Assembly: GCA_037445065.1 (NCBI GenBank)
Contig: JBBILD010000006.1
Location: forward strand, 128,001-192,000
Origin: Myxococcales bacterium
GTDB lineage: Bacteria > Desulfobacterota > Binatia > HRBIN30
DNA length: 64,000 bases
Direction: 5' to 3'
The translations under genes and the position numbers were made by a program. The notes under the pieces are model-generated. The model worked only from the letters and a program-made list of their open reading frames with translations. It searched no databases and had not been told where the DNA came from. Within the stretch, counting starts at the first letter, position 1, and the number at the start of each line of letters is the position of its first letter. Positions 1 to 64,000 of this stretch are shown in pieces.

Positions 1-1
1 G

Positions 2-3000
2 GGCTTTAGCGGGCAACTGCTGGGCGGCCTTGTCCCCGACGGGCCACCCGCGAACGACGGGCCCACCACCGGTGTGATTCGGTACCGGGCCACGATCCTG
101 GACCAATACACAGACGATTTTCCTTCCGGCGATCCGAGCCTGAATAGTGGGGATAGTGTGAGCAATTCGGTGACCATTGTAGGCGAGGTGCTCGACAACG
201 CGACTCTGACGCCGACGGGTTTCTCCGAAGACGATAGCAGTGGAGCTGGTTTGACGATCCCGATTGGCGGGTTGGTGAAGAGCATTTACGCCCGTAACGG
301 CGTTGTGGGCTCCTTTACGCAGATCGCTCCCGGCGACACGGTCACCTTCCGTCTGCAGTACACCATTCCCACTGGTGATGTAGAGGCGTTACGGCTGCAG
401 GATTATCTGCCGTTGCCCGTTCTGTTTGCGACCGAGGTAACCACTTTCGTTGACACGGTTTCGGCGGCGCCGCCCGCCGCAGGTTTTGCCCAATTCGGCC
501 CTGCGGATACATTTCGGGCGCTTTCCGGGATCGTTCCCTCGATCAACGTGGATGCGACCGCGAACTTGCTCGAGTTCGTGTACGGCACGTACGCAAACCC
601 GGCGAATACGTCGGCGGTGGTAGACGTGTTGTTCACGGTAACCGTGTCGGCGAATCCGTTCACGGATGGATTGTTCCTGACTAACCAAGTGCGTGCTCGA
701 GGACAGAACACGCAGATGGAAACCACCACCACGTCAGACAGCATTGTTCAATTCCAGCTCACCGAGCCGGTCATCCAGTGGAGCAATATCAAAGGCGCCG
801 TCGCCAGTTCGAATCCCGCCGCGATCTTCAGCCCCGGGGCGGTGGGGCCTGTCTCCTTTACCGCACCGGGGAGCGGCTGCCCGCGTTTCTCGGGTACGAT
901 TCACTCGAACGGGCTAGCCGCCACGCCGATCCGTAGCGACGTGTCCAACGTAGATGCGGGGGATCTCGTTACGTTCGCCATTGTCGTAGAAAACACGGGG
1001 AGTGGCCTGCGTGGTGCTTTCGATGTGCGGCTGCGCGATACGTTGCCTCCTGGATTCTCGATCCCGAGCGGCGGCCCGAATCTCTGCGTGACGGATGGCA
1101 CAGGTGCCCCGATTTCCTTCGCGAACCTCGGAGGAGGCTTGTTCGACCCGGCGGGCGGGATTGAACTGGTGGATCCCGGACCGACCTCTTCTCCGGAGGG
1201 CGCATTGGACCCGTATGACCCGACCAACGGGCGCAACATCGCCGTGATCACCTTTGACTTGAGAGTGGATGGTCCCTCGGATCCGGCTCCGGTGGCACCG
1301 CGGCAGCAACTGGTGAACACCACCACGCTGTTCAACTACGCAGGTGCGGAAGGCGGTCCGGACCATACCTTGTCCGATCCCTCGGACACCGCCACGGCGA
1401 CAATTGCTTCGCCGGCCGTCGCAAAGGCGATCACCGCTATTGTCCCGAACGGAACTGGAGGTGCGAGTACCACGGCGGGAGACATTGTGACCTACACGAT
1501 CACTGTGACCTTGCCGGAAGGGGTCACCCCGGGGCTCACGCTCACCGATCGCCTCCCGACCGGTTTCCAGTACGTTAGCGGCAGCGTGACGGTGGTTCCG
1601 GGAAGTTTCAATGGAACGGTGACGTCGTCCCCCGCAGTGTCGGTGAGTGGCACGCCGGCCACGGGCCAAATCGTGACGATGAGTTTCGGCAACGTCAGCG
1701 TCAATGATGACAACGTCCCCACGAACAACAGTTTTCAAGTCACCTTGGAAGCACAAGTCATGAACGTTGCGCAGAACAATGGTGCGTCCTCGCCACAAAC
1801 CAAGACCAATCGAGTCGACCTGAATTTTACCGGTAACCCGGGAGGAGTGATCACCAGCACCGTTAGCACGACCTTCCGCGAACCGCGGCTGACGATCAGT
1901 AAGACCATGTCGCCCTCTAGCCCAGACGCCGGGGACTTGGTCACGATCACGCTGGTCGTGAACAACACCGGGACCTCGCAGGCGCACGACGTGGTGGTCA
2001 CGGACACCTTGCCGGCGAGTCTGTTTGACACGACTCCTGTCGTTTCGGTCAATGAGGGAACCACTCCCCCCGGTTTTGTCTACGCTTATTTTCCCCCCAC
2101 CGTAACCTACACGGGCGGGCCAATCCCTGCGGGTGCATCCCGCATGTTTACGTTCACGGCCCGCGTGCGGAGCGACGTGGTCACGGGTTCCTCGTACGTG
2201 AACTCCGCTTCGGTGACAGGAGACTCTCAGGCCGGCGTGGTGCCAGAACAACGTACCACGACCGCAAATGCCAGTGCGACTGCCTCAGTGCCGGCAACGA
2301 CTGCGAACAAGGATGTATTCGCCACTTCGGAGTCCACCACCGATCCCGGAGACGCGAACGCCAATGCCAATCCGCCGGTCGCGATCGGCGAAGTGGTGAC
2401 TTTCCGGCTCACGTTCTCCTTGCCGGAAGGCGTGACCCGATCCGTCACCCTGGTGGATGCTTTGCCTGCCGGGCTGCAGCACATTCCGGGGACTGCGTTT
2501 TTGACTCGGAGCAGCACCGCGCTTGTGGCTACGAACGACCCGGGTGGGATCAACGCTGCTGCCCCCGGGACCCCGGTGGCGGTCACTTTATCCGGTGTGA
2601 GCGGTGAGATCACGCTCAACCTCGGGGACGTTACGAACTCTGACTCCGACAACACGACCCCCGAGCGATACACGCTGACGTTTGGAGCCGTGGTGGAAAA
2701 CTCGGCTGCAAACAATGCCGGCACCAATTTGGTGAACATCGGCCGCATTCGCTTCGAAAACTTCAATGGAGTGACGCAGCAAGTGGATACGAACACACGC
2801 ACCGTACACGTGGCCGAGCCAGTGTTGTCCGTGGACAAGTCGGCGAGCCCGACCACAGCCAGCGGCGGAACGCTGGTGACGTTCACGTTAGTGGTGTCGA
2901 ATACCGCTTCCGGAACGAATGCGGCGAGCGCCTTCGATTGGACGGTTACCGACCCATTGCCGAGCTACTACCTCTCGCCCTCGGTCAGTTCGGTGAACAC

Positions 3001-6000
3001 AGGTAGCACTGGCGCAGCGGTGAGCGCCTCCTTCACTGGCAATACTTTGAACGCGACCATTGACCAACTCGATCCGGGAGAATCCGTAACGATCGCGTAC
3101 ACAGCTACGGTCGATCCAGGTGTGGCCTTCAGCTTGGTGATCACGAACACTGCAACAGCGACGGCTACGAGTTTGCCCGGACCGAACGGCTCAGGTGGCG
3201 TGACGCCCGGTGCCCCTGGTTCGACCACCGGCGAGCGCACCGGCGCGGGCGGCGTGAACGACTTGTTAGCCGCCGACTCTGCGCAGGTGACGATCGATGC
3301 TCCTTCTCTCACCAAGGTCACGGTCAACCCGGAGCCGTACACGCCGATTTCGGGTGTGGCGACGTTCCGCGTAACGGCAGGTGTCCCCACGGGAACGACC
3401 AGCAGCCTCGTGGTTACGGATACTCTCGCATCCGGACTGGAATACGTCCCCGGCTCCCTGTCCGTGGTTCTGCCGGCTGGCGCAACCAGTTCTAACGCAC
3501 CGCTGAACGACGCCAACCCGGCCTTCTTTTCGCAATCTGGGAACGTGCTGACCTTCGACTTCGGCACGTTATCTGCGCCGAACCCGGGCAATTTGGAGAT
3601 CACTTACGACGTCCGCGTGCGGAACATCCTGGCTAATCAAGAGGGGGTAATCTTGGGAAATTCCGCCACCCTCCAGTTTACCGACCCGAACACCGCTGGG
3701 ACCATCACCTTAGGGCCGGTGTCCACTGCGGACCCGGTCCGCGTCGGTGAGCCCAACCTCACGTTGTTCAAAGTGGTGCTTTCTGGGGGAGTAGGTGCGG
3801 ATGCGGGGGATACGGTGCGCTGGCGCGTTACCCTGCAGAATACCGGTCACACGCCGGCGTACCAGTTGAACTGGAGCGACGCGCTACCCGACGGGCTGAA
3901 CCAGATCAGCAACGTGAGCGTGACGACAAGTGGCGGCAACGTGTTCTTGAACGGGACCACGACCCCGGTCACCACCGCACACGCGACGGTTTCGACAACG
4001 ACGAACACGAACGACACGATTGCCCTGCCGCTGCTCGAGATGTGGCCTGGAGCAGTGCTGAACATCGAATTCGATTCGGTGGTGATGAACACGGTGACGC
4101 CAGGGCAAGTACTCAACAACCAGACCCGGGCTAACTATACCAGCCTTGTCAGTGGTGGGCGCGATAACTCTTCGAACCCTGGGAACGTGGACGACGACAA
4201 CAACGCGGACCTGAACAACTACGAAGAGTCGGTGAGCCAGTCGATCACCGTGGCCTCGGATGTGGCCATTGACAAGCTGGTGACTCCAACCGTTTACACG
4301 ATTGGGCAAACCGTGACCTACCGCGTGCGGCTGGACGTGATCGAGGGTACGCTGCCTGCCCTTATTCTGACCGACGTGTTGCCCGCTGGGCTCACGTATG
4401 TGAGTCACGTGATTTCGTTTGGCAACATGGGGATGGTTGCGACCAACCCAACGTACAACACTCGTTTGGGAAGCGGCCAAACCGTCCAGTTCAACTTTGG
4501 AGATCTGATCAACCCGGGAAATGGCAGCTTCGTGGACGACTTCTTCACCGTGGACATCCAGGCTCGCGTGGACAACGTTGCGGCGAACCAAAACGGCACG
4601 GTGCTGCGCAACGGCGAGCAGGCGGAGGGATCCACGGTGTCGGTGCAGTATGGAGTCGGTACTCCCACGGTTTTAGTTTTCGACGAGGATGCCGGTGCAC
4701 CAGGAATCCAGGGCGTGCCGATCACCATTGTCGAGCCTGAACTCGAAGTCGAGAAGACCGTGTCGCCCACGTCGCAGGCCTTAGGTGACGAGGTGACGTT
4801 TACGGTGACCGTGCGACACGCAGCGAGCAGTACTGCGGATGCGTTCGATTTGGAGATCAACGACACCTTGCCGAGCGGCCTGAGCTACGTCAGTGGATCC
4901 GCCACCCTTCCTCCTGCGGACGTGACCGTTAGCGGCCAGAACCTGACCTTCCGCATTTCGTCTCTGACACTGATTGCCGGGAGCCGGACGTTTACGTACC
5001 GCGCTCGCGTCGAGCCCACAGCTTCGGTTGGCTCGGTGCAGACCAACAACCTGGTGCTTACCTGGTCGAGCTTGCCCGGTGCGACGGGCAGCTCGAGCAG
5101 TGGCCGTACCGGGTCGGGTGGCGTCAATGATTACATCCAAACGGACTCGGCCTCGGTAACCGTCCGGGCGCCTGCTTTCATCGAGGCGGTGAAAACGGTG
5201 ACGGATCTGAACGGCGGTCGTGTGATTCCGGGTGAAACGCTGCAGTACAACGTTGCGCTGGTGAATGGGCCTACCACGGTCACCAACGTTGTGTTTACCG
5301 ATTCGCTTCCGGCCTACGTGACGTACGTTCCGGGTTCGCTGTCCACGACTGCTGGGACGGGCTCGGTTGTGGGCACCGTGATCACGGTGAACATTCCGAC
5401 GTTGAACCCGAATCAGGTCGTGAACATTAGTTTTCAGGTGGTGGTGAATCCAGGCACCCAGCAGGGCACGCTCATTTCCAATCAGGGGGTCGTGGACTCA
5501 CCCATGACCGAGCCAGAGCCCACGGACTGGGATGGCAACGATGGCAACGGGGATCAACCCACGGACGTGATTGTGGAAGGCACCCGCCGCGGGTCGTTGC
5601 GAGTCTCGAAGAGCGTGGCCCTGATTGGCGACACCGTTGCGCCGGTGGGCACGCTGAATTCTGGGGACACGGTACGGTATAGCATCGTCATTCTGAACGA
5701 CGGACCGGTCGCAGTGACGAACGTCGCCTTTTCGGACTCCGTACCGGTAGGCCCTCCGGGAGTCGTGGTCACAAATGTCTCCACGACGCGAGGGACCGCA
5801 CCTCCGCCTTCGAACAACGTCGTGATCTCGGATATCGGAACGGTTCAGCCAGGTGAGACGGTTACGATCACGATCGAGGGTACCGTGAACGGCGATGGTT
5901 TGGTGTGTAACCAGGGATCCGTTTCCAGTACGGAGACGGGCAACGTATTGTCGGACTCGAATAACAACAGGAGCGACGGCGCCCAGCCTACCTGCGTTTT

Positions 6001-7543
6001 GGCGGAGCCCGCTTCTACGTCTGGCTCTCCCGCCCTCGCTATCGACAAGCAGTATGCCTTGCTGGCAGACACGAATCGCAGCGGCGGAATCAACGCGGGG
6101 GAAATCGTGCGTTACACGGTAACCATCACCAATCTGGGGAGCGCTTCTGCGACTGATGTGAGTCTCGAAGACTTCATACCGGCAGGGGTTACTTTGATTT
6201 CCGGGAGCGTCCGGCCGAGCCAAGGCTTGGTGGTTTCCGAGTCGCCGGTGCAGGTAAATCTCGGAATCCTTGATCCGGGAGGCATTGCCACGGTCACTTA
6301 CGATGTGGTGGTAGATACCGCGCCGCCCGGTAGCTTGGTGACGAATACGGCGCGAACCCGTAGTGCCCAGGGTGACGATAGTTCCGATTCGAGTACCTTT
6401 AGTGTGCAATCCGACCGGATCGACGTGGCCCTGCAAAAGTCGCACACCGATGCCTTCTGGGTCGGGCAAACGGCCGCTTACACCCTCACCGTCCGGAATG
6501 CTGGAACCTTGGCAACGTCCGGGCCGATCGTCGTGACGGACACGCTGCCAGCGGGGCTCACGTTCGTCTCGGCCGCGGGGGCGGGCTGGAGTTGCAATGC
6601 CAGTGGCCAAACGGTGACCTGTTCGTATTCTGCCAGTTTGCCTGTGGGAGCGACGGCTTCGTTCGAATTGCGCGTGGCTGTCGGGTCCGCCGCGTACCCG
6701 ACGGTCACAAACACTGCGCAGGTTTCTACCTCTGGTGACACCGTGGCCTCGAACAACTTCGCCAGTGACCCGACCACGATCCGGCGAGATGCGCCGCCCA
6801 CGTCGACTCCGACTCGCACGCCGACCCCGCCGAGCGGGGGCACCGCAACTGCGACACCGACGGGTGGCGTCGTTTCTCCGTCGCCTACCAGCGCTGGGGG
6901 AACTCCGACGCGTACGCGCACGCCCACGCGTACCCCCACTCCCACGCGTACGTTGACGGCTGCGCCGACCGCCAGCGCTACCCGCACGGGAACCAGTGTG
7001 GTCAGCCCCACGCCGACGCGAACCGGTACGCCGGGTGTGCTGCCAACGGCAGGCGCGGATTGTTCTGGAAGCCAGCGATTGCGGATCGTGTGGACGGCGC
7101 GGCGCCCAGCGGAAGCCACGGTTTGGATTTCAGCCAACCGGTGCAAGACCCCGCCGCGCTGCTTCGAGCCAGAGGTGGTAGGCTCGACGGTGATCGTGCC
7201 ACCTGTGCTGCTGGAGGTAAGCGACCCGAACGGCTTCGCGATCTCTAGCGAGCTCGAATCCATCCCGAGCCACCAAGGGAAGTGTCCCGGTGGGGTGGAC
7301 GCGTTCTGCCATACGAGCGACGCGGAGTACCACATCGATCGAGTTCGCTTCATCTATGGCCGCACCGGTGTGACCACGCTACGCGGTAAGCTTCACTTCC
7401 GACTGGAGCCCCCCGTACTCCCCAGCTTCGTGTCTCCGATCAAAGTCAAACTCGAGGACCGGGGCGGCTATCGGCTGGAGCTCACTTTCACGGACTGTCA
7501 GTGGCGGAGCACGGCGACAGCGACCCGGTTGCAATGCCGTTGA
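2..7543 (+). CDS. Giant surface/adhesin protein with tandem isopeptide-forming (fimbrial D2/DUF11-like) Ig domains, Pro/Thr linker and Cys-containing C-terminal domain; 5'-truncated by the window edge
   Basis: Frame is open from base 2, so GTG74 is probably internal. At least 12 repeats of K..GD.VT(F/Y)T+...D.LP.G+.YV.GS...N.A; PT-rich tract ~6790-7050. Confidence 0.85.
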   Translation, partial: GFSGQLLGGLVPDGPPANDGPTTGVIRYRATILDQYTDDFPSGDPSLNSGDSVSNSVTIVGEVLDNATLTPTGFSEDDSSGAGLTIPIGGLVKSIYARNGVVGSFTQIAPGDTVTFRLQYTIPTGDVEALRLQDYLPLPVLFATEVTTFVDTVSAAPPAAGFAQFGPADTFRALSGIVPSINVDATANLLEFVYGTYANPANTSAVVDVLFTVTVSANPFTDGLFLTNQVRARGQNTQMETTTTSDSIVQFQLTEPVIQWSNIKGAVASSNPAAIFSPGAVGPVSFTAPGSGCPRFSGTIHSNGLAATPIRSDVSNVDAGDLVTFAIVVENTGSGLRGAFDVRLRDTLPPGFSIPSGGPNLCVTDGTGAPISFANLGGGLFDPAGGIELVDPGPTSSPEGALDPYDPTNGRNIAVITFDLRVDGPSDPAPVAPRQQLVNTTTLFNYAGAEGGPDHTLSDPSDTATATIASPAVAKAITAIVPNGTGGASTTAGDIVTYTITVTLPEGVTPGLTLTDRLPTGFQYVSGSVTVVPGSFNGTVTSSPAVSVSGTPATGQIVTMSFGNVSVNDDNVPTNNSFQVTLEAQVMNVAQNNGASSPQTKTNRVDLNFTGNPGGVITSTVSTTFREPRLTISKTMSPSSPDAGDLVTITLVVNNTGTSQAHDVVVTDTLPASLFDTTPVVSVNEGTTPPGFVYAYFPPTVTYTGGPIPAGASRMFTFTARVRSDVVTGSSYVNSASVTGDSQAGVVPEQRTTTANASATASVPATTANKDVFATSESTTDPGDANANANPPVAIGEVVTFRLTFSLPEGVTRSVTLVDALPAGLQHIPGTAFLTRSSTALVATNDPGGINAAAPGTPVAVTLSGVSGEITLNLGDVTNSDSDNTTPERYTLTFGAVVENSAANNAGTNLVNIGRIRFENFNGVTQQVDTNTRTVHVAEPVLSVDKSASPTTASGGTLVTFTLVVSNTASGTNAASAFDWTVTDPLPSYYLSPSVSSVNTGSTGAAVSASFTGNTLNATIDQLDPGESVTIAYTATVDPGVAFSLVITNTATATATSLPGPNGSGGVTPGAPGSTTGERTGAGGVNDLLAADSAQVTIDAPSLTKVTVNPEPYTPISGVATFRVTAGVPTGTTSSLVVTDTLASGLEYVPGSLSVVLPAGATSSNAPLNDANPAFFSQSGNVLTFDFGTLSAPNPGNLEITYDVRVRNILANQEGVILGNSATLQFTDPNTAGTITLGPVSTADPVRVGEPNLTLFKVVLSGGVGADAGDTVRWRVTLQNTGHTPAYQLNWSDALPDGLNQISNVSVTTSGGNVFLNGTTTPVTTAHATVSTTTNTNDTIALPLLEMWPGAVLNIEFDSVVMNTVTPGQVLNNQTRANYTSLVSGGRDNSSNPGNVDDDNNADLNNYEESVSQSITVASDVAIDKLVTPTVYTIGQTVTYRVRLDVIEGTLPALILTDVLPAGLTYVSHVISFGNMGMVATNPTYNTRLGSGQTVQFNFGDLINPGNGSFVDDFFTVDIQARVDNVAANQNGTVLRNGEQAEGSTVSVQYGVGTPTVLVFDEDAGAPGIQGVPITIVEPELEVEKTVSPTSQALGDEVTFTVTVRHAASSTADAFDLEINDTLPSGLSYVSGSATLPPADVTVSGQNLTFRISSLTLIAGSRTFTYRARVEPTASVGSVQTNNLVLTWSSLPGATGSSSSGRTGSGGVNDYIQTDSASVTVRAPAFIEAVKTVTDLNGGRVIPGETLQYNVALVNGPTTVTNVVFTDSLPAYVTYVPGSLSTTAGTGSVVGTVITVNIPTLNPNQVVNISFQVVVNPGTQQGTLISNQGVVDSPMTEPEPTDWDGNDGNGDQPTDVIVEGTRRGSLRVSKSVALIGDTVAPVGTLNSGDTVRYSIVILNDGPVAVTNVAFSDSVPVGPPGVVVTNVSTTRGTAPPPSNNVVISDIGTVQPGETVTITIEGTVNGDGLVCNQGSVSSTETGNVLSDSNNNRSDGAQPTCVLAEPASTSGSPALAIDKQYALLADTNRSGGINAGEIVRYTVTITNLGSASATDVSLEDFIPAGVTLISGSVRPSQGLVVSESPVQVNLGILDPGGIATVTYDVVVDTAPPGSLVTNTARTRSAQGDDSSDSSTFSVQSDRIDVALQKSHTDAFWVGQTAAYTLTVRNAGTLATSGPIVVTDTLPAGLTFVSAAGAGWSCNASGQTVTCSYSASLPVGATASFELRVAVGSAAYPTVTNTAQVSTSGDTVASNNFASDPTTIRRDAPPTSTPTRTPTPPSGGTATATPTGGVVSPSPTSAGGTPTRTRTPTRTPTPTRTLTAAPTASATRTGTSVVSPTPTRTGTPGVLPTAGADCSGSQRLRIVWTARRPAEATVWISANRCKTPPRCFEPEVVGSTVIVPPVLLEVSDPNGFAISSELESIPSHQGKCPGGVDAFCHTSDAEYHIDRVRFIYGRTGVTTLRGKLHFRLEPPVLPSFVSPIKVKLEDRGGYRLELTFTDCQWRSTATATRLQCR

Positions 7544-7787
7544 GGAAGCCGCGGATTCGTTCGGGTGATCCTCACGGCATGCCGTTCTGCGGGAGGTCGC
7601 GCCTAGGGTGTGGCGCCCGCTCTCGCTCGGGCCACTGCCTCCAAGATCTCGAAGGAATTGGAGAAATGCGGGGCGAGTAAGGCATGAGCCCGAAAACGCG
7701 CCGAGCGGGCGCGAAAAGTTTCCTTGCTTAAGGTTGAACCGCGGAGTAGGCGTTAAGGTACCATTGGAGCTTGAAGGTCAGGGAAGG

Positions 7788-7868
7788 CTCGCAGGGTAGC
7801 CCCTGCGGGAGTTGGCGCTAGCCCTCTCTCTCTTAGCCCCCCTTCGGGAGAGAGGGCGGCGCTGACTC
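7788..7868 (+). ncRNA. Putative structured RNA element (two adjacent hairpins)
   Basis: 9-bp stem at 7788-7809, then a ~23-bp stem at 7809-7868 with several G-U pairs and a C-rich loop, in a 530-bp intergenic gap. Confidence 0.35.
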
Positions 7869-8073
7869 AGCCGGGCTTGCGGCGGGCAGAGCCGGGGTGG
7901 GTGTGGGCGTCACCGGGGTCTTCTGCGTGTGCGTCTGGGTGCGGAGCAGGGGCAGACCGCTACTGGCGGGCGGCCGTGACACAGGCGACGAGCATGAAAC
8001 CTCCGCGCGCCAGTTGCAGGAGGAGGCAGAAGCGGTTTCGGTTCGGATCGTTCTGGGCTAGAGGGGCGAGGTT

Positions 8074-9132
8074 ATGAAAGCCGTGATTCTCTGCGCGGGA
8101 TTGGGCACGAGATTGCGCCCGCTGACGTTTAGCACCGCAAAGCATCTCATCCCGGTGGCGAACAAGCCGGTGCTGTTCTTCGGAATCGAGAGCTTAGTGG
8201 AAGTCGGGGTGCGCGAAATCGGCATCGTCGTAAGCCGCGAGAGCCGCGGTCCGATCCAGAACGCCGTGGACGATGGTAGCCGGTGGGGAGCGCAGGTCAC
8301 GTACATCCAGCAGGAGCATCCTCGTGGCCTTGCGCACGCTTGTGCCTGTGCAGAAGAGTTCGTAGGGGGCGAGCCATTTATCATGTATCTGGGGGACAAT
8401 TTGCTCCCGGACGGCCTCAAGGAGCCGGTCGCCTTGTTCGAGAGAAGCGGCGCAAATTCCGTCGTTCTGCTGAAGGAAGTCGAAGACCCCACTCGTTTTG
8501 GGATTGCAGAGATCGAGGGAGATCGCATTGTCCGCCTGGTGGAAAAACCCAAGCAACCGCGTTCGAATCTGGCCATCGTCGGTGGGTACCTGTTCGATCA
8601 TCATATCTTCGAATCGATCCGCCAAATTCAGCCGTCGTGGCGAGGAGAGTACGAGATCACCGACGCGATTCAGAATCTGATCGATCGCGGTCTCACCGTC
8701 TTGCCCTATATCGTCCCTGGTTGGTGGAAAGACACGGGAAAGCCCGAGGACATCTTGGACGCGAACCGCGTGGTCTTGGACGGTATGAAGAGCCGGATCG
8801 AGGGGAAGCTTGACGCGGCGAGTAAGCTCAGCGGGGAGGTCATTATCGAAGAGGGCGCCGAAGTGATTGGTTCCCGCTTGCGGGGGCCGCTCATTATCGG
8901 GAAAGAGGCGCGCGTGATCGAATCGGAGATCGGTCCGTACGTTTCTCTTGGCGACCGTAGCCACGTAACGCGTTGCCGGCTCGAGAACTGCGTGGTGATG
9001 GAGGACAGCCGGCTCGAAGCCGTTCGGCAGCCGATCCGCGATAGTTTGCTTGGTCGGCGGGTGTCGGTCTCGGGGGCGCTCGCCGCGACACGCTTGCTGC
9101 TCGGGGACGATTGCGAAGTCGAACTGTCCTGA
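8074..9132 (+). CDS. Glucose-1-phosphate thymidylyltransferase (long form)
   Basis: MKAVILCAGLGTRLRPLT, GLAHA, YLGDN, LVEKP, GEYEITDA, WWKDTG; C-terminal hexapeptide-like region. Confidence 0.92.
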   Translation: MKAVILCAGLGTRLRPLTFSTAKHLIPVANKPVLFFGIESLVEVGVREIGIVVSRESRGPIQNAVDDGSRWGAQVTYIQQEHPRGLAHACACAEEFVGGEPFIMYLGDNLLPDGLKEPVALFERSGANSVVLLKEVEDPTRFGIAEIEGDRIVRLVEKPKQPRSNLAIVGGYLFDHHIFESIRQIQPSWRGEYEITDAIQNLIDRGLTVLPYIVPGWWKDTGKPEDILDANRVVLDGMKSRIEGKLDAASKLSGEVIIEEGAEVIGSRLRGPLIIGKEARVIESEIGPYVSLGDRSHVTRCRLENCVVMEDSRLEAVRQPIRDSLLGRRVSVSGALAATRLLLGDDCEVELS

Positions 9133-9218
9133 GCGAAGCAATCGTATGGCCCGATGGACAAGGTGCCCCAAGTAGTGCTCGAGGCGAAACAGAGTTAGGC
9201 GTTTTCGGTCGGAGCAGA

Positions 9219-9548
9219 ATGGTGCCCAGGAACCCAAGCACCCAGCCGGTTGTGTCGGTGCGGGCAAAACCCAGCCTTGCCGAAGCAGTCACGGCGCTGC
9301 GCTTGACATGGCGGTTGCTGCGCGACGGGCGGGTCCCACTGTGGGCCAAGCTCGTGCCGTTGGGTGCGCTTCTGTATGTGTTGCTTCCGTATGACATTCT
9401 CCCCGACGTCCTGCCTGGACTGGGGCAAGTGGATGACGCGATCTTGCTGTGGGCCGCCTACCGTTTCTTCGTGTGGCTCTGTCCGAGCGAGGTCGTGGAC
9501 GAGCATCGTGCTGCTCTCGCGCGCCGCCTGACTCCCGGAACCGGGTGA
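9219..9548 (+). CDS. YkvA/DUF1232 family small membrane protein
   Basis: LLRDGRVPLWAK..YVLLPYDILPDVLPGLGQVDD signature; GGAG upstream of ATG9219. Confidence 0.85.
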   Translation: MVPRNPSTQPVVSVRAKPSLAEAVTALRLTWRLLRDGRVPLWAKLVPLGALLYVLLPYDILPDVLPGLGQVDDAILLWAAYRFFVWLCPSEVVDEHRAALARRLTPGTG

Positions 9549-9651
9549 TGACCGGCAGGCAACCGCCAGAACCGCTAGTGGGTGGAGCGGAGAGACGAAC
9601 GCCAGTACGCGTGCAGGTGAAAGCAGAACGCTGCGGTGATCATCACACCGC

Positions 9652-10290
9652 TCACCGCAGCCAAGTGCCGATCCGGTGGAAGTTCCAGCCCGACCAGTAC
9701 ACGAAGGTAGCGCGGCCTTTGATTGCCTTCTCGTCGGCAAAGCCCCAGTAGCGACTATCGAGACTTTCGTCGCGGTTGTCCCCCATCACGAAAAACTTTC
9801 CAGGTGGAACGACCACTGGGCCGAAGTTGTCACGCGGCACGCCGTTGACGTCCTGCGGAAATTTGAAGTGGGCATGAGGATCGGGCGCAGGCTCGCCATT
9901 GATGTAGAGGCGCTTGTGGCGGACTTCGACTCGGTCGCCTGCCACGGCCACCACGCGTTTGATCAAATCCGTTTTGCCGTCAGCCGGGGAGACAAAGACG
10001 ACGATATCGCCGCGCCGTGGACTGCCCCAATGGACTACGGGAACAACGATGCCTGTGAACGGTACGTCGAAGTGCAGGCCATAGGCGAGCTTATTGACGA
10101 ACAAGTGATCCCCGATCTGGATGGTGGGCAGCATCGAGCCGGACGGTACCCAGAAGGCCTCCACGATGGTGGCGCGAATCGCCAGCGCAACGAGCAAGGC
10201 AACGGCCAAAGACTCGAGATTCTGGCGCAGTTTCGACTTCGCAGCGGCGGAGTTCTGGTTGGCTGTGGCCTTGACTTTCGCTTCTGACAT
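9652..10290 (-). CDS. lepB: Signal peptidase I
   Basis: PSGSMLPT (catalytic Ser), LIKRVVAVAGD (Lys), MGDNRDESLDSR; N-terminal TM helix. Confidence 0.95.
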   Translation of the reverse strand: MSEAKVKATANQNSAAAKSKLRQNLESLAVALLVALAIRATIVEAFWVPSGSMLPTIQIGDHLFVNKLAYGLHFDVPFTGIVVPVVHWGSPRRGDIVVFVSPADGKTDLIKRVVAVAGDRVEVRHKRLYINGEPAPDPHAHFKFPQDVNGVPRDNFGPVVVPPGKFFVMGDNRDESLDSRYWGFADEKAIKGRATFVYWSGWNFHRIGTWLR

Positions 10291-10298
10291 CGGTGACC

Positions 10299-10925
10299 TC
10301 ACGCAAGACTGGGCTTCTCAACATCGCGTTTTCGCACCGTGCGTGCAACCAGCGCCGCCTCTGCCGCCTTGTCCCGGCGCGATACCCCCGGGCTGCCCAG
10401 CAGGTAAAAGCGCAGTGGAAGATCAGCGGCGAGACGAACTCCAATGCGGGTTGTGGTGACGATCCGTTCGGAGCGCCTGCGGAAACCAGGCTCGACCCAG
10501 ATGTGGGGGTCGGTGACCAGGTCGCGACCGTTGTCTTGCCGCGTCAAGCCGAGAACTCGTGCCACCCGCCCCGGCCCTTGCGCCCCTTCGATGTGATCGA
10601 GCCCGCGGATCAGCACTGCTCCGGCGACTCCCTCCTCTTCGGCAACCACGTTGACGCAATGGTGCATGCCATACGTGAAGTACACGTACAGCAGCCCGGG
10701 GGTGCCGAACATCACTTGATTGCGAGCTGTCCGCTTTCCACCGGCCGCATGGGAGGCGGCGTCTTGGGTGTACGCTTCGGTCTCCACGATGCGGCCCCGC
10801 AAGATTCGGCCATCTTTGCGGTGGCAAAAAAAGCAGCCGAGCAGCTTCCTGGCCAGCCGCACCGTATCGCCAGCAAAGTCTTGCCGGCCGAGGCGGTTCA
10901 CCAGGCGATCGGTCGTGGTACCCAT
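10299..10925 (-). CDS. DNA-3-methyladenine glycosylase (MPG/AAG family)
   Basis: GRIVETEAY, YVYFTYGMHHC.N, GAVLIR, GPG, RIGV motifs. Confidence 0.93.
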   Translation of the reverse strand: MGTTTDRLVNRLGRQDFAGDTVRLARKLLGCFFCHRKDGRILRGRIVETEAYTQDAASHAAGGKRTARNQVMFGTPGLLYVYFTYGMHHCVNVVAEEEGVAGAVLIRGLDHIEGAQGPGRVARVLGLTRQDNGRDLVTDPHIWVEPGFRRRSERIVTTTRIGVRLAADLPLRFYLLGSPGVSRRDKAAEAALVARTVRKRDVEKPSLA

Positions 10926-12022
10926 GAGTCAAGATGGCGCGCGGTTGTTGCTCTTTTTCCCCACAGGCCTGGGATGAACGTCTGGCACTGAGGGCAGCGG
11001 CCGTCTTCCAAGCGGACGCGGAGGACGCGAAACCCCCGCCGCTCCACCACCGTCGTCTTGCAGTTCGGGCAGCGTGTATTCTCGTAAGCTCCGACCTGGC
11101 CCGGAGCGTTGCCAGCATACACGAATCGCAGTCCGGCGCGCTCGCCGAGCTCCGCCGCGCGCAAGAGCTGCTCGATTCGGGTGCCGTCCCGGTCGGTCAT
11201 TTTGTAATCGGGATGGAAGGCTGTGACATGCCAAGGAATGTCTGGCGAAACGCTGGCGAGAAATTCGACCAGTGCCCGCAGTTCCTCCTCGCTGTCGTTG
11301 AAGCCAGGTACAAGCAAGGTCACGACTTCCACCCACACGCCGAGTTCGACCAGCCTGCGGATCGTCTCCTTGACCGTCTCTAAGACCCCACCGAGCTTGC
11401 GGTAGCGCCGGTCATCGAAGCCCTTGAGATCCACTTTGTACGCGTCAATCACCGGCCGCAGGTATTCCAAAACCTCTGCGGTTGCGTTCCCGTTCGACAC
11501 GTAGGACGTCAGGAGCCCTCGCGCCCGCGCCGCGCGGAAGACCTCTGCGGCCCATTCGCTGGCGATCAAAGGTTCGTTGTACGTGCTGGTGACCATTTCG
11601 GCTCCGTGCTCGACCGCCAGGCGGACGATCTCTTCGGGCTCGATTCTCTTGGGCGGAACGCCGGCGATGGGGTCCCGCAACGCCTGCGACGTAATCCAGT
11701 TTTGGCAGTAGGCGCAGTGGTAATCGCAGCCGAGCATGCCGAAACTCAGCGCCAATGCCCCAGGAAGTACATGGAAAAACGGTTTTTTCTCGATCGGGTC
11801 GCACTGCAGTCCGGCGACGTAGCCCCAGGGAACGTAGAGTTTGCCCTGGCGATGAAAGCGGACTTTGCAAATTCCGACCTTGCCTTCCGGCAGATAACAC
11901 CGATGGCCACAGGCCAGGCAGCGCAAGCCTCCATCGGCGCTCGGCTGCACCAGGTCCGAGCGCGCCACGCTGAATTGCTCGATCCACGCCTGCAGCGTTT
12001 CTTGAGCTGCCGTTTGTTTCAC
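10898..12022 (-). CDS. amrS: AmmeMemoRadiSam system radical SAM enzyme (start uncertain)
   Basis: CLACGHRC..GICKVR, DPIEKKPFFH, CDYHCAYCQNW (CxxxCxxC), TYNEP, FHPDYKM, C-terminal CPNC/CPQC. Confidence 0.9.
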   Translation of the reverse strand: MKQTAAQETLQAWIEQFSVARSDLVQPSADGGLRCLACGHRCYLPEGKVGICKVRFHRQGKLYVPWGYVAGLQCDPIEKKPFFHVLPGALALSFGMLGCDYHCAYCQNWITSQALRDPIAGVPPKRIEPEEIVRLAVEHGAEMVTSTYNEPLIASEWAAEVFRAARARGLLTSYVSNGNATAEVLEYLRPVIDAYKVDLKGFDDRRYRKLGGVLETVKETIRRLVELGVWVEVVTLLVPGFNDSEEELRALVEFLASVSPDIPWHVTAFHPDYKMTDRDGTRIEQLLRAAELGERAGLRFVYAGNAPGQVGAYENTRCPNCKTTVVERRGFRVLRVRLEDGRCPQCQTFIPGLWGKRATTARHLDSWVPRPIAW

Positions 12023-12212
12023 GGCTTGTTGTATAGAGGCAGCTCCGACTGCGAACAATTCCAGCCATGGCGCATCGCTACGGGAGACGGCTCCGCAGGT
12101 GCGGGGACCACCAATGCCTGGTCGATGGGCCGCGGGCGTTTGTGGCCAGTACGACCTGACGCACCGCGCCAGCCGGATACCATGAATCCGGGAGCTGTGC
12201 TTTAACGGGCGC

Positions 12213-13220
12213 ATGGTGATGCGTCGACTGGGGCTGGCGGCAATCGGGGCATTGCTCGCAGGGTTGTTCGTTTGGTGGTGGTGGGCGGTGGAAGAGCGAC
12301 GAGAAATGGCGATTCGGGGCTCGGGAATCATCGAGGTGACCGAGGTGGACGTAGCGTTTGAGGTGCCGGGAACGATCGCCGAGCGCTATGTGGACGAGGG
12401 AGCGCTGCTCGATCGAGGGGAGCCCATCGCGCGGCTGGACGAGCGCGAGTACCGCCTGCAAGTCGAGCGCTGGCAAGCCGCGAAGGCTGCGGCCGAGGCG
12501 CGGTACGAGCTATTGAAGCGAGGTCCCCGCGGACAAGAAGTGGATCAGGCGCTAGCGGCATTGGAGTCGGCGCAAGCGGAATTCGAGGTTCGCCAGCGCG
12601 ACTTCTCGCGAGTCGAAGAGCTGTTTCGCCGAGGAGTGGTTTCCCAGGCAGAGTGGGATCGCGCTCGGGGGGCTCTAACCGCCGCGCAAAGCGCGCGCGA
12701 TGCCGCACGCTCCCGGCTCGAGATGTTGAAAGAAGGGTTTCGTACCGAAGAAATCGAGCAGGGACGTGCGCAGGTACGCGAGGCCGAGAAGGCGTTGGCG
12801 ATTGCGGAACTCAACTTGGCGCGCTGCCAGCTCTTTGCTCCGATCGCGGGGCGAGTGCTCTCCAAAAACCGTGAGGTGGGAGAAGTCGTGGGCCCCGGGA
12901 CCCCGGTGGTGACCATGGGTGATCTCACTTTTGTTTGAAATACTTGGTACGTGAGCGAGCGCGACCTCTGCAAGTTGCGGCTGGGGATGGCGGGGCGCGT
13001 TTACGTGGATGCGTATCCAGGCCGGCCCTTTCCAGCACGGGTGAGTTACATCGCGGACAAATCCGAATTCACGCCGAAGAACGTCCAGACCCAGGAAGAG
13101 CGCGCCAAGTTGGTCTATCGGGTCAAGCTGGAACTCGCGAACGAAGAGGGGATTCTCAAGCCAGGGATGCCTGCCGATGTAGTGATCCCGCTCGACTCTG
13201 CAGTTGCCGAAGGCCACTGA
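12213..13220 (+). pseudogene. HlyD-family efflux membrane fusion protein interrupted by an in-frame TGA at 12936-12938
   Basis: ORFs 12213-12938 and 12951-13220 share a frame: TM, GIIEVTEV, coiled coil, APIAGRV...GDLTFV*NTWYVSERDL...EFTPKNVQT..LKPGMPADV. Confidence 0.8.
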
Positions 13221-13240
13221 TCCATCATAGGTGACGAGAG

Positions 13241-14218
13241 ATGGCGGCAGCCATCGAGGTACGGGATCTGGAGAAAGAGTATCCGCAGGGCACACGTGCG
13301 CTGCGCGGGGTCTCGTTCGAGGTAGAACGCGGGGAGTTGTTCGGGTTGGTGGGTCCCGACGGAGCGGGAAAAACCACCTTGCTTCGCATTCTGGCAGGGC
13401 TGCTCACACCAAGCCGCGGCAGCGTGCGGGTGGACGGCATCGATGTCGTGCAAGATGCTGCGGCGGTAAAGGAGCGGATCGGATACATGTCGCAGCGCTT
13501 TAGCCTGTGCGAAACACTGACGGTCTTGGAAAACCTGTTGTACGCGAGCGAAATTTGGCACCTGCGCCCGCAGCAGCGCAGAGAGCGGATCGCGCAGCTA
13601 CTGCGTTTCAGCCGGCTCGCCCCGTTTCAGAACCGCCTCACGCGCAACCTCTCCGGCGGGATGAAGCAAAAACTCGCCTTGAGTGTGGCGCTCGTGCATC
13701 ATCCGCGTATTTTACTTTTGGACGAGCCGACCATCGGTGTGGACCCTCTTTCGCGCCGGGATTTCTGGCTGATCTTGTACGAGCTGTTGCGCGAGGGTTC
13801 GACGATTTTCTTGTCCACTCCATACATGGACGAAGCCGAGCGGTGCTCTCGGGTTGCGTTTTTGCTGGACGGGCGCCTGATCGCAGTGGGGAGCCCGGCG
13901 GAGCTGCGCAAGTCGCTGCCCGTTGTCGTGTTGGATTTGCACTGCGCCGATGCTCGCCTGGCGCGCACGCGTCTCAGCCAACTCTCACGCTTTGCACATC
14001 TCGCCCCATTCGGCGAGCACCTCCATGTGACGATCCCGCGGGAGGGCGTGGACCCGAAAGAGTGGGTGGAAGCGGCGCAAGCAGCGGGCGTGGGGGTGCG
14101 GAGCTGGCGGGTTAGCGAGCCATCGCTGGAAGACGTGTTTTTGTTCCTTGCCGCGAATCGAGCGCGCGAGCAGGCAGGGCTACCGGGTGCACCCTCGGCA
14201 CCACCCACGCTCGGCTAA
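13241..14218 (+). CDS. ABC transporter ATP-binding protein (YbhF/CcmA-like)
   Basis: GPDGAGKTT, LSGGMKQ, LLDEPT, EPSLEDVF. Confidence 0.93.
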   Translation: MAAAIEVRDLEKEYPQGTRALRGVSFEVERGELFGLVGPDGAGKTTLLRILAGLLTPSRGSVRVDGIDVVQDAAAVKERIGYMSQRFSLCETLTVLENLLYASEIWHLRPQQRRERIAQLLRFSRLAPFQNRLTRNLSGGMKQKLALSVALVHHPRILLLDEPTIGVDPLSRRDFWLILYELLREGSTIFLSTPYMDEAERCSRVAFLLDGRLIAVGSPAELRKSLPVVVLDLHCADARLARTRLSQLSRFAHLAPFGEHLHVTIPREGVDPKEWVEAAQAAGVGVRSWRVSEPSLEDVFLFLAANRAREQAGLPGAPSAPPTLG

Positions 14219-14228
14219 AGAGCGCGGC

Positions 14229-14951
14229 TTAGGGCGCACACCCGGCCAGTGCCACCCCCACGGCGGCAATGAGTTCGTCAACGGTAATGATCCCGTCCTG
14301 GTTGGCATCTCCGGCGGCGCACTGTGCAAGCGGGGCCTGTTCGAGAGCGATGTTTACCATGAGTAAGACGTTGTTGATCGTGACTTCCCCGTCGCCATCG
14401 CAGTCCCCGATACACCCCGTTGGAGGTTGCGTGGGAGTGGGGGTTGGAAAGGTGCCTTCACCTTGGCAGGTGCCGAGGATGCAATCGCTATCGTCCACAC
14501 ACGCAAAGCCGTCTCCGGAACATACGCGGCCTGTGGCCCAGCAAAGCGAACCGGGGCAGTGTTCGTTGCGTAAGCAGGACAAGCCCTTGAGTTCCCCTCC
14601 AAGGCAAATCTTCTGCGTGCCTCGACAGGGCGCCGCCGAGCCGCAGTTGTACGCGGGATCGCAGCACTCGCCCTGATATGGGCCGCCCTCGCAGGTGCCG
14701 AGTTCGGGATCGTTTGTGCAGGAGCCGACGCTCGAGCATTGGCTTCCCGGACAATCACAGTCGAAGCCGTCGTCTGGGCCACCGTCGCAGACTCCCTGTG
14801 CGACCACGCAGGAGCCGCTCGGGCAGTCTTCCACGCGGGCGCACGGGCGGCCGTCGTTCGGTCCACCGGAGCAGAGGCGTTGTTGAGCCAGTAGTTCGCT
14901 AGCGAAGGAGCACGCGAGCAGCAGGAAGAAGGCGCGGGCGGTTGTCATCAT
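14229..14951 (-). CDS. Secreted Cys-rich repeat protein with C-terminal dockerin-like (paired EF-hand-like) module
   Basis: Signal peptide; five CxG(G)...G..C repeats; PTPTPT linker; CIGDCDGDGEVT...DANQDGIITVDEL...GC. Confidence 0.8.
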   Translation of the reverse strand: MMTTARAFFLLLACSFASELLAQQRLCSGGPNDGRPCARVEDCPSGSCVVAQGVCDGGPDDGFDCDCPGSQCSSVGSCTNDPELGTCEGGPYQGECCDPAYNCGSAAPCRGTQKICLGGELKGLSCLRNEHCPGSLCWATGRVCSGDGFACVDDSDCILGTCQGEGTFPTPTPTQPPTGCIGDCDGDGEVTINNVLLMVNIALEQAPLAQCAAGDANQDGIITVDELIAAVGVALAGCAP

Positions 14952-15062
14952 TGTGTTTCAGCTATTCGCGTTTGGCGCAGCAGAGTCAACGCTTTCGTTT
15001 CGCACTGGCATAGCAACCGGGGGTTCGCTACTCGAACAAGCCCGCCGCAAGGAGGAAGCGAG

Positions 15063-15623
15063 ATGGCTGCGACTCCGTCCAAGATGGTTCCCCTAGGCAC
15101 CAAGGCTCCATCGTTTCGATTGCCCGACCCTGCGGGCAAAATCGTTTCCCTTGACGATTTCGCTGACAAACCGGCGCTCCTCGTAATGTTCATCTGCAAC
15201 CATTGTCCGTATGTGAAGCATATCCGCTCGGCTTTGGCACAGTTCGCTCGGGAGTATGTTCCGAAGGGCCTAGCCATCGTCGGGATCAACTCGAACGACA
15301 TTTCCCAGTATCCGGAGGACAGCCCGGAGAAGATGGCTGAGGAGGCGCGCGAGGCAGGGTATATCTTTCCCTACCTCTTCGATGAGACGCAGGAAGTTGC
15401 GAAGGCGTACGGGGCGGCGTGCACTCCGGATTTCTTCCTGTTCGACCGCGAGCGAAAACTGGTGTACCGCGGGCAATTCGACGACAGCCGCCCTGGCTCG
15501 AACGTCCCAGTAACCGGGGCCGACTTGCGCGCCGCGGTGGACGCAGTACTGGCAGGCCGACCTGTGCCCGAGAAACAGAAGCCGAGCTTGGGCTGCAATA
15601 TCAAGTGGAAGCAGGCCAGTTGA
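15063..15623 (+). CDS. Thioredoxin-family / AhpC-TSA-like redoxin
   Basis: FICNHCPYV, INSND, YGAACTPDFF, YRGQFDDSRP, SLGCNIKW. Confidence 0.92.
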   Translation: MAATPSKMVPLGTKAPSFRLPDPAGKIVSLDDFADKPALLVMFICNHCPYVKHIRSALAQFAREYVPKGLAIVGINSNDISQYPEDSPEKMAEEAREAGYIFPYLFDETQEVAKAYGAACTPDFFLFDRERKLVYRGQFDDSRPGSNVPVTGADLRAAVDAVLAGRPVPEKQKPSLGCNIKWKQAS

Positions 15624-15639
15624 GGAGCGCGCCCGCACC

Positions 15640-16623
15640 CTAAAACCGGTCCGAGATCCAGTACACACTGCGTTCGGGCGGAAACAGCTCGGCCCATAGG
15701 GAATCCTGCTCGGTAGAGGCGAGTGAAGTTCCCATTTTCGATGCAAGCCGGCGCGGGTCGAGCACCCGCCACATGCAGAACAAGTCCTCGACGCGGTTCA
15801 GGGTGAGGCCGCGCACTTGCAGAGCGGCACGGATCTCTGGCTCATGCTCCAAGTGGGCAAGCGTACCGGGGAGGTGCGAGGCTCTGCGCTCGTGGTGGGC
15901 CAGTGCGAGTTGGACCAAGGCCTGGGTGTGACCGGGTGCAAAAGCGTGCTCCATGACCACGTTGAGGTCGAACAACTGTGTGGCGCGCGCGTATGCCAAG
16001 ACTTGTCCATGCTGGCAGGCGACCAGGAAGGACTCGTCTGGGTTTCCCGCGTAACGGAGCTGGCCTTGCCAGTAGGCTACGTCACGGATGGTGCAGCCGT
16101 ACAGCGCCTGCGTGTACGCGTCGTACAGGGCGCGCACGGCGGGCAAATCGTCGCGAGCAGCTGGCCGGACTTCATAGGTGGGTGGAGTGTCATCCGCGGC
16201 CGCGGTGCCGGTAATCAAGGTCAGGAGCCGGGGGTGGCTTCGATAACCGAGGGCTCCGTAGAACTCGAGTCGGGAGGCAAACAGTAGCGACACCTCGAAG
16301 GGCTGCGCGGCGAGCTGCTCTAGGCCGAAGCGCAGCAACTTGAAGGCGAGGCCGCGCCTGCGGTCAGTTGGGGTGGTGAACACGTTGCCGACTCCAGCGA
16401 CTTCGATTTCCCCGCAGGAAGCGCGAACCCGTTTGCGGAAGACCTGGAAGGTGCTCACGATCCGAGGTCCATCGCAAGCGACAAAGCAGAGATCGTCGCG
16501 AAACGCTGGATCGTGGTAAAAGTAGCGGGCAAAAAAATCGCGGTCCCCGTACCACTCGCGCAACAAATCCAAAACCGCCTCTCGCTCACCCGGGCGAATG
16601 GAGCGGAACTCGATGCACGACAT
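15640..16623 (-). CDS. GNAT family N-acetyltransferase (Eis-like tandem GNAT)
   Basis: GVGNVFT.P..RRRGLA acetyl-CoA motif, FYGALGY; second GNAT-like half. Confidence 0.8.
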   Translation of the reverse strand: MSCIEFRSIRPGEREAVLDLLREWYGDRDFFARYFYHDPAFRDDLCFVACDGPRIVSTFQVFRKRVRASCGEIEVAGVGNVFTTPTDRRRGLAFKLLRFGLEQLAAQPFEVSLLFASRLEFYGALGYRSHPRLLTLITGTAAADDTPPTYEVRPAARDDLPAVRALYDAYTQALYGCTIRDVAYWQGQLRYAGNPDESFLVACQHGQVLAYARATQLFDLNVVMEHAFAPGHTQALVQLALAHHERRASHLPGTLAHLEHEPEIRAALQVRGLTLNRVEDLFCMWRVLDPRRLASKMGTSLASTEQDSLWAELFPPERSVYWISDRF

Positions 16624-16677
16624 GGGAGGCCAGCTTCCATAAAGCGCACGGCGGGGCAAGGGCTCGCAGGCCGCGAG

Positions 16678-17895
16678 TCAGGAATCGGTGCGAGAGGCAC
16701 CCGAGAAGCGATCGTTCGGCTGCCCGGGGAGGTCGGGCGGGAACCAGAGGGCAGTATCGTCACGCAGCAAAACTGCGAGCCCAACGAGTTCGACACCCAG
16801 TACGGTTGCTAAGAGGCTGGTGGCGAAGAGCAGCCAGCGCGCCGGCGCAAAAACAGGCCAGGACGTAGAGAAGAGCCACAACGCGGCGGTCAGCACGCCC
16901 ACCGACCCGGCAAGGCAGGCCGCACGGAACAGCGGCTGGGCAGAGACCCCGCCCCAAGCACGGGGAAAGCGTTGCGGCGGAACGCTGGCGGGCATGGCGG
17001 CAGCGATTTGTGCGAGAATGGCCAAGCCCGCGCGCGATCCTGCCGCGCAAGCCCACAGCCAGGTGACAAACTCGAGGAGAGTTTCCGGGATCGATCGGGC
17101 AAGCACGAGAAAGCCAGCCATCGTCAAGCTGCAAACCCAGAAAAACCGACACGCCCAGCGACGCAAGCCCGCGAAGGCGCCGTTCGCCCGAGGTCTAAGC
17201 AATGAAGGGGGCGAGCGATCGAACCAAAGCCCGCGGCTGGCACCGGTCCAGGGCCGCATGTTTTCCGGCGCTGGTTCAGGTGCCGGAACGGACGCCACTG
17301 CGACACCGATCTTTTGCAGTGCTGCACGCAGCGATGACGCATCGAGTTCTCCGGTCAGGTCGCGTAGCGCTTGAGCAAGAACGGAAGTGGGCCCCAAACA
17401 GGCGAACCAGTGGCTCTGGGGAGTGACGCTTTGCTGTGGGCGCGAGGCTTGTGGGGTGGGCTGCCACGGCCCATCAGCGCTTACGGGAGCCTCCATGATT
17501 GCCACCCGATCTGAGGTCTCCGCCACCGCCTGCACCAAAGCAAAGAGAGCCGCCGGGTTGCGCGCCAACCCAACCGTAGCCAGGCAAGTGAAACTGCCGC
17601 GAGCGCTGGCGAGCGCCCTTCGGTATACGGCACTCGAGCTTTCCCCCGAACGAGCCGGCAACAATTGCACCGACCCCACTTGTATCGGCTCTTGTGGGGG
17701 AGCGTCCGCTACGTGGGTCTCGAGCACCACTACCTCCAGTCGCGCGAAACCGTAGCCGGCGAGCTTTTCCTCGAGCGCCAGTACGCGGTCGAGAAGCGAG
17801 GCGAGGGAGCCCCCCGAAGGTGCAGGCACGATGAGCGAAAGTCTCCCTCCGCTCACAAGAGGCCGCTCGCAGCTTGGTTCCCCACCCCTCGGCAT
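16678..17895 (-). CDS. Membrane protein with a degenerate GT2-like N-terminal domain
   Basis: LSLIVPA..LEVVVLETH..RRALASARGSFTCL follows GT2 topology but lacks DDGS and DxD; 3-4 C-terminal hydrophobic helices. Confidence 0.5.
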   Translation of the reverse strand: MPRGGEPSCERPLVSGGRLSLIVPAPSGGSLASLLDRVLALEEKLAGYGFARLEVVVLETHVADAPPQEPIQVGSVQLLPARSGESSSAVYRRALASARGSFTCLATVGLARNPAALFALVQAVAETSDRVAIMEAPVSADGPWQPTPQASRPQQSVTPQSHWFACLGPTSVLAQALRDLTGELDASSLRAALQKIGVAVASVPAPEPAPENMRPWTGASRGLWFDRSPPSLLRPRANGAFAGLRRWACRFFWVCSLTMAGFLVLARSIPETLLEFVTWLWACAAGSRAGLAILAQIAAAMPASVPPQRFPRAWGGVSAQPLFRAACLAGSVGVLTAALWLFSTSWPVFAPARWLLFATSLLATVLGVELVGLAVLLRDDTALWFPPDLPGQPNDRFSGASRTDS

Positions 17896-17989
17896 GGGCA
17901 GTATTTTGCTGCAGGTGCTGGCACGAAGCACGAGGAAAAGTTTGCCTCAGCGCCGGGGGCCACTTGCCGCCAGTTAGCCGCGGAAGCGT

Positions 17990-19291
17990 TCAGCGCTTGC
18001 GCGGCCCTTGGCTAGCCCGGGGGCGACTGGGTTTACGACTGCGCGGTGGTTCCTTGGAGCATCGCCGGGCGATTCGCTGCATGAGATCGAGGGCGTATAC
18101 CAGTTCCGGGTACAGCAAGGGTTTCCCGCTGGTCAGGATGGCGCCGGCGAGCTGGCGCTCAGGGTCAGCCCAGCCAACGATGTTCGTAAATCCCAAGTGG
18201 CCAAAGGCATGCTCTGTGTCGAAGCCGTACAGGCTCAGGTAGCGCGCCCCTAACATGAAGCCGAGTGAGTAACGCAGGGGAAGGCCGAGGCTCAAATCAA
18301 TTTCCCACCCGGTGTGCGGCAGCGTTGCGCGTCGAACCGTACGGCGGTCGAAGATGCGCTTGCCGTCGAGCGTGCCTCCATTCAGCAGGAGTTGGTAAAA
18401 ACGGCTCAGTTCAAAGGCGGTGGTCACGATATTGCCAGCGGGTACAATCGCGCGCAAAAAGCGGGGATCGTTGGAGAGTTCGGTGGCGCTGCGCATGTCC
18501 ATCCCGATGGCTTTGTGCAGCATGGTGGACAGCGGGGGCAACGGCGGCGGCCCGGTGAAGACGTTGTAAGCCACCTTCGGGATGTCCTTTTCCTCGACGC
18601 CATAATTGAGCCAGCGGAAGCCGAGAGGCTCTCGGATGTTGTGGGTAAGGAACGTGCGGATGTCGCTGCCCGTGATCCGGTGCACGATTTCGCCGAGGAT
18701 AAATCCGCCCGTCATTGCGTGGTACGCTGCCACTCTTCCCGCAGGCCACACCGGCCGCAAGTCGCACAAGATCTCGACAATCCGCTCCGGATGTTCGAGA
18801 TGGTTCAGATCGAGGGCTTCCGGCGGCAGGTGAGGAATTCCGGCGCGGTGGGCGAGGACATGGCGGATGGTAATCCATTCCTTTCCGTGCCGGGCGAATT
18901 CGGGGATGTACTCACAAACCGGATCATCGAGGTGGATCAGGCGGCGCTCGTCCAGCATGTGGATCACCATGGCGGTCACCGCTTTGGACGCCGAAAAAAT
19001 CGTAAATGGCGTGTCGAGGGTGCAGCGAACCTTCTTACCTTCCGCTGGGTCGTGTGGGCCGCCACCCCGCGCGTAGCCCAGTGCGCGATGGAGGAACACC
19101 TCGCCATGTCGCCGCAGGCAGATTTGCAGCGCGGGATGCAGGCCAGCGGCGAAGAAGCGCTCGGCTGCTTCCCAGATCTCCTCGACCGCTTTGCGGTCTA
19201 GCCCCACGGCGCGGGGGTCCACTTCTTCTCCGCGCTCGGTAATCGCCGAGAGGTCCTCTGGTAGTGGACAACGCTCTACCAACCAGTTCAA
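17990..19291 (-). CDS. Beta-lactamase-family serine hydrolase/esterase (LipE-like)
   Basis: FSASKA (SxxK), LDDPVCEYIPEF, AYHAMTGG, FGHLG. Confidence 0.9.
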   Translation of the reverse strand: MNWLVERCPLPEDLSAITERGEEVDPRAVGLDRKAVEEIWEAAERFFAAGLHPALQICLRRHGEVFLHRALGYARGGGPHDPAEGKKVRCTLDTPFTIFSASKAVTAMVIHMLDERRLIHLDDPVCEYIPEFARHGKEWITIRHVLAHRAGIPHLPPEALDLNHLEHPERIVEILCDLRPVWPAGRVAAYHAMTGGFILGEIVHRITGSDIRTFLTHNIREPLGFRWLNYGVEEKDIPKVAYNVFTGPPPLPPLSTMLHKAIGMDMRSATELSNDPRFLRAIVPAGNIVTTAFELSRFYQLLLNGGTLDGKRIFDRRTVRRATLPHTGWEIDLSLGLPLRYSLGFMLGARYLSLYGFDTEHAFGHLGFTNIVGWADPERQLAGAILTSGKPLLYPELVYALDLMQRIARRCSKEPPRSRKPSRPRASQGPRKR

Positions 19292-19341
19292 AGGTGCTTT
19301 TCCTTCCGCCAGCGCCTGGCCACTCCTTCCCTGTTGTTGGG

Positions 19342-20106
19342 TTAGGTGCCTAGCGGCTTCCTGGTTGCCTCAAGTGGAGAGGCGGCCCTCTCGACGGGCT
19401 GTGCAGGCTCGGCAAACAGATAACGCGAAATCAAGTCGGAAAGCGCAGCCACAACGGCCTCCACCTCCACGTCCGCCTCCCCTAACATCGCTCGGGAGGT
19501 GGTCCACTCCACCGCTGCGTGCAGGACGAAGGCAGCCGTACCAAAGTCGGTCACGCGCAGGCGACCCGCGCGCGCGAGGACCTCGAACAACTGGATCATG
19601 GCGGCCTTGACTCGCTGCTCGATTGCCTCCACGGCCTTGCGAAACTCCGGGTCCTTGAAGTACCGCTCCCACAAGATCCGCTGCAGACCAGGTTGGATGG
19701 TGCGCGAGTGGAACAGCGCGTCAATGAGCTGGCGCACACTCGCTTGCAGATCCGCCCCGAGCCAGAACTCCGGTTTGAGCCGCTCGACTACCAGGTCGGC
19801 GATTTTTTGCGTGGTCTCGTCGAGCAGCTCGAGCAGAATGGACCGCTTGTCGGGGAAGTACCCGTATAACGTTCCGACCGCAATTCCTGCCCGCCGGGCA
19901 ATGGCCGAAGTGGTCGTTTCATCGTACCCGCGGTGCTCGAAGCACCACACGGCCGCTTTCAGAATATCGTTCCGCGTCCGCTTGCTGCGCGCCTGTTGGG
20001 GCGTGCGCACGCGCGGCCGGCGTGCCCGCGCGCGCTGCCGCCCGAGCTGAAAGCGGCTTGGGTCGAGAACCTCCGAGCCGCGACCGCGGCTGCCAAAACT
20101 GGGCAA
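19342..20106 (-). CDS. TetR/AcrR family transcriptional regulator (start uncertain: TTG20106 or GTG20010)
   Basis: PQQARSKRTR..ILKAA..F..RGY..TT..IARRAGIAVGTLYGYFPDK HTH. Confidence 0.9.
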   Translation of the reverse strand: MPSFGSRGRGSEVLDPSRFQLGRQRARARRPRVRTPQQARSKRTRNDILKAAVWCFEHRGYDETTTSAIARRAGIAVGTLYGYFPDKRSILLELLDETTQKIADLVVERLKPEFWLGADLQASVRQLIDALFHSRTIQPGLQRILWERYFKDPEFRKAVEAIEQRVKAAMIQLFEVLARAGRLRVTDFGTAAFVLHAAVEWTTSRAMLGEADVEVEAVVAALSDLISRYLFAEPAQPVERAASPLEATRKPLGT

Positions 20107-20123
20107 CGTTCCACCCTCCCGAA

Positions 20124-20178
20124 AATTTGAAATTGAGTTCACATTCCTATTGACTGCAGGGAGCGCGAGGCGTAATCT
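20124..20178 (+). promoter_or_regulatory. Sigma70-like promoter for the diiron gene with an adjacent inverted repeat (candidate TetR operator)
   Basis: TTGACT(20150-20155)-17 bp-TAATCT(20173-20178); AATTTGAA-N6-TTCACATT at 20124-20145. Confidence 0.6.
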
Positions 20179-20215
20179 CCTGTGCCGCAAAACCTCAGCG
20201 AGGAAGGAGCGATCC

Positions 20216-21244
20216 ATGAGCCAAGCCGTGGCAGAGGTACTGCGGGAACGCCCGCAAAGCGAGCACCAGCCGAACGAGACCATGCGGGTGTCATATGACA
20301 CCACATACGTTTGGAACTACGGTTCCGTCAAGGAAGGGCTGCGCGACCTGTACGAAAAGGCCAAGCGCGAGCAGTGGAACGGTAGCACGCAGCTCAAGTG
20401 GGAGACGCCGGTAGACCCGGAGGCGGAACTCATCCCTGAACAGTACAATCCGCTCGAAGATTACGGGCCGTACAAGCGCCTTTCCCCGCGTCAGGTGCGT
20501 CACCTCCGCCACGCACAGATCTCCTGGCAGCTCTCCCAGTTCATGCACGGGGAGCAAGGCGCATTGATCGTTGCCTCCCAACTGGTGGCGGCGGCGCCGT
20601 GGACCGATGCGAAGTTTTACGCGGCAACGCAGACCATGGACGAGGCCCGGCACGTCGAGGTGTTTAGCCGCTACCTGCGCGAAAAACTGGACTGGCAGTG
20701 GCCGATCAATCCCAACCTCAAGCACCTGTTGGACCTGATTATTTCCGATGCCCGCTGGGATATGAAGTACCTGGGCATGCAAATCTTGGTCGAAGGGCTG
20801 GCCATGGCTGCGTTCTCGAACATGTACCAACTGGCGCAAGAGCCGTTGATCAAAGAACTCGTCCATTACGTCATGCGCGACGAGTCGCGGCACGTGGCTT
20901 TTGGAGTGCTTTCCCTGAAGGGCTTTTACTTGGACATGCCGGAGAATGAGCGGCGAGACCGCGAGGACTTTGTCATCGAGGCGTGCCGGCTGATGCGCGA
21001 TCGGTTGCTGGCGGAAGAGGTGACCGAGTACATCGGTTTTAACAAGCACGAAGTGCGGCAGATTGTGCTCGATTCACCCGTCATGCGTATGTTTCGGCAG
21101 GCCTTGTTCATGCGCATCGTGCCGAATATCAAAAAGCTCGGGTTGCTTACCCCCCACGTCCGGCGCGCCTTCGAGGAACTGGGGATCATTCAGTTCGAGG
21201 ACGTGGATCCCGAGGAGCAGGACCGGGCCATTGGCCTGGCTTAG
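20216..21244 (+). CDS. Ferritin-like diiron protein (AurF-like)
   Basis: HGEQGAL, DEARHVE, VEGLA, DESRHVAFG (two ExxH motifs); RBS AGGAAGGAG. Confidence 0.85.
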   Translation: MSQAVAEVLRERPQSEHQPNETMRVSYDTTYVWNYGSVKEGLRDLYEKAKREQWNGSTQLKWETPVDPEAELIPEQYNPLEDYGPYKRLSPRQVRHLRHAQISWQLSQFMHGEQGALIVASQLVAAAPWTDAKFYAATQTMDEARHVEVFSRYLREKLDWQWPINPNLKHLLDLIISDARWDMKYLGMQILVEGLAMAAFSNMYQLAQEPLIKELVHYVMRDESRHVAFGVLSLKGFYLDMPENERRDREDFVIEACRLMRDRLLAEEVTEYIGFNKHEVRQIVLDSPVMRMFRQALFMRIVPNIKKLGLLTPHVRRAFEELGIIQFEDVDPEEQDRAIGLA

Positions 21245-21271
21245 GCCAACCCCTCCCTCCCATGGCCGAAC

Positions 21272-21313
21272 GCGGGCCGGTCGTGCAGCGGCGCGGCCGG
21301 CCCGCTGTTTTCT
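21272..21313 (+). terminator. Rho-independent terminator
   Basis: 15-bp GC stem with G-U pairs, AGCG loop, TGTTTTCT tail after the diiron gene stop. Confidence 0.7.
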
Positions 21314-21618
21314 AGCCCGAGGCGTTCCGGAGGGCAGGTTGGTGCTTGGCTACTCGAGCCCGTGGCTCGCAATGCATGGCTCGTACGAAAGAAGGGCCAC
21401 TCGAGTGCGCTGGCCCTTTGCGTCGCGCCCATGCCGGGCAGACCATCCAATGAGGCTGATGACTGTGGCTCGCCGTGGCGGGAGCGCGGGCGATCGGAGA
21501 CGGGGCTACCACTGGACAACGAAGTGGCGCGGGAGAGCGAAAAAGCCGTTCGCATTCGCTTGCTGAGTACGCTAGGTTTCGGGCACTTTTTCACTCTATA
21601 CGAGGAGTTGGACTGGTT

Positions 21619-23493
21619 ATGGCAACCGCGAAGACATCACGTTCGGTGCAGCGGACCGCGGCGCAGAAGTATCGGCCGGAAGCCCACGAAGTAGCGCCCC
21701 ACCCCAGGGCAGGCGTGGAGATGACCAATGCGGATGCGATTGTGCAGGTACTCGCCGACGAGGGTGTGGATACGGTTTTCGGCTATAGTGGTGGCGCCAT
21801 TTTGCCCACGTACGACGCGATCTTTCGTTACAACGAGGCCAACAAGGATCGCGAGATCCGACTCATCGTTCCGGCGACCGAGCAAGGTGCCGGTTTCATG
21901 GCGGCGGGCTATGCCCGCTCGAGCGGCCGGGTTGGAGTGTTTATCGTGACCTCCGGTCCTGGTGCCACGAATTCAGTGACGCCGATCCGCGACTGCCAGG
22001 CTGACTCGGTGCCGGTGGTGCTGATCACGGGACAAGTGCCGCGTGTGGCCATGGGTACGGATGCGTTTCAAGAAGCACCTGTGTTCAACATCATGGCCGC
22101 CTGCGCCAAGCACGTGTTTCTCGTCACGGACGAAACAAAAGTCGAAGAAACGATCCGTACTGCCTTCCGCATTGCCCTGAGTGGGCGTCCGGGTCCGGTG
22201 GTAGTGGATATACCGCGCGATGTGCAACTGGCGAAGACCAGCTACCGCGGCCACGGGCGGTTGCGCTTACGTGGCTACGATGAACGGCTCGCTGCTCTCG
22301 AGCGTTCGACCCTGTCGCCGCGGGATGCCGAGGAGTTTTTCCGTTTGCTCGGCAATGCCGAGCGGCCCTTGCTGTACGTGGGTGGTGGGATCATCCACTC
22401 GAATGCGGCACCTGAGCTGCGCGCTTTTGTGGAGCGCTTCGGAATCCCGGTCGTCACCACCCTCATGGGTATCGGCGCCTATGACACCAGCGCCGAGCTG
22501 TCGTTACGCATGCTGGGCATGCACGGCACTGCGTACGCGAATTATGCAGTGGAAGACTGCGATTTCTTGTTCGCCGTTGGTTCCCGCTTCGATGATCGTG
22601 TGGCGGGGAAGGTCAAGGAGTTCGCGCCCCACGCCAAAATCGCACATCTGGACATTGACGCTTCGGAAATCGGCAAAGTGAAAGCGGTGGATTGGGCGCA
22701 TGTGGCCGACGCCAAACGCGGCTTGCAGCAACTATTGGAAGCCGGGCGGGACTTTAAAAAGGATTTCTCTCGCTGGCGAGCCTACATCCTCGAACTCAAA
22801 CGCAAGTATCCTCTCAATTGGAACCGAGAATCTCCCCTCATCCAGGCGGAGTACGTCCTTTCCACGCTGAACGAGCTCACCCGCGGCGAAGCGATCGTGA
22901 CCACCGGTGTGGGCCAGCACCAGATGTGGGCGGCCCAGTACTTGGATTTTCACCGCCCCCGTACTTGGTTGACCTCTGGCAGCATGGGCACGATGGGATT
23001 CGGCCTGCCGGCAGCGGTGGGTGCACAGCTTGCAAATCCGGGTGCACTGGTGATCGATGTGGACGGCGACGGCAGCTTACGGATGAACCTGGGTGAATTG
23101 GAAACCCTGACCACGTACGACATCCCGGTCAAAGTGCTGCTGCTGAACAACCTGGGCGATGGCATGGTGCGGCAGTGGCAGGACTTGTTTTACGCCAATC
23201 GGTACTCTGGCTCGGACAAGAGCTTGCACAAGAAGGACTTCGTTAAAGCTGCCGAGGCGGATGGCTTCGCCTTTGCCCGGCGCATTACGCAGATTCCTGA
23301 GGTGCGCCCGGCACTGGAGGAGTTCATTCGTTTTCCAGGACCAGCGCTGCTCGAGGTCATGATCGACCAAAAGGCCCATGTGTACCCGATGGTCGGCCCC
23401 GGAATGGGATACAAGGACATGATTACCGGGAAATTCATCCCGAGCCGGGACAAAGGGCCGAAGACGACCGAGACACCGCCGGGTTACTTTTGA
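21619..23493 (+). CDS. ilvB: Acetolactate synthase large subunit
   Basis: FGYSGGAILP, TSGPGATN, TGQVP..GTDAFQE, GMHG, GVGQHQMW, GTMGFGLP, GDGS..N TPP motif. Confidence 0.93.
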   Translation: MATAKTSRSVQRTAAQKYRPEAHEVAPHPRAGVEMTNADAIVQVLADEGVDTVFGYSGGAILPTYDAIFRYNEANKDREIRLIVPATEQGAGFMAAGYARSSGRVGVFIVTSGPGATNSVTPIRDCQADSVPVVLITGQVPRVAMGTDAFQEAPVFNIMAACAKHVFLVTDETKVEETIRTAFRIALSGRPGPVVVDIPRDVQLAKTSYRGHGRLRLRGYDERLAALERSTLSPRDAEEFFRLLGNAERPLLYVGGGIIHSNAAPELRAFVERFGIPVVTTLMGIGAYDTSAELSLRMLGMHGTAYANYAVEDCDFLFAVGSRFDDRVAGKVKEFAPHAKIAHLDIDASEIGKVKAVDWAHVADAKRGLQQLLEAGRDFKKDFSRWRAYILELKRKYPLNWNRESPLIQAEYVLSTLNELTRGEAIVTTGVGQHQMWAAQYLDFHRPRTWLTSGSMGTMGFGLPAAVGAQLANPGALVIDVDGDGSLRMNLGELETLTTYDIPVKVLLLNNLGDGMVRQWQDLFYANRYSGSDKSLHKKDFVKAAEADGFAFARRITQIPEVRPALEEFIRFPGPALLEVMIDQKAHVYPMVGPGMGYKDMITGKFIPSRDKGPKTTETPPGYF

Positions 23494-24881
23494 TCGCCGG
23501 TTGGGTTCCGCCGCTGCGCGGCGAGCCGGGCCAGCATTGTCGCGTGCACCTGTCGGGTAAGGGGGTATCTCTGCCCAGCGAGGATCGCGCACAGCAAGAA
23601 CGTCGCGGGCGCGAGGCTCGTGAGCCATAAGATCACGTGGTCTACCTCGCGATCATTGGGTGCACCGGGCTGAAACCCCACAAGCTCGAGTACGCCGAAA
23701 ACGATGGCGACTCCGAGTGCGCCGCCAAGCTTCCGCACGAAGGTAAAGAGCCCGTGGAACAGGCCCTCCCGGCGCTCCCCACTGCGCAGCTCTTCCTCGT
23801 CAATCACTTCTCCGAGCATGGACCACGGCATGACGTCTGCCGCCGCGTAGCCAACCCCGGCGATCGCCATGAGACAGAACATCAACCACACTGGGGCGTC
23901 GCGTTCGACCAAGAGTAGGCTCAGTTGCACGATCAACCAAACGGTAGCTCCCGCCGCAAAAAGCGGCATCTTGTCGGTGTTGCGCGAGACTCTGAGCCAA
24001 GCGGGAAAGGCGACGACGACCGACGCCAGAAACAGCAGCATGCCGATCTCGAAGTGGCGGGACCGCCCCAGCCAGTGAGTGAAAAACAAGATCAGTAAGG
24101 TGCTGACGGTGTCGATCGCCATGCGGCTGAAAAGAAACACCAACACCAGTTGCCGGAAGCTTGCGAGTGCGAAGGCGCTGCGCAGCCCCTTGAGAAGGCT
24201 GGTTTCATAACTCACCCGGTGCAGCTCGGGCCGCTCGAAGCTGACTTTGTAGACCGCAAACCAAGGGACTGCGAAGGCGGCCCCGAACAAACAGGCAGCG
24301 GAGAGAAAGCCCGCCGAGCCTCCGCCAAAATACTCGGCCAGCGGGCGCAGGGCGATGGCTGCGAAAACACCGAGGATGGCTCCGGCCGCACGGAAGGTGT
24401 TGAGCGAGGTGCGGTCGTCATACGTGACCGCCATTTCTGGCTGTAACGCGAGGTAGGGAATGCTGAGCACGGTCATTGCGGTAGTCAGCAAGGAGTACAT
24501 GCCGGCGTAGTAGGCGAAACGGGCCGCCTGCGATTCGAATCCTGGTTCGAGCCACAGCAGGGCAAAGCTGATCGCAAACGGCAGGGAGCCGATGAGAAAG
24601 TAGGGACGCCGGCGCCCGAGGCGCCAGCGCGTTCGGTCGGAAATGCGGCCCATGAGCGGATCGGTGATGGCATCAACGGTGCGCCCGACCAGGGGCACCA
24701 GTCCGGCCAGCGAGGGTCGCAGGCCAGCGACGTGCATGAGAAAGTAACCGGTAAAGACAAAGCTCAGCGCGTTGAGGGCAGCATTGATCGTGAAGTCCCC
24801 GCTGGCATAGACCGCTCGTCGCCAGGCAGTCAGCACGGGCACCGGCTCGGGCCGAGAGCGATGCGCGGCGGGTTGCAGCAT
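23484..24881 (-). CDS. GPH-family (MelB-like) MFS sugar:cation symporter
   Basis: DAITDPLMGRISDRTRWRLGRRRPY, IPYLAL, GERREG..G...F..KLG, YPLTR. Confidence 0.9.
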   Translation of the reverse strand: MLQPAAHRSRPEPVPVLTAWRRAVYASGDFTINAALNALSFVFTGYFLMHVAGLRPSLAGLVPLVGRTVDAITDPLMGRISDRTRWRLGRRRPYFLIGSLPFAISFALLWLEPGFESQAARFAYYAGMYSLLTTAMTVLSIPYLALQPEMAVTYDDRTSLNTFRAAGAILGVFAAIALRPLAEYFGGGSAGFLSAACLFGAAFAVPWFAVYKVSFERPELHRVSYETSLLKGLRSAFALASFRQLVLVFLFSRMAIDTVSTLLILFFTHWLGRSRHFEIGMLLFLASVVVAFPAWLRVSRNTDKMPLFAAGATVWLIVQLSLLLVERDAPVWLMFCLMAIAGVGYAAADVMPWSMLGEVIDEEELRSGERREGLFHGLFTFVRKLGGALGVAIVFGVLELVGFQPGAPNDREVDHVILWLTSLAPATFLLCAILAGQRYPLTRQVHATMLARLAAQRRNPTGDQK

Positions 24882-27800
24882 TATCCGGCTAAGGGAGAGG
24901 CCGACTGCTCCGCCCAGCGGGCAAGGAACCTGAGGCCGAGGTTCTGCGCCGCCTGGCTGAGTTCGCTGGCAGAGAAGCCGGTTCGATCGAAGTCGGCGCC
25001 AGCAACGGAACACAACAGGCGGGCGATGCTCGCGTGTAAGCTGCTCAGTTGTCCCCCCGCCCGGTGGCTCGTGATCTCTGTAAACTCCACCGCTTGCGTC
25101 GTGTCCCCGCTGCCTAAGAGCGCAGCGGTGATCACATGGCTGCCGAGAGAGAGGTTGTCGCTACCGCTCAAGAGCTGGGCGACATGGCTGCGGAGCATCG
25201 TAAGGGGGGATTGGGTCCCGAGTTTGCGCGCGGCCAGCACGGCGTAAGCGGCGTCGCGCAGCGAGCCCGCACTCGAGTCGAGGCCTGGTGCCATGTCCAA
25301 GGCCTGCTGGCACAGTTCCAACGCCGCTGCAAAGTCCCCCTCCTCGAACGCGATATGCCCTCGCAAACCCACCATCGCACTCGACACTTTCCGATTTCCG
25401 GCACGCTGGGCGATCGCCTCCGTGGCGTGGCACTCCTCCCGCGCGGCAGCAAACCGCTCGGCAAAGAAAAGCACATGAGCGCGCAGCCAGCGTGTACCAC
25501 AGTATAGGTCGGTGGCGGGATCGCGCTGGCCAGCCTCTTCGAGGAAACGGAGGGCTTGGTCCAGCGCCTGCAGGGATGCCGCGAATCTTCCATCTCGCAA
25601 GCGCATGTACGCGGCGGCGCGAGCTGCGTCGCAAACTGTATTCACCTCGAGGTGGTCTTTCTGTTGGAGAGCTTCCGCAAAAACGCCTTCCACGCGTTCC
25701 AGTGCAGCAGCGAAGTCTTCCCGATAGCCCAGTCCGAGGGCCAGTCCATCGTAGATCGCCAGCACCGCCGCGGCGCTCGGCTCGCCCCACTGCCGTGCGA
25801 TCTCAGTTGCCCGCGCGAAGATTTGGCGGTGGTCCCCGCCCGCCGCGCCGTAAATCACGTGCATGCGGGCTAGGCCTCTGACCGCCTGCAACGCAAGCCG
25901 GGCTGGCTGCTCGTTCGCCGCATGGGGCGCGGTCATTTCCCACGCCTTGCGATACAGGTCCGCAGCGACCTGGTACGAGGGTTCCTCCTCCGCGGCCTGG
26001 GCGGCACGCAGCAGGGAGCGAGCGGCGCGCGCGGGGTTGTCCGTGTGTGACGCGTGGTGGAGGAGTAGGGCGAGAGAGGAACGGTCCAGACCTTCCTGTT
26101 CTTCGAGCAACTGACTGGCTCGTTCGTGCAAGGCTTTTCGTTCTTTGAGGAGCAGTGTCGAGTACGCCACTTCTTGGGTGAGGCTCTCGCCGAAGCGGTA
26201 TTCGTCGGCAGAGAAGACAAAGCGGCGGTGCAACACACCCCGCCGCTCGAGTTCCGCCAACTGCCGGTCCACCTCGATTCCCTCCTCGGTGAGCAGGCGG
26301 GCGAGCATACCGTGCGAGAACTCCCGGCCGAGAACCGACGCCACTTGTAGGGTGCGCTTGGCGGCGGGCGGTAAGCGGTCGATGCGCGCCACGATGACCT
26401 CTTGCACCGTGCTCGGCAAAGGCAACGCAGAGGCCAAAGCGGGCAGCACACCGCCTCCCTCGGCACTGTTTTCGAGGACGGAACGGGTAAGCTCTTCGGC
26501 AAGGAAGGGGTTGCCCTCTGCCTTTTGTAAGATTTGCTCGACTGCTTCTGTAGAAAGGCGCTCGCCGCCGATGCTGCGTACAATTGTACTCACGGCTTCG
26601 CGGCTCAAAGGGCCAAGCGGTACCAGGGTTTGCACGGCTGGGCTTTGCGGCGTGAACAGGAAATCGGGGCGGTGGCTGAGCCAGAACAGCACGGGGCCCG
26701 AAGCTGCTTGCAGCGCTGCTTGCAACATTTCGAGAGAAGGGGGGTCGATCCAATGGAGGTCTTCGACAACCAAGACCACCGGGTGGCGGCGCAACTCAGC
26801 GCGCACGAGCTGCGAAACAGCCCCGAATGTGCCGAGTTTTCGTTTGCGCTCACTCAGCGGCTCCGGGAAAGACACCGGCAGCCCAAGAACCAGCTCGAGC
26901 CATGGCGTCTCAAGGAGCAGCGCCGGATCAAGTTCCTCGGCCTTCTGTTTCAGGCGGGCGCGCAAGGCCGGAGCCGGGGTGTCGGGTCCCGCCTCCAGAT
27001 AGCGGCGCAACATTTTCGCCCACGGCACATAGGGAAGAAGTTGGGTAAATGGCGAGCCACGGGTCTCGAACCAGGCCAAATCGCGCTCGGCTAAGCGCTG
27101 GCGCAATTCGAACAGCAAGCGCGACTTGCCGCTGCCCGGCCCGCCGCTGACAACTATCAGTTGGGGTACGCCCCGATCGAGCGCGGCAAAGCAGGCGAGG
27201 AGTTGATCGAGATGTGCCTCGCGGCCAACAAATGGCGTCAAGCCGTAGCCAGCGTCCAGCTCGTGGATCTCCGACCCGGAGCGAGGCGAAGAGAGGGCTC
27301 CCAGCACCTCGTATGCTTCAACTGGCTCGCTTTTCCCCTTCGCCGGAAGCGCCCCAGCCGGGCGGCAGGAGAACACCCTCCGCACTGCACGGTAGGTGGC
27401 GGCACTGATGAGGATCGCACCCGGAGGGGCCAGCGATTCCAGTCGAGCTGCTGTGTGCGTTGTGTCGCCGATGGCACTGTAGTCCGCCTTCAATTCATTG
27501 CCCACGGCACCGACAACCGCAGGTCCAGAGTGTATGCCGATCCGAGCCTGCAATCGAATGCCGCGGCGAGCCCGCAACTCGCGATCGAGGCGGCCGAGCG
27601 CCGTTTGGATCTCGAGGGCGGCAAGCACCGCCCGCTGGGCATCGTTTTCGTGTGCAAGCGGAGCACCGAACAAGGCCATGAAGCCGTCCCCGGCAAGCTG
27701 GTTCACCATCCCTTCGAAGTGGTGCACGGCACGAATGGCGATTTCCAAATATTGGTCGAGAAGTTCGCGGAAATCCTCTGGATCGAGGCGTTCGGCTAAA

Positions 27801-28144
27801 GCTGTGGAGCCGACCAGATCACAGAACATCACGGTTACTTGCTTGCGCTCGGCGCGGGCAAAGTTGGGTGCAACTGGGCTCGAATTCGACGCCGCAGCGC
27901 CCCAAGGGGGATCGATCGGCGAGCTGGTAGCGGCGGCGTCGCTGCGCGCGGCCTCGGAAATTTGCTCTGCGGCCGGTGCAGGGGGAGATGCCTCGGAGAT
28001 GGGCGAGCCGCAATCCGCGCAGAAGCGGTCCCCCGGCTCTGCCTCCGCTCCGCATCGTCCGCAGCGCAGTCCAAAAGAAGTCCCACACTGGGTGCAGAAC
28101 GGCTTTTGCCGCCGCCGCGGCGCACCGCAGGAGGGACAGTTCAT
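24881..28144 (-). CDS. Double zinc ribbon + class III adenylate/guanylate cyclase + AAA/STAND ATPase + TPR protein
   Basis: CPSCG..FCTQCG..CGRCG..FCADCG; ERKQVTVMFCDLVGST, GDGFMALFGAP, GDT; GGPGSGKSRL; EDLHW; GNPF. Confidence 0.9.
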   Translation of the reverse strand: MNCPSCGAPRRRQKPFCTQCGTSFGLRCGRCGAEAEPGDRFCADCGSPISEASPPAPAAEQISEAARSDAAATSSPIDPPWGAAASNSSPVAPNFARAERKQVTVMFCDLVGSTALAERLDPEDFRELLDQYLEIAIRAVHHFEGMVNQLAGDGFMALFGAPLAHENDAQRAVLAALEIQTALGRLDRELRARRGIRLQARIGIHSGPAVVGAVGNELKADYSAIGDTTHTAARLESLAPPGAILISAATYRAVRRVFSCRPAGALPAKGKSEPVEAYEVLGALSSPRSGSEIHELDAGYGLTPFVGREAHLDQLLACFAALDRGVPQLIVVSGGPGSGKSRLLFELRQRLAERDLAWFETRGSPFTQLLPYVPWAKMLRRYLEAGPDTPAPALRARLKQKAEELDPALLLETPWLELVLGLPVSFPEPLSERKRKLGTFGAVSQLVRAELRRHPVVLVVEDLHWIDPPSLEMLQAALQAASGPVLFWLSHRPDFLFTPQSPAVQTLVPLGPLSREAVSTIVRSIGGERLSTEAVEQILQKAEGNPFLAEELTRSVLENSAEGGGVLPALASALPLPSTVQEVIVARIDRLPPAAKRTLQVASVLGREFSHGMLARLLTEEGIEVDRQLAELERRGVLHRRFVFSADEYRFGESLTQEVAYSTLLLKERKALHERASQLLEEQEGLDRSSLALLLHHASHTDNPARAARSLLRAAQAAEEEPSYQVAADLYRKAWEMTAPHAANEQPARLALQAVRGLARMHVIYGAAGGDHRQIFARATEIARQWGEPSAAAVLAIYDGLALGLGYREDFAAALERVEGVFAEALQQKDHLEVNTVCDAARAAAYMRLRDGRFAASLQALDQALRFLEEAGQRDPATDLYCGTRWLRAHVLFFAERFAAAREECHATEAIAQRAGNRKVSSAMVGLRGHIAFEEGDFAAALELCQQALDMAPGLDSSAGSLRDAAYAVLAARKLGTQSPLTMLRSHVAQLLSGSDNLSLGSHVITAALLGSGDTTQAVEFTEITSHRAGGQLSSLHASIARLLCSVAGADFDRTGFSASELSQAAQNLGLRFLARWAEQSASPLAG

Positions 28145-28147
28145 CGC

Positions 28148-29128
28148 TCAGCTATCTCCAACGAGGCGCCCGGTGGGATCAAGCTGCCCTGCGAGTTTTT
28201 TGGCAGTCTCGCGTTCCATAAAATCAACGATTTGCCGTTCCAGATGCAGTCCGCTCGCGGCGTTGATCTGCCGCACCGCAGAAGGGCTGGTGATATTGAC
28301 CTCGGTGAGGTAGCCGCCGATTACGTCCAGCCCGGCCAGCGCGAGCCCCTCGCTGCGCAAAAAGGCACCGACCACACGTACGATTTCTTGTTCTCGCGCT
28401 GTCAGCCGGGTCGGCTCGACCCTCGCCCCCTGGTGGATGTTGGCGAGGCGGTCTAGCGCCGCCGGAATGCGGTTCACCGCCCCGATCGCTTCCCCGTCGA
28501 GAAGGAAGATGCGCTTGTCCCCGTGGCAAACTTCGGCCAAGTACGCTTGCACGACGATGGGCTCCGGCGCGTAGCGCTCAAGCATCTCTGCGAGCGCGGC
28601 CTCGAACCCCTTACGGTCGGTGATGCGGATCCCCCGGCCACTGCACTCGCTGAGTGGCTTGAGCACGACCCGCTCGAACGACTGTGCAAACGCAAGCAGG
28701 TCGCGCGCATGCCGGCTCACGCAGGTGGGCGGGCAGAAGCGAGGGAAAAGCAGCGGAAGAAGCTTTTCGCTCCACAACAGTACGCTGCTTGGACGATTGA
28801 TCACAAGCGGGCGTCTGGCCATGGCCAGGGTTTGGGCAGCAAAGCGGTAGCCCTCATCCACCGGGGGGTCTTGCCGCATGAGGATCAGGTCGAACCACTC
28901 GAGTTCTCCCTCGTATTCGCTGCTGCCAGGAACAATGGGGCGGCCGTCCGGTTCGACCGACAAGCGCCGGGCGTGGGTCAGGGCGGCGCTGCTCGTTAGC
29001 GAGAGTTCGCGCGGGAGCGCCATCCAAACTTCGTGACCCCGCCGCTCGAGTTCCTCGACCAGCAACAGCGAGGTTTCGGTTTGGAGGTTGAGTCGCTCGA
29101 GCGGATCGAGCACCACGAGCACGCGCAT
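28148..29128 (-). CDS. gshB: Glutathione synthase-like ATP-grasp ligase
   Basis: MRVLVVLDP, MRQDPPVD, SEKL, KPL..SGRG, GDKR, ANIHQG, GLDVIG.YLTEVNITSP. Confidence 0.82.
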   Translation of the reverse strand: MRVLVVLDPLERLNLQTETSLLLVEELERRGHEVWMALPRELSLTSSAALTHARRLSVEPDGRPIVPGSSEYEGELEWFDLILMRQDPPVDEGYRFAAQTLAMARRPLVINRPSSVLLWSEKLLPLLFPRFCPPTCVSRHARDLLAFAQSFERVVLKPLSECSGRGIRITDRKGFEAALAEMLERYAPEPIVVQAYLAEVCHGDKRIFLLDGEAIGAVNRIPAALDRLANIHQGARVEPTRLTAREQEIVRVVGAFLRSEGLALAGLDVIGGYLTEVNITSPSAVRQINAASGLHLERQIVDFMERETAKKLAGQLDPTGRLVGDS

Positions 29129-29340
29129 GTCCCGCACCCTAACACGCCTGCGCGCCTCCGCTACTGCGGGGGTCGTTCCCGCCCTCGGCTCGCCGAACTT
29201 GCTTGAGCACAAGGATTCAGTGCGGTAGTTTGCTGCCTCGTGTGCGTGATCTGGTTTTGTAAAACCAGCAACGAGTCGGCGGCGTTGGAGAGGCTCGCTC
29301 GAGGGGGCAACTCGCGCCGGAAGCAAGGGGGGCCGACACC

Positions 29341-29745
29341 ATGAAGCTGAGAGGGAAGGAGTTGGCCTTCATCCGTTCGCAAAGGGTGGCACGCCTAGCT
29401 ACGGTCGGACCCGGAGGAGAGCCCCATAACGTTCCCGTATGTGTGGTGGCGGTGGGCGGGAATTTGTACTTTGCCTCCGAGGCGAAGGCGCGAAAGGTGA
29501 AAAACCTCGCGGCCAACCCGCGCGCGGCTCTGGTGTTCGACGTGTATGAGGAGGACTGGAACCGGCTGGCGGGAGTGATGGTGGTTGGCCGAGCAGCGAT
29601 TCTGGAAAAGGGAACCACCTTCCACCGCATCCGCCTTGCGCTGTACCGGAAGTACCGGCAGTACAAGAAATTTGCGCCCATCGAAGAGGGAGAGTCGGTA
29701 ATCGTGGCGATTACTCCGGAGACCTCGTTCTCATGGGGGCTCTAG
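29341..29745 (+). CDS. Pyridoxamine 5'-phosphate oxidase-like (PPOX class, possibly F420-dependent) protein
   Basis: RVARLATVGPGGEPHNVPV, KVKNLAANPRAAL.FD.YEEDW, KYRQY, SWG. Confidence 0.85.
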   Translation: MKLRGKELAFIRSQRVARLATVGPGGEPHNVPVCVVAVGGNLYFASEAKARKVKNLAANPRAALVFDVYEEDWNRLAGVMVVGRAAILEKGTTFHRIRLALYRKYRQYKKFAPIEEGESVIVAITPETSFSWGL

Positions 29746-29770
29746 GGAAAACGACAGTTGGGAGGACGGT

Positions 29771-31852
29771 ATGCGAGAGTGGTCCCGCCTAGGAGCGGGC
29801 GTCGGCTTGGTCTTGTTTTTGTTGGTGGGGACGCAGCTCGAAGCACAAGTTTGTACCGGGGACTGCTCGGCGGACAACGAAGTCACCATTGATGAGATCA
29901 TCCTTGCGGTCAACATTGCTTTGGGATCGGCGGCTTCCTCCGCCTGCACTGCAGCGGATCAAAACGGCGACGGAGAAGTCACCATCGACGAGATCATCCA
30001 GGCGGTGAACAACGCCTTGAATGGCTGCACTCAGAGCACCCAGGACCCGTGGTTCTTCCAAAACCCGGCTCCCTCCGGCGAAGACTTGTTCGCCGTCAGC
30101 TTTCCCGACGCGCAGCACGGCTTTGCGGTGGGCAGCTTTTCCGAAGTCGTGCGCACGCGCGATGGTGGCCAGACGTGGGAGTCGGTGGCCGTCAATGACT
30201 TCTGGAACTTTTTTGCGGTCCGCTTCCTCGACGCGCAGCGGGGTTGGGTGGTCGGTGAGGCAGGGACCATGTACTTCACTGCCGACGGCGGAGACACGTG
30301 GAGTTCTCGTACCAGCGGAACGCAGCAAGACTTGAACGGGCTCGTCTTCCTTGATCCGGCGCGCGGCTTCGCGGTGGGCAGCGGAGGCGTGCTCCTGCGC
30401 ACGTCGGATGGTGGCGACACCTGGAATTCCACGGTGCTCAATGCCAGCCGGGATCTCTTTGCCATCAACTTTGCGGGACCGCAGCGCGGTTGGATCGTCG
30501 GCACGATGGGGAGCATTTGGCATTCAAGCGATAGCGGTGCGAGTTGGCAGACCCAGGCAAGCAATACTGGGGTGACTCTGTACTCCGTGGCCTTTGCCAA
30601 CGAGCAGCTTGGCTTGGTGGTGGGAGACAGCGGAACGATTTTACGCACCGAGGATGGGGGCGCCCGCTGGATCCCATCGGTTGCCCCTGAGATCGTCCCG
30701 CTGTACGGCGTGGCTTGGGCCGACGCGCAGACTGCATGGATCGTCGGTGACCTGGATGACTTTGGCGAAGCTGTCATTTTCAAGTCGACGGACGGCGGCC
30801 TCACTTGGACCCGACAAGACAGCCTCAACAATAACCCGCTGTACGGGCTGGCTGCCTTAGCGATCAACGGTGCTCGGGCCGTGGGTGGCGCGGGTACGTT
30901 GCTTGCCACTGATAACGGCGAGACTTGGTCGCTACGGAACCCGGCACCGACCAATGATCTCTACGGCGTGGCTTTCCCACCCGGCGAGCCAAACGTGGGA
31001 TACGCGGTCGGCGATTTCGGAGCCATCGCGGTGACGAGCGATGGAGGAGAGACATGGCTCTCGCGGGATGCCGGGACGACCGCCGGCCTGTTCGCGGTGA
31101 CTTCGATTGACCCCCAACTGGCCTGGGTTGCCGGCCAGGAGGGCTTGATTCTTTACACCCGCGACGGCGGCAGTACGTGGCTTCCGCAGAGTTCCGGAAC
31201 CACCGCTTCGTTGTTCGGTATCCAGTTCGTGACCGGTACGCAGGGGTGGGCGGTCGGCGAGAGCGGAACGATTCGCGTAACCACGGACGGCGGTGGCACT
31301 TGGCGCGGGCAAAGCAGCGGCACCACACAGGACTTGTTTGGCGTTCGCTTCGTGGACGTGTCTACCGGGTGGGTCGTCGGGGATAACGGCACGATCCTGC
31401 GCACCACCAACGGTGGTGCGACCTGGCAGCGGCAAGCCAGCGGTACGACTGAGCCACTCTTTGCCGTGGCTTGCGTGGACGCATCGACTTGCTGGGTCGT
31501 CGGTGGTAGCGGGCAGACCGATACCACCCCTCCGGTTCAGGTCCTGCTTAAAACCACCGACGGAGGACAAAGCTGGACGCAGCAAAATGTCTTTTGCGGC
31601 AGCAACCCTTCAGTTCCAGACAGTTCCGCTTGCCCAGACCCGCTTTTCGCCATTGTGGCGTTCGATCGGCAGACGGCTTGGGCGGTTGGGGATTTTGGTT
31701 TGATCTTGGCCACACGGGACGGGCAGCGGTGGGAGCCGCAAGCGAGCCCCACGGATGACCTACTGAATGCTCTCGCGTTCCCCACCCGGCAGGTGGGTTA
31801 CATTGTTGCAACCCGCGGCACCATCTTGAAAACAGAGACGGGAGGTTTTTGA
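29771..31852 (+). CDS. Secreted YCF48/BNR-repeat beta-propeller protein with N-terminal dockerin-like module
   Basis: Signal peptide; CTGDCSADNEVTIDE..GC; about 14 repeats of L..V.F.D...GW.VG..GTI..T.DGG.TW. Confidence 0.88.
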   Translation: MREWSRLGAGVGLVLFLLVGTQLEAQVCTGDCSADNEVTIDEIILAVNIALGSAASSACTAADQNGDGEVTIDEIIQAVNNALNGCTQSTQDPWFFQNPAPSGEDLFAVSFPDAQHGFAVGSFSEVVRTRDGGQTWESVAVNDFWNFFAVRFLDAQRGWVVGEAGTMYFTADGGDTWSSRTSGTQQDLNGLVFLDPARGFAVGSGGVLLRTSDGGDTWNSTVLNASRDLFAINFAGPQRGWIVGTMGSIWHSSDSGASWQTQASNTGVTLYSVAFANEQLGLVVGDSGTILRTEDGGARWIPSVAPEIVPLYGVAWADAQTAWIVGDLDDFGEAVIFKSTDGGLTWTRQDSLNNNPLYGLAALAINGARAVGGAGTLLATDNGETWSLRNPAPTNDLYGVAFPPGEPNVGYAVGDFGAIAVTSDGGETWLSRDAGTTAGLFAVTSIDPQLAWVAGQEGLILYTRDGGSTWLPQSSGTTASLFGIQFVTGTQGWAVGESGTIRVTTDGGGTWRGQSSGTTQDLFGVRFVDVSTGWVVGDNGTILRTTNGGATWQRQASGTTEPLFAVACVDASTCWVVGGSGQTDTTPPVQVLLKTTDGGQSWTQQNVFCGSNPSVPDSSACPDPLFAIVAFDRQTAWAVGDFGLILATRDGQRWEPQASPTDDLLNALAFPTRQVGYIVATRGTILKTETGGF

Positions 31853-31870
31853 TCGCAACGGAATGCGGCG

Positions 31871-32911
31871 TTAGCGCACTCGCTCGTGCGCTCGGAAGAG
31901 GCGCTGGATTTGTTGCCGGTACGGGGCGCGGATCACGCCGCGCTCGGTGATGAGGGCCGATACGAACCGCGCAGGCGTGACGTCGAAGGCCGGGTTGGCA
32001 ACGGCGACCTCCGCCGGCGCAACCCGCCGCCCCCCGCAATGCGTGACTTCCTCCGGCGGCCGTTCCTCGATGACGATGTCCTCGCCGGATGGGCACTCGC
32101 GGTCCAGCGTAGAAAGCGGTGCCGCAACATAGAAAGGCAGGCGGTGAGCACGGGCGAGTACGGCGAGACCATACGTGCCGATCTTGTTGGCCACGTCTCC
32201 GTTGGCTGCAATGCGATCCGCCCCCACGATGACGCAGTCCACCTCGCCGCGCCTCATTCGATCTGCGGCCATGTTATCCGTGATCAGCGTCACCGGGACG
32301 CCGTCGCGCACGAGTTCCCACGCGGTGAGTCGCGCTCCCTGCAAAAACGGTCGCGTTTCGGTGGCGAGCACGCTGACTTCTTTTCCTTGTTCCCGCGCCG
32401 CCCGGATCACACCCAGGGCAGTGCCGTAACCAGCGGTGGCAAGGGCGCCGGCGTTGCAGTGGGTGAGCACCCGCACACGGCGCGGTAAGAGCTTGGCCCC
32501 GAAATGCCCGAGGGCACGATTAGCTGCGCGGTCCTCCTCATAGATCGCTTGCGCTTCGGCGAGCATGGCGGCACGCACCGCGGCAAGCCCGGCACCCCGT
32601 GTTGCTGCAAACCGCTTCTGCATGCGCGCAATGGCCCAGAAGAGATTTACTGCGGTCGGGCGCGTCGAGGCGAAGGTCTCACAGATCCGAGCGAAGGTAG
32701 CCTCTGGGTCGCGCCGCGCTTGCATCATGCCTAGCGCGATGCCGAAGGCAGCAGTCACGCCAATGGCCGGTGCCCCGCGTACTACCATGTCGCGAATCGC
32801 TTGTGCGAGTTTTCGATAGTCGCGGTAGACTCGGTACACTTCGCGCTCCGGCAACAGCCGCTGGTCGATCAACACCACAGCGTTGTCACGCCATTCCACT
32901 GTGCGGATCAT
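31871..32911 (-). CDS. mtnA: S-methyl-5-thioribose-1-phosphate isomerase
   Basis: [62 protein letters not shown]. Confidence 0.96.
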
Positions 32912-33011
32912 CGCTCTCGGTTTGCTAACAGATTTCCGGCTTGTTGGACCGTCGTCGTTCTAGGGCTGCCGCAGACCGCACCGGCCGGGCAGTCGGCCGC
33001 GACGGGGCGAA

Positions 33012-34208
33012 TCAGCGGCTCCTCCACTCCACTCGCGCGTCTCCGTTCTCCGCGGCGAGGGCGTTTTCCAAGTATAAACGGAACTCTTCGCGCCGCCGAA
33101 GCCACGCCTCGAAGTGCGCAAGGGTAGCGGCCAGGGCGAGATCGTGCTGGCGCTGTGGGCGCATCGAAGGTGGGTTACGCGGGCCGGCCGTGCAGGGTAG
33201 GGGACAGCCGCCGAGCTGGATCCCAGCCTCTGCTCCCCCGAGGCCCGCAGTCAGGTCGGTGTTGCCGCTGTTCGCAAGCGCGGACAAAAGTGCCGAGCAA
33301 CCGAGGTCGTCGGAGTTGCTCATGTCTGCGAAGAGCCTCTCGGCTCCGTCGGTGAACGAGGTGTGGTTTCCTTGCAGTAGGGTAACGAGGTACTTCGGAG
33401 GCTGCGCGCGCTCGAAAGCGCGCACCGCGTTTGCCTGGTACGGAACGATGGCGTCGATGTCGCCATGTACAATGAGCAGCGGCACGCTGCGGGTGGCGAA
33501 GAAGGTTTGCGTCAGGAAACAGGCTGGGGGAGCGTGTGCCACAGTGGCGGCGATGCGCGGGTCGTGAAGCTGGGGGTGAAAGGTGACGAGCAGCGAGGTG
33601 GCGCCTCCCAGAGAGAGGCCCATGACGCCGATGGCATCGGCGTGGATTTGCCGCGCTAACCCAATGCCTCCGTTTGGCTCCCCGTCGCCGGAAAGCACCG
33701 CGCTGATGAGAAACGACACGTCGCCAGGTTGATTCGCTAGGTCGGCGAAGGTGGCTCCGCCGGGCGCATTGAAGGAGGTCAGTGGAAAATCTGCGGCGGC
33801 CACTACGTATCCGTGGCTTGCGAGATGGCGAGCGAGGTAGGTACCGCCGGCGCGATTGCCGAGGAAGCCGTGCGCGTAGACCACAAGTGGGAAGGGACCG
33901 CCATTGCGGGCAGCCATGGGAGGCCTCTCGTTCGTGGCTTCTGCAGGATACCACACAGTGGTGGGCAAGCGGCGTTCCGGAGCACCGGGGAAGTTGCGGT
34001 TGGCCATGGTCGGCCGCGAGGGGTCAGTAAACACCGCGTCAAAGGCCCCGACCGCATAAGGGCCCGGTGCCAATAGGTCTGCCGTTGTTGGGACCGCCGC
34101 CGGCTGCGCTCCTGCCTCTCCGTCGTCCCCGCACCCACCGGACCCGAGGGGAAGGATCAGCAAGAACCCCAGAAGAGCCCAGTTTCGTTTGAATCGGCTG
34201 TAGCGCAT
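33012..34208 (-). CDS. Secreted alpha/beta hydrolase, probable lipoprotein
   Basis: Lipobox-like SGGC; PGPYAVG, VWYP, PLVVYAHG, LASHGYVV, GLSLGG nucleophile elbow, HGDID, GNH. Confidence 0.82.
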   Translation of the reverse strand: MRYSRFKRNWALLGFLLILPLGSGGCGDDGEAGAQPAAVPTTADLLAPGPYAVGAFDAVFTDPSRPTMANRNFPGAPERRLPTTVWYPAEATNERPPMAARNGGPFPLVVYAHGFLGNRAGGTYLARHLASHGYVVAAADFPLTSFNAPGGATFADLANQPGDVSFLISAVLSGDGEPNGGIGLARQIHADAIGVMGLSLGGATSLLVTFHPQLHDPRIAATVAHAPPACFLTQTFFATRSVPLLIVHGDIDAIVPYQANAVRAFERAQPPKYLVTLLQGNHTSFTDGAERLFADMSNSDDLGCSALLSALANSGNTDLTAGLGGAEAGIQLGGCPLPCTAGPRNPPSMRPQRQHDLALAATLAHFEAWLRRREEFRLYLENALAAENGDARVEWRSR

Positions 34209-34323
34209 GCGCGGCGTTTTGTCGGAATGTGCAAGCTGGGTCAACAGCCGCAACTGGCGTGCCGCGCGCCTTGGTTTGGATGCTTGCATTGGGCACGAGT
34301 TGAGGAGAAAATTCGGCGAACAA

Positions 34324-35364
34324 ATGGCGGAGGAGAAAATCCCGGGCAGGGGCGCGGCGCAGAACCCCGAGAACCGTTTCGAGTCCATCCACATCGAGTG
34401 GGATGAAGAGGACCCGGAGGGTGCGCAAACCCAGTACTTTCGCGACGCCTCGCGTAGCATCTTGGCGGCAAACGACAGCCCGGATGTTCCGTTCCGTTTC
34501 AGCCTCAATCCGTATCGGGGCTGCGAGCACGGCTGTATTTATTGTTACGCTAGACCGAGCCACGAGTACTTAGGTTGGAGCGCGGGGCTCGATTTCGAAA
34601 CCCGGATCCTGGTGAAGACCGATGCACCAGAACTCTTGCGGCGTGCTCTGTCTGCGCCCGGGTGGCAGCCGCAAGTGGTTGCTTTGTCAGGCAACACCGA
34701 TTGTTACCAGCCGGCCGAACGAAGGTTCGGGCTTACGCGCGCCTGCCTCGAGGTGTTTCGGGAATTTCGGAATCCGGTCGGGGTCGTGACCAAGAGTGCA
34801 CTGGTGCTGCGCGATCTCGAGCTGCTCGCGGATCTGGCTCGGCAGCGCCTAGTGCACGTGGCGATTTCCGTGACCACCCTCGACCGGGAACTTACGCGGC
34901 GCCTGGAGCCCAGGGCTGCGCAGCCGGCTAAGCGGCTGGAAGCCATACGGGAACTGGCCCGCGCCGGAGTACCGGTGGCAGTGATGATTGCCCCTGTAAT
35001 CCCCGGGCTGAACGATGAGGAGATTCCAGCGATTTTGAGCGCCGCCGCGGAGGCCGGGGCCATGAGCGCTGCTTACGTGCTCCTGCGCTTGCCAGCTCCA
35101 GTGGATCGCTTGTTCGACGATTGGCTCCAACGCCATCTCCCTGAGCGGCGCGGGCGCGTGCTCGGGCGGATCCAGCAATGCCGTGGCGGGCGCCTGAACG
35201 ACGTCCGTTTTGGCAGCCGCATGCGTGGCGAAGGGGACTACGCAAAGCAAATCCAGGCGCTGTTTCGCTTGATGGCACGGAAGAGCGGACTGGATCGGCC
35301 ACTGCCGGAGTTGGACACGACCAACTTCCGGCGGCCGCAAGTAGGCCAGCTCAGCCTTTGGTAA
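34324..35364 (+). CDS. PA0069/Rv2578c-family radical SAM protein (spore photoproduct lyase-like)
   Basis: GRGA..NP.NRF, NPYRGCEHGCIYCYARPSH, NTDCYQPAE, LEPRA, C-terminal QLSLW. Confidence 0.92.
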   Translation: MAEEKIPGRGAAQNPENRFESIHIEWDEEDPEGAQTQYFRDASRSILAANDSPDVPFRFSLNPYRGCEHGCIYCYARPSHEYLGWSAGLDFETRILVKTDAPELLRRALSAPGWQPQVVALSGNTDCYQPAERRFGLTRACLEVFREFRNPVGVVTKSALVLRDLELLADLARQRLVHVAISVTTLDRELTRRLEPRAAQPAKRLEAIRELARAGVPVAVMIAPVIPGLNDEEIPAILSAAAEAGAMSAAYVLLRLPAPVDRLFDDWLQRHLPERRGRVLGRIQQCRGGRLNDVRFGSRMRGEGDYAKQIQALFRLMARKSGLDRPLPELDTTNFRRPQVGQLSLW

Positions 35365-35490
35365 CTGAGAGACACCTTTGAGCGTGAATCCACGCTCGGG
35401 TTGGCTGGGCCCCCGTTGGGGATCGAGTCCCGGGTGGAGACTGGTCTGCGAGGGCGGCCGAGCACGAGCGGTGGTGAGGCACGTGCTCAT

Positions 35491-36444
35491 CTACGCTGCG
35501 GGTCCCGGATGAAGAAGCGCCCGCCAAACTTCCGCGACCGGCAGTCGGTGGGTGCAAAACACTCCAGGCCCGCAATGCCCGCACGGATCTGGCCGGTAAA
35601 GAACCTGCACACACTCGCCGCGCGGCGCCCAAGTCGTGGGAGAAGTAGGCCCGAACAGAACGAGCACCCGCGCCGCGAGAATCGCGGCCACATGGCTCAC
35701 GCCAGAGTCGTTCCCGACATAAAGCGACGCCCCATCGAGCCAGGTGGCAACTTCGCGAATGTCTCGATCTTCGAGCCTCACGGACGCATGCTGGATGTGC
35801 TCGACGCGGCCTCTCTCCGCCGGGCCGCGAATCTCGATCACCGCACCGTGGGTTTGCTCCACCCAGCGCCGAGCCAGCTCGCCAAATCCGGCCCAGTTCT
35901 TGGCGCCGCTTCCGCTGCCAGCGTGGACGAAGAGCGTGGGGGCTGGCAAATTGCGCAACGCGGCACACGGGTGCTCGGGGCTAGGAGGGTGCAGGCGGAA
36001 CAGCGAGCGCTGCAATTTCGCCGGCTCGACGCCCAAGCACCGCGCGTAGTAGACGGTAGCGTGCTCCCCTGGGTGCATACCGCGGAACGGGAACACCTGC
36101 ACCTCCTTTGCGCCGGTCGCCTTGGCGAGAGCCTCGGCAAAGCCGGGAAGCGTTGCCCCGCTCCAGGAGTAAGCGCGTTCGACGCCCCGAAGGTGGGGCG
36201 ATTCTGTGCCCTGGTCCGCCGTGCGCGGGGAGTAAAGCCGAACCACCTCTGGGTGGTCCAAAGACAATGGGTACAAGTGTGGGTGGTGGATCAAGGAAAG
36301 CCAGGCCGAGCGAGCGACAAGCACAACCTCGGTGCCCGTTTGCATGACGGCGACGGCGGCAGGAAGGAAGCAGAGAAAATCGCCGAGTGCGCCCGGGAAC
36401 AGGAGGAGGACGCGCCCCTTACGCCGGTCTTTCAATTGACTCAC
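35491..36444 (-). CDS. Glycosyltransferase family 9 (heptosyltransferase-like)
   Basis: PGALGDF, HAGSGSGAKNW, GPAE, YVGNDSGVSHVAA, LFGPTSP..WAP. Confidence 0.85.
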   Translation of the reverse strand: MSQLKDRRKGRVLLLFPGALGDFLCFLPAAVAVMQTGTEVVLVARSAWLSLIHHPHLYPLSLDHPEVVRLYSPRTADQGTESPHLRGVERAYSWSGATLPGFAEALAKATGAKEVQVFPFRGMHPGEHATVYYARCLGVEPAKLQRSLFRLHPPSPEHPCAALRNLPAPTLFVHAGSGSGAKNWAGFGELARRWVEQTHGAVIEIRGPAERGRVEHIQHASVRLEDRDIREVATWLDGASLYVGNDSGVSHVAAILAARVLVLFGPTSPTTWAPRGECVQVLYRPDPCGHCGPGVFCTHRLPVAEVWRALLHPGPAA

Positions 36445-36502
36445 CTGGGAGGTGCCGGTATCTTGCCGTGTGTTCGCTACGCGGCCCTTCCGTTGAGGAC
36501 CC

Positions 36503-37435
36503 ATGGAAACCTCACCTGCCCATTCGGTTTTGGAGCTCATCGGTAACACCCCGGTGGTGAAGCTGCAGCGGATCGCCACCCCCGAGATGGCGGAGGTGTG
36601 GGGGAAGCTCGAATCCATGAATCCAGGCGGGAGCGTCAAAGACCGCATTTGTCGGGCCATGATCGAGGCGGCCGAAAAAGATGGCCGCCTCAAACCTGGG
36701 GGAACGATCGTGGAGCCCACCAGCGGCAACACCGGGATCGGGCTTGCTTTGGTGGCCGCGGTCAAAGGGTACCGGTGCGTGCTGACCATGCCGGACACGA
36801 TGAGCGAAGAACGACGCAGCTTGCTCACGGCCTACGGGGCGTTTTTGGAACTAACGCCTGACAGCAAGGGCATGCACGCGGCCGTGGCTCGGGCCGAGCA
36901 GATCGCGCGCTCGCACCCCGACTTCTTTATGCCGCAGCAGTTTCGCAACCCGGCCAACCCGGAGGCACATCGGCGAACGACGGCGCAAGAATTGTTGGAA
37001 GACTTTGAACGAATCGACGCCTTTGTTGCTGGGGTAGGTACGGGCGGCACCATTACCGGCGTGGGGCAAGTGCTCCGGGAGCGTATGCCCGGAATCCGAA
37101 TCTTCGCCGTGGAGCCGGCCGCCTCGCCGGTTTTGCGTGGAGGGGAGCCAGGGTTTCATAACATCCAGGGAATTGGCGCCGGGTTCGTGCCCGAGATCCT
37201 GGATACGACGATTTACGACGAGGTCATCGAGGTTTCGGACGAAGAGGCGACCTACTTTACGCGCCGCTTGGCACAGGAAGAAGGCTTGTTATTGGGAATT
37301 TCCTCGGGTGCGAACGTGTGCGCCGCGGTCGAGGTGGCGAAGAGACTCGGCCCGGGAAAAGTGGTTGTGACCATGCTGTGCGACACGGGCCAGCGTTACT
37401 TGAGCACACCCGTGTTTCAGTGCGAGGGAATTTGA
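36503..37435 (+). CDS. cysK: Cysteine synthase A
   Basis: IGNTP, NPGGSVKDR, EPTSGNTG, QQFRNPAN, GVGTGGT, IQGIGAG, GISSG. Confidence 0.95.
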   Translation: METSPAHSVLELIGNTPVVKLQRIATPEMAEVWGKLESMNPGGSVKDRICRAMIEAAEKDGRLKPGGTIVEPTSGNTGIGLALVAAVKGYRCVLTMPDTMSEERRSLLTAYGAFLELTPDSKGMHAAVARAEQIARSHPDFFMPQQFRNPANPEAHRRTTAQELLEDFERIDAFVAGVGTGGTITGVGQVLRERMPGIRIFAVEPAASPVLRGGEPGFHNIQGIGAGFVPEILDTTIYDEVIEVSDEEATYFTRRLAQEEGLLLGISSGANVCAAVEVAKRLGPGKVVVTMLCDTGQRYLSTPVFQCEGI

Positions 37436-38271
37436 TGATGTCCAGCGACGAAAAGCTTACACGTTTGCGTGCGATCCTCCGTGGCTGCGAGCGGCTACTG
37501 GTGGCCTTTTCGGGCGGAGTGGATTCTTCCTTTTTACTGCGGGTTGCGGCTGAGGAACTGCCCGGCCAGGTGGTTGCCCTGACCATTTCGTCACCCACCG
37601 TTCCGGCTGAGGACTACACGCTAGCGGTCGAGTTGGCGCGCATGTGGGACGTGGAGCACGTGGTGGTGGAAGCTGACGAGCTGGGCATCCCGAACTACGC
37701 CGCCAACCCAGTCAATCGCTGCTACTTCTGCAAACACCACTTGTACGAGATCTGCGCCAAGGAGGCTGGGAAGCGCGGCATCCGCGTGATTGCCGATGGG
37801 GTGAATCGGGATGATCTGGGGGATTACCGCCCCGGACTCCAAGCCGCACAGGAAAGCGGCATTCGCCATCCCCTGGTCGAGGCGGAGCTCGGCAAGGCGG
37901 AGATTCGGGACTTGAGCCGCCGGCTCGGCCTGGCGACTTGGAACAAGCCGGCTAGTCCCTGCTTGTCGTCCCGCTTCCCTTACGGCACGCCCATTACCCA
38001 CGAGGCGCTCACGCGCGTGGCTCGAGCGGAACGGCTCTTGCGCCAAGCGGGGTTTTCCGATTGCCGGGTGCGTTATCACGGAGAGATCGCCCGTATCGAA
38101 GTGCCAGTACCGGAACTGCCGCGCTTGGTCGAACCCTCCTTCCGGCAAGAGATCGTCAGCGAGTTTCAGGAGTTGGGTTTTCGCTTTGTTACGGTGGATC
38201 TGCAGGGGTTACGAAGTGGCAGCCTTAACGAGGGGATTGCTCTCGGATACGGGAGTTCTCTGAACTCGTAG
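37435..38271 (+). CDS. larE: LarE-family ATP-dependent sulfur transferase
   Basis: AFSGGVDS PP-loop, RCYFCK, DYRPG, KPASPCLSSRFPYG, RVRYH; TGATG overlap with cysK. Confidence 0.9.
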   Translation: MMSSDEKLTRLRAILRGCERLLVAFSGGVDSSFLLRVAAEELPGQVVALTISSPTVPAEDYTLAVELARMWDVEHVVVEADELGIPNYAANPVNRCYFCKHHLYEICAKEAGKRGIRVIADGVNRDDLGDYRPGLQAAQESGIRHPLVEAELGKAEIRDLSRRLGLATWNKPASPCLSSRFPYGTPITHEALTRVARAERLLRQAGFSDCRVRYHGEIARIEVPVPELPRLVEPSFRQEIVSEFQELGFRFVTVDLQGLRSGSLNEGIALGYGSSLNS

Positions 38272-38962
38272 AACCAGCTCGGCTTCGTGCCGCGTACCAC
38301 TCAGCCCAATCCCAATCGTCCGGCCGGGTAAGCTTTCGGTTGGTCTCTTCCCCGGGGACCACGTGCACGGGGAACCCGGCTGCTTCTAGCAGTTGAGCCT
38401 CGTCGGTGGCTTGGAGCCCGCAAGTTTGGGCATGAGCAATCGCTGTCACGAGCCAGTCCCGGCGGCTTACCTGTGGGGTTTGCGCGTGCCAGAGACAGCT
38501 CCGGTCTACGGTATGATGGATGACGCCTGCCTCTACCCACTTGATGGTATCCGTGACCGGGATGGCGAGAATGGCGCTCCCATGCGATCGGGCGCCCCGA
38601 ACACACGCCTCCACCGCCGCCCGGGTCACGAACGGGCGCGCCGCATCATGGACCAGAACCAGCTCATTGCTGGGATCGCTAGCGGCCAAGCCAGCGGCGA
38701 CCGAATCGGCCCGCTCGGCACCGCCTGCAACCACTCGCAGGCGAGGCTGTTCCTGTGAATGCCCTTCCAACGCTGCCAGAAACGAATCAAGCGCATCACC
38801 CGGCGCGACAATGACGATTTCCGTGATGCCCGAAACTTGCTGAAGGGTTACCAAAGAATGCAAGAACAGGGGCTTGCCACCGAGCGGACGGAGAGCCTTG
38901 GGCAAGCCTCCGCCCATCCGCATTCCGCGGCCGGCGGCGGCCAAGATGGCTGAAAGCGGCAC
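38225..38962 (-). CDS. ispD: 2-C-methyl-D-erythritol 4-phosphate cytidylyltransferase
   Basis: AAGRGMRMG..PK, GGAERADSV, VHDAARPF, DTIK, QTPQ, TDEA, N.KLT.P.D. Confidence 0.94.
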   Translation of the reverse strand: MPLSAILAAAGRGMRMGGGLPKALRPLGGKPLFLHSLVTLQQVSGITEIVIVAPGDALDSFLAALEGHSQEQPRLRVVAGGAERADSVAAGLAASDPSNELVLVHDAARPFVTRAAVEACVRGARSHGSAILAIPVTDTIKWVEAGVIHHTVDRSCLWHAQTPQVSRRDWLVTAIAHAQTCGLQATDEAQLLEAAGFPVHVVPGEETNRKLTRPDDWDWAEWYAARSRAGSTSSENSRIREQSPR

Positions 38963-39007
38963 GGAACTCGGCCTGCGCTCAAGAACTCAAATCCTCGGGT
39001 GCCGGGC

Positions 39008-39496
39008 TCACTGGGCGAAAATCTGGTTTAATTCTTCGAGCACTTTCTCTTCGGGGTGCGACTTGGCAATCGAGATTTCTTTGACGAGAAGGTTCCGCGC
39101 TAAGTCCAGCATTTTTCGTTCCCCGAAGGAAAGCTCTTTGTCGCTGCGCAAGATGCTCAAATCGCGCAGGACCGTAGCAATTTCGAGCACGGATCCTGTT
39201 TTGATCTTCTCTGTGTACTCGCGGTAGCGCCGATTCCAAGTCTGCTGATCCATGGGCTTCTTTACTTTCCGCTCCCGCAGAATCTTGTAAATCTTATTGA
39301 CCATGTCTTTGCCGATCACTCGGCGCAGGCCCACCGCTTCGACACTGTCGGTCGGGATCATGATGGTCATTTGGTTGTCCAAGATGCGGAGCATGTAAAA
39401 CGTCTTTTGCGTGCCTTGGATCACCCGAGTTTCGATGCTTTCGATGACCCCAACCCCGTGAGCCGGGTAGACGACCTTTTCGCCGACTTTGAACAT
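39008..39496 (-). CDS. carD: CarD family transcriptional regulator
   Basis: FKVGEKVVYPAHGVG, WNRRYR, KELSFGERKML. Confidence 0.93.
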   Translation of the reverse strand: MFKVGEKVVYPAHGVGVIESIETRVIQGTQKTFYMLRILDNQMTIMIPTDSVEAVGLRRVIGKDMVNKIYKILRERKVKKPMDQQTWNRRYREYTEKIKTGSVLEIATVLRDLSILRSDKELSFGERKMLDLARNLLVKEISIAKSHPEEKVLEELNQIFAQ

Positions 39497-39772
39497 CGCC
39501 TGCTCCTCCCCTGGCCCAATGAGCCGCGGATTGACGAGTTGGTCTTCTTAAGTACCTATAAATCCAGCTTTTTGCAACTCGGGCGCGTTTTTTGCGGCGG
39601 CCCGCCGGCGTTGCAGCGAGCGCTCGGTGCACAAGCTTTCCCAGCTTTCCAGCCGAATTCTCGACCGCCGGCGCTGTTTTGGTTGCGCAGGGAGAATCTC
39701 TGGCTCGATAGGTTGAGCCCCCCACTGAATCGTAGTAGAGGCGACCCAGTTCAGGCGGAGGGAGCCGACGGT

Positions 39773-42121
39773 ATGGAGCGGTACATTCGTTTCATTGTGG
39801 CTCAGCGGCGTTGGGTCATTGCGGGGACGGTGCTGGTGACGGTTGCTGCCATTGCCCAGTTCCGTCACCTCCACCTCGAGATCCGCCGGCGAGCCAATCT
39901 TCCTGACCACCACCCGTACGTACAGGTGCAAAACAAGATCACTGATATCTTCGGGGGCGAAGGGGTGGTGATCATCGGCGCTGCTGCTACCCGGGGCACA
40001 ATTTACACGCCAGAGTTTCTGGGCAAAGTTTTTCGGGTTTGCGATCGGCTGGCGCGGACTGAAGGCGTAATTCCGACGAACCTGTTTTGCATGGGTGCCC
40101 CGGTGGTGAAAACGATTCAGTCCACCGGCGACGACATGGAAGTGCGCCCCCTGATGGAGCGTGCCCCTGGCAACCAGGCCGAGGTAGACGAGGTACGCCG
40201 CCGCATCGAGGCCGATCCTCTCTTGCGGGAGAATCTGGTGTCCAAGGACGGTACCGCCACCGTGCTGGTGGTGGAGTTCGACGACAAACTCAACGAACAA
40301 CAAATCTTCGCCAAAGTCCAAGAAATCGTGGCCCCTGAACGGGATGACACTGTTCGCTTCGCGCTTGCTGGGGCGCCAGTGCTGCGCGCGTGGCTTGCTA
40401 AGTACACGCGCTTGATTGGCGTTCTCTTGCCAGCGGCAGTGGTGGTGATCGGGCTTGTCCATTTCGAAGCGTTCCGCACGCTCCAGGGCATGATCCTGCC
40501 CTTGGTCACCGCCATTTTGAGCGTGGTGTGGGCGCTCGGGATCATGGGGCTGAGCGGGCAACCCATGGACACCTGGAGCGCCATGACTCCGGTAGTCATC
40601 CTGGCCGTGGCAGCGGGGCACGCGGTGCAAATCCTCAAACGATATTACGAGGAGTTTGCCATTGTGCGGGATAGCCACGAGGCGATTGTCCGCTCGATCG
40701 TGGCAGTGGGTCCCGTGATGATGGTGGCTAGCGTGATCGCCGCCGCGGGCTTTGCCTCCCTCACGACGTTCGGGATCACCAGCGTGCGGGTTTTTGGCCT
40801 GCTTATGGCGAGCGGCATTCTCAGCGCCTTGGTGATCGAGCTGACCTTCACCCCAGCGTGCCGCGCCATGCTGCCGGCCCCAAAGCTCAGAGAAACGGCG
40901 AGAGAACAGTCGCACGGTTGGCTGGATCGTTTGCTTGAAGCTCTAGCCCGCCTGGTGTCGCAGCGGCCGCGGGCGGTACTGGGCACGGCGGCCGTGGTGT
41001 TCCTCGTTGCCCTGCTCGGGACCACGCGGATCCGAGTGGACAACAGCTTCCGCTACTGGTTTGCGCCCTCGACCCAAGTACGGCTCGACGACGCCTTTCT
41101 CAACGAGAAGTTGCCAGGCACGGCTTCGCTGCGCATTCTGATCGAAGGTAAGGAAGAGAACGTCCTGCAGCGTCCCGACGTGCTGCGAGCCATGGACGAT
41201 CTGGAAGCCTTTTTGGCAGCCGACCCGCACCTGGGCGCAATTAATTCGATCGTAGGGCGCGTCAAGCGCATGCATCAAGCGATGCATGGCGATGACCTGG
41301 CTGCGTACACAATCCCGGACAATCCGCGCCTCATCAGCCAGTACCTGCTGCTCTACAGCATGTCCGCCGGCCCGGACAGCTTGAGCGCCTTTGTGGATGC
41401 GAATTACCAGCGGGCAGTGATTCGCGCCTTGAGCAAAACCGACACAGCCGCTTACTCGCGCGAATTGATTGCCAGGTTGCGCGCTTTTGTCGAGCAACGC
41501 TTCCGTGGCCTTCCAGTCGAGGTGGGTTTGGTGGGCGGTACGCTCGGCGTGCAGACGGCGATGAACGACGTGGTTGTGCACGACAAGATCGTCAATATGA
41601 TCCAGATCGCGGTCATCATTTTTGTCCTGGCCAGTGTCGTACTTCGCTCGCTGGTGGGTGGCGCAATCGTGTTGCTCCCGCTCACCCTCGCGGTGACCTT
41701 CAACCTGGGTCTGATGGGATGGTCGCAGATCTGGCTCGACATGACCACCGCGGCCATCACCGCCATGGGCGTGAGCATTGGAGCAGACTTCGCCATCTAC
41801 CTCATTTTCCGCATTCGCGAGGAGATGCGCCGGCGCGGGGATTTTCAGGAGGCGGTTCGCGCGGCTCTGCGCACCTCGGGTAAGGCGATTTTCTTCGTGT
41901 CGTCGGCTGTGGCCTTGGGATACATGGTGCTGCCGCTTTCTGGCTTCAGCCTGTGGATTCGCTTGGGGGCACTCACGGCGCTGATCGTATCGGTGAGCGC
42001 GCTGGCCGCGGTCACGATCCTTCCCGCCATCGCGTTGCTCGGTCGACCGCGGTTTCTCGTGGCCCGGGGTGGCGGGGAGGCGGTGGTGACGGAGCCGAAA
42101 CAGATCGCCGTCCCCAGTTGA
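39773..42121 (+). CDS. MMPL/RND-family transporter
   Basis: Two halves, each TM + periplasmic domain + 5 TM; GVSIGADFAIY; GKAIFF. Confidence 0.88.
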   Translation: MERYIRFIVAQRRWVIAGTVLVTVAAIAQFRHLHLEIRRRANLPDHHPYVQVQNKITDIFGGEGVVIIGAAATRGTIYTPEFLGKVFRVCDRLARTEGVIPTNLFCMGAPVVKTIQSTGDDMEVRPLMERAPGNQAEVDEVRRRIEADPLLRENLVSKDGTATVLVVEFDDKLNEQQIFAKVQEIVAPERDDTVRFALAGAPVLRAWLAKYTRLIGVLLPAAVVVIGLVHFEAFRTLQGMILPLVTAILSVVWALGIMGLSGQPMDTWSAMTPVVILAVAAGHAVQILKRYYEEFAIVRDSHEAIVRSIVAVGPVMMVASVIAAAGFASLTTFGITSVRVFGLLMASGILSALVIELTFTPACRAMLPAPKLRETAREQSHGWLDRLLEALARLVSQRPRAVLGTAAVVFLVALLGTTRIRVDNSFRYWFAPSTQVRLDDAFLNEKLPGTASLRILIEGKEENVLQRPDVLRAMDDLEAFLAADPHLGAINSIVGRVKRMHQAMHGDDLAAYTIPDNPRLISQYLLLYSMSAGPDSLSAFVDANYQRAVIRALSKTDTAAYSRELIARLRAFVEQRFRGLPVEVGLVGGTLGVQTAMNDVVVHDKIVNMIQIAVIIFVLASVVLRSLVGGAIVLLPLTLAVTFNLGLMGWSQIWLDMTTAAITAMGVSIGADFAIYLIFRIREEMRRRGDFQEAVRAALRTSGKAIFFVSSAVALGYMVLPLSGFSLWIRLGALTALIVSVSALAAVTILPAIALLGRPRFLVARGGGEAVVTEPKQIAVPS

Positions 42122-42234
42122 GTCGTTGGCTTCTACATGGGCTTGTGCCCAATGGGTGCCAGGAACGGTACCCGTTTGCGCTGTTTGCCTCAGGCTCCGC
42201 GGCTTGACTCACTGCTGCCAGCGCGGAACGATGC

Positions 42235-43206
42235 GTGACACGCGTCAGCTTGGAGGTAGCGATGCAAGAGCAGGCACACCACGACTATTTGCACCCGAAC
42301 ACGGGCGAGCCGAACTTCAATGAGAGCATGTACTTCAACTTTTACGACCGCCGCTCACGGTGGGGAGGCTTCGCCCGGATTGGCAATCGTCCCAACGAAG
42401 GATACGCCGAGGTGACCCTTGCCCTGTACCGCCCGGATGGAACGGCACTATTCAACTACAAGCGCCCGGAGATCGCCGACAACCGTGCCCTTGCTGCTGG
42501 AGGCATGGAGTTTTCCATTCTCGAGCCTGGACGCCACTTGCGCGTGCGGTATCGAGGGAATGCAGTCTACCTGGCGCAACCGCGAGAGCTCGAGGACCCT
42601 CGTCGGGCTTTCACCGTGAATCCATATCGTTCTGTGGAACTCGACCTCGATTTTTACGGCCTGAGCCCCATGTACGGAGGTGAAACTGAGGCACAAAGCG
42701 AGGCTCTGGTCTTCGCGCGCGGCCACACCGAGCAGCACGTTCGCGCCAGCGGTACTCTCACCGTAGAGGGCGAAACCGTGCCGATTTCTGGGCTCGGCCT
42801 GCGGGATCATTCCTGGGGACCGCGTTCTTGGCAGTCTCCCGCGTTTTACCGCTGGCTCACATGCCAATTCGACGAGTCCTTCGGCTTCATGGGTTCCCAC
42901 ATCCACTTACAAAACGGCGCCGATCTTATGTCCGGGTTTGTGTACCGGGAAGGGAAGAACGACTTGGTCCATGCCCTTCGCATCGACACGGAGTGGGAAG
43001 AAGGTGCTCCCTACCAGAAAGCTTTGAGGGTGGAACTGCATACCGGGAGCGGCAAACTGCAGGTGAGTGGCGAGGTGTTGAGCATGTTGCCCCTGCGCAA
43101 TCGGCGCGAAGGGAAAGTGACGAGAATCGCCGAGGGACTCACGCGGTGGCGTTGCGGATCGCAAGAAGGCTACGGCTGGGCCGAGTACCTGGACCAGATA
43201 GGCTAG
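42235..43206 (+). CDS. Conserved hypothetical protein (possibly AttH/tocopherol-cyclase-like beta fold)
   Basis: FNESMYFNF, RIGNRPNEG, GHTEQ, GLRDHSWGPR.W, GYG..EY motifs. Confidence 0.6.
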   Translation: MTRVSLEVAMQEQAHHDYLHPNTGEPNFNESMYFNFYDRRSRWGGFARIGNRPNEGYAEVTLALYRPDGTALFNYKRPEIADNRALAAGGMEFSILEPGRHLRVRYRGNAVYLAQPRELEDPRRAFTVNPYRSVELDLDFYGLSPMYGGETEAQSEALVFARGHTEQHVRASGTLTVEGETVPISGLGLRDHSWGPRSWQSPAFYRWLTCQFDESFGFMGSHIHLQNGADLMSGFVYREGKNDLVHALRIDTEWEEGAPYQKALRVELHTGSGKLQVSGEVLSMLPLRNRREGKVTRIAEGLTRWRCGSQEGYGWAEYLDQIG

Positions 43207-43310
43207 CCTTCGCTCCGCGGAGCCGAACCCCTTTCTCCCGACCAAGAGGCGCGCTACGTTTGAGGCGCGTGTCTGCTTCGTTGATCGAGGCAAATGGTTC
43301 TTTGAGTTGT

Positions 43311-43656
43311 GGGGGCGATCTGGTTTCGACGGAGGTGAGAAGGTACGTGGTTGCGTGCCCGGGAGCCTGGGTACCGGTGAACAACCCCAGGGCTGCATAA
43401 ACGCAGACGAACCGCTTGCTCTGGCTGCCTAAAGCGCAGTCACGTCTCCCCGACTCGAGCCCGTAGGGTCGGGTGAGGCGTCGCAAATCGGGCTAAGCGG
43501 TGGTGGCTGCTCGGACACCACCGACGAAAACGTACGAGCTGGCACTTGGATTCCCCGCCCGTGGGGCCGCCAAGTGCGAGAATCAAACGCGTGGCTACGC
43601 ACGTAGAGACCACGGCTGACTGCCTCCGGACGGGGGTTCGATTCCCCCCGCCTCCA
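43311..43656 (+). ncRNA. ssrA: tmRNA; tag (A)ADEPLALAA
   Basis: 5' GGGGGCGATCTGGTTTCGAC; 3' T-arm GGGGGTTCGATTCCCCC; acceptor stem GGGGGCG/CGCCTCC with G3-U; tag ORF GCA43403..TAA43432. CCA not encoded. Confidence 0.96.
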
Positions 43657-43665
43657 CTTTCTTCA

Positions 43666-43716
43666 CGGCCGCCCGCGATTGCCGTTCCACTTGCGCAGCG
43701 GGCGGCCGCTGTTTTT
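43666..43716 (+). terminator. Terminator after ssrA
   Basis: 11-bp stem CGGCCGCCCGC/GCGGGCGGCCG followed by CTGTTTTT. Confidence 0.65.
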
Positions 43717-43825
43717 CGAGGACTTCGGGAAACCGCTTCTCTGGACGGGCGGCGCGGAAACATGTGGTCTGGACGCGACCGCGGCGGCCATGTGGACGCT
43801 GTGACAGTAGAGGGCGCAGCTCAGC

Positions 43826-44689
43826 TTACTGTGTCGCAGCGACTTGGCTCACGGTCTTCGCTAGGTCCGCTCGGGCTGCCTCCATTCCTTGACGGAGTGC
43901 CGCGAAGTGCCAGGCAAAGAAGGAATAGGGGTCCACGCCTGGTTCTTGCAGGACGGGCACCGAAAAGCGCGTACCGTTGTGGGTAGAGGCAACCAACTCC
44001 TCGTCGGTCGTCCTGGCGATGCGCAAGATCGTGTTGTCCAAGTCGTACTGCCAGAGGGTCTGGTCCGACTGGCGGTCCCGCAATGTCAGCGTTGCCTTGA
44101 CGACGGCCCCGGTTGTGCCGCAGTAAACAGGGTTCATGAAGGCGTGCAGCGCGTACACGGCCGGGCCCAGCATATACGTGGTCCGCGTCATGAACAGGGT
44201 GGAATCGTGCAGCACTCCGGTCAGCTCGTACCGAATGTGGTCGAGGGCAGGTGCTTCGTCTTCGAACAACACGAAATCCGCAATGCCGCTAGCGCGCAGG
44301 TCTTTCGCCACGGCCCGCGCCAGGCTGCGCGCCAGAGTGTAGCCCGTACTGGCGGCGGTGCTCTCAGCGGAAGCGGTTGCGCCCAAGGTTCTGTCTGCCT
44401 GTTGGCGGGCTTGCATCTCGCTCAGGATTTCATCCAGCCGTTCGTACTTGGCCGAGGCTACGGGCAAAAGCGGAATCCAAGTCACGGCATGGAAAAAGCG
44501 ACTCACCTCGCTTTTGCGAGGCGGTCGCTGGTCCACCCAGGCCCACACCACAAGCCCGCCCCGGAGCAGTGGCTCCGTCGCCACTGGTGGCGGGGGGACA
44601 TAGCCTGTACCCAAATTGCCCGTACTCGCGCACCCGAGTAGCCCAGCGACACCCAAACTAACGAGCCCGAAACGCTTGCGTCGCCTCAT
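43826..44689 (-). CDS. Hypothetical lipoprotein
   Basis: AAGGAGG RBS; MRRRKRFGLVSLGVAGLLG-C lipobox. Confidence 0.7.
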   Translation of the reverse strand: MRRRKRFGLVSLGVAGLLGCASTGNLGTGYVPPPPVATEPLLRGGLVVWAWVDQRPPRKSEVSRFFHAVTWIPLLPVASAKYERLDEILSEMQARQQADRTLGATASAESTAASTGYTLARSLARAVAKDLRASGIADFVLFEDEAPALDHIRYELTGVLHDSTLFMTRTTYMLGPAVYALHAFMNPVYCGTTGAVVKATLTLRDRQSDQTLWQYDLDNTILRIARTTDEELVASTHNGTRFSVPVLQEPGVDPYSFFAWHFAALRQGMEAARADLAKTVSQVAATQ

Positions 44690-45571
44690 CGGAACCCCTC
44701 CTTTCTTTTTGAAAAGAACGGCTTTGCTCTTCGACAACGTAGCCGTTTGGGATGCGGTGGCAGCCAGGAATACAGAGCTCGGAATTCTGCCCTTATTTGC
44801 TGTGACAGCAATTCATGGTAAGTTTGGATTCCAGATCGGGGCATTGATTGCAAGAAGTCGGAAGAAAAAATTTTCTATCGAACTGTCGGGCGGGCCCCCA
44901 AGGACGCACCAGAGAGTCGCGAGTGTTTCTGATGGTGCGCCCGCAGCATTTCGAGCAGCAGCCGGCCCGAGTCTGCGCCTCTCAAGATCGGAAGAGCGAG
45001 GCAAGGCTGAGGAAAAGACCGAAGGGATCTCCCAGAGCGCGCTTTGAGGCGAGACCATCGGTAGTGAGCGGATGAGCTTTGTGCTCGGGCCAGGCTTGCT
45101 AGGGCCGCGACCGCCGAGCACGGAGTGGCGCGCCGCGTTTGTCCTGCTCTTCAACTTGGCTCGCTGCTGGGTGCTTTAGCAGAGCGAAACCTCCACGAAG
45201 TAGCGACCGCTTCTGTGGCGAAATGTTGTCTGCTGATTTGGGAGCGCATCCGTTTGGGATCTTCGGAAAGTTCCCGCCCTGATCCAGCGCGGGCCTTGGC
45301 GCCGTGCGTTCCAGAATGGTGGTCAGACCGGCGAGACGCTGGGCACCCGCATGTTAAGGCGGCGCTTGTCCGTGTGACTTCGAGCCCCGCCGCTACTGGT
45401 CCTCGATCAGCCACTGCCTTGGCAGCGTAGCCTGGTCCCGTGCCGCCAATCGCTCCGTGTACCGTAAAAAAACTTTCTCGATTCGTTGACCTCGTTTGCC
45501 GGGATCGGGTAGGGCGCCAAAGCAGTAGCCCGGGAGGGTCGAATCATGCTTGACCGTGCTGTGCTTTTGGC

Positions 45572-48323
45572 ATGCCCGGCCGGGGTGGTTCGCGCCTTGT
45601 GGCCTCCGCACGCTTCGTTCTGCCTGGGAGCGCACTGGCAGCGTTGGCCGCCCTCGGCTTCCGGGGCGACAACGGCGGGGAGCGGCAGGCGGCGTGGCGA
45701 GCGGCGGATTTCGTGGCCTTCAGAACGGTGGAGGCCACGCGCGCTGGGACGGGTGCGAAGTCTCCCGTCCCCGCTCTGTTCGAAGCAGGCCGTGTACAGG
45801 CTGCGCCGCGGCAGGGACCTTCGGCATTGCCGCCGTTGGTGCAGGCGGCGGTGTCCAGAGCAGTAGGTAAGGATCGCGCCCAATTTCATGCGCGCCAGGA
45901 GTTGCAGAGCGACGCGATTCGCTTCGCGCAGCCCGGGCGAGGTCTCGAGGCAGAACTGCGCCCAGAGCACGGGCTGACGGTAAGGAGCGTGTCTGGCCAC
46001 CAATGGGGCCTGGAACTGACGCGTTGGGGCTGTGGGAAAGATTTGCGCTCTGCCGGGCCGGTAACCGAGCAGCACCTGCTGGCAAACGAAGTCACGTGGG
46101 TCCGGAACGGAGGCGGCCTCCGCGAGTGGTATGTGCATGGGCCGTTCGGGATTCAGCAGGGCTTCACGGTCGTGAGCGCGGGTGAGTCTTGTAGGCGCGA
46201 GGCGGCGGATGAGCTGGTACTCGAACTCCAGGTGCGTGGCAGCGTGATCGGCGAACCCGAGCAAGATTGGCGGAGCGTGCTCTGGCGCGACGCAAGGACG
46301 CAAGAGCCCGTCGTCCGCTATTCGGGTCTCATTGCATACGATGCGAACCACCGAGCGCTGCCGGCACGCATGGAGTTGGGGCGGGACACGTTGGAGCTGC
46401 GGGTGGCGCTGGCGGGGGCGGAGTATCCAGTAGTGGTGGATCCGTTCGTGCAGGAGGCCAAGCTTACCGCAGCAGGCACTGCAGGCTTGGCCTTGTTCGG
46501 AGCGTCAGTGGCAATTGACGGAGACACGATCGTTGTCGGGGCGCCGGGCGTGGACTTTGATGTCGGGGCTGCGTACGTGTTCGAAAAACCAGCCTCTGGT
46601 TGGAACATCACGTCTACCTACTCGGCCAAGCTCACTCCCACGTTCGACGACACGTTTTTGCCTGAAGGGTTCGGTTACGCCGTCGCCATCTCCGGCAATA
46701 CGATCGTCGTGGGGGCTCCGTTTTCCACGGTGCACGAGGCGCTCATGATGAAAGAGGCGATCGGCTTGGCGTATGTATACGTGAAACCGGATACGGGCTG
46801 GGCCGACATGACCGAAACGGCCCGGCTCCGGCCAAGCGATGCCGGCTCGGTCGAGGACTTCTTCGGCTACTCGGTCGCCATCGAAGGCGACACAATCGTC
46901 GTGGGCGCTCCATCTCACACGCCGCCCCCCCGGGGGCGAGGCGTTGCAGTTCAATGGATCCACATACGTCTTCGTGAAGCCCGAATCGGGTTGGTCCAAC
47001 ATGACTGAGACTGCCAAGCTCGAAGCAGAAGGAAAGTGGTTGGGTGCCTCGGTGGGCATCAGCGGTGACGTTGTTGTGGTGGGTGCCCCACTCCATGATC
47101 TTGAAGAAAGAGTGAATGCGGGCGCCGCGTACGTGTTTGCACGGCCCGCCGGCGGGTGGACTGGACATGTGCCGCCAGTTGCGAAGCTTACCGCCTCCGA
47201 CGGGGAAGCGGGGGATCAACTGGGGCACAGCGCGGCCATCGATGGCGATACCATCGTCGTCGGCACCTTGTTCGACGACGTTGATGGAAGTGCGGACTAA
47301 GGTTCCGTTTATGTGTTTGCCCGCCCGAGCGGTGGCTGGCAGGACACGACGGAAACAGCCAGGCTGACGACCTCGGACGGGGCAGCCGAAGATTGGTTCG
47401 GGCTTGGCTTGGCGATCGAGCACGATACGATCGTTGCGGGAGCGCAGCAACACGACGTTGATAGTGCTTCGAATCAAGGCGCTGCTTACGTGTTCCTCAG
47501 GCCCTCGGGTGGCTGGGCAACGGCGACAGAGGACGGCAAGCCGTTGGCGTCGGATGGGCAAGCTGACGCCAACTTTGGTGTGTCCATCGGTTTATCGGGC
47601 GGGGTGCTAGTGGCGGGTGCGCTCTTTCACGACCAGAACGGGAACGTAGATCAGGGCTCCGCCTATGTTTTCGCCCGGGAGTTGGAGCCCCCTTCTCCAA
47701 CGCCGACCTCGAGTGCGACCCCAACCCCAACCCGGACCCCGACGCCGACCCTGACCCCGACGCTGACCCCGAGCGGCGCTTGCCCAGCGCTGCCGCGGCT
47801 CGACTGCGATCTACCAGCGCGAGCGTCTTTGTGGCTCCGCGACTCTCTCCTCGATCGCGGCGACCGGTTCGCTCTCCGCTTGTTGCGCAGTGCCCCGAAG
47901 CGCAAGCGGGCTGAGTTAGGCGACCCGACCGAAAGCGCGACGTACTCGGTCTGCATGTGGCAAGGTACGGAACCGATGGCACAAATGCGAGCGTGGGATC
48001 GGAGGAAGTGGACCTCCGGGCCGCGCGGTTATCGGTACATTGATCGCTCGGCATTGAGTGACGGACTCGTCCTGCTCGGTTTGCGGACTGGCGGCGATAG
48101 GTCGGCCAGAAGGACGCGCGTGATCGCCTTCGGCAGGGGGGTAGCCTTGCCGGAAGTGGCACTTCCCCTGAGCCTGCCGGTGCAGCTCACGGTTCAAGTG
48201 GTGGAGTCAGAGAGTGGCGTCTGCTTTGGCCAAACGTTTACCGATGCTCAGGTGATTGAAAACCGTGAGGATCCCACCGGGCGAACACGGGTGTTTCGAG
48301 CCGAACGGCCCAAGGCGCCGTAA
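45572..48323 (+). pseudogene. FG-GAP (integrin-like) repeat surface protein disrupted by a +1 frameshift (C7 at 46925-46931) and an in-frame TAA (47298-47300)
   Basis: YPVVVDP, then repeats FG.SVAI.GDTIVVGAP..G.AYVF.KP..GW....A.L continue across three ORFs; PT linker and C-terminal domain. Confidence 0.85.
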
Positions 48324-48344
48324 CGGCAGGGTACGGCCTGACGC

Positions 48345-49436
48345 TTATCGCGCCGCGTACGTTGTAAGCGGCGTCAACATCAAGGCCAGCGCGGCGCCGA
48401 CCGGGAACGTGGCGAACCAGGCCAGCAACACCTCCGAGAACGTGCGCACATGGAGCCGCTCTTGAGAACCGCCGGCGCCGGCGATCGCGGCAACGGCGAC
48501 GTGGGTCGCCGACACGGGCAGGCTCATAGCGCTGGCGGCAATGACGAGGGCGCTTGTCACTGCGTTGGCTGCAAAGCCGGTACGCGAATCGAGCGGAGCA
48601 ATCCGGTAACTCATCGTCGAGGCAACGCGGCCTCCCCAAAACAAGCTGCCAGAGGCCATTGCCAGCCCCACCGCAGCGATGGCGGGTGCACTGGGTAGCG
48701 AGTGGGAGGCGTAAAGGACTCCTAGGACCTTGGGCAGATCGTTGGCGGCACGTGCAAAGCATACGGCCAGTGCGGACAAGAGGTGCAGGCCGTTCAGATG
48801 CTGCGTGATCGAAACCTGCGCAACCGGGTAATGCCGCTCGCAAGTACCGGCGCTAGCGGCCAAGACTAGTGGCGGCACCCACCGTTGTACGAGCACACCG
48901 CGGAATGGCTGGGCTTCGAGCGTGGGTGCCACAACGCAGAGGCAAGCCCGACTGAGATGTGCTCTGCTGAGAAGTTTGCTGAGGAGAACCCCGAGCCCTG
49001 CAGCAAGGAGGGGTGAGAGCAGCATGGGCGCGAGAAAGATACCGCCCAAAACACCAGCATTGAACGATTGGTGGTGTGCGAGCGCGGTGCCGACCAGGCT
49101 GCCCAGCAGGGCGTGGGTCGTGGAAACGGGGAGGCCGAGACAGGTGGCGAGCCCCACCGCGCCAGCACCTGCGAGCACGACGCTCAGGCGGAAACTGTCC
49201 GTGGCGAGCACATCAGCCGGGACCAGTCCGCTGCCCGCGAAACGCTCGGCAAGCTGCTTTCCCAAAGCAATGGCGCTCAGTGCCCCGGCAAAGGTCGCGA
49301 GCGTGGCCAGAGTTTTCGCATGCCGATAGCGAAACACCTGCGCCCCCACCGCGGTTGCGAAGCCTTTGAAGTTATCATTCGCGCCGTTTGCGAAGCCCAG
49401 AAGGAGAACAGCGCTGAAAAGCGACAGGTCCGTCAT
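48345..49436 (-). CDS. PiT-family inorganic phosphate/anion transporter
   Basis: GANDNFKG, GLPVSTTHAL.GSLVG, ANDLPK, LPVSATHV. Confidence 0.88.
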   Translation of the reverse strand: MTDLSLFSAVLLLGFANGANDNFKGFATAVGAQVFRYRHAKTLATLATFAGALSAIALGKQLAERFAGSGLVPADVLATDSFRLSVVLAGAGAVGLATCLGLPVSTTHALLGSLVGTALAHHQSFNAGVLGGIFLAPMLLSPLLAAGLGVLLSKLLSRAHLSRACLCVVAPTLEAQPFRGVLVQRWVPPLVLAASAGTCERHYPVAQVSITQHLNGLHLLSALAVCFARAANDLPKVLGVLYASHSLPSAPAIAAVGLAMASGSLFWGGRVASTMSYRIAPLDSRTGFAANAVTSALVIAASAMSLPVSATHVAVAAIAGAGGSQERLHVRTFSEVLLAWFATFPVGAALALMLTPLTTYAAR

Positions 49437-49567
49437 CGTAGCGACGAGGATCGGATTGGGCGTTGGGTGATCAAAGGGAGCCGGGGCCCTTACGTGCGCC
49501 TGCGCTGCCTCGGAGAGCGCTTCTCCAGTGCGGCGGTAGCTCCCTTTGTAGAGGCTGGTCCATCGAA

Positions 49568-50605
49568 TCAGCAACAACCGTTTTTTGTGTCGTTCACCGG
49601 GGCCTCGAACGGGGCGCTTGCGCCGCATCCGGGGAAGATTCCGTAATGGCGTGAAAAGTCGCCGATGAATTCAAAGTGAGGCGCAAAACGGGTCTGGCGC
49701 AGCATCCGCCAGGTGTTCCCGCAAACTGGAAAGACCCGGCCGGCGTCCATTTCGTGACGTTTGTCCAAGCGGAACCGGTGTGGAAACCACGGGATGGTTC
49801 CACGATAGATCACCGCCTGCCCGTAGTCCTCGCAAGCGTCTTCCAGTCCTTCGAGCCGAAACATGCGATAGGTAGCCGAGTAAAAGCGCACAGCGCCAAC
49901 GCGCGCGGCAAGTTTGGGGTCCGTGAGTTCGATCGGGCGATCTTCCACTAAGCGGGGATCGGTGAACCCAGTGCATCGCACCAGACGGAGAAAATCGTTC
50001 CAGTAGAGTGCCCCTCCTAGGCATTCCGCGTAAAGCACGGGGTCATTTTGGACCTCGAGTGGCACGCGCCGGTCGGCGTAAACATCGGAAAAGTAGAATT
50101 CGCCTCCGAACTTGAGCAAGCGGTACACCCCGGCGAGCACTGCCGCCTTGTCGGCGGAGAGATTCACCACGCAGTTCGAGACGACGACGTCGAAGCTCGC
50201 TGGTTCCAAATCGAGTTCTTCCAAGCGTTCGATGTACCCGCGCAGAAAACGCACGTTGGAGAACCCAAAGCGCTCGGCGTGCCATCGCCGGTACCGCTCC
50301 GCGACCGCAAGCTGCTCCTCCGTCATATCCACCCCGACGACTTCACCGCTCGGCCCTACGAGTTGCGCGAGCAGGTACACGTCTCTTCCAGCGCCGCAGC
50401 CCAGATCGAGAACGCGGCAGCCGCTGAGCAGTGGCGGGCAGCTGAGGCCGCAACCGTAGTACCGCTTCGCGACCTCCGGGTGAATGTTGGCGAGAAGTGC
50501 TTTTAGCCACGGTGGCGTGGCGACCGGGTCGCAACACGCCGTCGTCTTCAAGTCCGCGGACTGCTGCAGGGTTTTGCCGTAATATTCCTGAACGAGTTCA
50601 TGCAT
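49568..50605 (-). CDS. arsM: Arsenite methyltransferase-like SAM methyltransferase
   Basis: YYG..L..SADLKT.ACC, YYGCG, LDLGCGAGRD, GVDMT, SNCVVNL, ECLGGALYW, C-terminal CC. Confidence 0.82.
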   Translation of the reverse strand: MHELVQEYYGKTLQQSADLKTTACCDPVATPPWLKALLANIHPEVAKRYYGCGLSCPPLLSGCRVLDLGCGAGRDVYLLAQLVGPSGEVVGVDMTEEQLAVAERYRRWHAERFGFSNVRFLRGYIERLEELDLEPASFDVVVSNCVVNLSADKAAVLAGVYRLLKFGGEFYFSDVYADRRVPLEVQNDPVLYAECLGGALYWNDFLRLVRCTGFTDPRLVEDRPIELTDPKLAARVGAVRFYSATYRMFRLEGLEDACEDYGQAVIYRGTIPWFPHRFRLDKRHEMDAGRVFPVCGNTWRMLRQTRFAPHFEFIGDFSRHYGIFPGCGASAPFEAPVNDTKNGCC

Positions 50606-50654
50606 GCGGGTTCGCCTCCCTGAATGATGTTCTGTGGGATTCGTTGCGCGTTTG

Positions 50655-50680
50655 GTCGCACCAAGTCCTCGCCTCGTTAC
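50655..50680 (-). promoter_or_regulatory. Putative ECF sigma promoter (arsM-pit unit)
   Basis: GTAACG-N16-CGAC(CAA) on the minus strand, 50 bp upstream of ATG50605. Confidence 0.65.
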
Positions 50681-51032
50681 AATTGCCAGACTCGCTCCCA
50701 TGCCGCGCCTCTCGACTCACCCTGTACGTTGCGAAGCAGCGTGAACCTCTTCTCGGGCCCCCGCATAGGCCCGAGAAGAAGCGCAGCCCGCAGATCGCGG
50801 AAAACCCAGTGTCGGCGCGCACGGGCGCGCTCGTCGGTACAGTTGCCTCCCGCTGTCAAGGGCGCCCGGAGCCACGGCGTTATCGCGCCTTCGCTGGCAC
50901 GCCCAAACAGCGCCGACGGGCCAGGCAAGGGAAGCGCATGCAGTTCTGGCTTTGGACAGCCCTCCGAACTGAGTTGCGTGCGCTCCCGTGCAACGCGGAA
51001 ACCGTCTCGCTTGTTGCGGACCGCACATTGCG

Positions 51033-51671
51033 TCATGGTGCGAGATGGACACCGCGCGCCAGTGAGGGCGGCAATTCGCTGAGGTGGGCTGGTTCGTCAA
51101 TGTCAGTGAGCGCTGGAAACTCCTTCCAAAGCCACCCAATCTCGCGTAGGCGTGCCCTGGTTTGTGCCGCTACAGACGAAGTACTCCACGCGATGTCGGA
51201 AAACAGCCGCGGGTGGAAGTGGCGGGCGCCGAGAAGCACGTAGCCGCCGTCAGTACTAGGAACCAGCACCGCGTCGTGGCGCGTCAGCGCCTGCCCACAA
51301 GCCCTGAGGACGGAGCGTTCTAGGGCAGGACAATCGGTTCCAAGAAGCAGCACCGCATTCCCCAACGCTGCCGATCGTTCCGCAGCCCGAGCAAGGCGCC
51401 GACCTAGATCTCCAGCGCCTTGGTCTGTCCAACGGGTAACGCGAGCAGCGAGTCGCTTACGCCATGCCGTCCACACCGGATTCTCTGGCTCGGGAGTAAC
51501 GCAGAGTTCTACTTCGCCGATACCCGAACGGCACGCTTCTCGAACCGTGTAGAGGAGCATGCGGCGGGCGAGAAGCGCGGCGCCTACTTCTCCGAGCGCG
51601 GGGATGAGCCGCGTTTTTACGAACCCGGGAACGGGTGCCTTTGCGAACACCACAAGGCGCAAGCCCTTCAC
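51033..51671 (-). CDS. TIGR04282/DUF2064-type glycosyltransferase-like protein
   Basis: FAKAPVPGFVKTRL, QGAGDLG.R, GTDCP, DGGYVL, WST, DIDEP; GTGA overlap with the upstream gene. Confidence 0.88.
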   Translation of the reverse strand: MKGLRLVVFAKAPVPGFVKTRLIPALGEVGAALLARRMLLYTVREACRSGIGEVELCVTPEPENPVWTAWRKRLAARVTRWTDQGAGDLGRRLARAAERSAALGNAVLLLGTDCPALERSVLRACGQALTRHDAVLVPSTDGGYVLLGARHFHPRLFSDIAWSTSSVAAQTRARLREIGWLWKEFPALTDIDEPAHLSELPPSLARGVHLAP

Positions 51672-52342
51672 GGGTAGGCCCTCGCCAAATCTTCCGCAGG
51701 GACGCCGAGCCAATACAAGCAGCGAAGCCGCCACATGAGAAGGATCGTTCTCCATACCCCGTACGTTTCCCACCGGCGCCCAGAAGTGGTTACGCGCGAG
51801 CCCACGCAAGCCGGGCGGCCGAGCTGCTTCAGCGCACGGGACAGCCAGATGTCTTCCATCAACGGTTGGTCGGGATAGCCCCCGACTTTCCAGAAAACGT
51901 CGCGGCGGACGAAAATGGCTTGGTCTCCGGTGGCAATCCCACTGAGTCGGGAGCGCAGGTTCATCAGCGCGGCAATCACTGGGAACCAGCGGCTTCGACC
52001 TTCGATGCGTACGTCGAAGCGGCCCCAAAGGACCTGGGGGCGGGAGAGTGCTCGAGCGATTTGGTAGCACGCGTCGGGAGGCAGCCGCGTATCCGCATGC
52101 AGAAAGACGAGTGCCTCGCCGGTAGCCACGCTCGCACCTGCGTTCATTTGCCTTGCTCTTCCCCGCGGGGCGCACAAGACCCGGAAACCAAGGGCACGCG
52201 CAAAGGCGACCGATCCGTCTTGACTGCCGCCGTCTACAATCAGCACCTCGCACCCAGCCCGGCGCAGTGGCAGCAAGTGCTGCAACAACGAGGGGAGCTG
52301 CGTCATTTCGTTGAGCATCGGAACGATGAGGGAGATTTTCAT
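51668..52342 (-). CDS. TIGR04283-type GT2 glycosyltransferase
   Basis: SLIVPMLNE, VDGGSQD, GRARQMNAGA, FLHADTRLP, GDQAIF, PLMED, TSGRRW. Confidence 0.9.
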   Translation of the reverse strand: MKISLIVPMLNEMTQLPSLLQHLLPLRRAGCEVLIVDGGSQDGSVAFARALGFRVLCAPRGRARQMNAGASVATGEALVFLHADTRLPPDACYQIARALSRPQVLWGRFDVRIEGRSRWFPVIAALMNLRSRLSGIATGDQAIFVRRDVFWKVGGYPDQPLMEDIWLSRALKQLGRPACVGSRVTTSGRRWETYGVWRTILLMWRLRCLYWLGVPAEDLARAYP

Positions 52343-53262
52343 CGTCTGCTTGCTACAGAGTCGTTCAGACTCCAATCGTAGTCTCCGAAGCGGATGGGGA
52401 TGCGGCCAGCCCGCAACGCCGTTTCTCGTTCAGGGGACAGCTCGAGTTCGCGTGCGTAGAGTGCCAGAAACTCCGCGAGCGAAGTCGCACCGCGGAAGCC
52501 CTGCTCGAAGTCGCCGCGATACCAGTGGAAGATCGGAGACACTTCCAAGTACGTCCCCACCAGCCGATTCCGACCGCGATCTCCGAGAAATCGGCGCGCT
52601 TGATCCTCGAGCTGTGCATCGAGTTCACTTCCTGTGTACGCCTCGGGCCGCAATGCTGGACAGCCGACACTGGCGCAATTGAGGGCAAAGTGAACCCGTG
52701 GGTCTCGGTAGCGCCCTGAGCCGCGAATGAGTCCGTGTTCGATATCGTCCAGAGAGACCGTCTTGCTCAGCAAGCGAATGAACGGACGCTTCCAAGGCGA
52801 TTGGAAGAGGGACCCCAAGTCCTTGATGGACTTGAGCCCCGGGTATCGGCTCAAAACGAGTTGGATGGTGAAGGCATTGTAGGCGTTGATGAGGAACGCC
52901 AGTTGCTGGCTCGCGGGCCAGGTGTCAAAGGCGGCTTGTTGCACCGCCGATAGGTTGGCCAAATAGGCATCCAGCGCTGCTTGATTTCTCTTGAATCCCG
53001 CGTAGTCCACAGTACTCGCGTGCCCTTCGTACACCCAACGCACGTGTTGTTTGAGGAGCGTGTCCCAGGAGCTGTGGTCCGCGAACGCGAAAACAGGCCA
53101 GGCCGGGAACAGTCCGAGCAAGAGGAAGGAAAAGCAGGCTAGGAGGTTCCGGTGGCAGGTCGCGCCGCGCTGGGGCGTGCTCGCGGAAGGCCGCGGAGAC
53201 TCGGCCGCTCTCCCTTTTCCGGTGGCAAACAGGGCTGCCATCGCTCTCTGGACTAGGGCCAT
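52339..53262 (-). CDS. DUF547 domain secreted protein (start uncertain)
   Basis: VDYAG, LAFLINAYNA, SIKDLG, LDDIEH, PRVHFALNCASVGCP.L, SPIF.WY, YDWSLN. Confidence 0.9.
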   Translation of the reverse strand: MALVQRAMAALFATGKGRAAESPRPSASTPQRGATCHRNLLACFSFLLLGLFPAWPVFAFADHSSWDTLLKQHVRWVYEGHASTVDYAGFKRNQAALDAYLANLSAVQQAAFDTWPASQQLAFLINAYNAFTIQLVLSRYPGLKSIKDLGSLFQSPWKRPFIRLLSKTVSLDDIEHGLIRGSGRYRDPRVHFALNCASVGCPALRPEAYTGSELDAQLEDQARRFLGDRGRNRLVGTYLEVSPIFHWYRGDFEQGFRGATSLAEFLALYARELELSPERETALRAGRIPIRFGDYDWSLNDSVASRR

Positions 53263-54248
53263 GACGGCCGAGCCTCCGCTCCTGCCGAGGTTTGCAGGGC
53301 GCCACCGCAACTACTGCCCTGGCCCGCAGTGCAGCCGTAGCAATGGTCGGCAACCCGAATCGGCGAACCGGCAGGATCCCACTCGAGCAAGTCGCGCAAG
53401 TGGGCGGGCCGCAGCTGGCGGTTGAGCGGCAAGCGAAGCTGCTGGTTGAAGTCGCAATCGTACAGGTAGCCCTGCCAGTCCACACTCACGAGGGAACGGC
53501 ACATGACCTGGTCTGTGTTGCCCGCCCGGAAGTGCTCCTTGAGCAATCGCAGGTAGTTGTGAAACTCGCCGCGCGAAAGCAGCCACGAGCCGAAACGCTG
53601 AATCGGCATGTTGGTTAGAACGAAGAGGTGGTGGAAAACGATGCCGAAGCGCTCGCGTAGCTCCTGCTTGTACGCCGCTTCGAGGGACGTTTGGTTCGGC
53701 GGTAGGCTGGGGCCGAGCGGATTGTATACGAGATGAAGCCGCAGGGGGGAGTCCTCTTGGCCGTAGCCAAGGGCGTTCAGCTTCCGTAATGCCGCAATGC
53801 TCTTTTCGAAAACACCCTTGCCGCGCTGGCGATCTACGTTGTCGGCGGAGTAGCAGGGCAGAGATGCGACCACCTCCACTGAGTGGTCGCGCAGAAACTC
53901 AGCCAGGTCTTCCTCGCCTGGCTCGAACAGGACCGTAAGGTTGCAACGGTCGATGACGCGCACCCCGAGACCATGCGCGGCACGCACAAGATCCCGGAAC
54001 CCTGGATGCAATTCCGGAGCCCCGCCGGTAAGGTCGAGGGCGGAGATCCGCCGCGCTGCGAGCACTTTTGGGATCAGCGCCAAGATGTCTGCTTGCATCA
54101 TCTCTGTGCGGTACGGCCCGGCGTTGACATGGCAGTGCATGCACGATTGGTTGCAGCGGTAGCCCAGGTTCACCTGCAGCGTGTTTACGGGCCCGCGCTT
54201 CAGTGCGGGGAAATCTGTGGGCTCGAGTAGTGGCAAAACGGTCTGCAT
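53253..54248 (-). CDS. arsS: Arsenosugar biosynthesis radical SAM protein (Cys form)
   Basis: LQVNLGYRCNQSCMHCHV, DLTGGAPE, IDRCNL, ASLPCY, LVYNP, MCR, YDCDFNQ, HCYGCTAGQGSSCGG. Confidence 0.93.
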   Translation of the reverse strand: MQTVLPLLEPTDFPALKRGPVNTLQVNLGYRCNQSCMHCHVNAGPYRTEMMQADILALIPKVLAARRISALDLTGGAPELHPGFRDLVRAAHGLGVRVIDRCNLTVLFEPGEEDLAEFLRDHSVEVVASLPCYSADNVDRQRGKGVFEKSIAALRKLNALGYGQEDSPLRLHLVYNPLGPSLPPNQTSLEAAYKQELRERFGIVFHHLFVLTNMPIQRFGSWLLSRGEFHNYLRLLKEHFRAGNTDQVMCRSLVSVDWQGYLYDCDFNQQLRLPLNRQLRPAHLRDLLEWDPAGSPIRVADHCYGCTAGQGSSCGGALQTSAGAEARPSWP

Positions 54249-54320
54249 CTTTTTTCCTCTCGAAACAAAGAACGGAATGTTTCATCCCTTGAGATCGTTG
54301 ACGGGTGCGGCGTTGCTATG

Positions 54321-54346
54321 GTCGTTCCCCTCCATCGCTCTCTTAC
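54321..54346 (-). promoter_or_regulatory. Putative ECF sigma promoter (arsS unit)
   Basis: GTAAGA-N16-CGAC(CAT) on the minus strand. Confidence 0.7.
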
Positions 54347-54380
54347 GGTCGAGGTGGCGGGCAGGATGAGATTCGCGCCC

Positions 54381-54406
54381 GTAAGAAACGGAGAGCCTGG
54401 CCCGAC
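54381..54406 (+). promoter_or_regulatory. Putative ECF sigma promoter (CMD gene)
   Basis: GTAAGA-N16-CGAC(GAA), back-to-back with the arsS copy. Confidence 0.7.
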
Positions 54407-54500
54407 GAACGGGGCCAGAGCTGCTGCGACCTACGCCTGCGTTCGGACAACTGCACAGGGGGATCGCGCGAGCGTTCGATTCGAAAGGAGGAGAATGACC

Positions 54501-55082
54501 ATGGAAAGAAAGTCCGCTCTCCTGGATCTTGTCCCGTATTCAGCCGAATCGGCACCGGAGAAAGCTAAGGAGCTAATGGAAAGGATTCGCGCCAAGTATG
54601 GATTCGTTCCGAACGTGTATGCGGGGATGGCTCATTCCCCTGGCCTCCTCGAGACGTACCTAGTCGGGTACGAGCAGTTCCGGGAGAAGAGTGGGTTGAA
54701 CCCAATTGAGCAAGAGGTCGTTTTCCTCACCATCAGCCGCTTCCACCGATGCCACTATTGCATGGCCGCGCACAGTCTGGTGGCCGATTTGGTGGCGAAA
54801 ATGCCGACTGACGTCCTGGATGCTGTTCGCAAAGGCAGGAGCATTCCTGACCCCAAGCTCGCCGTGCTAGCCTCTTTCACCCACGCCATGGTGGAAACCC
54901 GGGGAATGCCAACGCCCGAGCAGGTGCAGGAATTTCGCGCTGCAGGGTACACCGACCGGCACGCGCTCGAAATCATTCTGGCGTTGGCCCTCAAGACCAT
55001 GAGCAACTTCTCGAATCACCTGCTGCAACCGGAGCTGGAGCCGGCTTTCCGAGCCTATGCGTGGGCGGAAGACCCTAGCTGA
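54501..55082 (+). CDS. Carboxymuconolactone decarboxylase / AhpD-like peroxidase
   Basis: YGFVPNVY..MAHSP, EQEVV.L.IS....CHYCMAAH, KT.SN..NH; AAGGAGGAG RBS. Confidence 0.9.
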   Translation: MERKSALLDLVPYSAESAPEKAKELMERIRAKYGFVPNVYAGMAHSPGLLETYLVGYEQFREKSGLNPIEQEVVFLTISRFHRCHYCMAAHSLVADLVAKMPTDVLDAVRKGRSIPDPKLAVLASFTHAMVETRGMPTPEQVQEFRAAGYTDRHALEIILALALKTMSNFSNHLLQPELEPAFRAYAWAEDPS

Positions 55083-55303
55083 GTCTTATAAGGGTCCCGA
55101 TTTGGCCCGGCGCATTGACGAGCGCTGGCTTGTTCGGCCACAGGGCCTGCGGCGCTGATTTCTAGGCTGCGGCACGGCTTTTCTCGGCCCGCAGGCTGGG
55201 CCATCACTACTGAGTGCACTGCCAGCAGTGCTCGCAACTGGAGCCGGGCGCAAGTCGCGCTCGGCCTGGAGAATCAGGAGTCACGACCCGGAGCGTCCCG
55301 GCT

Positions 55304-55504
55304 TCATTTCGCGCCAGGCATGTTCGGGCGATCCGTGCTGACGTATCGGCGGATCGCTTGTCGTAGTAAGAGGAACTGCTTGCGGGCATTGCGGCAACCG
55401 GAACACATCATTGCATGGAACATTAGAGCGACCCTTTCCCGCCAACTCAGCGAACGCTCCTGCGCCTCGCTCATCAAGCGAGTGGCTTCACGGCAGCTCA
55501 ACAT
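55304..55504 (-). CDS. zf-HC2 zinc-finger anti-sigma factor
   Basis: MLSCREATRLMSE..ER.L...ER..L..HAMMCSGC (HxxxCxxC); overlaps the sigma stop codon. Confidence 0.88.
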   Translation of the reverse strand: MLSCREATRLMSEAQERSLSWRERVALMFHAMMCSGCRNARKQFLLLRQAIRRYVSTDRPNMPGAK

Positions 55505-56160
55505 GGTTTGCCTCCCGAGAACCAGCGGTTCTCGAGGCACTCCCGCAAGCGCAGGCGCGCCCGGTGCAACATGACGTTCAAGTTCGTTGCCGTAATCCCT
55601 AGGCTGGTACAGATCTCGTGGCTTTCGAGTCCTAAAAACTCCCGCATCATGAAGACCCGTGCCTGGCGCGCGGGCAGATGCTCTAAGCACGCTTCGAAGA
55701 CTTGCCAGAACTGTGCGTTTTGAAACGCATCTTCTGGGTCTTGCCAGGTACGAGGGCGTTCTTGAGCGAGCCAAAAGCCCTGCTGATCGAACCACTCCCC
55801 TTCTTCCTCCTCGTCCTCCCGCAGCAATTGGCTGGCCTCAACCAGTCGCTGGCGCCGGCGCAGCTCGTCCGCGACTTTGTTTTTGAGGATTGCAAACACC
55901 CACGTCTTGAATGCCGAGCGGCCGGCAAAGGTGCTCGCGTTTTTCATTGCACCAGCGAGTGCCTCCTGAACGGCGTCCTCGGCTGCCTGGGGATCGGACA
56001 GTTGCAGGGTGGCGAACTTAAGCATTTGCCGGCGCAACTCACCGAGAAACCCCTCGTCGAGCGCCGCCACACTGGTTGCGCGAGCACTGCCTAGCGAAGG
56101 TGGCGTCCGCGTCTCATTCATTGGTTGTCCGTCGTTCTGTTCGGCCAGAGTGTCTTTCAC
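55498..56160 (-). CDS. ECF RNA polymerase sigma factor (TIGR02943-like)
   Basis: AEDAVQE, FAGRSAFKTWVFAILKNK, FEACLEHLP, VF.MRE, EIC, V.LHRARLRLRECLE..WF. Confidence 0.92.
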   Translation of the reverse strand: MKDTLAEQNDGQPMNETRTPPSLGSARATSVAALDEGFLGELRRQMLKFATLQLSDPQAAEDAVQEALAGAMKNASTFAGRSAFKTWVFAILKNKVADELRRRQRLVEASQLLREDEEEEGEWFDQQGFWLAQERPRTWQDPEDAFQNAQFWQVFEACLEHLPARQARVFMMREFLGLESHEICTSLGITATNLNVMLHRARLRLRECLENRWFSGGKPC

Positions 56161-57318
56161 GCACGGGGGCAGGGAAAAGCTGGAAGTAAACTACCGAAGG
56201 AGAAACGAGCAATAAAGCTCCTGTCCAGCGTTTCCTTCCACTTCCAGGCCAAGCGGCCTTCAAAATGCAAAGGACCCCACGCCGCGACGGCATAGCCAGG
56301 CCCGCAGCTCAGCAGAGATAGGGTCCATGCGCGCGGCTGGACCATTCGCAACGGTTCACCGCATAAAGCCGCCCGGAGGTTGTGGGCAAGGAACGACCCC
56401 GTGCGTGCAGCGTGGATGTCCGCGCCCGGCAACCTACCACCGGCGGGCGTGCACGTCTCTCCAACGCAGAAGACGTTGGGATGCGAGACGCTGCGGTGCG
56501 AACTGTCCACGAGTACGAACCCCGCCGGGTCGAGGTCCAACCCCGATTGCCGCAGCCAGTGCGGAGGGCGCACATTCGTGGCTGCAAGAACAGTATCTGC
56601 CGCCAAGTGCCTACCGCTGCCGAGGAACACGCCGGCGGAACTGCCCACCGCGTCCTCTCGGATCCACTTGATTCCAGCCGTGCGCAACAACCGTTGGATA
56701 CGGCGGCGCACGCCCTCCGGGTAGCCAGACAACAATCCTGCCTCACCGCTAATGAGCACAGTCTCGACCCCGAACGGTCCCAGTTTCTTCTGTGCGGCGA
56801 AGGCGAGTTCGACTGCATGACGTCCCTCGCCGATCACTACGATGCGAGAAAGCGTGCCTCGCTGTGCTCTGGTGACAAGCTGCTGCCAACCCGCGCAAAA
56901 GTCGGTTGAAGGACGGAGTGCTAGCAGGCGGTTTCCGCAGGCAGCGAGGCTCGAGACATCCGTTTCCCCTTCGAGTTCGAGCGAGACCACCCCGTAGGCA
57001 AGTGTGGCGCCGCTCACGAACCGGGCTCGAGACTGCCGTGCGTCAATCGCTGCGATTCGGTCTTCGATGAAGCGGATCCTTGCCCGAGCGCATAGGGCCC
57101 GCAAATCGATCCGCCATTCTTCTTCCCGATAGTACCCGCCCATCCACTCAGGCAGCATCCCAACGGGAAACGAATACCGCGTGGGAGCCACGAGTATCAC
57201 TTCCCCTGCATCGAGCGGCGTGCGGGCGAGCTGCTCGAGGACGAAGAGGTGGGCCTGCCCCCCCACCGGCCAGGAGTAGCCGTCGCCTGCCATTGTGGGT
57301 GGATTGCAGCGCCTCCAT
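56157..57318 (-). pseudogene. FAD-dependent pyridine nucleotide-disulfide oxidoreductase (SelD N-terminal-like), +1 frameshift in a G7 run at 57258-57264
   Basis: MEALQSTHNGRRRLLLAGGG in one frame continues as QAHLFVLE in another; G6 would give a continuous 386-aa protein. Confidence 0.8.
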
Positions 57319-57412
57319 GGCTGACCGGCCCGCTCGCGGGCCGGCGCGCATTCCCGTACCTGGACAGTATGCCACAGGGTGATGCCCGTGGAATCTCATC
57401 TTGTCCGCGTTG

Positions 57413-57437
57413 GTCGGACTGGGCGCACGTTTCTTAC
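57413..57437 (-). promoter_or_regulatory. Putative autoregulatory ECF promoter (oxidoreductase-sigma-antisigma unit)
   Basis: GTAAGA-N15-CGAC(CAA). Confidence 0.65.
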
Positions 57438-57509
57438 CTGACGGGCAGCGTCGGTGGCATTTCCGCTGGACACGGATGTCTCCCGAGAAGGGCGATTCAT
57501 GCCAGATCT

Positions 57510-58868
57510 TCAGAGGACCAGTTTGTACGCGAGACCGAACGCGCCGCTCAGCGCAATAACTGGGATCACGCCGGCTTGCTGGCGAAAGAGCAAGTAGGTG
57601 GCGCCAAGGGCAATGCATGCTGAGGGCCAGTCGAAACGGCCGCTGAATCCATGTGGCCAAAGCACGTGGTAAGTCAGGAACAATGCCAAATACACGATCA
57701 CCCCGGTTACCGCCGCAGTAACTGCCTGTAGCGGCGCCGTGAGCGTCAGATTGCCGCGCGTGGATTCGACCATAGGGCCACCCGCGAGAATGAACAGAAA
57801 AGAGGGCAGAAAGGTAAACCACGTGGCCACTAGGGCGGCGAGTGCCCCTCCTGCAAAGGTGTACTCCGGGCCGAGGAGTGCCTGCCGGTAGCCGGCTACG
57901 AAGGCGACGAAGGCCACCACCATGATCAGTGGACCTGGAGTCGTTTCGCCGAGCGCTAAGCCGTCAATCATCTCTCCAGGAGTAAGCCAGCCGTAATGGT
58001 TCACAGCGGCTTGGTACACATAGGGAAGCACCGCGTACGCGCCCCCGAAGGTGAGCAAGGCGACCTTGGTAAAGAACCAAGTCATCTGCGTGAACATGCC
58101 ACGCCAGCCGTCCGTTGCGGCCAGCCACGCCATTGGCACCACCCAAAGCAACGCACCGGCCACCAGCACTCGGGCAAAGCTGCGCGCGCGAAAGCGGGTG
58201 TGTTCTGGTGGGGGCGTGTCCTCGTCGATCAGCGCGGGAGTAAATTGCGAGACGGCCCCATTTGTTTTTCCCAGCAATCGCTCAGGAGCCAAGCGCCAGG
58301 CCAAGTAGCCGACCACCGCCGCGCCGGTCAAAATCGCCGGGAACGGCACCTGGAGGGCGGAGATGGCCACGAAGGAGGCGGCCGAAATTGCCCAAAGCAA
58401 ATGGCTGCGAAGCGTACGCGTGCCAATGCGGTAAGCGGCGTGCGCGACGATCGCGGTGACCGCCGGTTTGAACCCGTAAAAGAGCCCGGCCACAGCGGGC
58501 TGGTTGCCGAACGCAACATAGAGCCACGCTAGTAGGGTCAGGAGGATCAGCGACGGCAGGACGAACAGGGCTCCAGCAGCAATTCCGCCCCACGTGCGAT
58601 GCAGTAACCAGCCAATGTAGGTGGCAAGCTGCTGGGCTTCCGGCCCGGGAAGCAGCATGCAGTAGTTCAGAGCGTGCAGAAAGCGAGGTTCGCTGATCCA
58701 ACGCCTCCGCTCGACGAGTTCGGCGTGCATGATCGCGATTTGGCCGGCTGGACCACCAAAGCTCACGAAACCAAGTTGGAGCCAGAACCGAAGCGCCTCC
58801 CGAAAGCTCACAGTCGCTGGTCGCGAGGTTGGTCCCTGGGAAGGGGGTTCCGTCGTCTGCGCTGTCAC
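57510..58868 (-). CDS. chrA: Long-chain chromate efflux transporter
   Basis: SFGGPAGQIA, LPGPEAQQLA; second half TFGGAYAVLPY, GETTPGPLI, TFLPSF. Confidence 0.95.
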   Translation of the reverse strand: MTAQTTEPPSQGPTSRPATVSFREALRFWLQLGFVSFGGPAGQIAIMHAELVERRRWISEPRFLHALNYCMLLPGPEAQQLATYIGWLLHRTWGGIAAGALFVLPSLILLTLLAWLYVAFGNQPAVAGLFYGFKPAVTAIVAHAAYRIGTRTLRSHLLWAISAASFVAISALQVPFPAILTGAAVVGYLAWRLAPERLLGKTNGAVSQFTPALIDEDTPPPEHTRFRARSFARVLVAGALLWVVPMAWLAATDGWRGMFTQMTWFFTKVALLTFGGAYAVLPYVYQAAVNHYGWLTPGEMIDGLALGETTPGPLIMVVAFVAFVAGYRQALLGPEYTFAGGALAALVATWFTFLPSFLFILAGGPMVESTRGNLTLTAPLQAVTAAVTGVIVYLALFLTYHVLWPHGFSGRFDWPSACIALGATYLLFRQQAGVIPVIALSGAFGLAYKLVL

Positions 58869-60259
58869 ACTAGGGCCCTTGCTCGAGGATCACCGTAGCT
58901 GTGCGCGCAGGTGCTTCCACTGCAGACAGGAACCGTTCCTGTTCCGAGGCAATCTTCCATCGTCGCTTGCAACTCCTGGTGCATTGCAGGTGAGCTGGGT
59001 GCGTCAGTTGCTGCGAAGGGACTCGGGGCTTCTGTTGTGGCCCTGGACAGTCGCCGTGCGGGCCAGCCTCCGCTGCCAGAAACTCGCTGCGGCTCCTGAG
59101 GCCACGAGTAAGAGCGGCCTTTTCTCCTCCGTTAGCCTATGTCGAGGGAGCGGTTCCCTGTTTGCCGGACCTCGTGCACGTCTCCCGTCAGCGCCTGGAT
59201 CGGATGCAAACAGCTCTGCTCGTCGGAAGAGAACGCCCCACCGGGGCACGCCGATCACGTTCTTGTTCGGACCGCTCCGGCGTGTAGGCCCTGTTCGAGG
59301 GCCTACGGGACTGGTGCGGGAGCCGGTAGAGCCTCCACGTCTCCCCGCTCTTGTGCTCCTCCCAGTTGCGAAGCTGCGGACATTGTGCTGCCGACTTGCT
59401 CGGCCACTCCTGCAAGTCTGGAAGCGCCTCTTGCCCAGCCCGTCTGTCGGCGAGCCAGAGCCGCCCGCTCACGTAGACAGCGTTCGTTTTGCGCGGCAGG
59501 TCGTCCACGGCTTTGCACAAACGAGTGCATGCTCCAACGCTGCCTGCGTGCCGCGGGCAGCACCTGAGAGGCAGTCGCGCCGAATTCGGGTGGCGGTCGC
59601 CCCTCCGCAGCTCTACCCCGCGAAGCTCCCGATCCTTGCGGCGCAACCACACAGCCTGCCAGCTTGGCTCGCAGTGGCGGCGCACCCACCTTCGCCGCGA
59701 CTGGCGGTTCCGTCGGCACACGTGCAAGCAGAAGAGCTGCCCTTACAACAATTGGCAGCCCCGGTAATTCAACGGAATCCGAACACCCACAGCACGGGGC
59801 CACGTGCCGCTGCTTGCACAGCGGGCGCGGGTACGAGATGCCATCCAGGTTGTGTAGGGGCGACCCTTGTGGTTACCGGAGGTGCCGTTGGCAGTGCTGT
59901 TCGAACGTGCCCGCGGCGTTTATGCGACCACGCGTTGCTGGCAGCATGGTGTCCCTTCGCCGCACTCCCCTGCCCCCCGAGGCATGCTGTCACCACTACC
60001 ACCAACAACGCTGAAATCGTTGCGCATGGCTCCCCGGGATTGGACCGCAGCGCCTACCCAGGAGCGCTTTCGGCGTGAGCGGCCGAGCGCACTCCTGGCG
60101 AGTGGGCAATGAGCTGGCCGATCGCCGGCGTTTGGGGACGCCGCTGGTGCGAGCACTTCGGTGCGGCCCAGGCTCGACCTCCGCGGCTTTGGTTCCGAAA
60201 CTTCGTTGCTTGAGTTGCGTGCTAAGGGGTGTAGCGTGCCGAGTCAGGCGAGGAGGGTT

Positions 60260-61790
60260 GCGCATGCACCCAGCCGCCGCACGGCAAAGGTGGCCTAGTA
60301 GTCGCGGGGGGCGTACTCGCGCATGCGCGTGGTTCCTCGCGGTCGTGTTCTTTTGGGCGAGCCCGGAGGCTCCATGGCTTTGGCACTCGCTGCCTGCCCG
60401 CTCGACTGCAATGAAGACGGGCTCGTATCGGAGAGCGGGTTAGCCCTTGGACTCGCCAACGTCTCTCCCCGAGCAGTGTTTGGCTGTCCCATCGCTGGCC
60501 CGCAGTCGACTCCAACGCCGACGGCGACTACGGCGTCGAGGACCTCATCCGCGGCGCCACGGCTCGCCGTCTGCAGTGCGAAGATGTGGCATCACCGGCA
60601 GGCTGGCGCGGTGCGGTCATTGACGCATTGCAGGGACTCTATCTCATCGGTGCCCAACTCCGCGCCAACCGCTGACCTCCACCGGGCACGTTGGCGTCCG
60701 ACCCCTCATGGGCGTGGCTTGGGCCGGATTCTGCCACGCCGAGCCCACGCCTCAGTTCCGGTTCGTCACCACAACCTCCAATCTGCCCTGGATGCGGCCT
60801 GGCTGGCCACCGCCGAATTGTGCCTTCGACCCGCCGGCGGCGGCTTATCTCGCGGACGTGCCGCCCACCCCTACCCTCACGCGCACGCCTACCAGCAGCA
60901 CACCTACCCCGGGCACGCGCACCCCCACTTGGATTGCCACGCCCACTCGGACGGCCACGGCCACTCCCACCGGTCCCACGCCCATACGTACACCGGTTCT
61001 CTTATGCGACACTGTGGATTGCCGCGGGATCGCTCCGGACTGCTGCCCGTGCCCTGGAGATTCCTGTCCCATTGCCGATTGGCAGGTGGAACCAATACCG
61101 CAAGTGCAAGGAGTATTTCTGCGCGCTCGATCCGTTGAGCCCGGCGTGCTTGGGCGAGTGTGGGACTTGTCCACCGAATGCTCCGTGTCTCGGCGCTCCA
61201 GCGACTGCTTGTGCGACAGCCACCTACACGCGTACGCCGGCGTGCAGCCCACGCGCACCGCCAGTCCCACTCGCACGCCCACCGGACCGACCCGTACTCC
61301 CACCGCGGCGCCACCCCCGGCGCGCATCCCCGGACTCGCTGTGCCGATCCTCGACGTATCCGGGAGCAACGGCGAGCGTGTGACCGTCGAGGCGTACTTA
61401 GTGGGCAGCGGCGGCAAGGTTGGCGGTTTGGAATTCGACTTGCTGCTGCTGCAGGCGGCTGTAGCGCCAGTGGCTGTGTCGGAACAATCGGCGGACAGCG
61501 TCCTGCAAGCAGCCTTTCTCTCCACCCACCGCTTGCCTCTAGTCGCGCCCCCGATCACCCGCTCGCTGGATTCGACCGGGTGCCGGTGCTGGTGGCGGAC
61601 CGCAACGTGACCGACCGACTGCGCGACGAAACGCAGATGTTGAGCGACGGTGTGGTGGTGACCTGCACTCTGACCATCCTCACCAACGCGCCTAGGGGCG
61701 GCCACCCGTTGCGCGTGGATCGGGCGCGAGCAGGCGATGAGCGCGGCACTTCCCTGTGGCCCTTCCGGGGCAGGCGACGCTGTGGGTGGG
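60260..61790 (+). pseudogene. Decayed secreted protein: truncated dockerin-like module, PT linkers, Cys-rich segment and cohesin-like domain; several frameshifts
   Basis: Fragments across frames: AWFLAVVFFWAS; CPLDCNEDGLV..GC; PTPTLTRTPT; CLGECGTCPPNAPC; VSGSNGERVTVEAYLVGSGGKVGGLEFDL..LSDGVVVTCTLTILTNAPRGGHPL..AGDERG. Confidence 0.6.
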
Positions 61791-61829
61791 GGGCTGTTCG
61801 GGGAGCTGCTGCTCAAAGGAGGCGCCACC

Positions 61830-62892
61830 ATGAGGCCGATGTTGTTCGGCACATACAGAACAACCGAACCCGCACCGCCTGCCTGGCTTGCAGCGCTGCT
61901 CGCGGCAGCCGTTGTTCAGGCTCGTGGGGCCTGGGGCCAGTTCGTACTCGAGGAAAGGTGGGACTTCCGGTACCCAGGCCCAGGCTATGTCATCGAGCGC
62001 ACGGCCTGGTATGCGGTCTACCCGGTCAAAACCAGAGATGCCATTGGTCCGCCTGGAGGCAGTGCGATGATTTCCGTTGCAGTGCGCCCGACATTGCGCT
62101 GTTGCGACTCAGAGCCGCAAGCGTTCTGGGAGGGGTGGTTTTCTCTCCGCTTCGCGGGTCTCGAGGGCTTGGGTTCCCCGTTGCAGCGCAGCTTTATCCG
62201 GCGCGGCCTGCGGTGAGCCGTGCTGCCCGATTCTTTGCAAGTCGTCCCGGACCGAGGGTCTGGATGGCGTCTTCTCCCTCCCCGTTGGGGTGGGTTTCGG
62301 TTCATTCCGGCCAAGGTTCCGGATATCCAGGTCCGGGAATGGCTCAGGGGGCTGAGAGCCCCTGGTCGCCCTGAGTCAGCGCCATGCGAGAGGATCGTGG
62401 TTTGGTTTTACGTTGGGCTTCAACTGTTGCTTGAAGGCGAGTCGGGCCCATTCGCAACGGACCCGATTCCGATTCACGAGTGGCCCGAGGGGGCCCTCGG
62501 GCCTGCCGTTTTTCGCGCCTGAGGATTCGGCGGTGTGCTGTGGCTTCTTTGTGCCTGCTACTGCCCGCCCAGGGACGTACCCGGCAGAGTGCGCGGGCAA
62601 CGAAGAAGGGATCCTGCTGCCGCCGGAGTGTGGCGGCTGCCAACGGGGCGCTTTGCACGTGGTGCCGTGCGTGGCCGACTGCAACCGCGACGGGCAGGTG
62701 ACCGTGGAGGAACTGGTGCGCGCGGTGGGCGTGGTGGTGGGCAGGGAGCGTTACGAAGGCTGCGCTGCTGCCGATGGCAACGAAGACGGGGCGGTCGCCT
62801 TGGATGAGGTGGTGCGTGGCGTGCGCAACGTGCTGACGAGCTGCCTGCAGACCTGGATGGAAGCGCACAACGCCCCTCTAGAGGTGCCGTGA
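61830..62892 (+). pseudogene. Secreted protein with a cohesin-like C-terminal half and dockerin-like module; in-frame TGA at 62214-62216 and a frameshift near 62450-62520
   Basis: AAAGGAGG RBS; hydrophobic signal; EDSAVCCGFFVPATARPGTYPAEC..CQRGALHVVP then CVADCNRDGQVTVEEL..DGNEDGAVALDEV..SC. Confidence 0.6.
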
Positions 62893-63368
62893 TGAGGTTC
62901 TCGGCTCGGCTCTCGAGCGTGCTGATCGCTGTCTTGCTTGCACCGCCCACGGTGCGGTTTGCCGCTGCCATTGACTCCACTGGGGTGCTCAAAGCGACCA
63001 TTCATCCTGCGGCGGCTCGCGCCGGGGGTGAGGGCGACCTGCTGTTTTCGCTTGCCTCTCCCGACGAATCCTGGGAAGGCAAGCGGCTGCGGGGACTGCT
63101 GAACTGGCCTCGTGCTGGCGGCAGAGAGCCCAGCCACCCGTGGTGGTGGGTGCGCAAGGCAGAAAACGGCGTGCCCGACGGCGAGCCCTGGGACGCTGCT
63201 GCCTTTACCGAGTTCGAGGTTCGGTTCCACCCGCCAGGTTGTAGGGAGGGGGTGAATCGCTTCGCGATGACCTTGCGCGGCGAAGTGCACCGCGCGCCGG
63301 AACCTCCCATCGTGCGCTGCCGCATCGCGGTGGCGCCAACCCGTTCTCCAGGCGAGTACGTGCACTAA
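62889..63368 (+). CDS. Hypothetical secreted protein
   Basis: Signal-peptide-like N-terminus; overlaps the previous stop codon. Confidence 0.5.
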   Translation: MMRFSARLSSVLIAVLLAPPTVRFAAAIDSTGVLKATIHPAAARAGGEGDLLFSLASPDESWEGKRLRGLLNWPRAGGREPSHPWWWVRKAENGVPDGEPWDAAAFTEFEVRFHPPGCREGVNRFAMTLRGEVHRAPEPPIVRCRIAVAPTRSPGEYVH

Positions 63369-63478
63369 ACGGGTTGCCCGTTCGGTGCTGCACTCTGCCG
63401 GGTGGGCTACCTCTGGCGCCAGTGGTTGGAGGAACCGTGCGTGCGGATCCCGGGGCGTTTCCCTCTGCGGGTGGAGCC

Positions 63479-63985
63479 ATGAAGCGCATGACCTGGCTAG
63501 CGCGCGCCAACCTATTGCGTGTGCTCCGCTTGTTCGCCGTCGTCTCCGCTACCACTGCTGTGCTCGCCTTCCTGGCCGCTGCCTTGCCTCCCCTCTCGGT
63601 TGCACTGCTGCCGACCTCGCTGGCCTTGCGCGGGAGCTTGGAGGAGGCCGTTGGCAACGAAGGGCAGACTGGGGCTCCGGACCGGCGGTTGCAGTGGAGC
63701 TTCGTTGGCCAGCGCCAAGGCCACGCGTTGCATGGTAAGTGGCTCATACTCGGCCATCCGAGTTGGAACAGTTTGGCAGTGGAAGCCGCCGTCCTTCCTG
63801 AGGTTGTCGAGGGCTTGCTCATGGGCGCGGGTGGCGAGGTGGTCGGGAAGTTGTCCGGCCGCTGGAGTACTTCGGGGGCAGAGGGCACCTACGAGCTCTT
63901 GAGCGGCGAGGCGGGTAGCTGGAATTGGCCCTCGGCGGCGCCCGACACACCACCGACGGCCGAGAAAGAGCCCGCGCTGGCATGA
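63479..63985 (+). CDS. Hypothetical secreted/membrane-anchored beta-rich protein
   Basis: GGAG RBS; hydrophobic N-terminus; Gly/Trp beta pattern; ATGA overlap with a further ORF starting at 63982. Confidence 0.5.
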   Translation: MKRMTWLARANLLRVLRLFAVVSATTAVLAFLAAALPPLSVALLPTSLALRGSLEEAVGNEGQTGAPDRRLQWSFVGQRQGHALHGKWLILGHPSWNSLAVEAAVLPEVVEGLLMGAGGEVVGKLSGRWSTSGAEGTYELLSGEAGSWNWPSAAPDTPPTAEKEPALA

Positions 63986-64000
63986 GCGAGCGGAAGTCGC

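Follow-up and report, generated by a model that had tools for sequence, protein, structure and literature searches.

The window, the whole 64,000-nucleotide stretch of Binatia DNA that was analysed, contains three copies of a 59-residue module. As the original prediction described, each copy has Cys at positions 1, 5, 32 and 59, and each consists of two DxxxDGxVxxxE loop-helix halves. The features of the locus are:

14229..14951, minus strand: cargo of copy 1, a 240-aa secreted Cys-rich protein with the module C-terminal (ORF and translation; Pfam Dockerin_1 19.7 bits, cut-off 22.9)
14238..14414, minus strand: four-Cys dockerin-like module, copy 1 (79.3 bits against profile A1)
29771..31852, plus strand: cargo of copy 2, a 693-aa secreted YCF48/BNR-repeat propeller with the module directly after the signal peptide (PSII_BNR 212.8 bits)
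29852..30028, plus strand: four-Cys dockerin-like module, copy 2, used for the structure model (pLDDT 92.8; dockerin matches)
60395..60580 (end approximate), plus strand: fourth copy, degenerate and interrupted near 60490 by a frameshift (three-frame translation; 17.4 bits read through)
61335..61775, plus strand: cohesin domain with a frameshift, following a Pro/Thr linker, in a gene remnant (break at about 61530-61590, outside the coverage of other-strain contigs; 41.5 bits read through)
61830..62667, plus strand: secreted domain preceding copy 3, broken by a stop at 62214-62216 and a frameshift near 62490 (unsupported as a cohesin)
62668..62844, plus strand: four-Cys dockerin-like module, copy 3, ending a broken gene (65.6 bits against profile A1)

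The three copies are not a chance resemblance, since a profile built from them and run genome-wide, as had been proposed, finds 56 domain matches in 54 ORFs. Copy 3 shows a 21-base deletion at 62741 in a contig from another sequencing run. The fourth copy, which had been placed at 60395-60487, exists but is not truncated there, since another frame continues past the frameshift. Read through with X, it gives 17 bits over profile positions 1-52, compared with about 10 bits for either half alone, and is a degenerate, broken, near-full module.

The window had also been proposed to contain two cohesin-like stretches. The first, at about 61335-61770, is a real cohesin, although a frameshifted one: with the frameshift read through it matches profile A2 positions 4-140, and the best of 300 shuffles reaches 8.6 bits. 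The second, at about 62500-62667, was not borne out; with its breaks read through it scores -3 bits, and the corresponding stretch of a related genome (G008) reaches at most 5.6. In G008, a homologue of the surrounding 61830-62667 domain precedes a module, and a contig of run X2 that spans 62025-63500 has no indel near 62490 among the rows listed. The window's own cohesin candidates, one broken and one unsupported, are the weakest part of the case.

Structural comparison suggests that the module adopts a dockerin fold, as originally predicted, and not that of an EF-hand pair. The model of copy 2 has helices at 16-26 and 48-60, with a loop before each. In Foldseek, dockerin entries occupy all rows listed to rank 30 (TMq 0.57-0.68; E-values are weak for so small a module, the best being 0.054), and EF-hand proteins give a TMq of about 0.3 with an rmsd of about 10 Å. 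An unbiased VIA search returns dockerins as its first 13 matches (best Z 6.8, still below 8; rmsd 3.0, 60 aligned); the next unrelated fold has Z 3.0. The predicted model thus contains the elements that define a dockerin: a dockerin fold built of two Ca-binding loop-helix repeats with no entering E helix. The nearest named clusters in the ESM Atlas are Dockerin_1, at 0.97. An EF-hand pair was rejected on fold, as no helix precedes loop 1 and the rmsd to EF-hand chains is ~10 Å.

Sequence searches are less clear. Pfam Dockerin_1 gives 19.7 and 18.6 bits on window copies, both below its cut-off, and no match to copy 3; seven rows of classical dockerins from the same genome exceed that cut-off. 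EF-hand_1 is likewise below cut-off for the window copies. With the module profile, a PDB sequence search yields EF-hand proteins and no dockerin among the best 60 of 237 matches. Glu occupies loop position 12 in 96% and 90% of module copies. NCBIfam has no model for the module; together, Pfam and NCBIfam miss the family or label it EF-hand.

After iteration, 53 ORFs of this genome carry the module at E<1e-10, with 44 cargo groups. The module occurs at either end of the cargo, and most of the proteins have signal peptides as judged by eye. None of the 53 has a C-terminal membrane segment, four show a lipobox pattern, in every case inside the module itself, and three also bear a cohesin. Cargo that could be recognised has redox, proteolytic, copper-related or adhesive roles: an OmcA/MtrC decaheme (ten-heme) cytochrome (TIGR03507, 379 bits, cut-off 209), MbnH, MbnP, a P460-type cytochrome, peptidases, propellers, Ig/DUF11 and FG-GAP/ASPIC proteins. 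In OmcA/MtrC, the module follows the signal peptide in 3 of 20 genomes, and six others have a lipoprotein-type Cys (by eye), such that the module stands in the lipid anchor's place on this cytochrome. All three fusions belong to one family, and two other genomes of the order have MtrC without the module.

Intact cohesin genes exist, as the original prediction anticipated, though outside the window: membrane-anchored, multi-cohesin proteins are found in this genome and across the order. Here they comprise two MYXO-CTERM-tailed scaffolds, a three-cohesin lipoprotein and cohesin-plus-module adaptors. The multi-cohesin proteins are the C11/C22 scaffold, the C11 lipoprotein with its three cohesins, and the C21 anchor with two. 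The end of C11 overlaps the start of C22 by 127 bases, and the scaffold's two cohesin copies are identical (423/423 bases); its orthologue in G008 has three cohesins, and a relative has up to seven. The main cohesin family is predicted to adopt the cohesin fold (pLDDT 95.9; best match CaCohA2, E 5.8e-8, TM 0.75, with only cohesins among the rows listed). It also matches cohesins by sequence, cohesin or scaffoldin chains making up 15 of 16 matches in a PDB sequence search. Pfam Cohesin exceeds its cut-off on the three-cohesin lipoprotein (at 89.5 bits) and on two further proteins, and stays below it for the main type on the MYXO-CTERM scaffolds. Altogether, there are about 53 module ORFs against 17 cohesin domains, only part of them of the main type.

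Recognition of a cellulosome, as given in PMC11557425, involves at least one dockerin-fused glycoside hydrolase; the accompanying feature, at least one multi-cohesin scaffoldin, is present in the Binatia genome. Pfam finds no glycoside hydrolase, lyase, esterase or CBM on the 51 of 53 module ORFs scanned, nor on 55 of 150 library representatives (scan at E 1e-12). A cryptic cellulosome, or another polysaccharide-degrading complex with enzymes too divergent for Pfam, would account for the 31 of 51 scanned ORFs that have no Pfam cargo family, and for an architecture that copies complex cellulosomes (anchoring scaffold, adaptor, many dockerin proteins). Set against the absence of such families from the ORFs and representatives scanned, and the redox, proteolytic, copper-related or adhesive nature of the cargo that is recognised, this explanation is highly improbable.

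The anchors are divided unequally between the two partners. Of 11 cohesin-only ORF pieces, two have a lipobox, two have MYXO-CTERM ends over cut-off and one has another membrane tail; module proteins lack an anchor and cohesin proteins are partly anchored. The scaffold C-termini contain a Cys motif, a membrane helix and a basic tail, and match MYXO-CTERM (TIGR03901, cut-off 20) at 24.3 bits for C22 and 20.6 bits for C21 (15 bits in a whole-protein scan of C21). Four tags exceed cut-off in this genome, two of them on cohesin scaffolds. A myxosortase-like gene with a Mrt_core match is present in this genome and in 14/14 order genomes: NF040914 gives 96.6 bits here against a cut-off of 100, exceeds it in seven of the 14 other genomes and gives 87-98 bits in the remainder. 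Mrt_core also occurs in 4/8 genomes of f5, a family without the module. The type II secretin GspD is present (TIGR02517, 577 bits, cut-off 351). Rhombosortase (TIGR03902) was rejected as the sorting enzyme, at 22.8 bits against a cut-off of 84.

These anchors bear on where docking would occur. MbnH, MbnP and P460-type proteins are usually periplasmic, and an outer-surface location therefore fits poorly with this part of the cargo. Two cohesin proteins are lipoproteins, which face the periplasm by default. It could thus be that the same docking takes place mainly in the periplasm or at the inner leaflet, with lipoprotein cohesins tethering periplasmic enzymes and part of the cargo outside. This is unlikely, as the scaffolds bearing the main cohesin end in MYXO-CTERM, which routes proteins to the surface in Myxococcus according to PMC11980579, and the cargo also includes surface-typical proteins (OmcA/MtrC, Ig/DUF11, FG-GAP/ASPIC, peptidases).

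One of the two MYXO-CTERM scaffolds sits in a conserved three-gene cluster, consisting of a module protein, a divergent beta-domain with a module, and the cohesin scaffold; this arrangement recurs in 11 non-identical loci, which were selected as best cohesin matches. The ~210-aa domain of the middle gene is weakly cohesin-like (hhalign probability 24% and 14%; PDB E 0.58) and may be a divergent cohesin. In this genome alone, two of 11 cohesin-only ORFs adjoin module ORFs, a count reached by 456 of 5000 random placements and not significant. In four genomes, modules with a variant face (GNETV/VGDTV in place of VDEIV) are encoded in one operon with a cohesin branch of their own. A complex prediction for the main cohesin (A3) with the module (A1) and two Ca reached 0.16 against a mark of 0.32, with the controls unfolded, and counts neither way.

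Among 120 genomes of the class (14 in the order, 106 outside), the module is present in 14/14 order genomes and 2/106 outside, and the main cohesin in 14/14 and 1/106. The one outside genome with the main cohesin also has the module, both in a single ORF. Family f3 has the fewest modules (6-10) and cohesins only of a distant type. As the order genomes are all kin, this co-distribution may reflect a single event. A phylum sample gave 0/60 other genomes at the strict E<=1e-20.

In a further explanation, the module could be a stand-alone Ca2+-binding tag, acting in self-association, envelope or mineral binding, or secretion recognition, with the cohesin-like domains as spacers of surface proteins that spread alongside it by descent. 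Sequence searches that lean to EF-hands, an excess of modules over cohesins of about three to one, the placement of many relatives' cohesins within long multi-domain proteins, and proteins with several modules or three half-repeats all agree with such a role. It leaves unexplained, however, the non-catalytic proteins made of near-identical tandem cohesins and an anchor, the conserved cluster of those scaffolds with module genes, the paired variant module and cohesin class, and the outside genome with both domains in one ORF. On balance, a stand-alone tag is improbable.

Taken in aggregate, the data suggest that this is probably a non-cellulosomal cohesin-dockerin display platform, in which the four-Cys module is the docking tag that places about 50 unrelated secreted proteins on membrane-anchored cohesin scaffolds at the cell surface. 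The original prediction is supported in this respect: of four outcomes named against it (another module fold, another fold for the cohesins, no intact cohesin genes, no binding), three were examined and none was found.

If docking occurs, assembly likely involves: export of the cargo by Sec; folding of the module round two Ca2+ loops, clamped by putative disulfides C1-C59 and C5-C32, a pairing suggested by joint loss; and docking on a cohesin by either of two near-identical helix faces, like the dual binding mode of type I dockerins. The scaffolds, arranged as signal peptide-(cohesin)n-Pro/Thr linker-MYXO-CTERM, would be cleaved by the myxosortase-like protease and receive a lipid anchor, and by analogy with the Myxococcus pathway type II secretion would move them outward. 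Lipoprotein cohesins would be a second anchor type. Cohesin-plus-module adaptors may branch the assembly, polymerisation by proteins carrying both domains being a possibility, and the divergent pair encoded in one operon may form a separate specificity class.

A bolder version of the display platform is possible but doubtful. Here, the disulfide-locked pair would be the general surface display of one Binatia order, replacing lipid anchors on 50 to >140 proteins per genome. Orthogonal specificity classes on MYXO-CTERM tandem-cohesin scaffolds would align redox cargo (OmcA/MtrC decaheme, heme peroxidase-like, P460), such that a cellulosome-type assembly organises extracellular electron transfer.

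At such a scale, cohesin-dockerin assembly is known from Clostridia that degrade cellulose. The Binatia lineage, which is diderm, equals them in the number of tagged proteins, has no recognisable cellulases among these, and combines the system with an anchoring route of myxobacterial type. The predicted folds resemble those of type I cellulosome components (C. thermocellum CipA, C. acetobutylicum CaCohA2-CaDoc0917, A. cellulolyticus ScaB/ScaC; best matches 6kgc/6kgf, 2ccl and 2vn5). Common to both are two symmetric loop-helix halves, anchoring scaffolds of tandem cohesins, adaptors and dozens of tagged proteins. Unlike cellulosomes, the Binatia system has a diderm host, a four-Cys module, a Cys-rich cohesin, Glu at loop position 12, a tag at either cargo end, and MYXO-CTERM or lipoprotein anchors, with no SLH in Pfam matches of the scanned cohesin proteins and no dockerin-fused GH or CBM found.

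Published predictions of similar systems exist for other phyla; for Binatia, none was found. The 'Planctosome' of Nemodlikiaceae, as described in PMC6461901, is likewise a cohesin/dockerin assembly predicted for a diderm and non-cellulosomal, whose parts include an anchor, an adaptor and peptidases as cargo. That complex is hypothetical and small, with peptidases and an anchor of the lamin-tail type, whereas a Binatia genome encodes tens to >100 tagged proteins, its scaffolds combine several cohesins with MYXO-CTERM, and its cargo includes redox proteins. Multi-cohesin scaffolds with non-cellulase dockerin cargo are likewise predicted outside Clostridia in Ca. Stygibacter (Cloacimonadota; PMC8542988) and ANME (PMC9012536). 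The former differs in its GH18/GH57/peptidase cargo and CBMs, the latter are archaea with S-layer and ABC-binding cargo, and neither paper, in its accessible portions, speaks of a disulfide-clamped dockerin, a MYXO-CTERM anchor or multiheme cargo. With MYXO-CTERM/myxosortase sorting, as presented in PMC11980579 and bioRxiv 10.1101/2023.06.07.544157, the Binatia genome shares the Cys-motif/helix/basic tail of the scaffolds, one Mrt_core-like gene and the type II secretin. In Myxococcota the tag is directly on dozens of proteins, whereas two of the four tags here would be amplified via cohesins. 'Binat', 'cohesin' and 'dockerin' are absent from the Haft preprint (bioRxiv 10.1101/2023.06.07.544157), and MYXO-CTERM is unmentioned among the matches listed for the cohesin/dockerin literature. 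A literature search found no cohesin, dockerin or cellulosome work on Binatia, Binatota or HRBIN30; supplementary Binatota annotation tables may list the domains.

If the proposed binding is true, it would explain how an abundant uncultured group keeps many secreted proteins that lack anchors on its cells. Designer scaffolds in Gram-negative hosts would also gain a pair that is stabilised by disulfides and possibly orthogonal. The module family comprises about 7,900 clusters at 50% identity (E<=1e-10), some of which are other dockerins.

Taken together, the sequence and structure-prediction data are best read as a general docking platform, which we consider probable. Anchorless secreted proteins would plug, via a four-cysteine dockerin-like module of 59 residues, into cohesin scaffolds, and these scaffolds would be held by MYXO-CTERM sorting tags or lipoprotein anchors. 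Its informative parts sit outside the window, in the remainder of the source genome (G000; 3.79 Mb, 97.7% complete).

An iterated profile (E<1e-10) identifies 53 module ORFs in G000, forming 44 groups once the module is masked. By a simple rule, the module is C-terminal in 28, directly behind a hydrophobic signal in 17, and internal in 8. C5 and C32 are invariant in the 52 full copies; C1 is missing in three, all of which also lack C59. Among 208 domains of library proteins, all six full-length domains without C5 are also without C32, and C59 is absent in 7 of 8 domains whose only first-pair loss is C1. Sixteen are scored C1-positive and C59-negative, many of which appear by eye incomplete or carry the cysteine a few residues further on. 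Because the cysteines of each pair are lost jointly, the sequences suggest C1-C59 and C5-C32 disulfides. Across loop positions 8-21, the two halves (mean identity 0.54) have in common V-T-[VI]-D-E-[LI]-[VI]-x-x-V-N-x-A-L; type I dockerins owe their two modes of binding to such half-to-half symmetry.

Pfam detects a three-cohesin lipoprotein and a few other cohesin proteins in G000, and overlooks the main cohesin, whose predicted fold is nevertheless that of a cohesin (TM 0.75, E 5.8e-8). An iterated profile (E<1e-4) recovers 17 cohesin domains in 14 ORF pieces, with these architectures:

(i) contigs C11 and C22 (127-base overlap), divided between them: signal peptide, cohesin repeats, Pro/Thr linker, MYXO-CTERM
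(ii) contig C21: two-cohesin MYXO-CTERM anchor, preceded by a propeller-module-cohesin-module gene
(iii) G000: two cohesin lipoproteins and one single cohesin with a membrane tail
(iv) contigs C6 and C25: proteins with both cohesin and module

Contig depth in the sequencing run that is possibly the source rises to 46.8 over a 477-base unit (flanks, 16.6 and 15.7), a hint of three repeat copies in the C11/C22 scaffold, as in the relative G008. An anchor is present on 5 of 11 cohesin-only ORF pieces, and a C-terminal membrane segment on none of the 53 module ORFs.

Counted against the docking platform are module Pfam scores below threshold, an excess of modules over cohesins, and non-significant adjacency within G000. 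One alternative, judged unlikely, is that the module is a stand-alone calcium-binding tag and the cohesins are spacers. Sequence searches with the module favor EF-hands; in the two structure searches with its predicted model (pLDDT 92.8), dockerins head the ranking, and the match to EF-hands is poor.

Pfam, run on 51 of the 53 module ORFs (two fragments omitted), recognizes a cargo family in 20 of the 51: propellers (FG-GAP/ASPIC, NHL, PD40, lactonase, BNR); peptidases (trypsin, M10, M28); and DUF3604, Ig/DUF11, P460-type cytochrome, MbnH, MbnP and OmcA/MtrC decaheme. No carbohydrate-active family appears on any of the 51. A cryptic complex for polysaccharide degradation is considered very improbable. 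The Binatia system would work like a complex cellulosome, but since no dockerin-fused glycoside hydrolase, the criterion in PMC11557425, was found on the scanned module ORFs, it is not one. Non-cellulosomal systems have already been predicted for Planctomycetes (PMC6461901), Cloacimonadota (PMC8542988) and ANME (PMC9012536); amylosomes and mucinolysomes are further published systems. In mostly non-subscription literature (main texts), no publication on a Binatia system was found. Added here are the genome-wide inventory, both predicted folds, the main scaffold cluster, order-restricted co-distribution with a putative sorting enzyme, and redox cargo.

The module-tagged decaheme stands first in an ORF run with 4-18 CXXCH motifs. 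Behind it, a cluster of multiheme cytochromes at L136:3763-12455 (C7) holds ORFs with 7, 4, 18 and 6 CXXCH, the last NrfH-like, in perhaps broken frames. The OmcA/MtrC family occurs in 20 of 81 class genomes searched. Its N-terminus bears the module behind the signal peptide in 3 of the 20, all one family; a lipoprotein-type cysteine in 6 by eye (two by pattern script); a plain signal or other domain in 5; and a start outside the 130 residues examined in 6. In the 3 tagged proteins, the module may take the place of a lipid anchor. MbnP and MbnH genes often adjoin in other genomes. Here they lie on separate contigs (L137:4509-6524, C10; L138:6098-7477, C2), both with the module, and a common scaffold could reunite the proteins.

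Some cargo families are usually periplasmic, which also counts against the docking platform; the same docking in a mainly periplasmic setting is improbable, and we infer a surface location. The type II secretin GspD was found in G000. A gene resembling the myxosortase core model, scoring near cut-off, occurs once in each of 15 sampled genomes of the order, and in 4 of 8 genomes of one family without the module.

All 30 relatives within the order contain the module (6-146 matches each) and cohesins (5-46 each). When 120 genomes of the class are sampled evenly, 14/14 order members have the module versus 2/106 others (1-2 copies), and 14/14 versus 1/106 have the main cohesin, counts that are floors, as only some of the candidates were scored per genome. 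The outside genome with the main cohesin has it in a single ORF with the module. Genomes of the order are kin and not independent, so this co-distribution amounts to a single lineage-wide trait rather than 14 tests.

A three-gene cluster with the scaffold last recurs at 11 non-identical loci, selected as best cohesin hits. Its middle gene encodes a highly conserved, cysteine-containing beta domain of ~210 residues (L014:196-825; C11:144691-145707), weakly cohesin-like and without a Pfam family. Further architectures in relatives are a protein with seven cohesins, one in which four cohesins follow a module, and one whose five cohesins precede a MYXO-CTERM-like tail. In G002, L121:1462-4305 (four main-type cohesins, extra beta domain, divergent dockerin-like C-terminal end) resembles a primary scaffoldin docking onto another anchor. 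In G009, the lipoprotein-like L119:1729-5685 combines five main-type cohesins with a C-terminal domain of another kind.

In four genomes, the divergent C21-type operon pair shows a distinct module face, and its cohesins form a separate branch (FastTree topology, midpoint-rooted). G000 also holds a classical dockerin class without the four cysteines (xAAD loop motif; seven rows above the Pfam cut-off), possibly partnering the three-cohesin lipoprotein:

C5:50568-53081
C8:37826-40924
C25:36950-39976
C29:26357-29512
C17:54490-56946
C14, C12 and C18

A longer, cysteine-richer variant of the module (~70 residues, RVSAAE...RCGGNPxGC; L053, L054, L055 on C46, C4, C11) is possibly a third specificity class.

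In the window, the three predicted module copies were recovered, each with cysteines at 1, 5, 32 and 59:

14238-14414, minus strand, copy 1
29852-30028, plus strand, copy 2
62668-62844, plus strand, copy 3

The original prediction also had a truncated fourth copy; this copy is instead split by a frameshift near 60490 and degenerate (17 bits read through). The cohesin proposed at 61335-61775 is genuine (41.5 bits versus 8.6 for the best of 300 shuffles), albeit frameshift-broken; that proposed at 62500-62667 does not score as one. The region from 60.3 to 62.9 kb appears to be in decay. It is unaltered in the sequencing run that may be its source, and a contig from another run has a 21-base deletion within copy 3.

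A tmRNA gene (43311-43657, plus strand; tag ADEPLALAA) has FG-GAP-like repeat ORFs downstream at 45572-48323, by eye in two frames; this DNA is possibly decayed or inserted. A ~2,490-residue open frame (74-7543, plus strand) with 11 DUF11 stretches and no module likely encodes a large surface adhesin. An arsenosugar-type group occupies 49568-54248 on the minus strand:

ArsS radical SAM, TIGR04167 above cut-off
glycosyltransferase, TIGR04283 above cut-off
arsenite methyltransferase-like gene, below cut-offs

Positions 57510-58868 encode a chromate efflux transporter.
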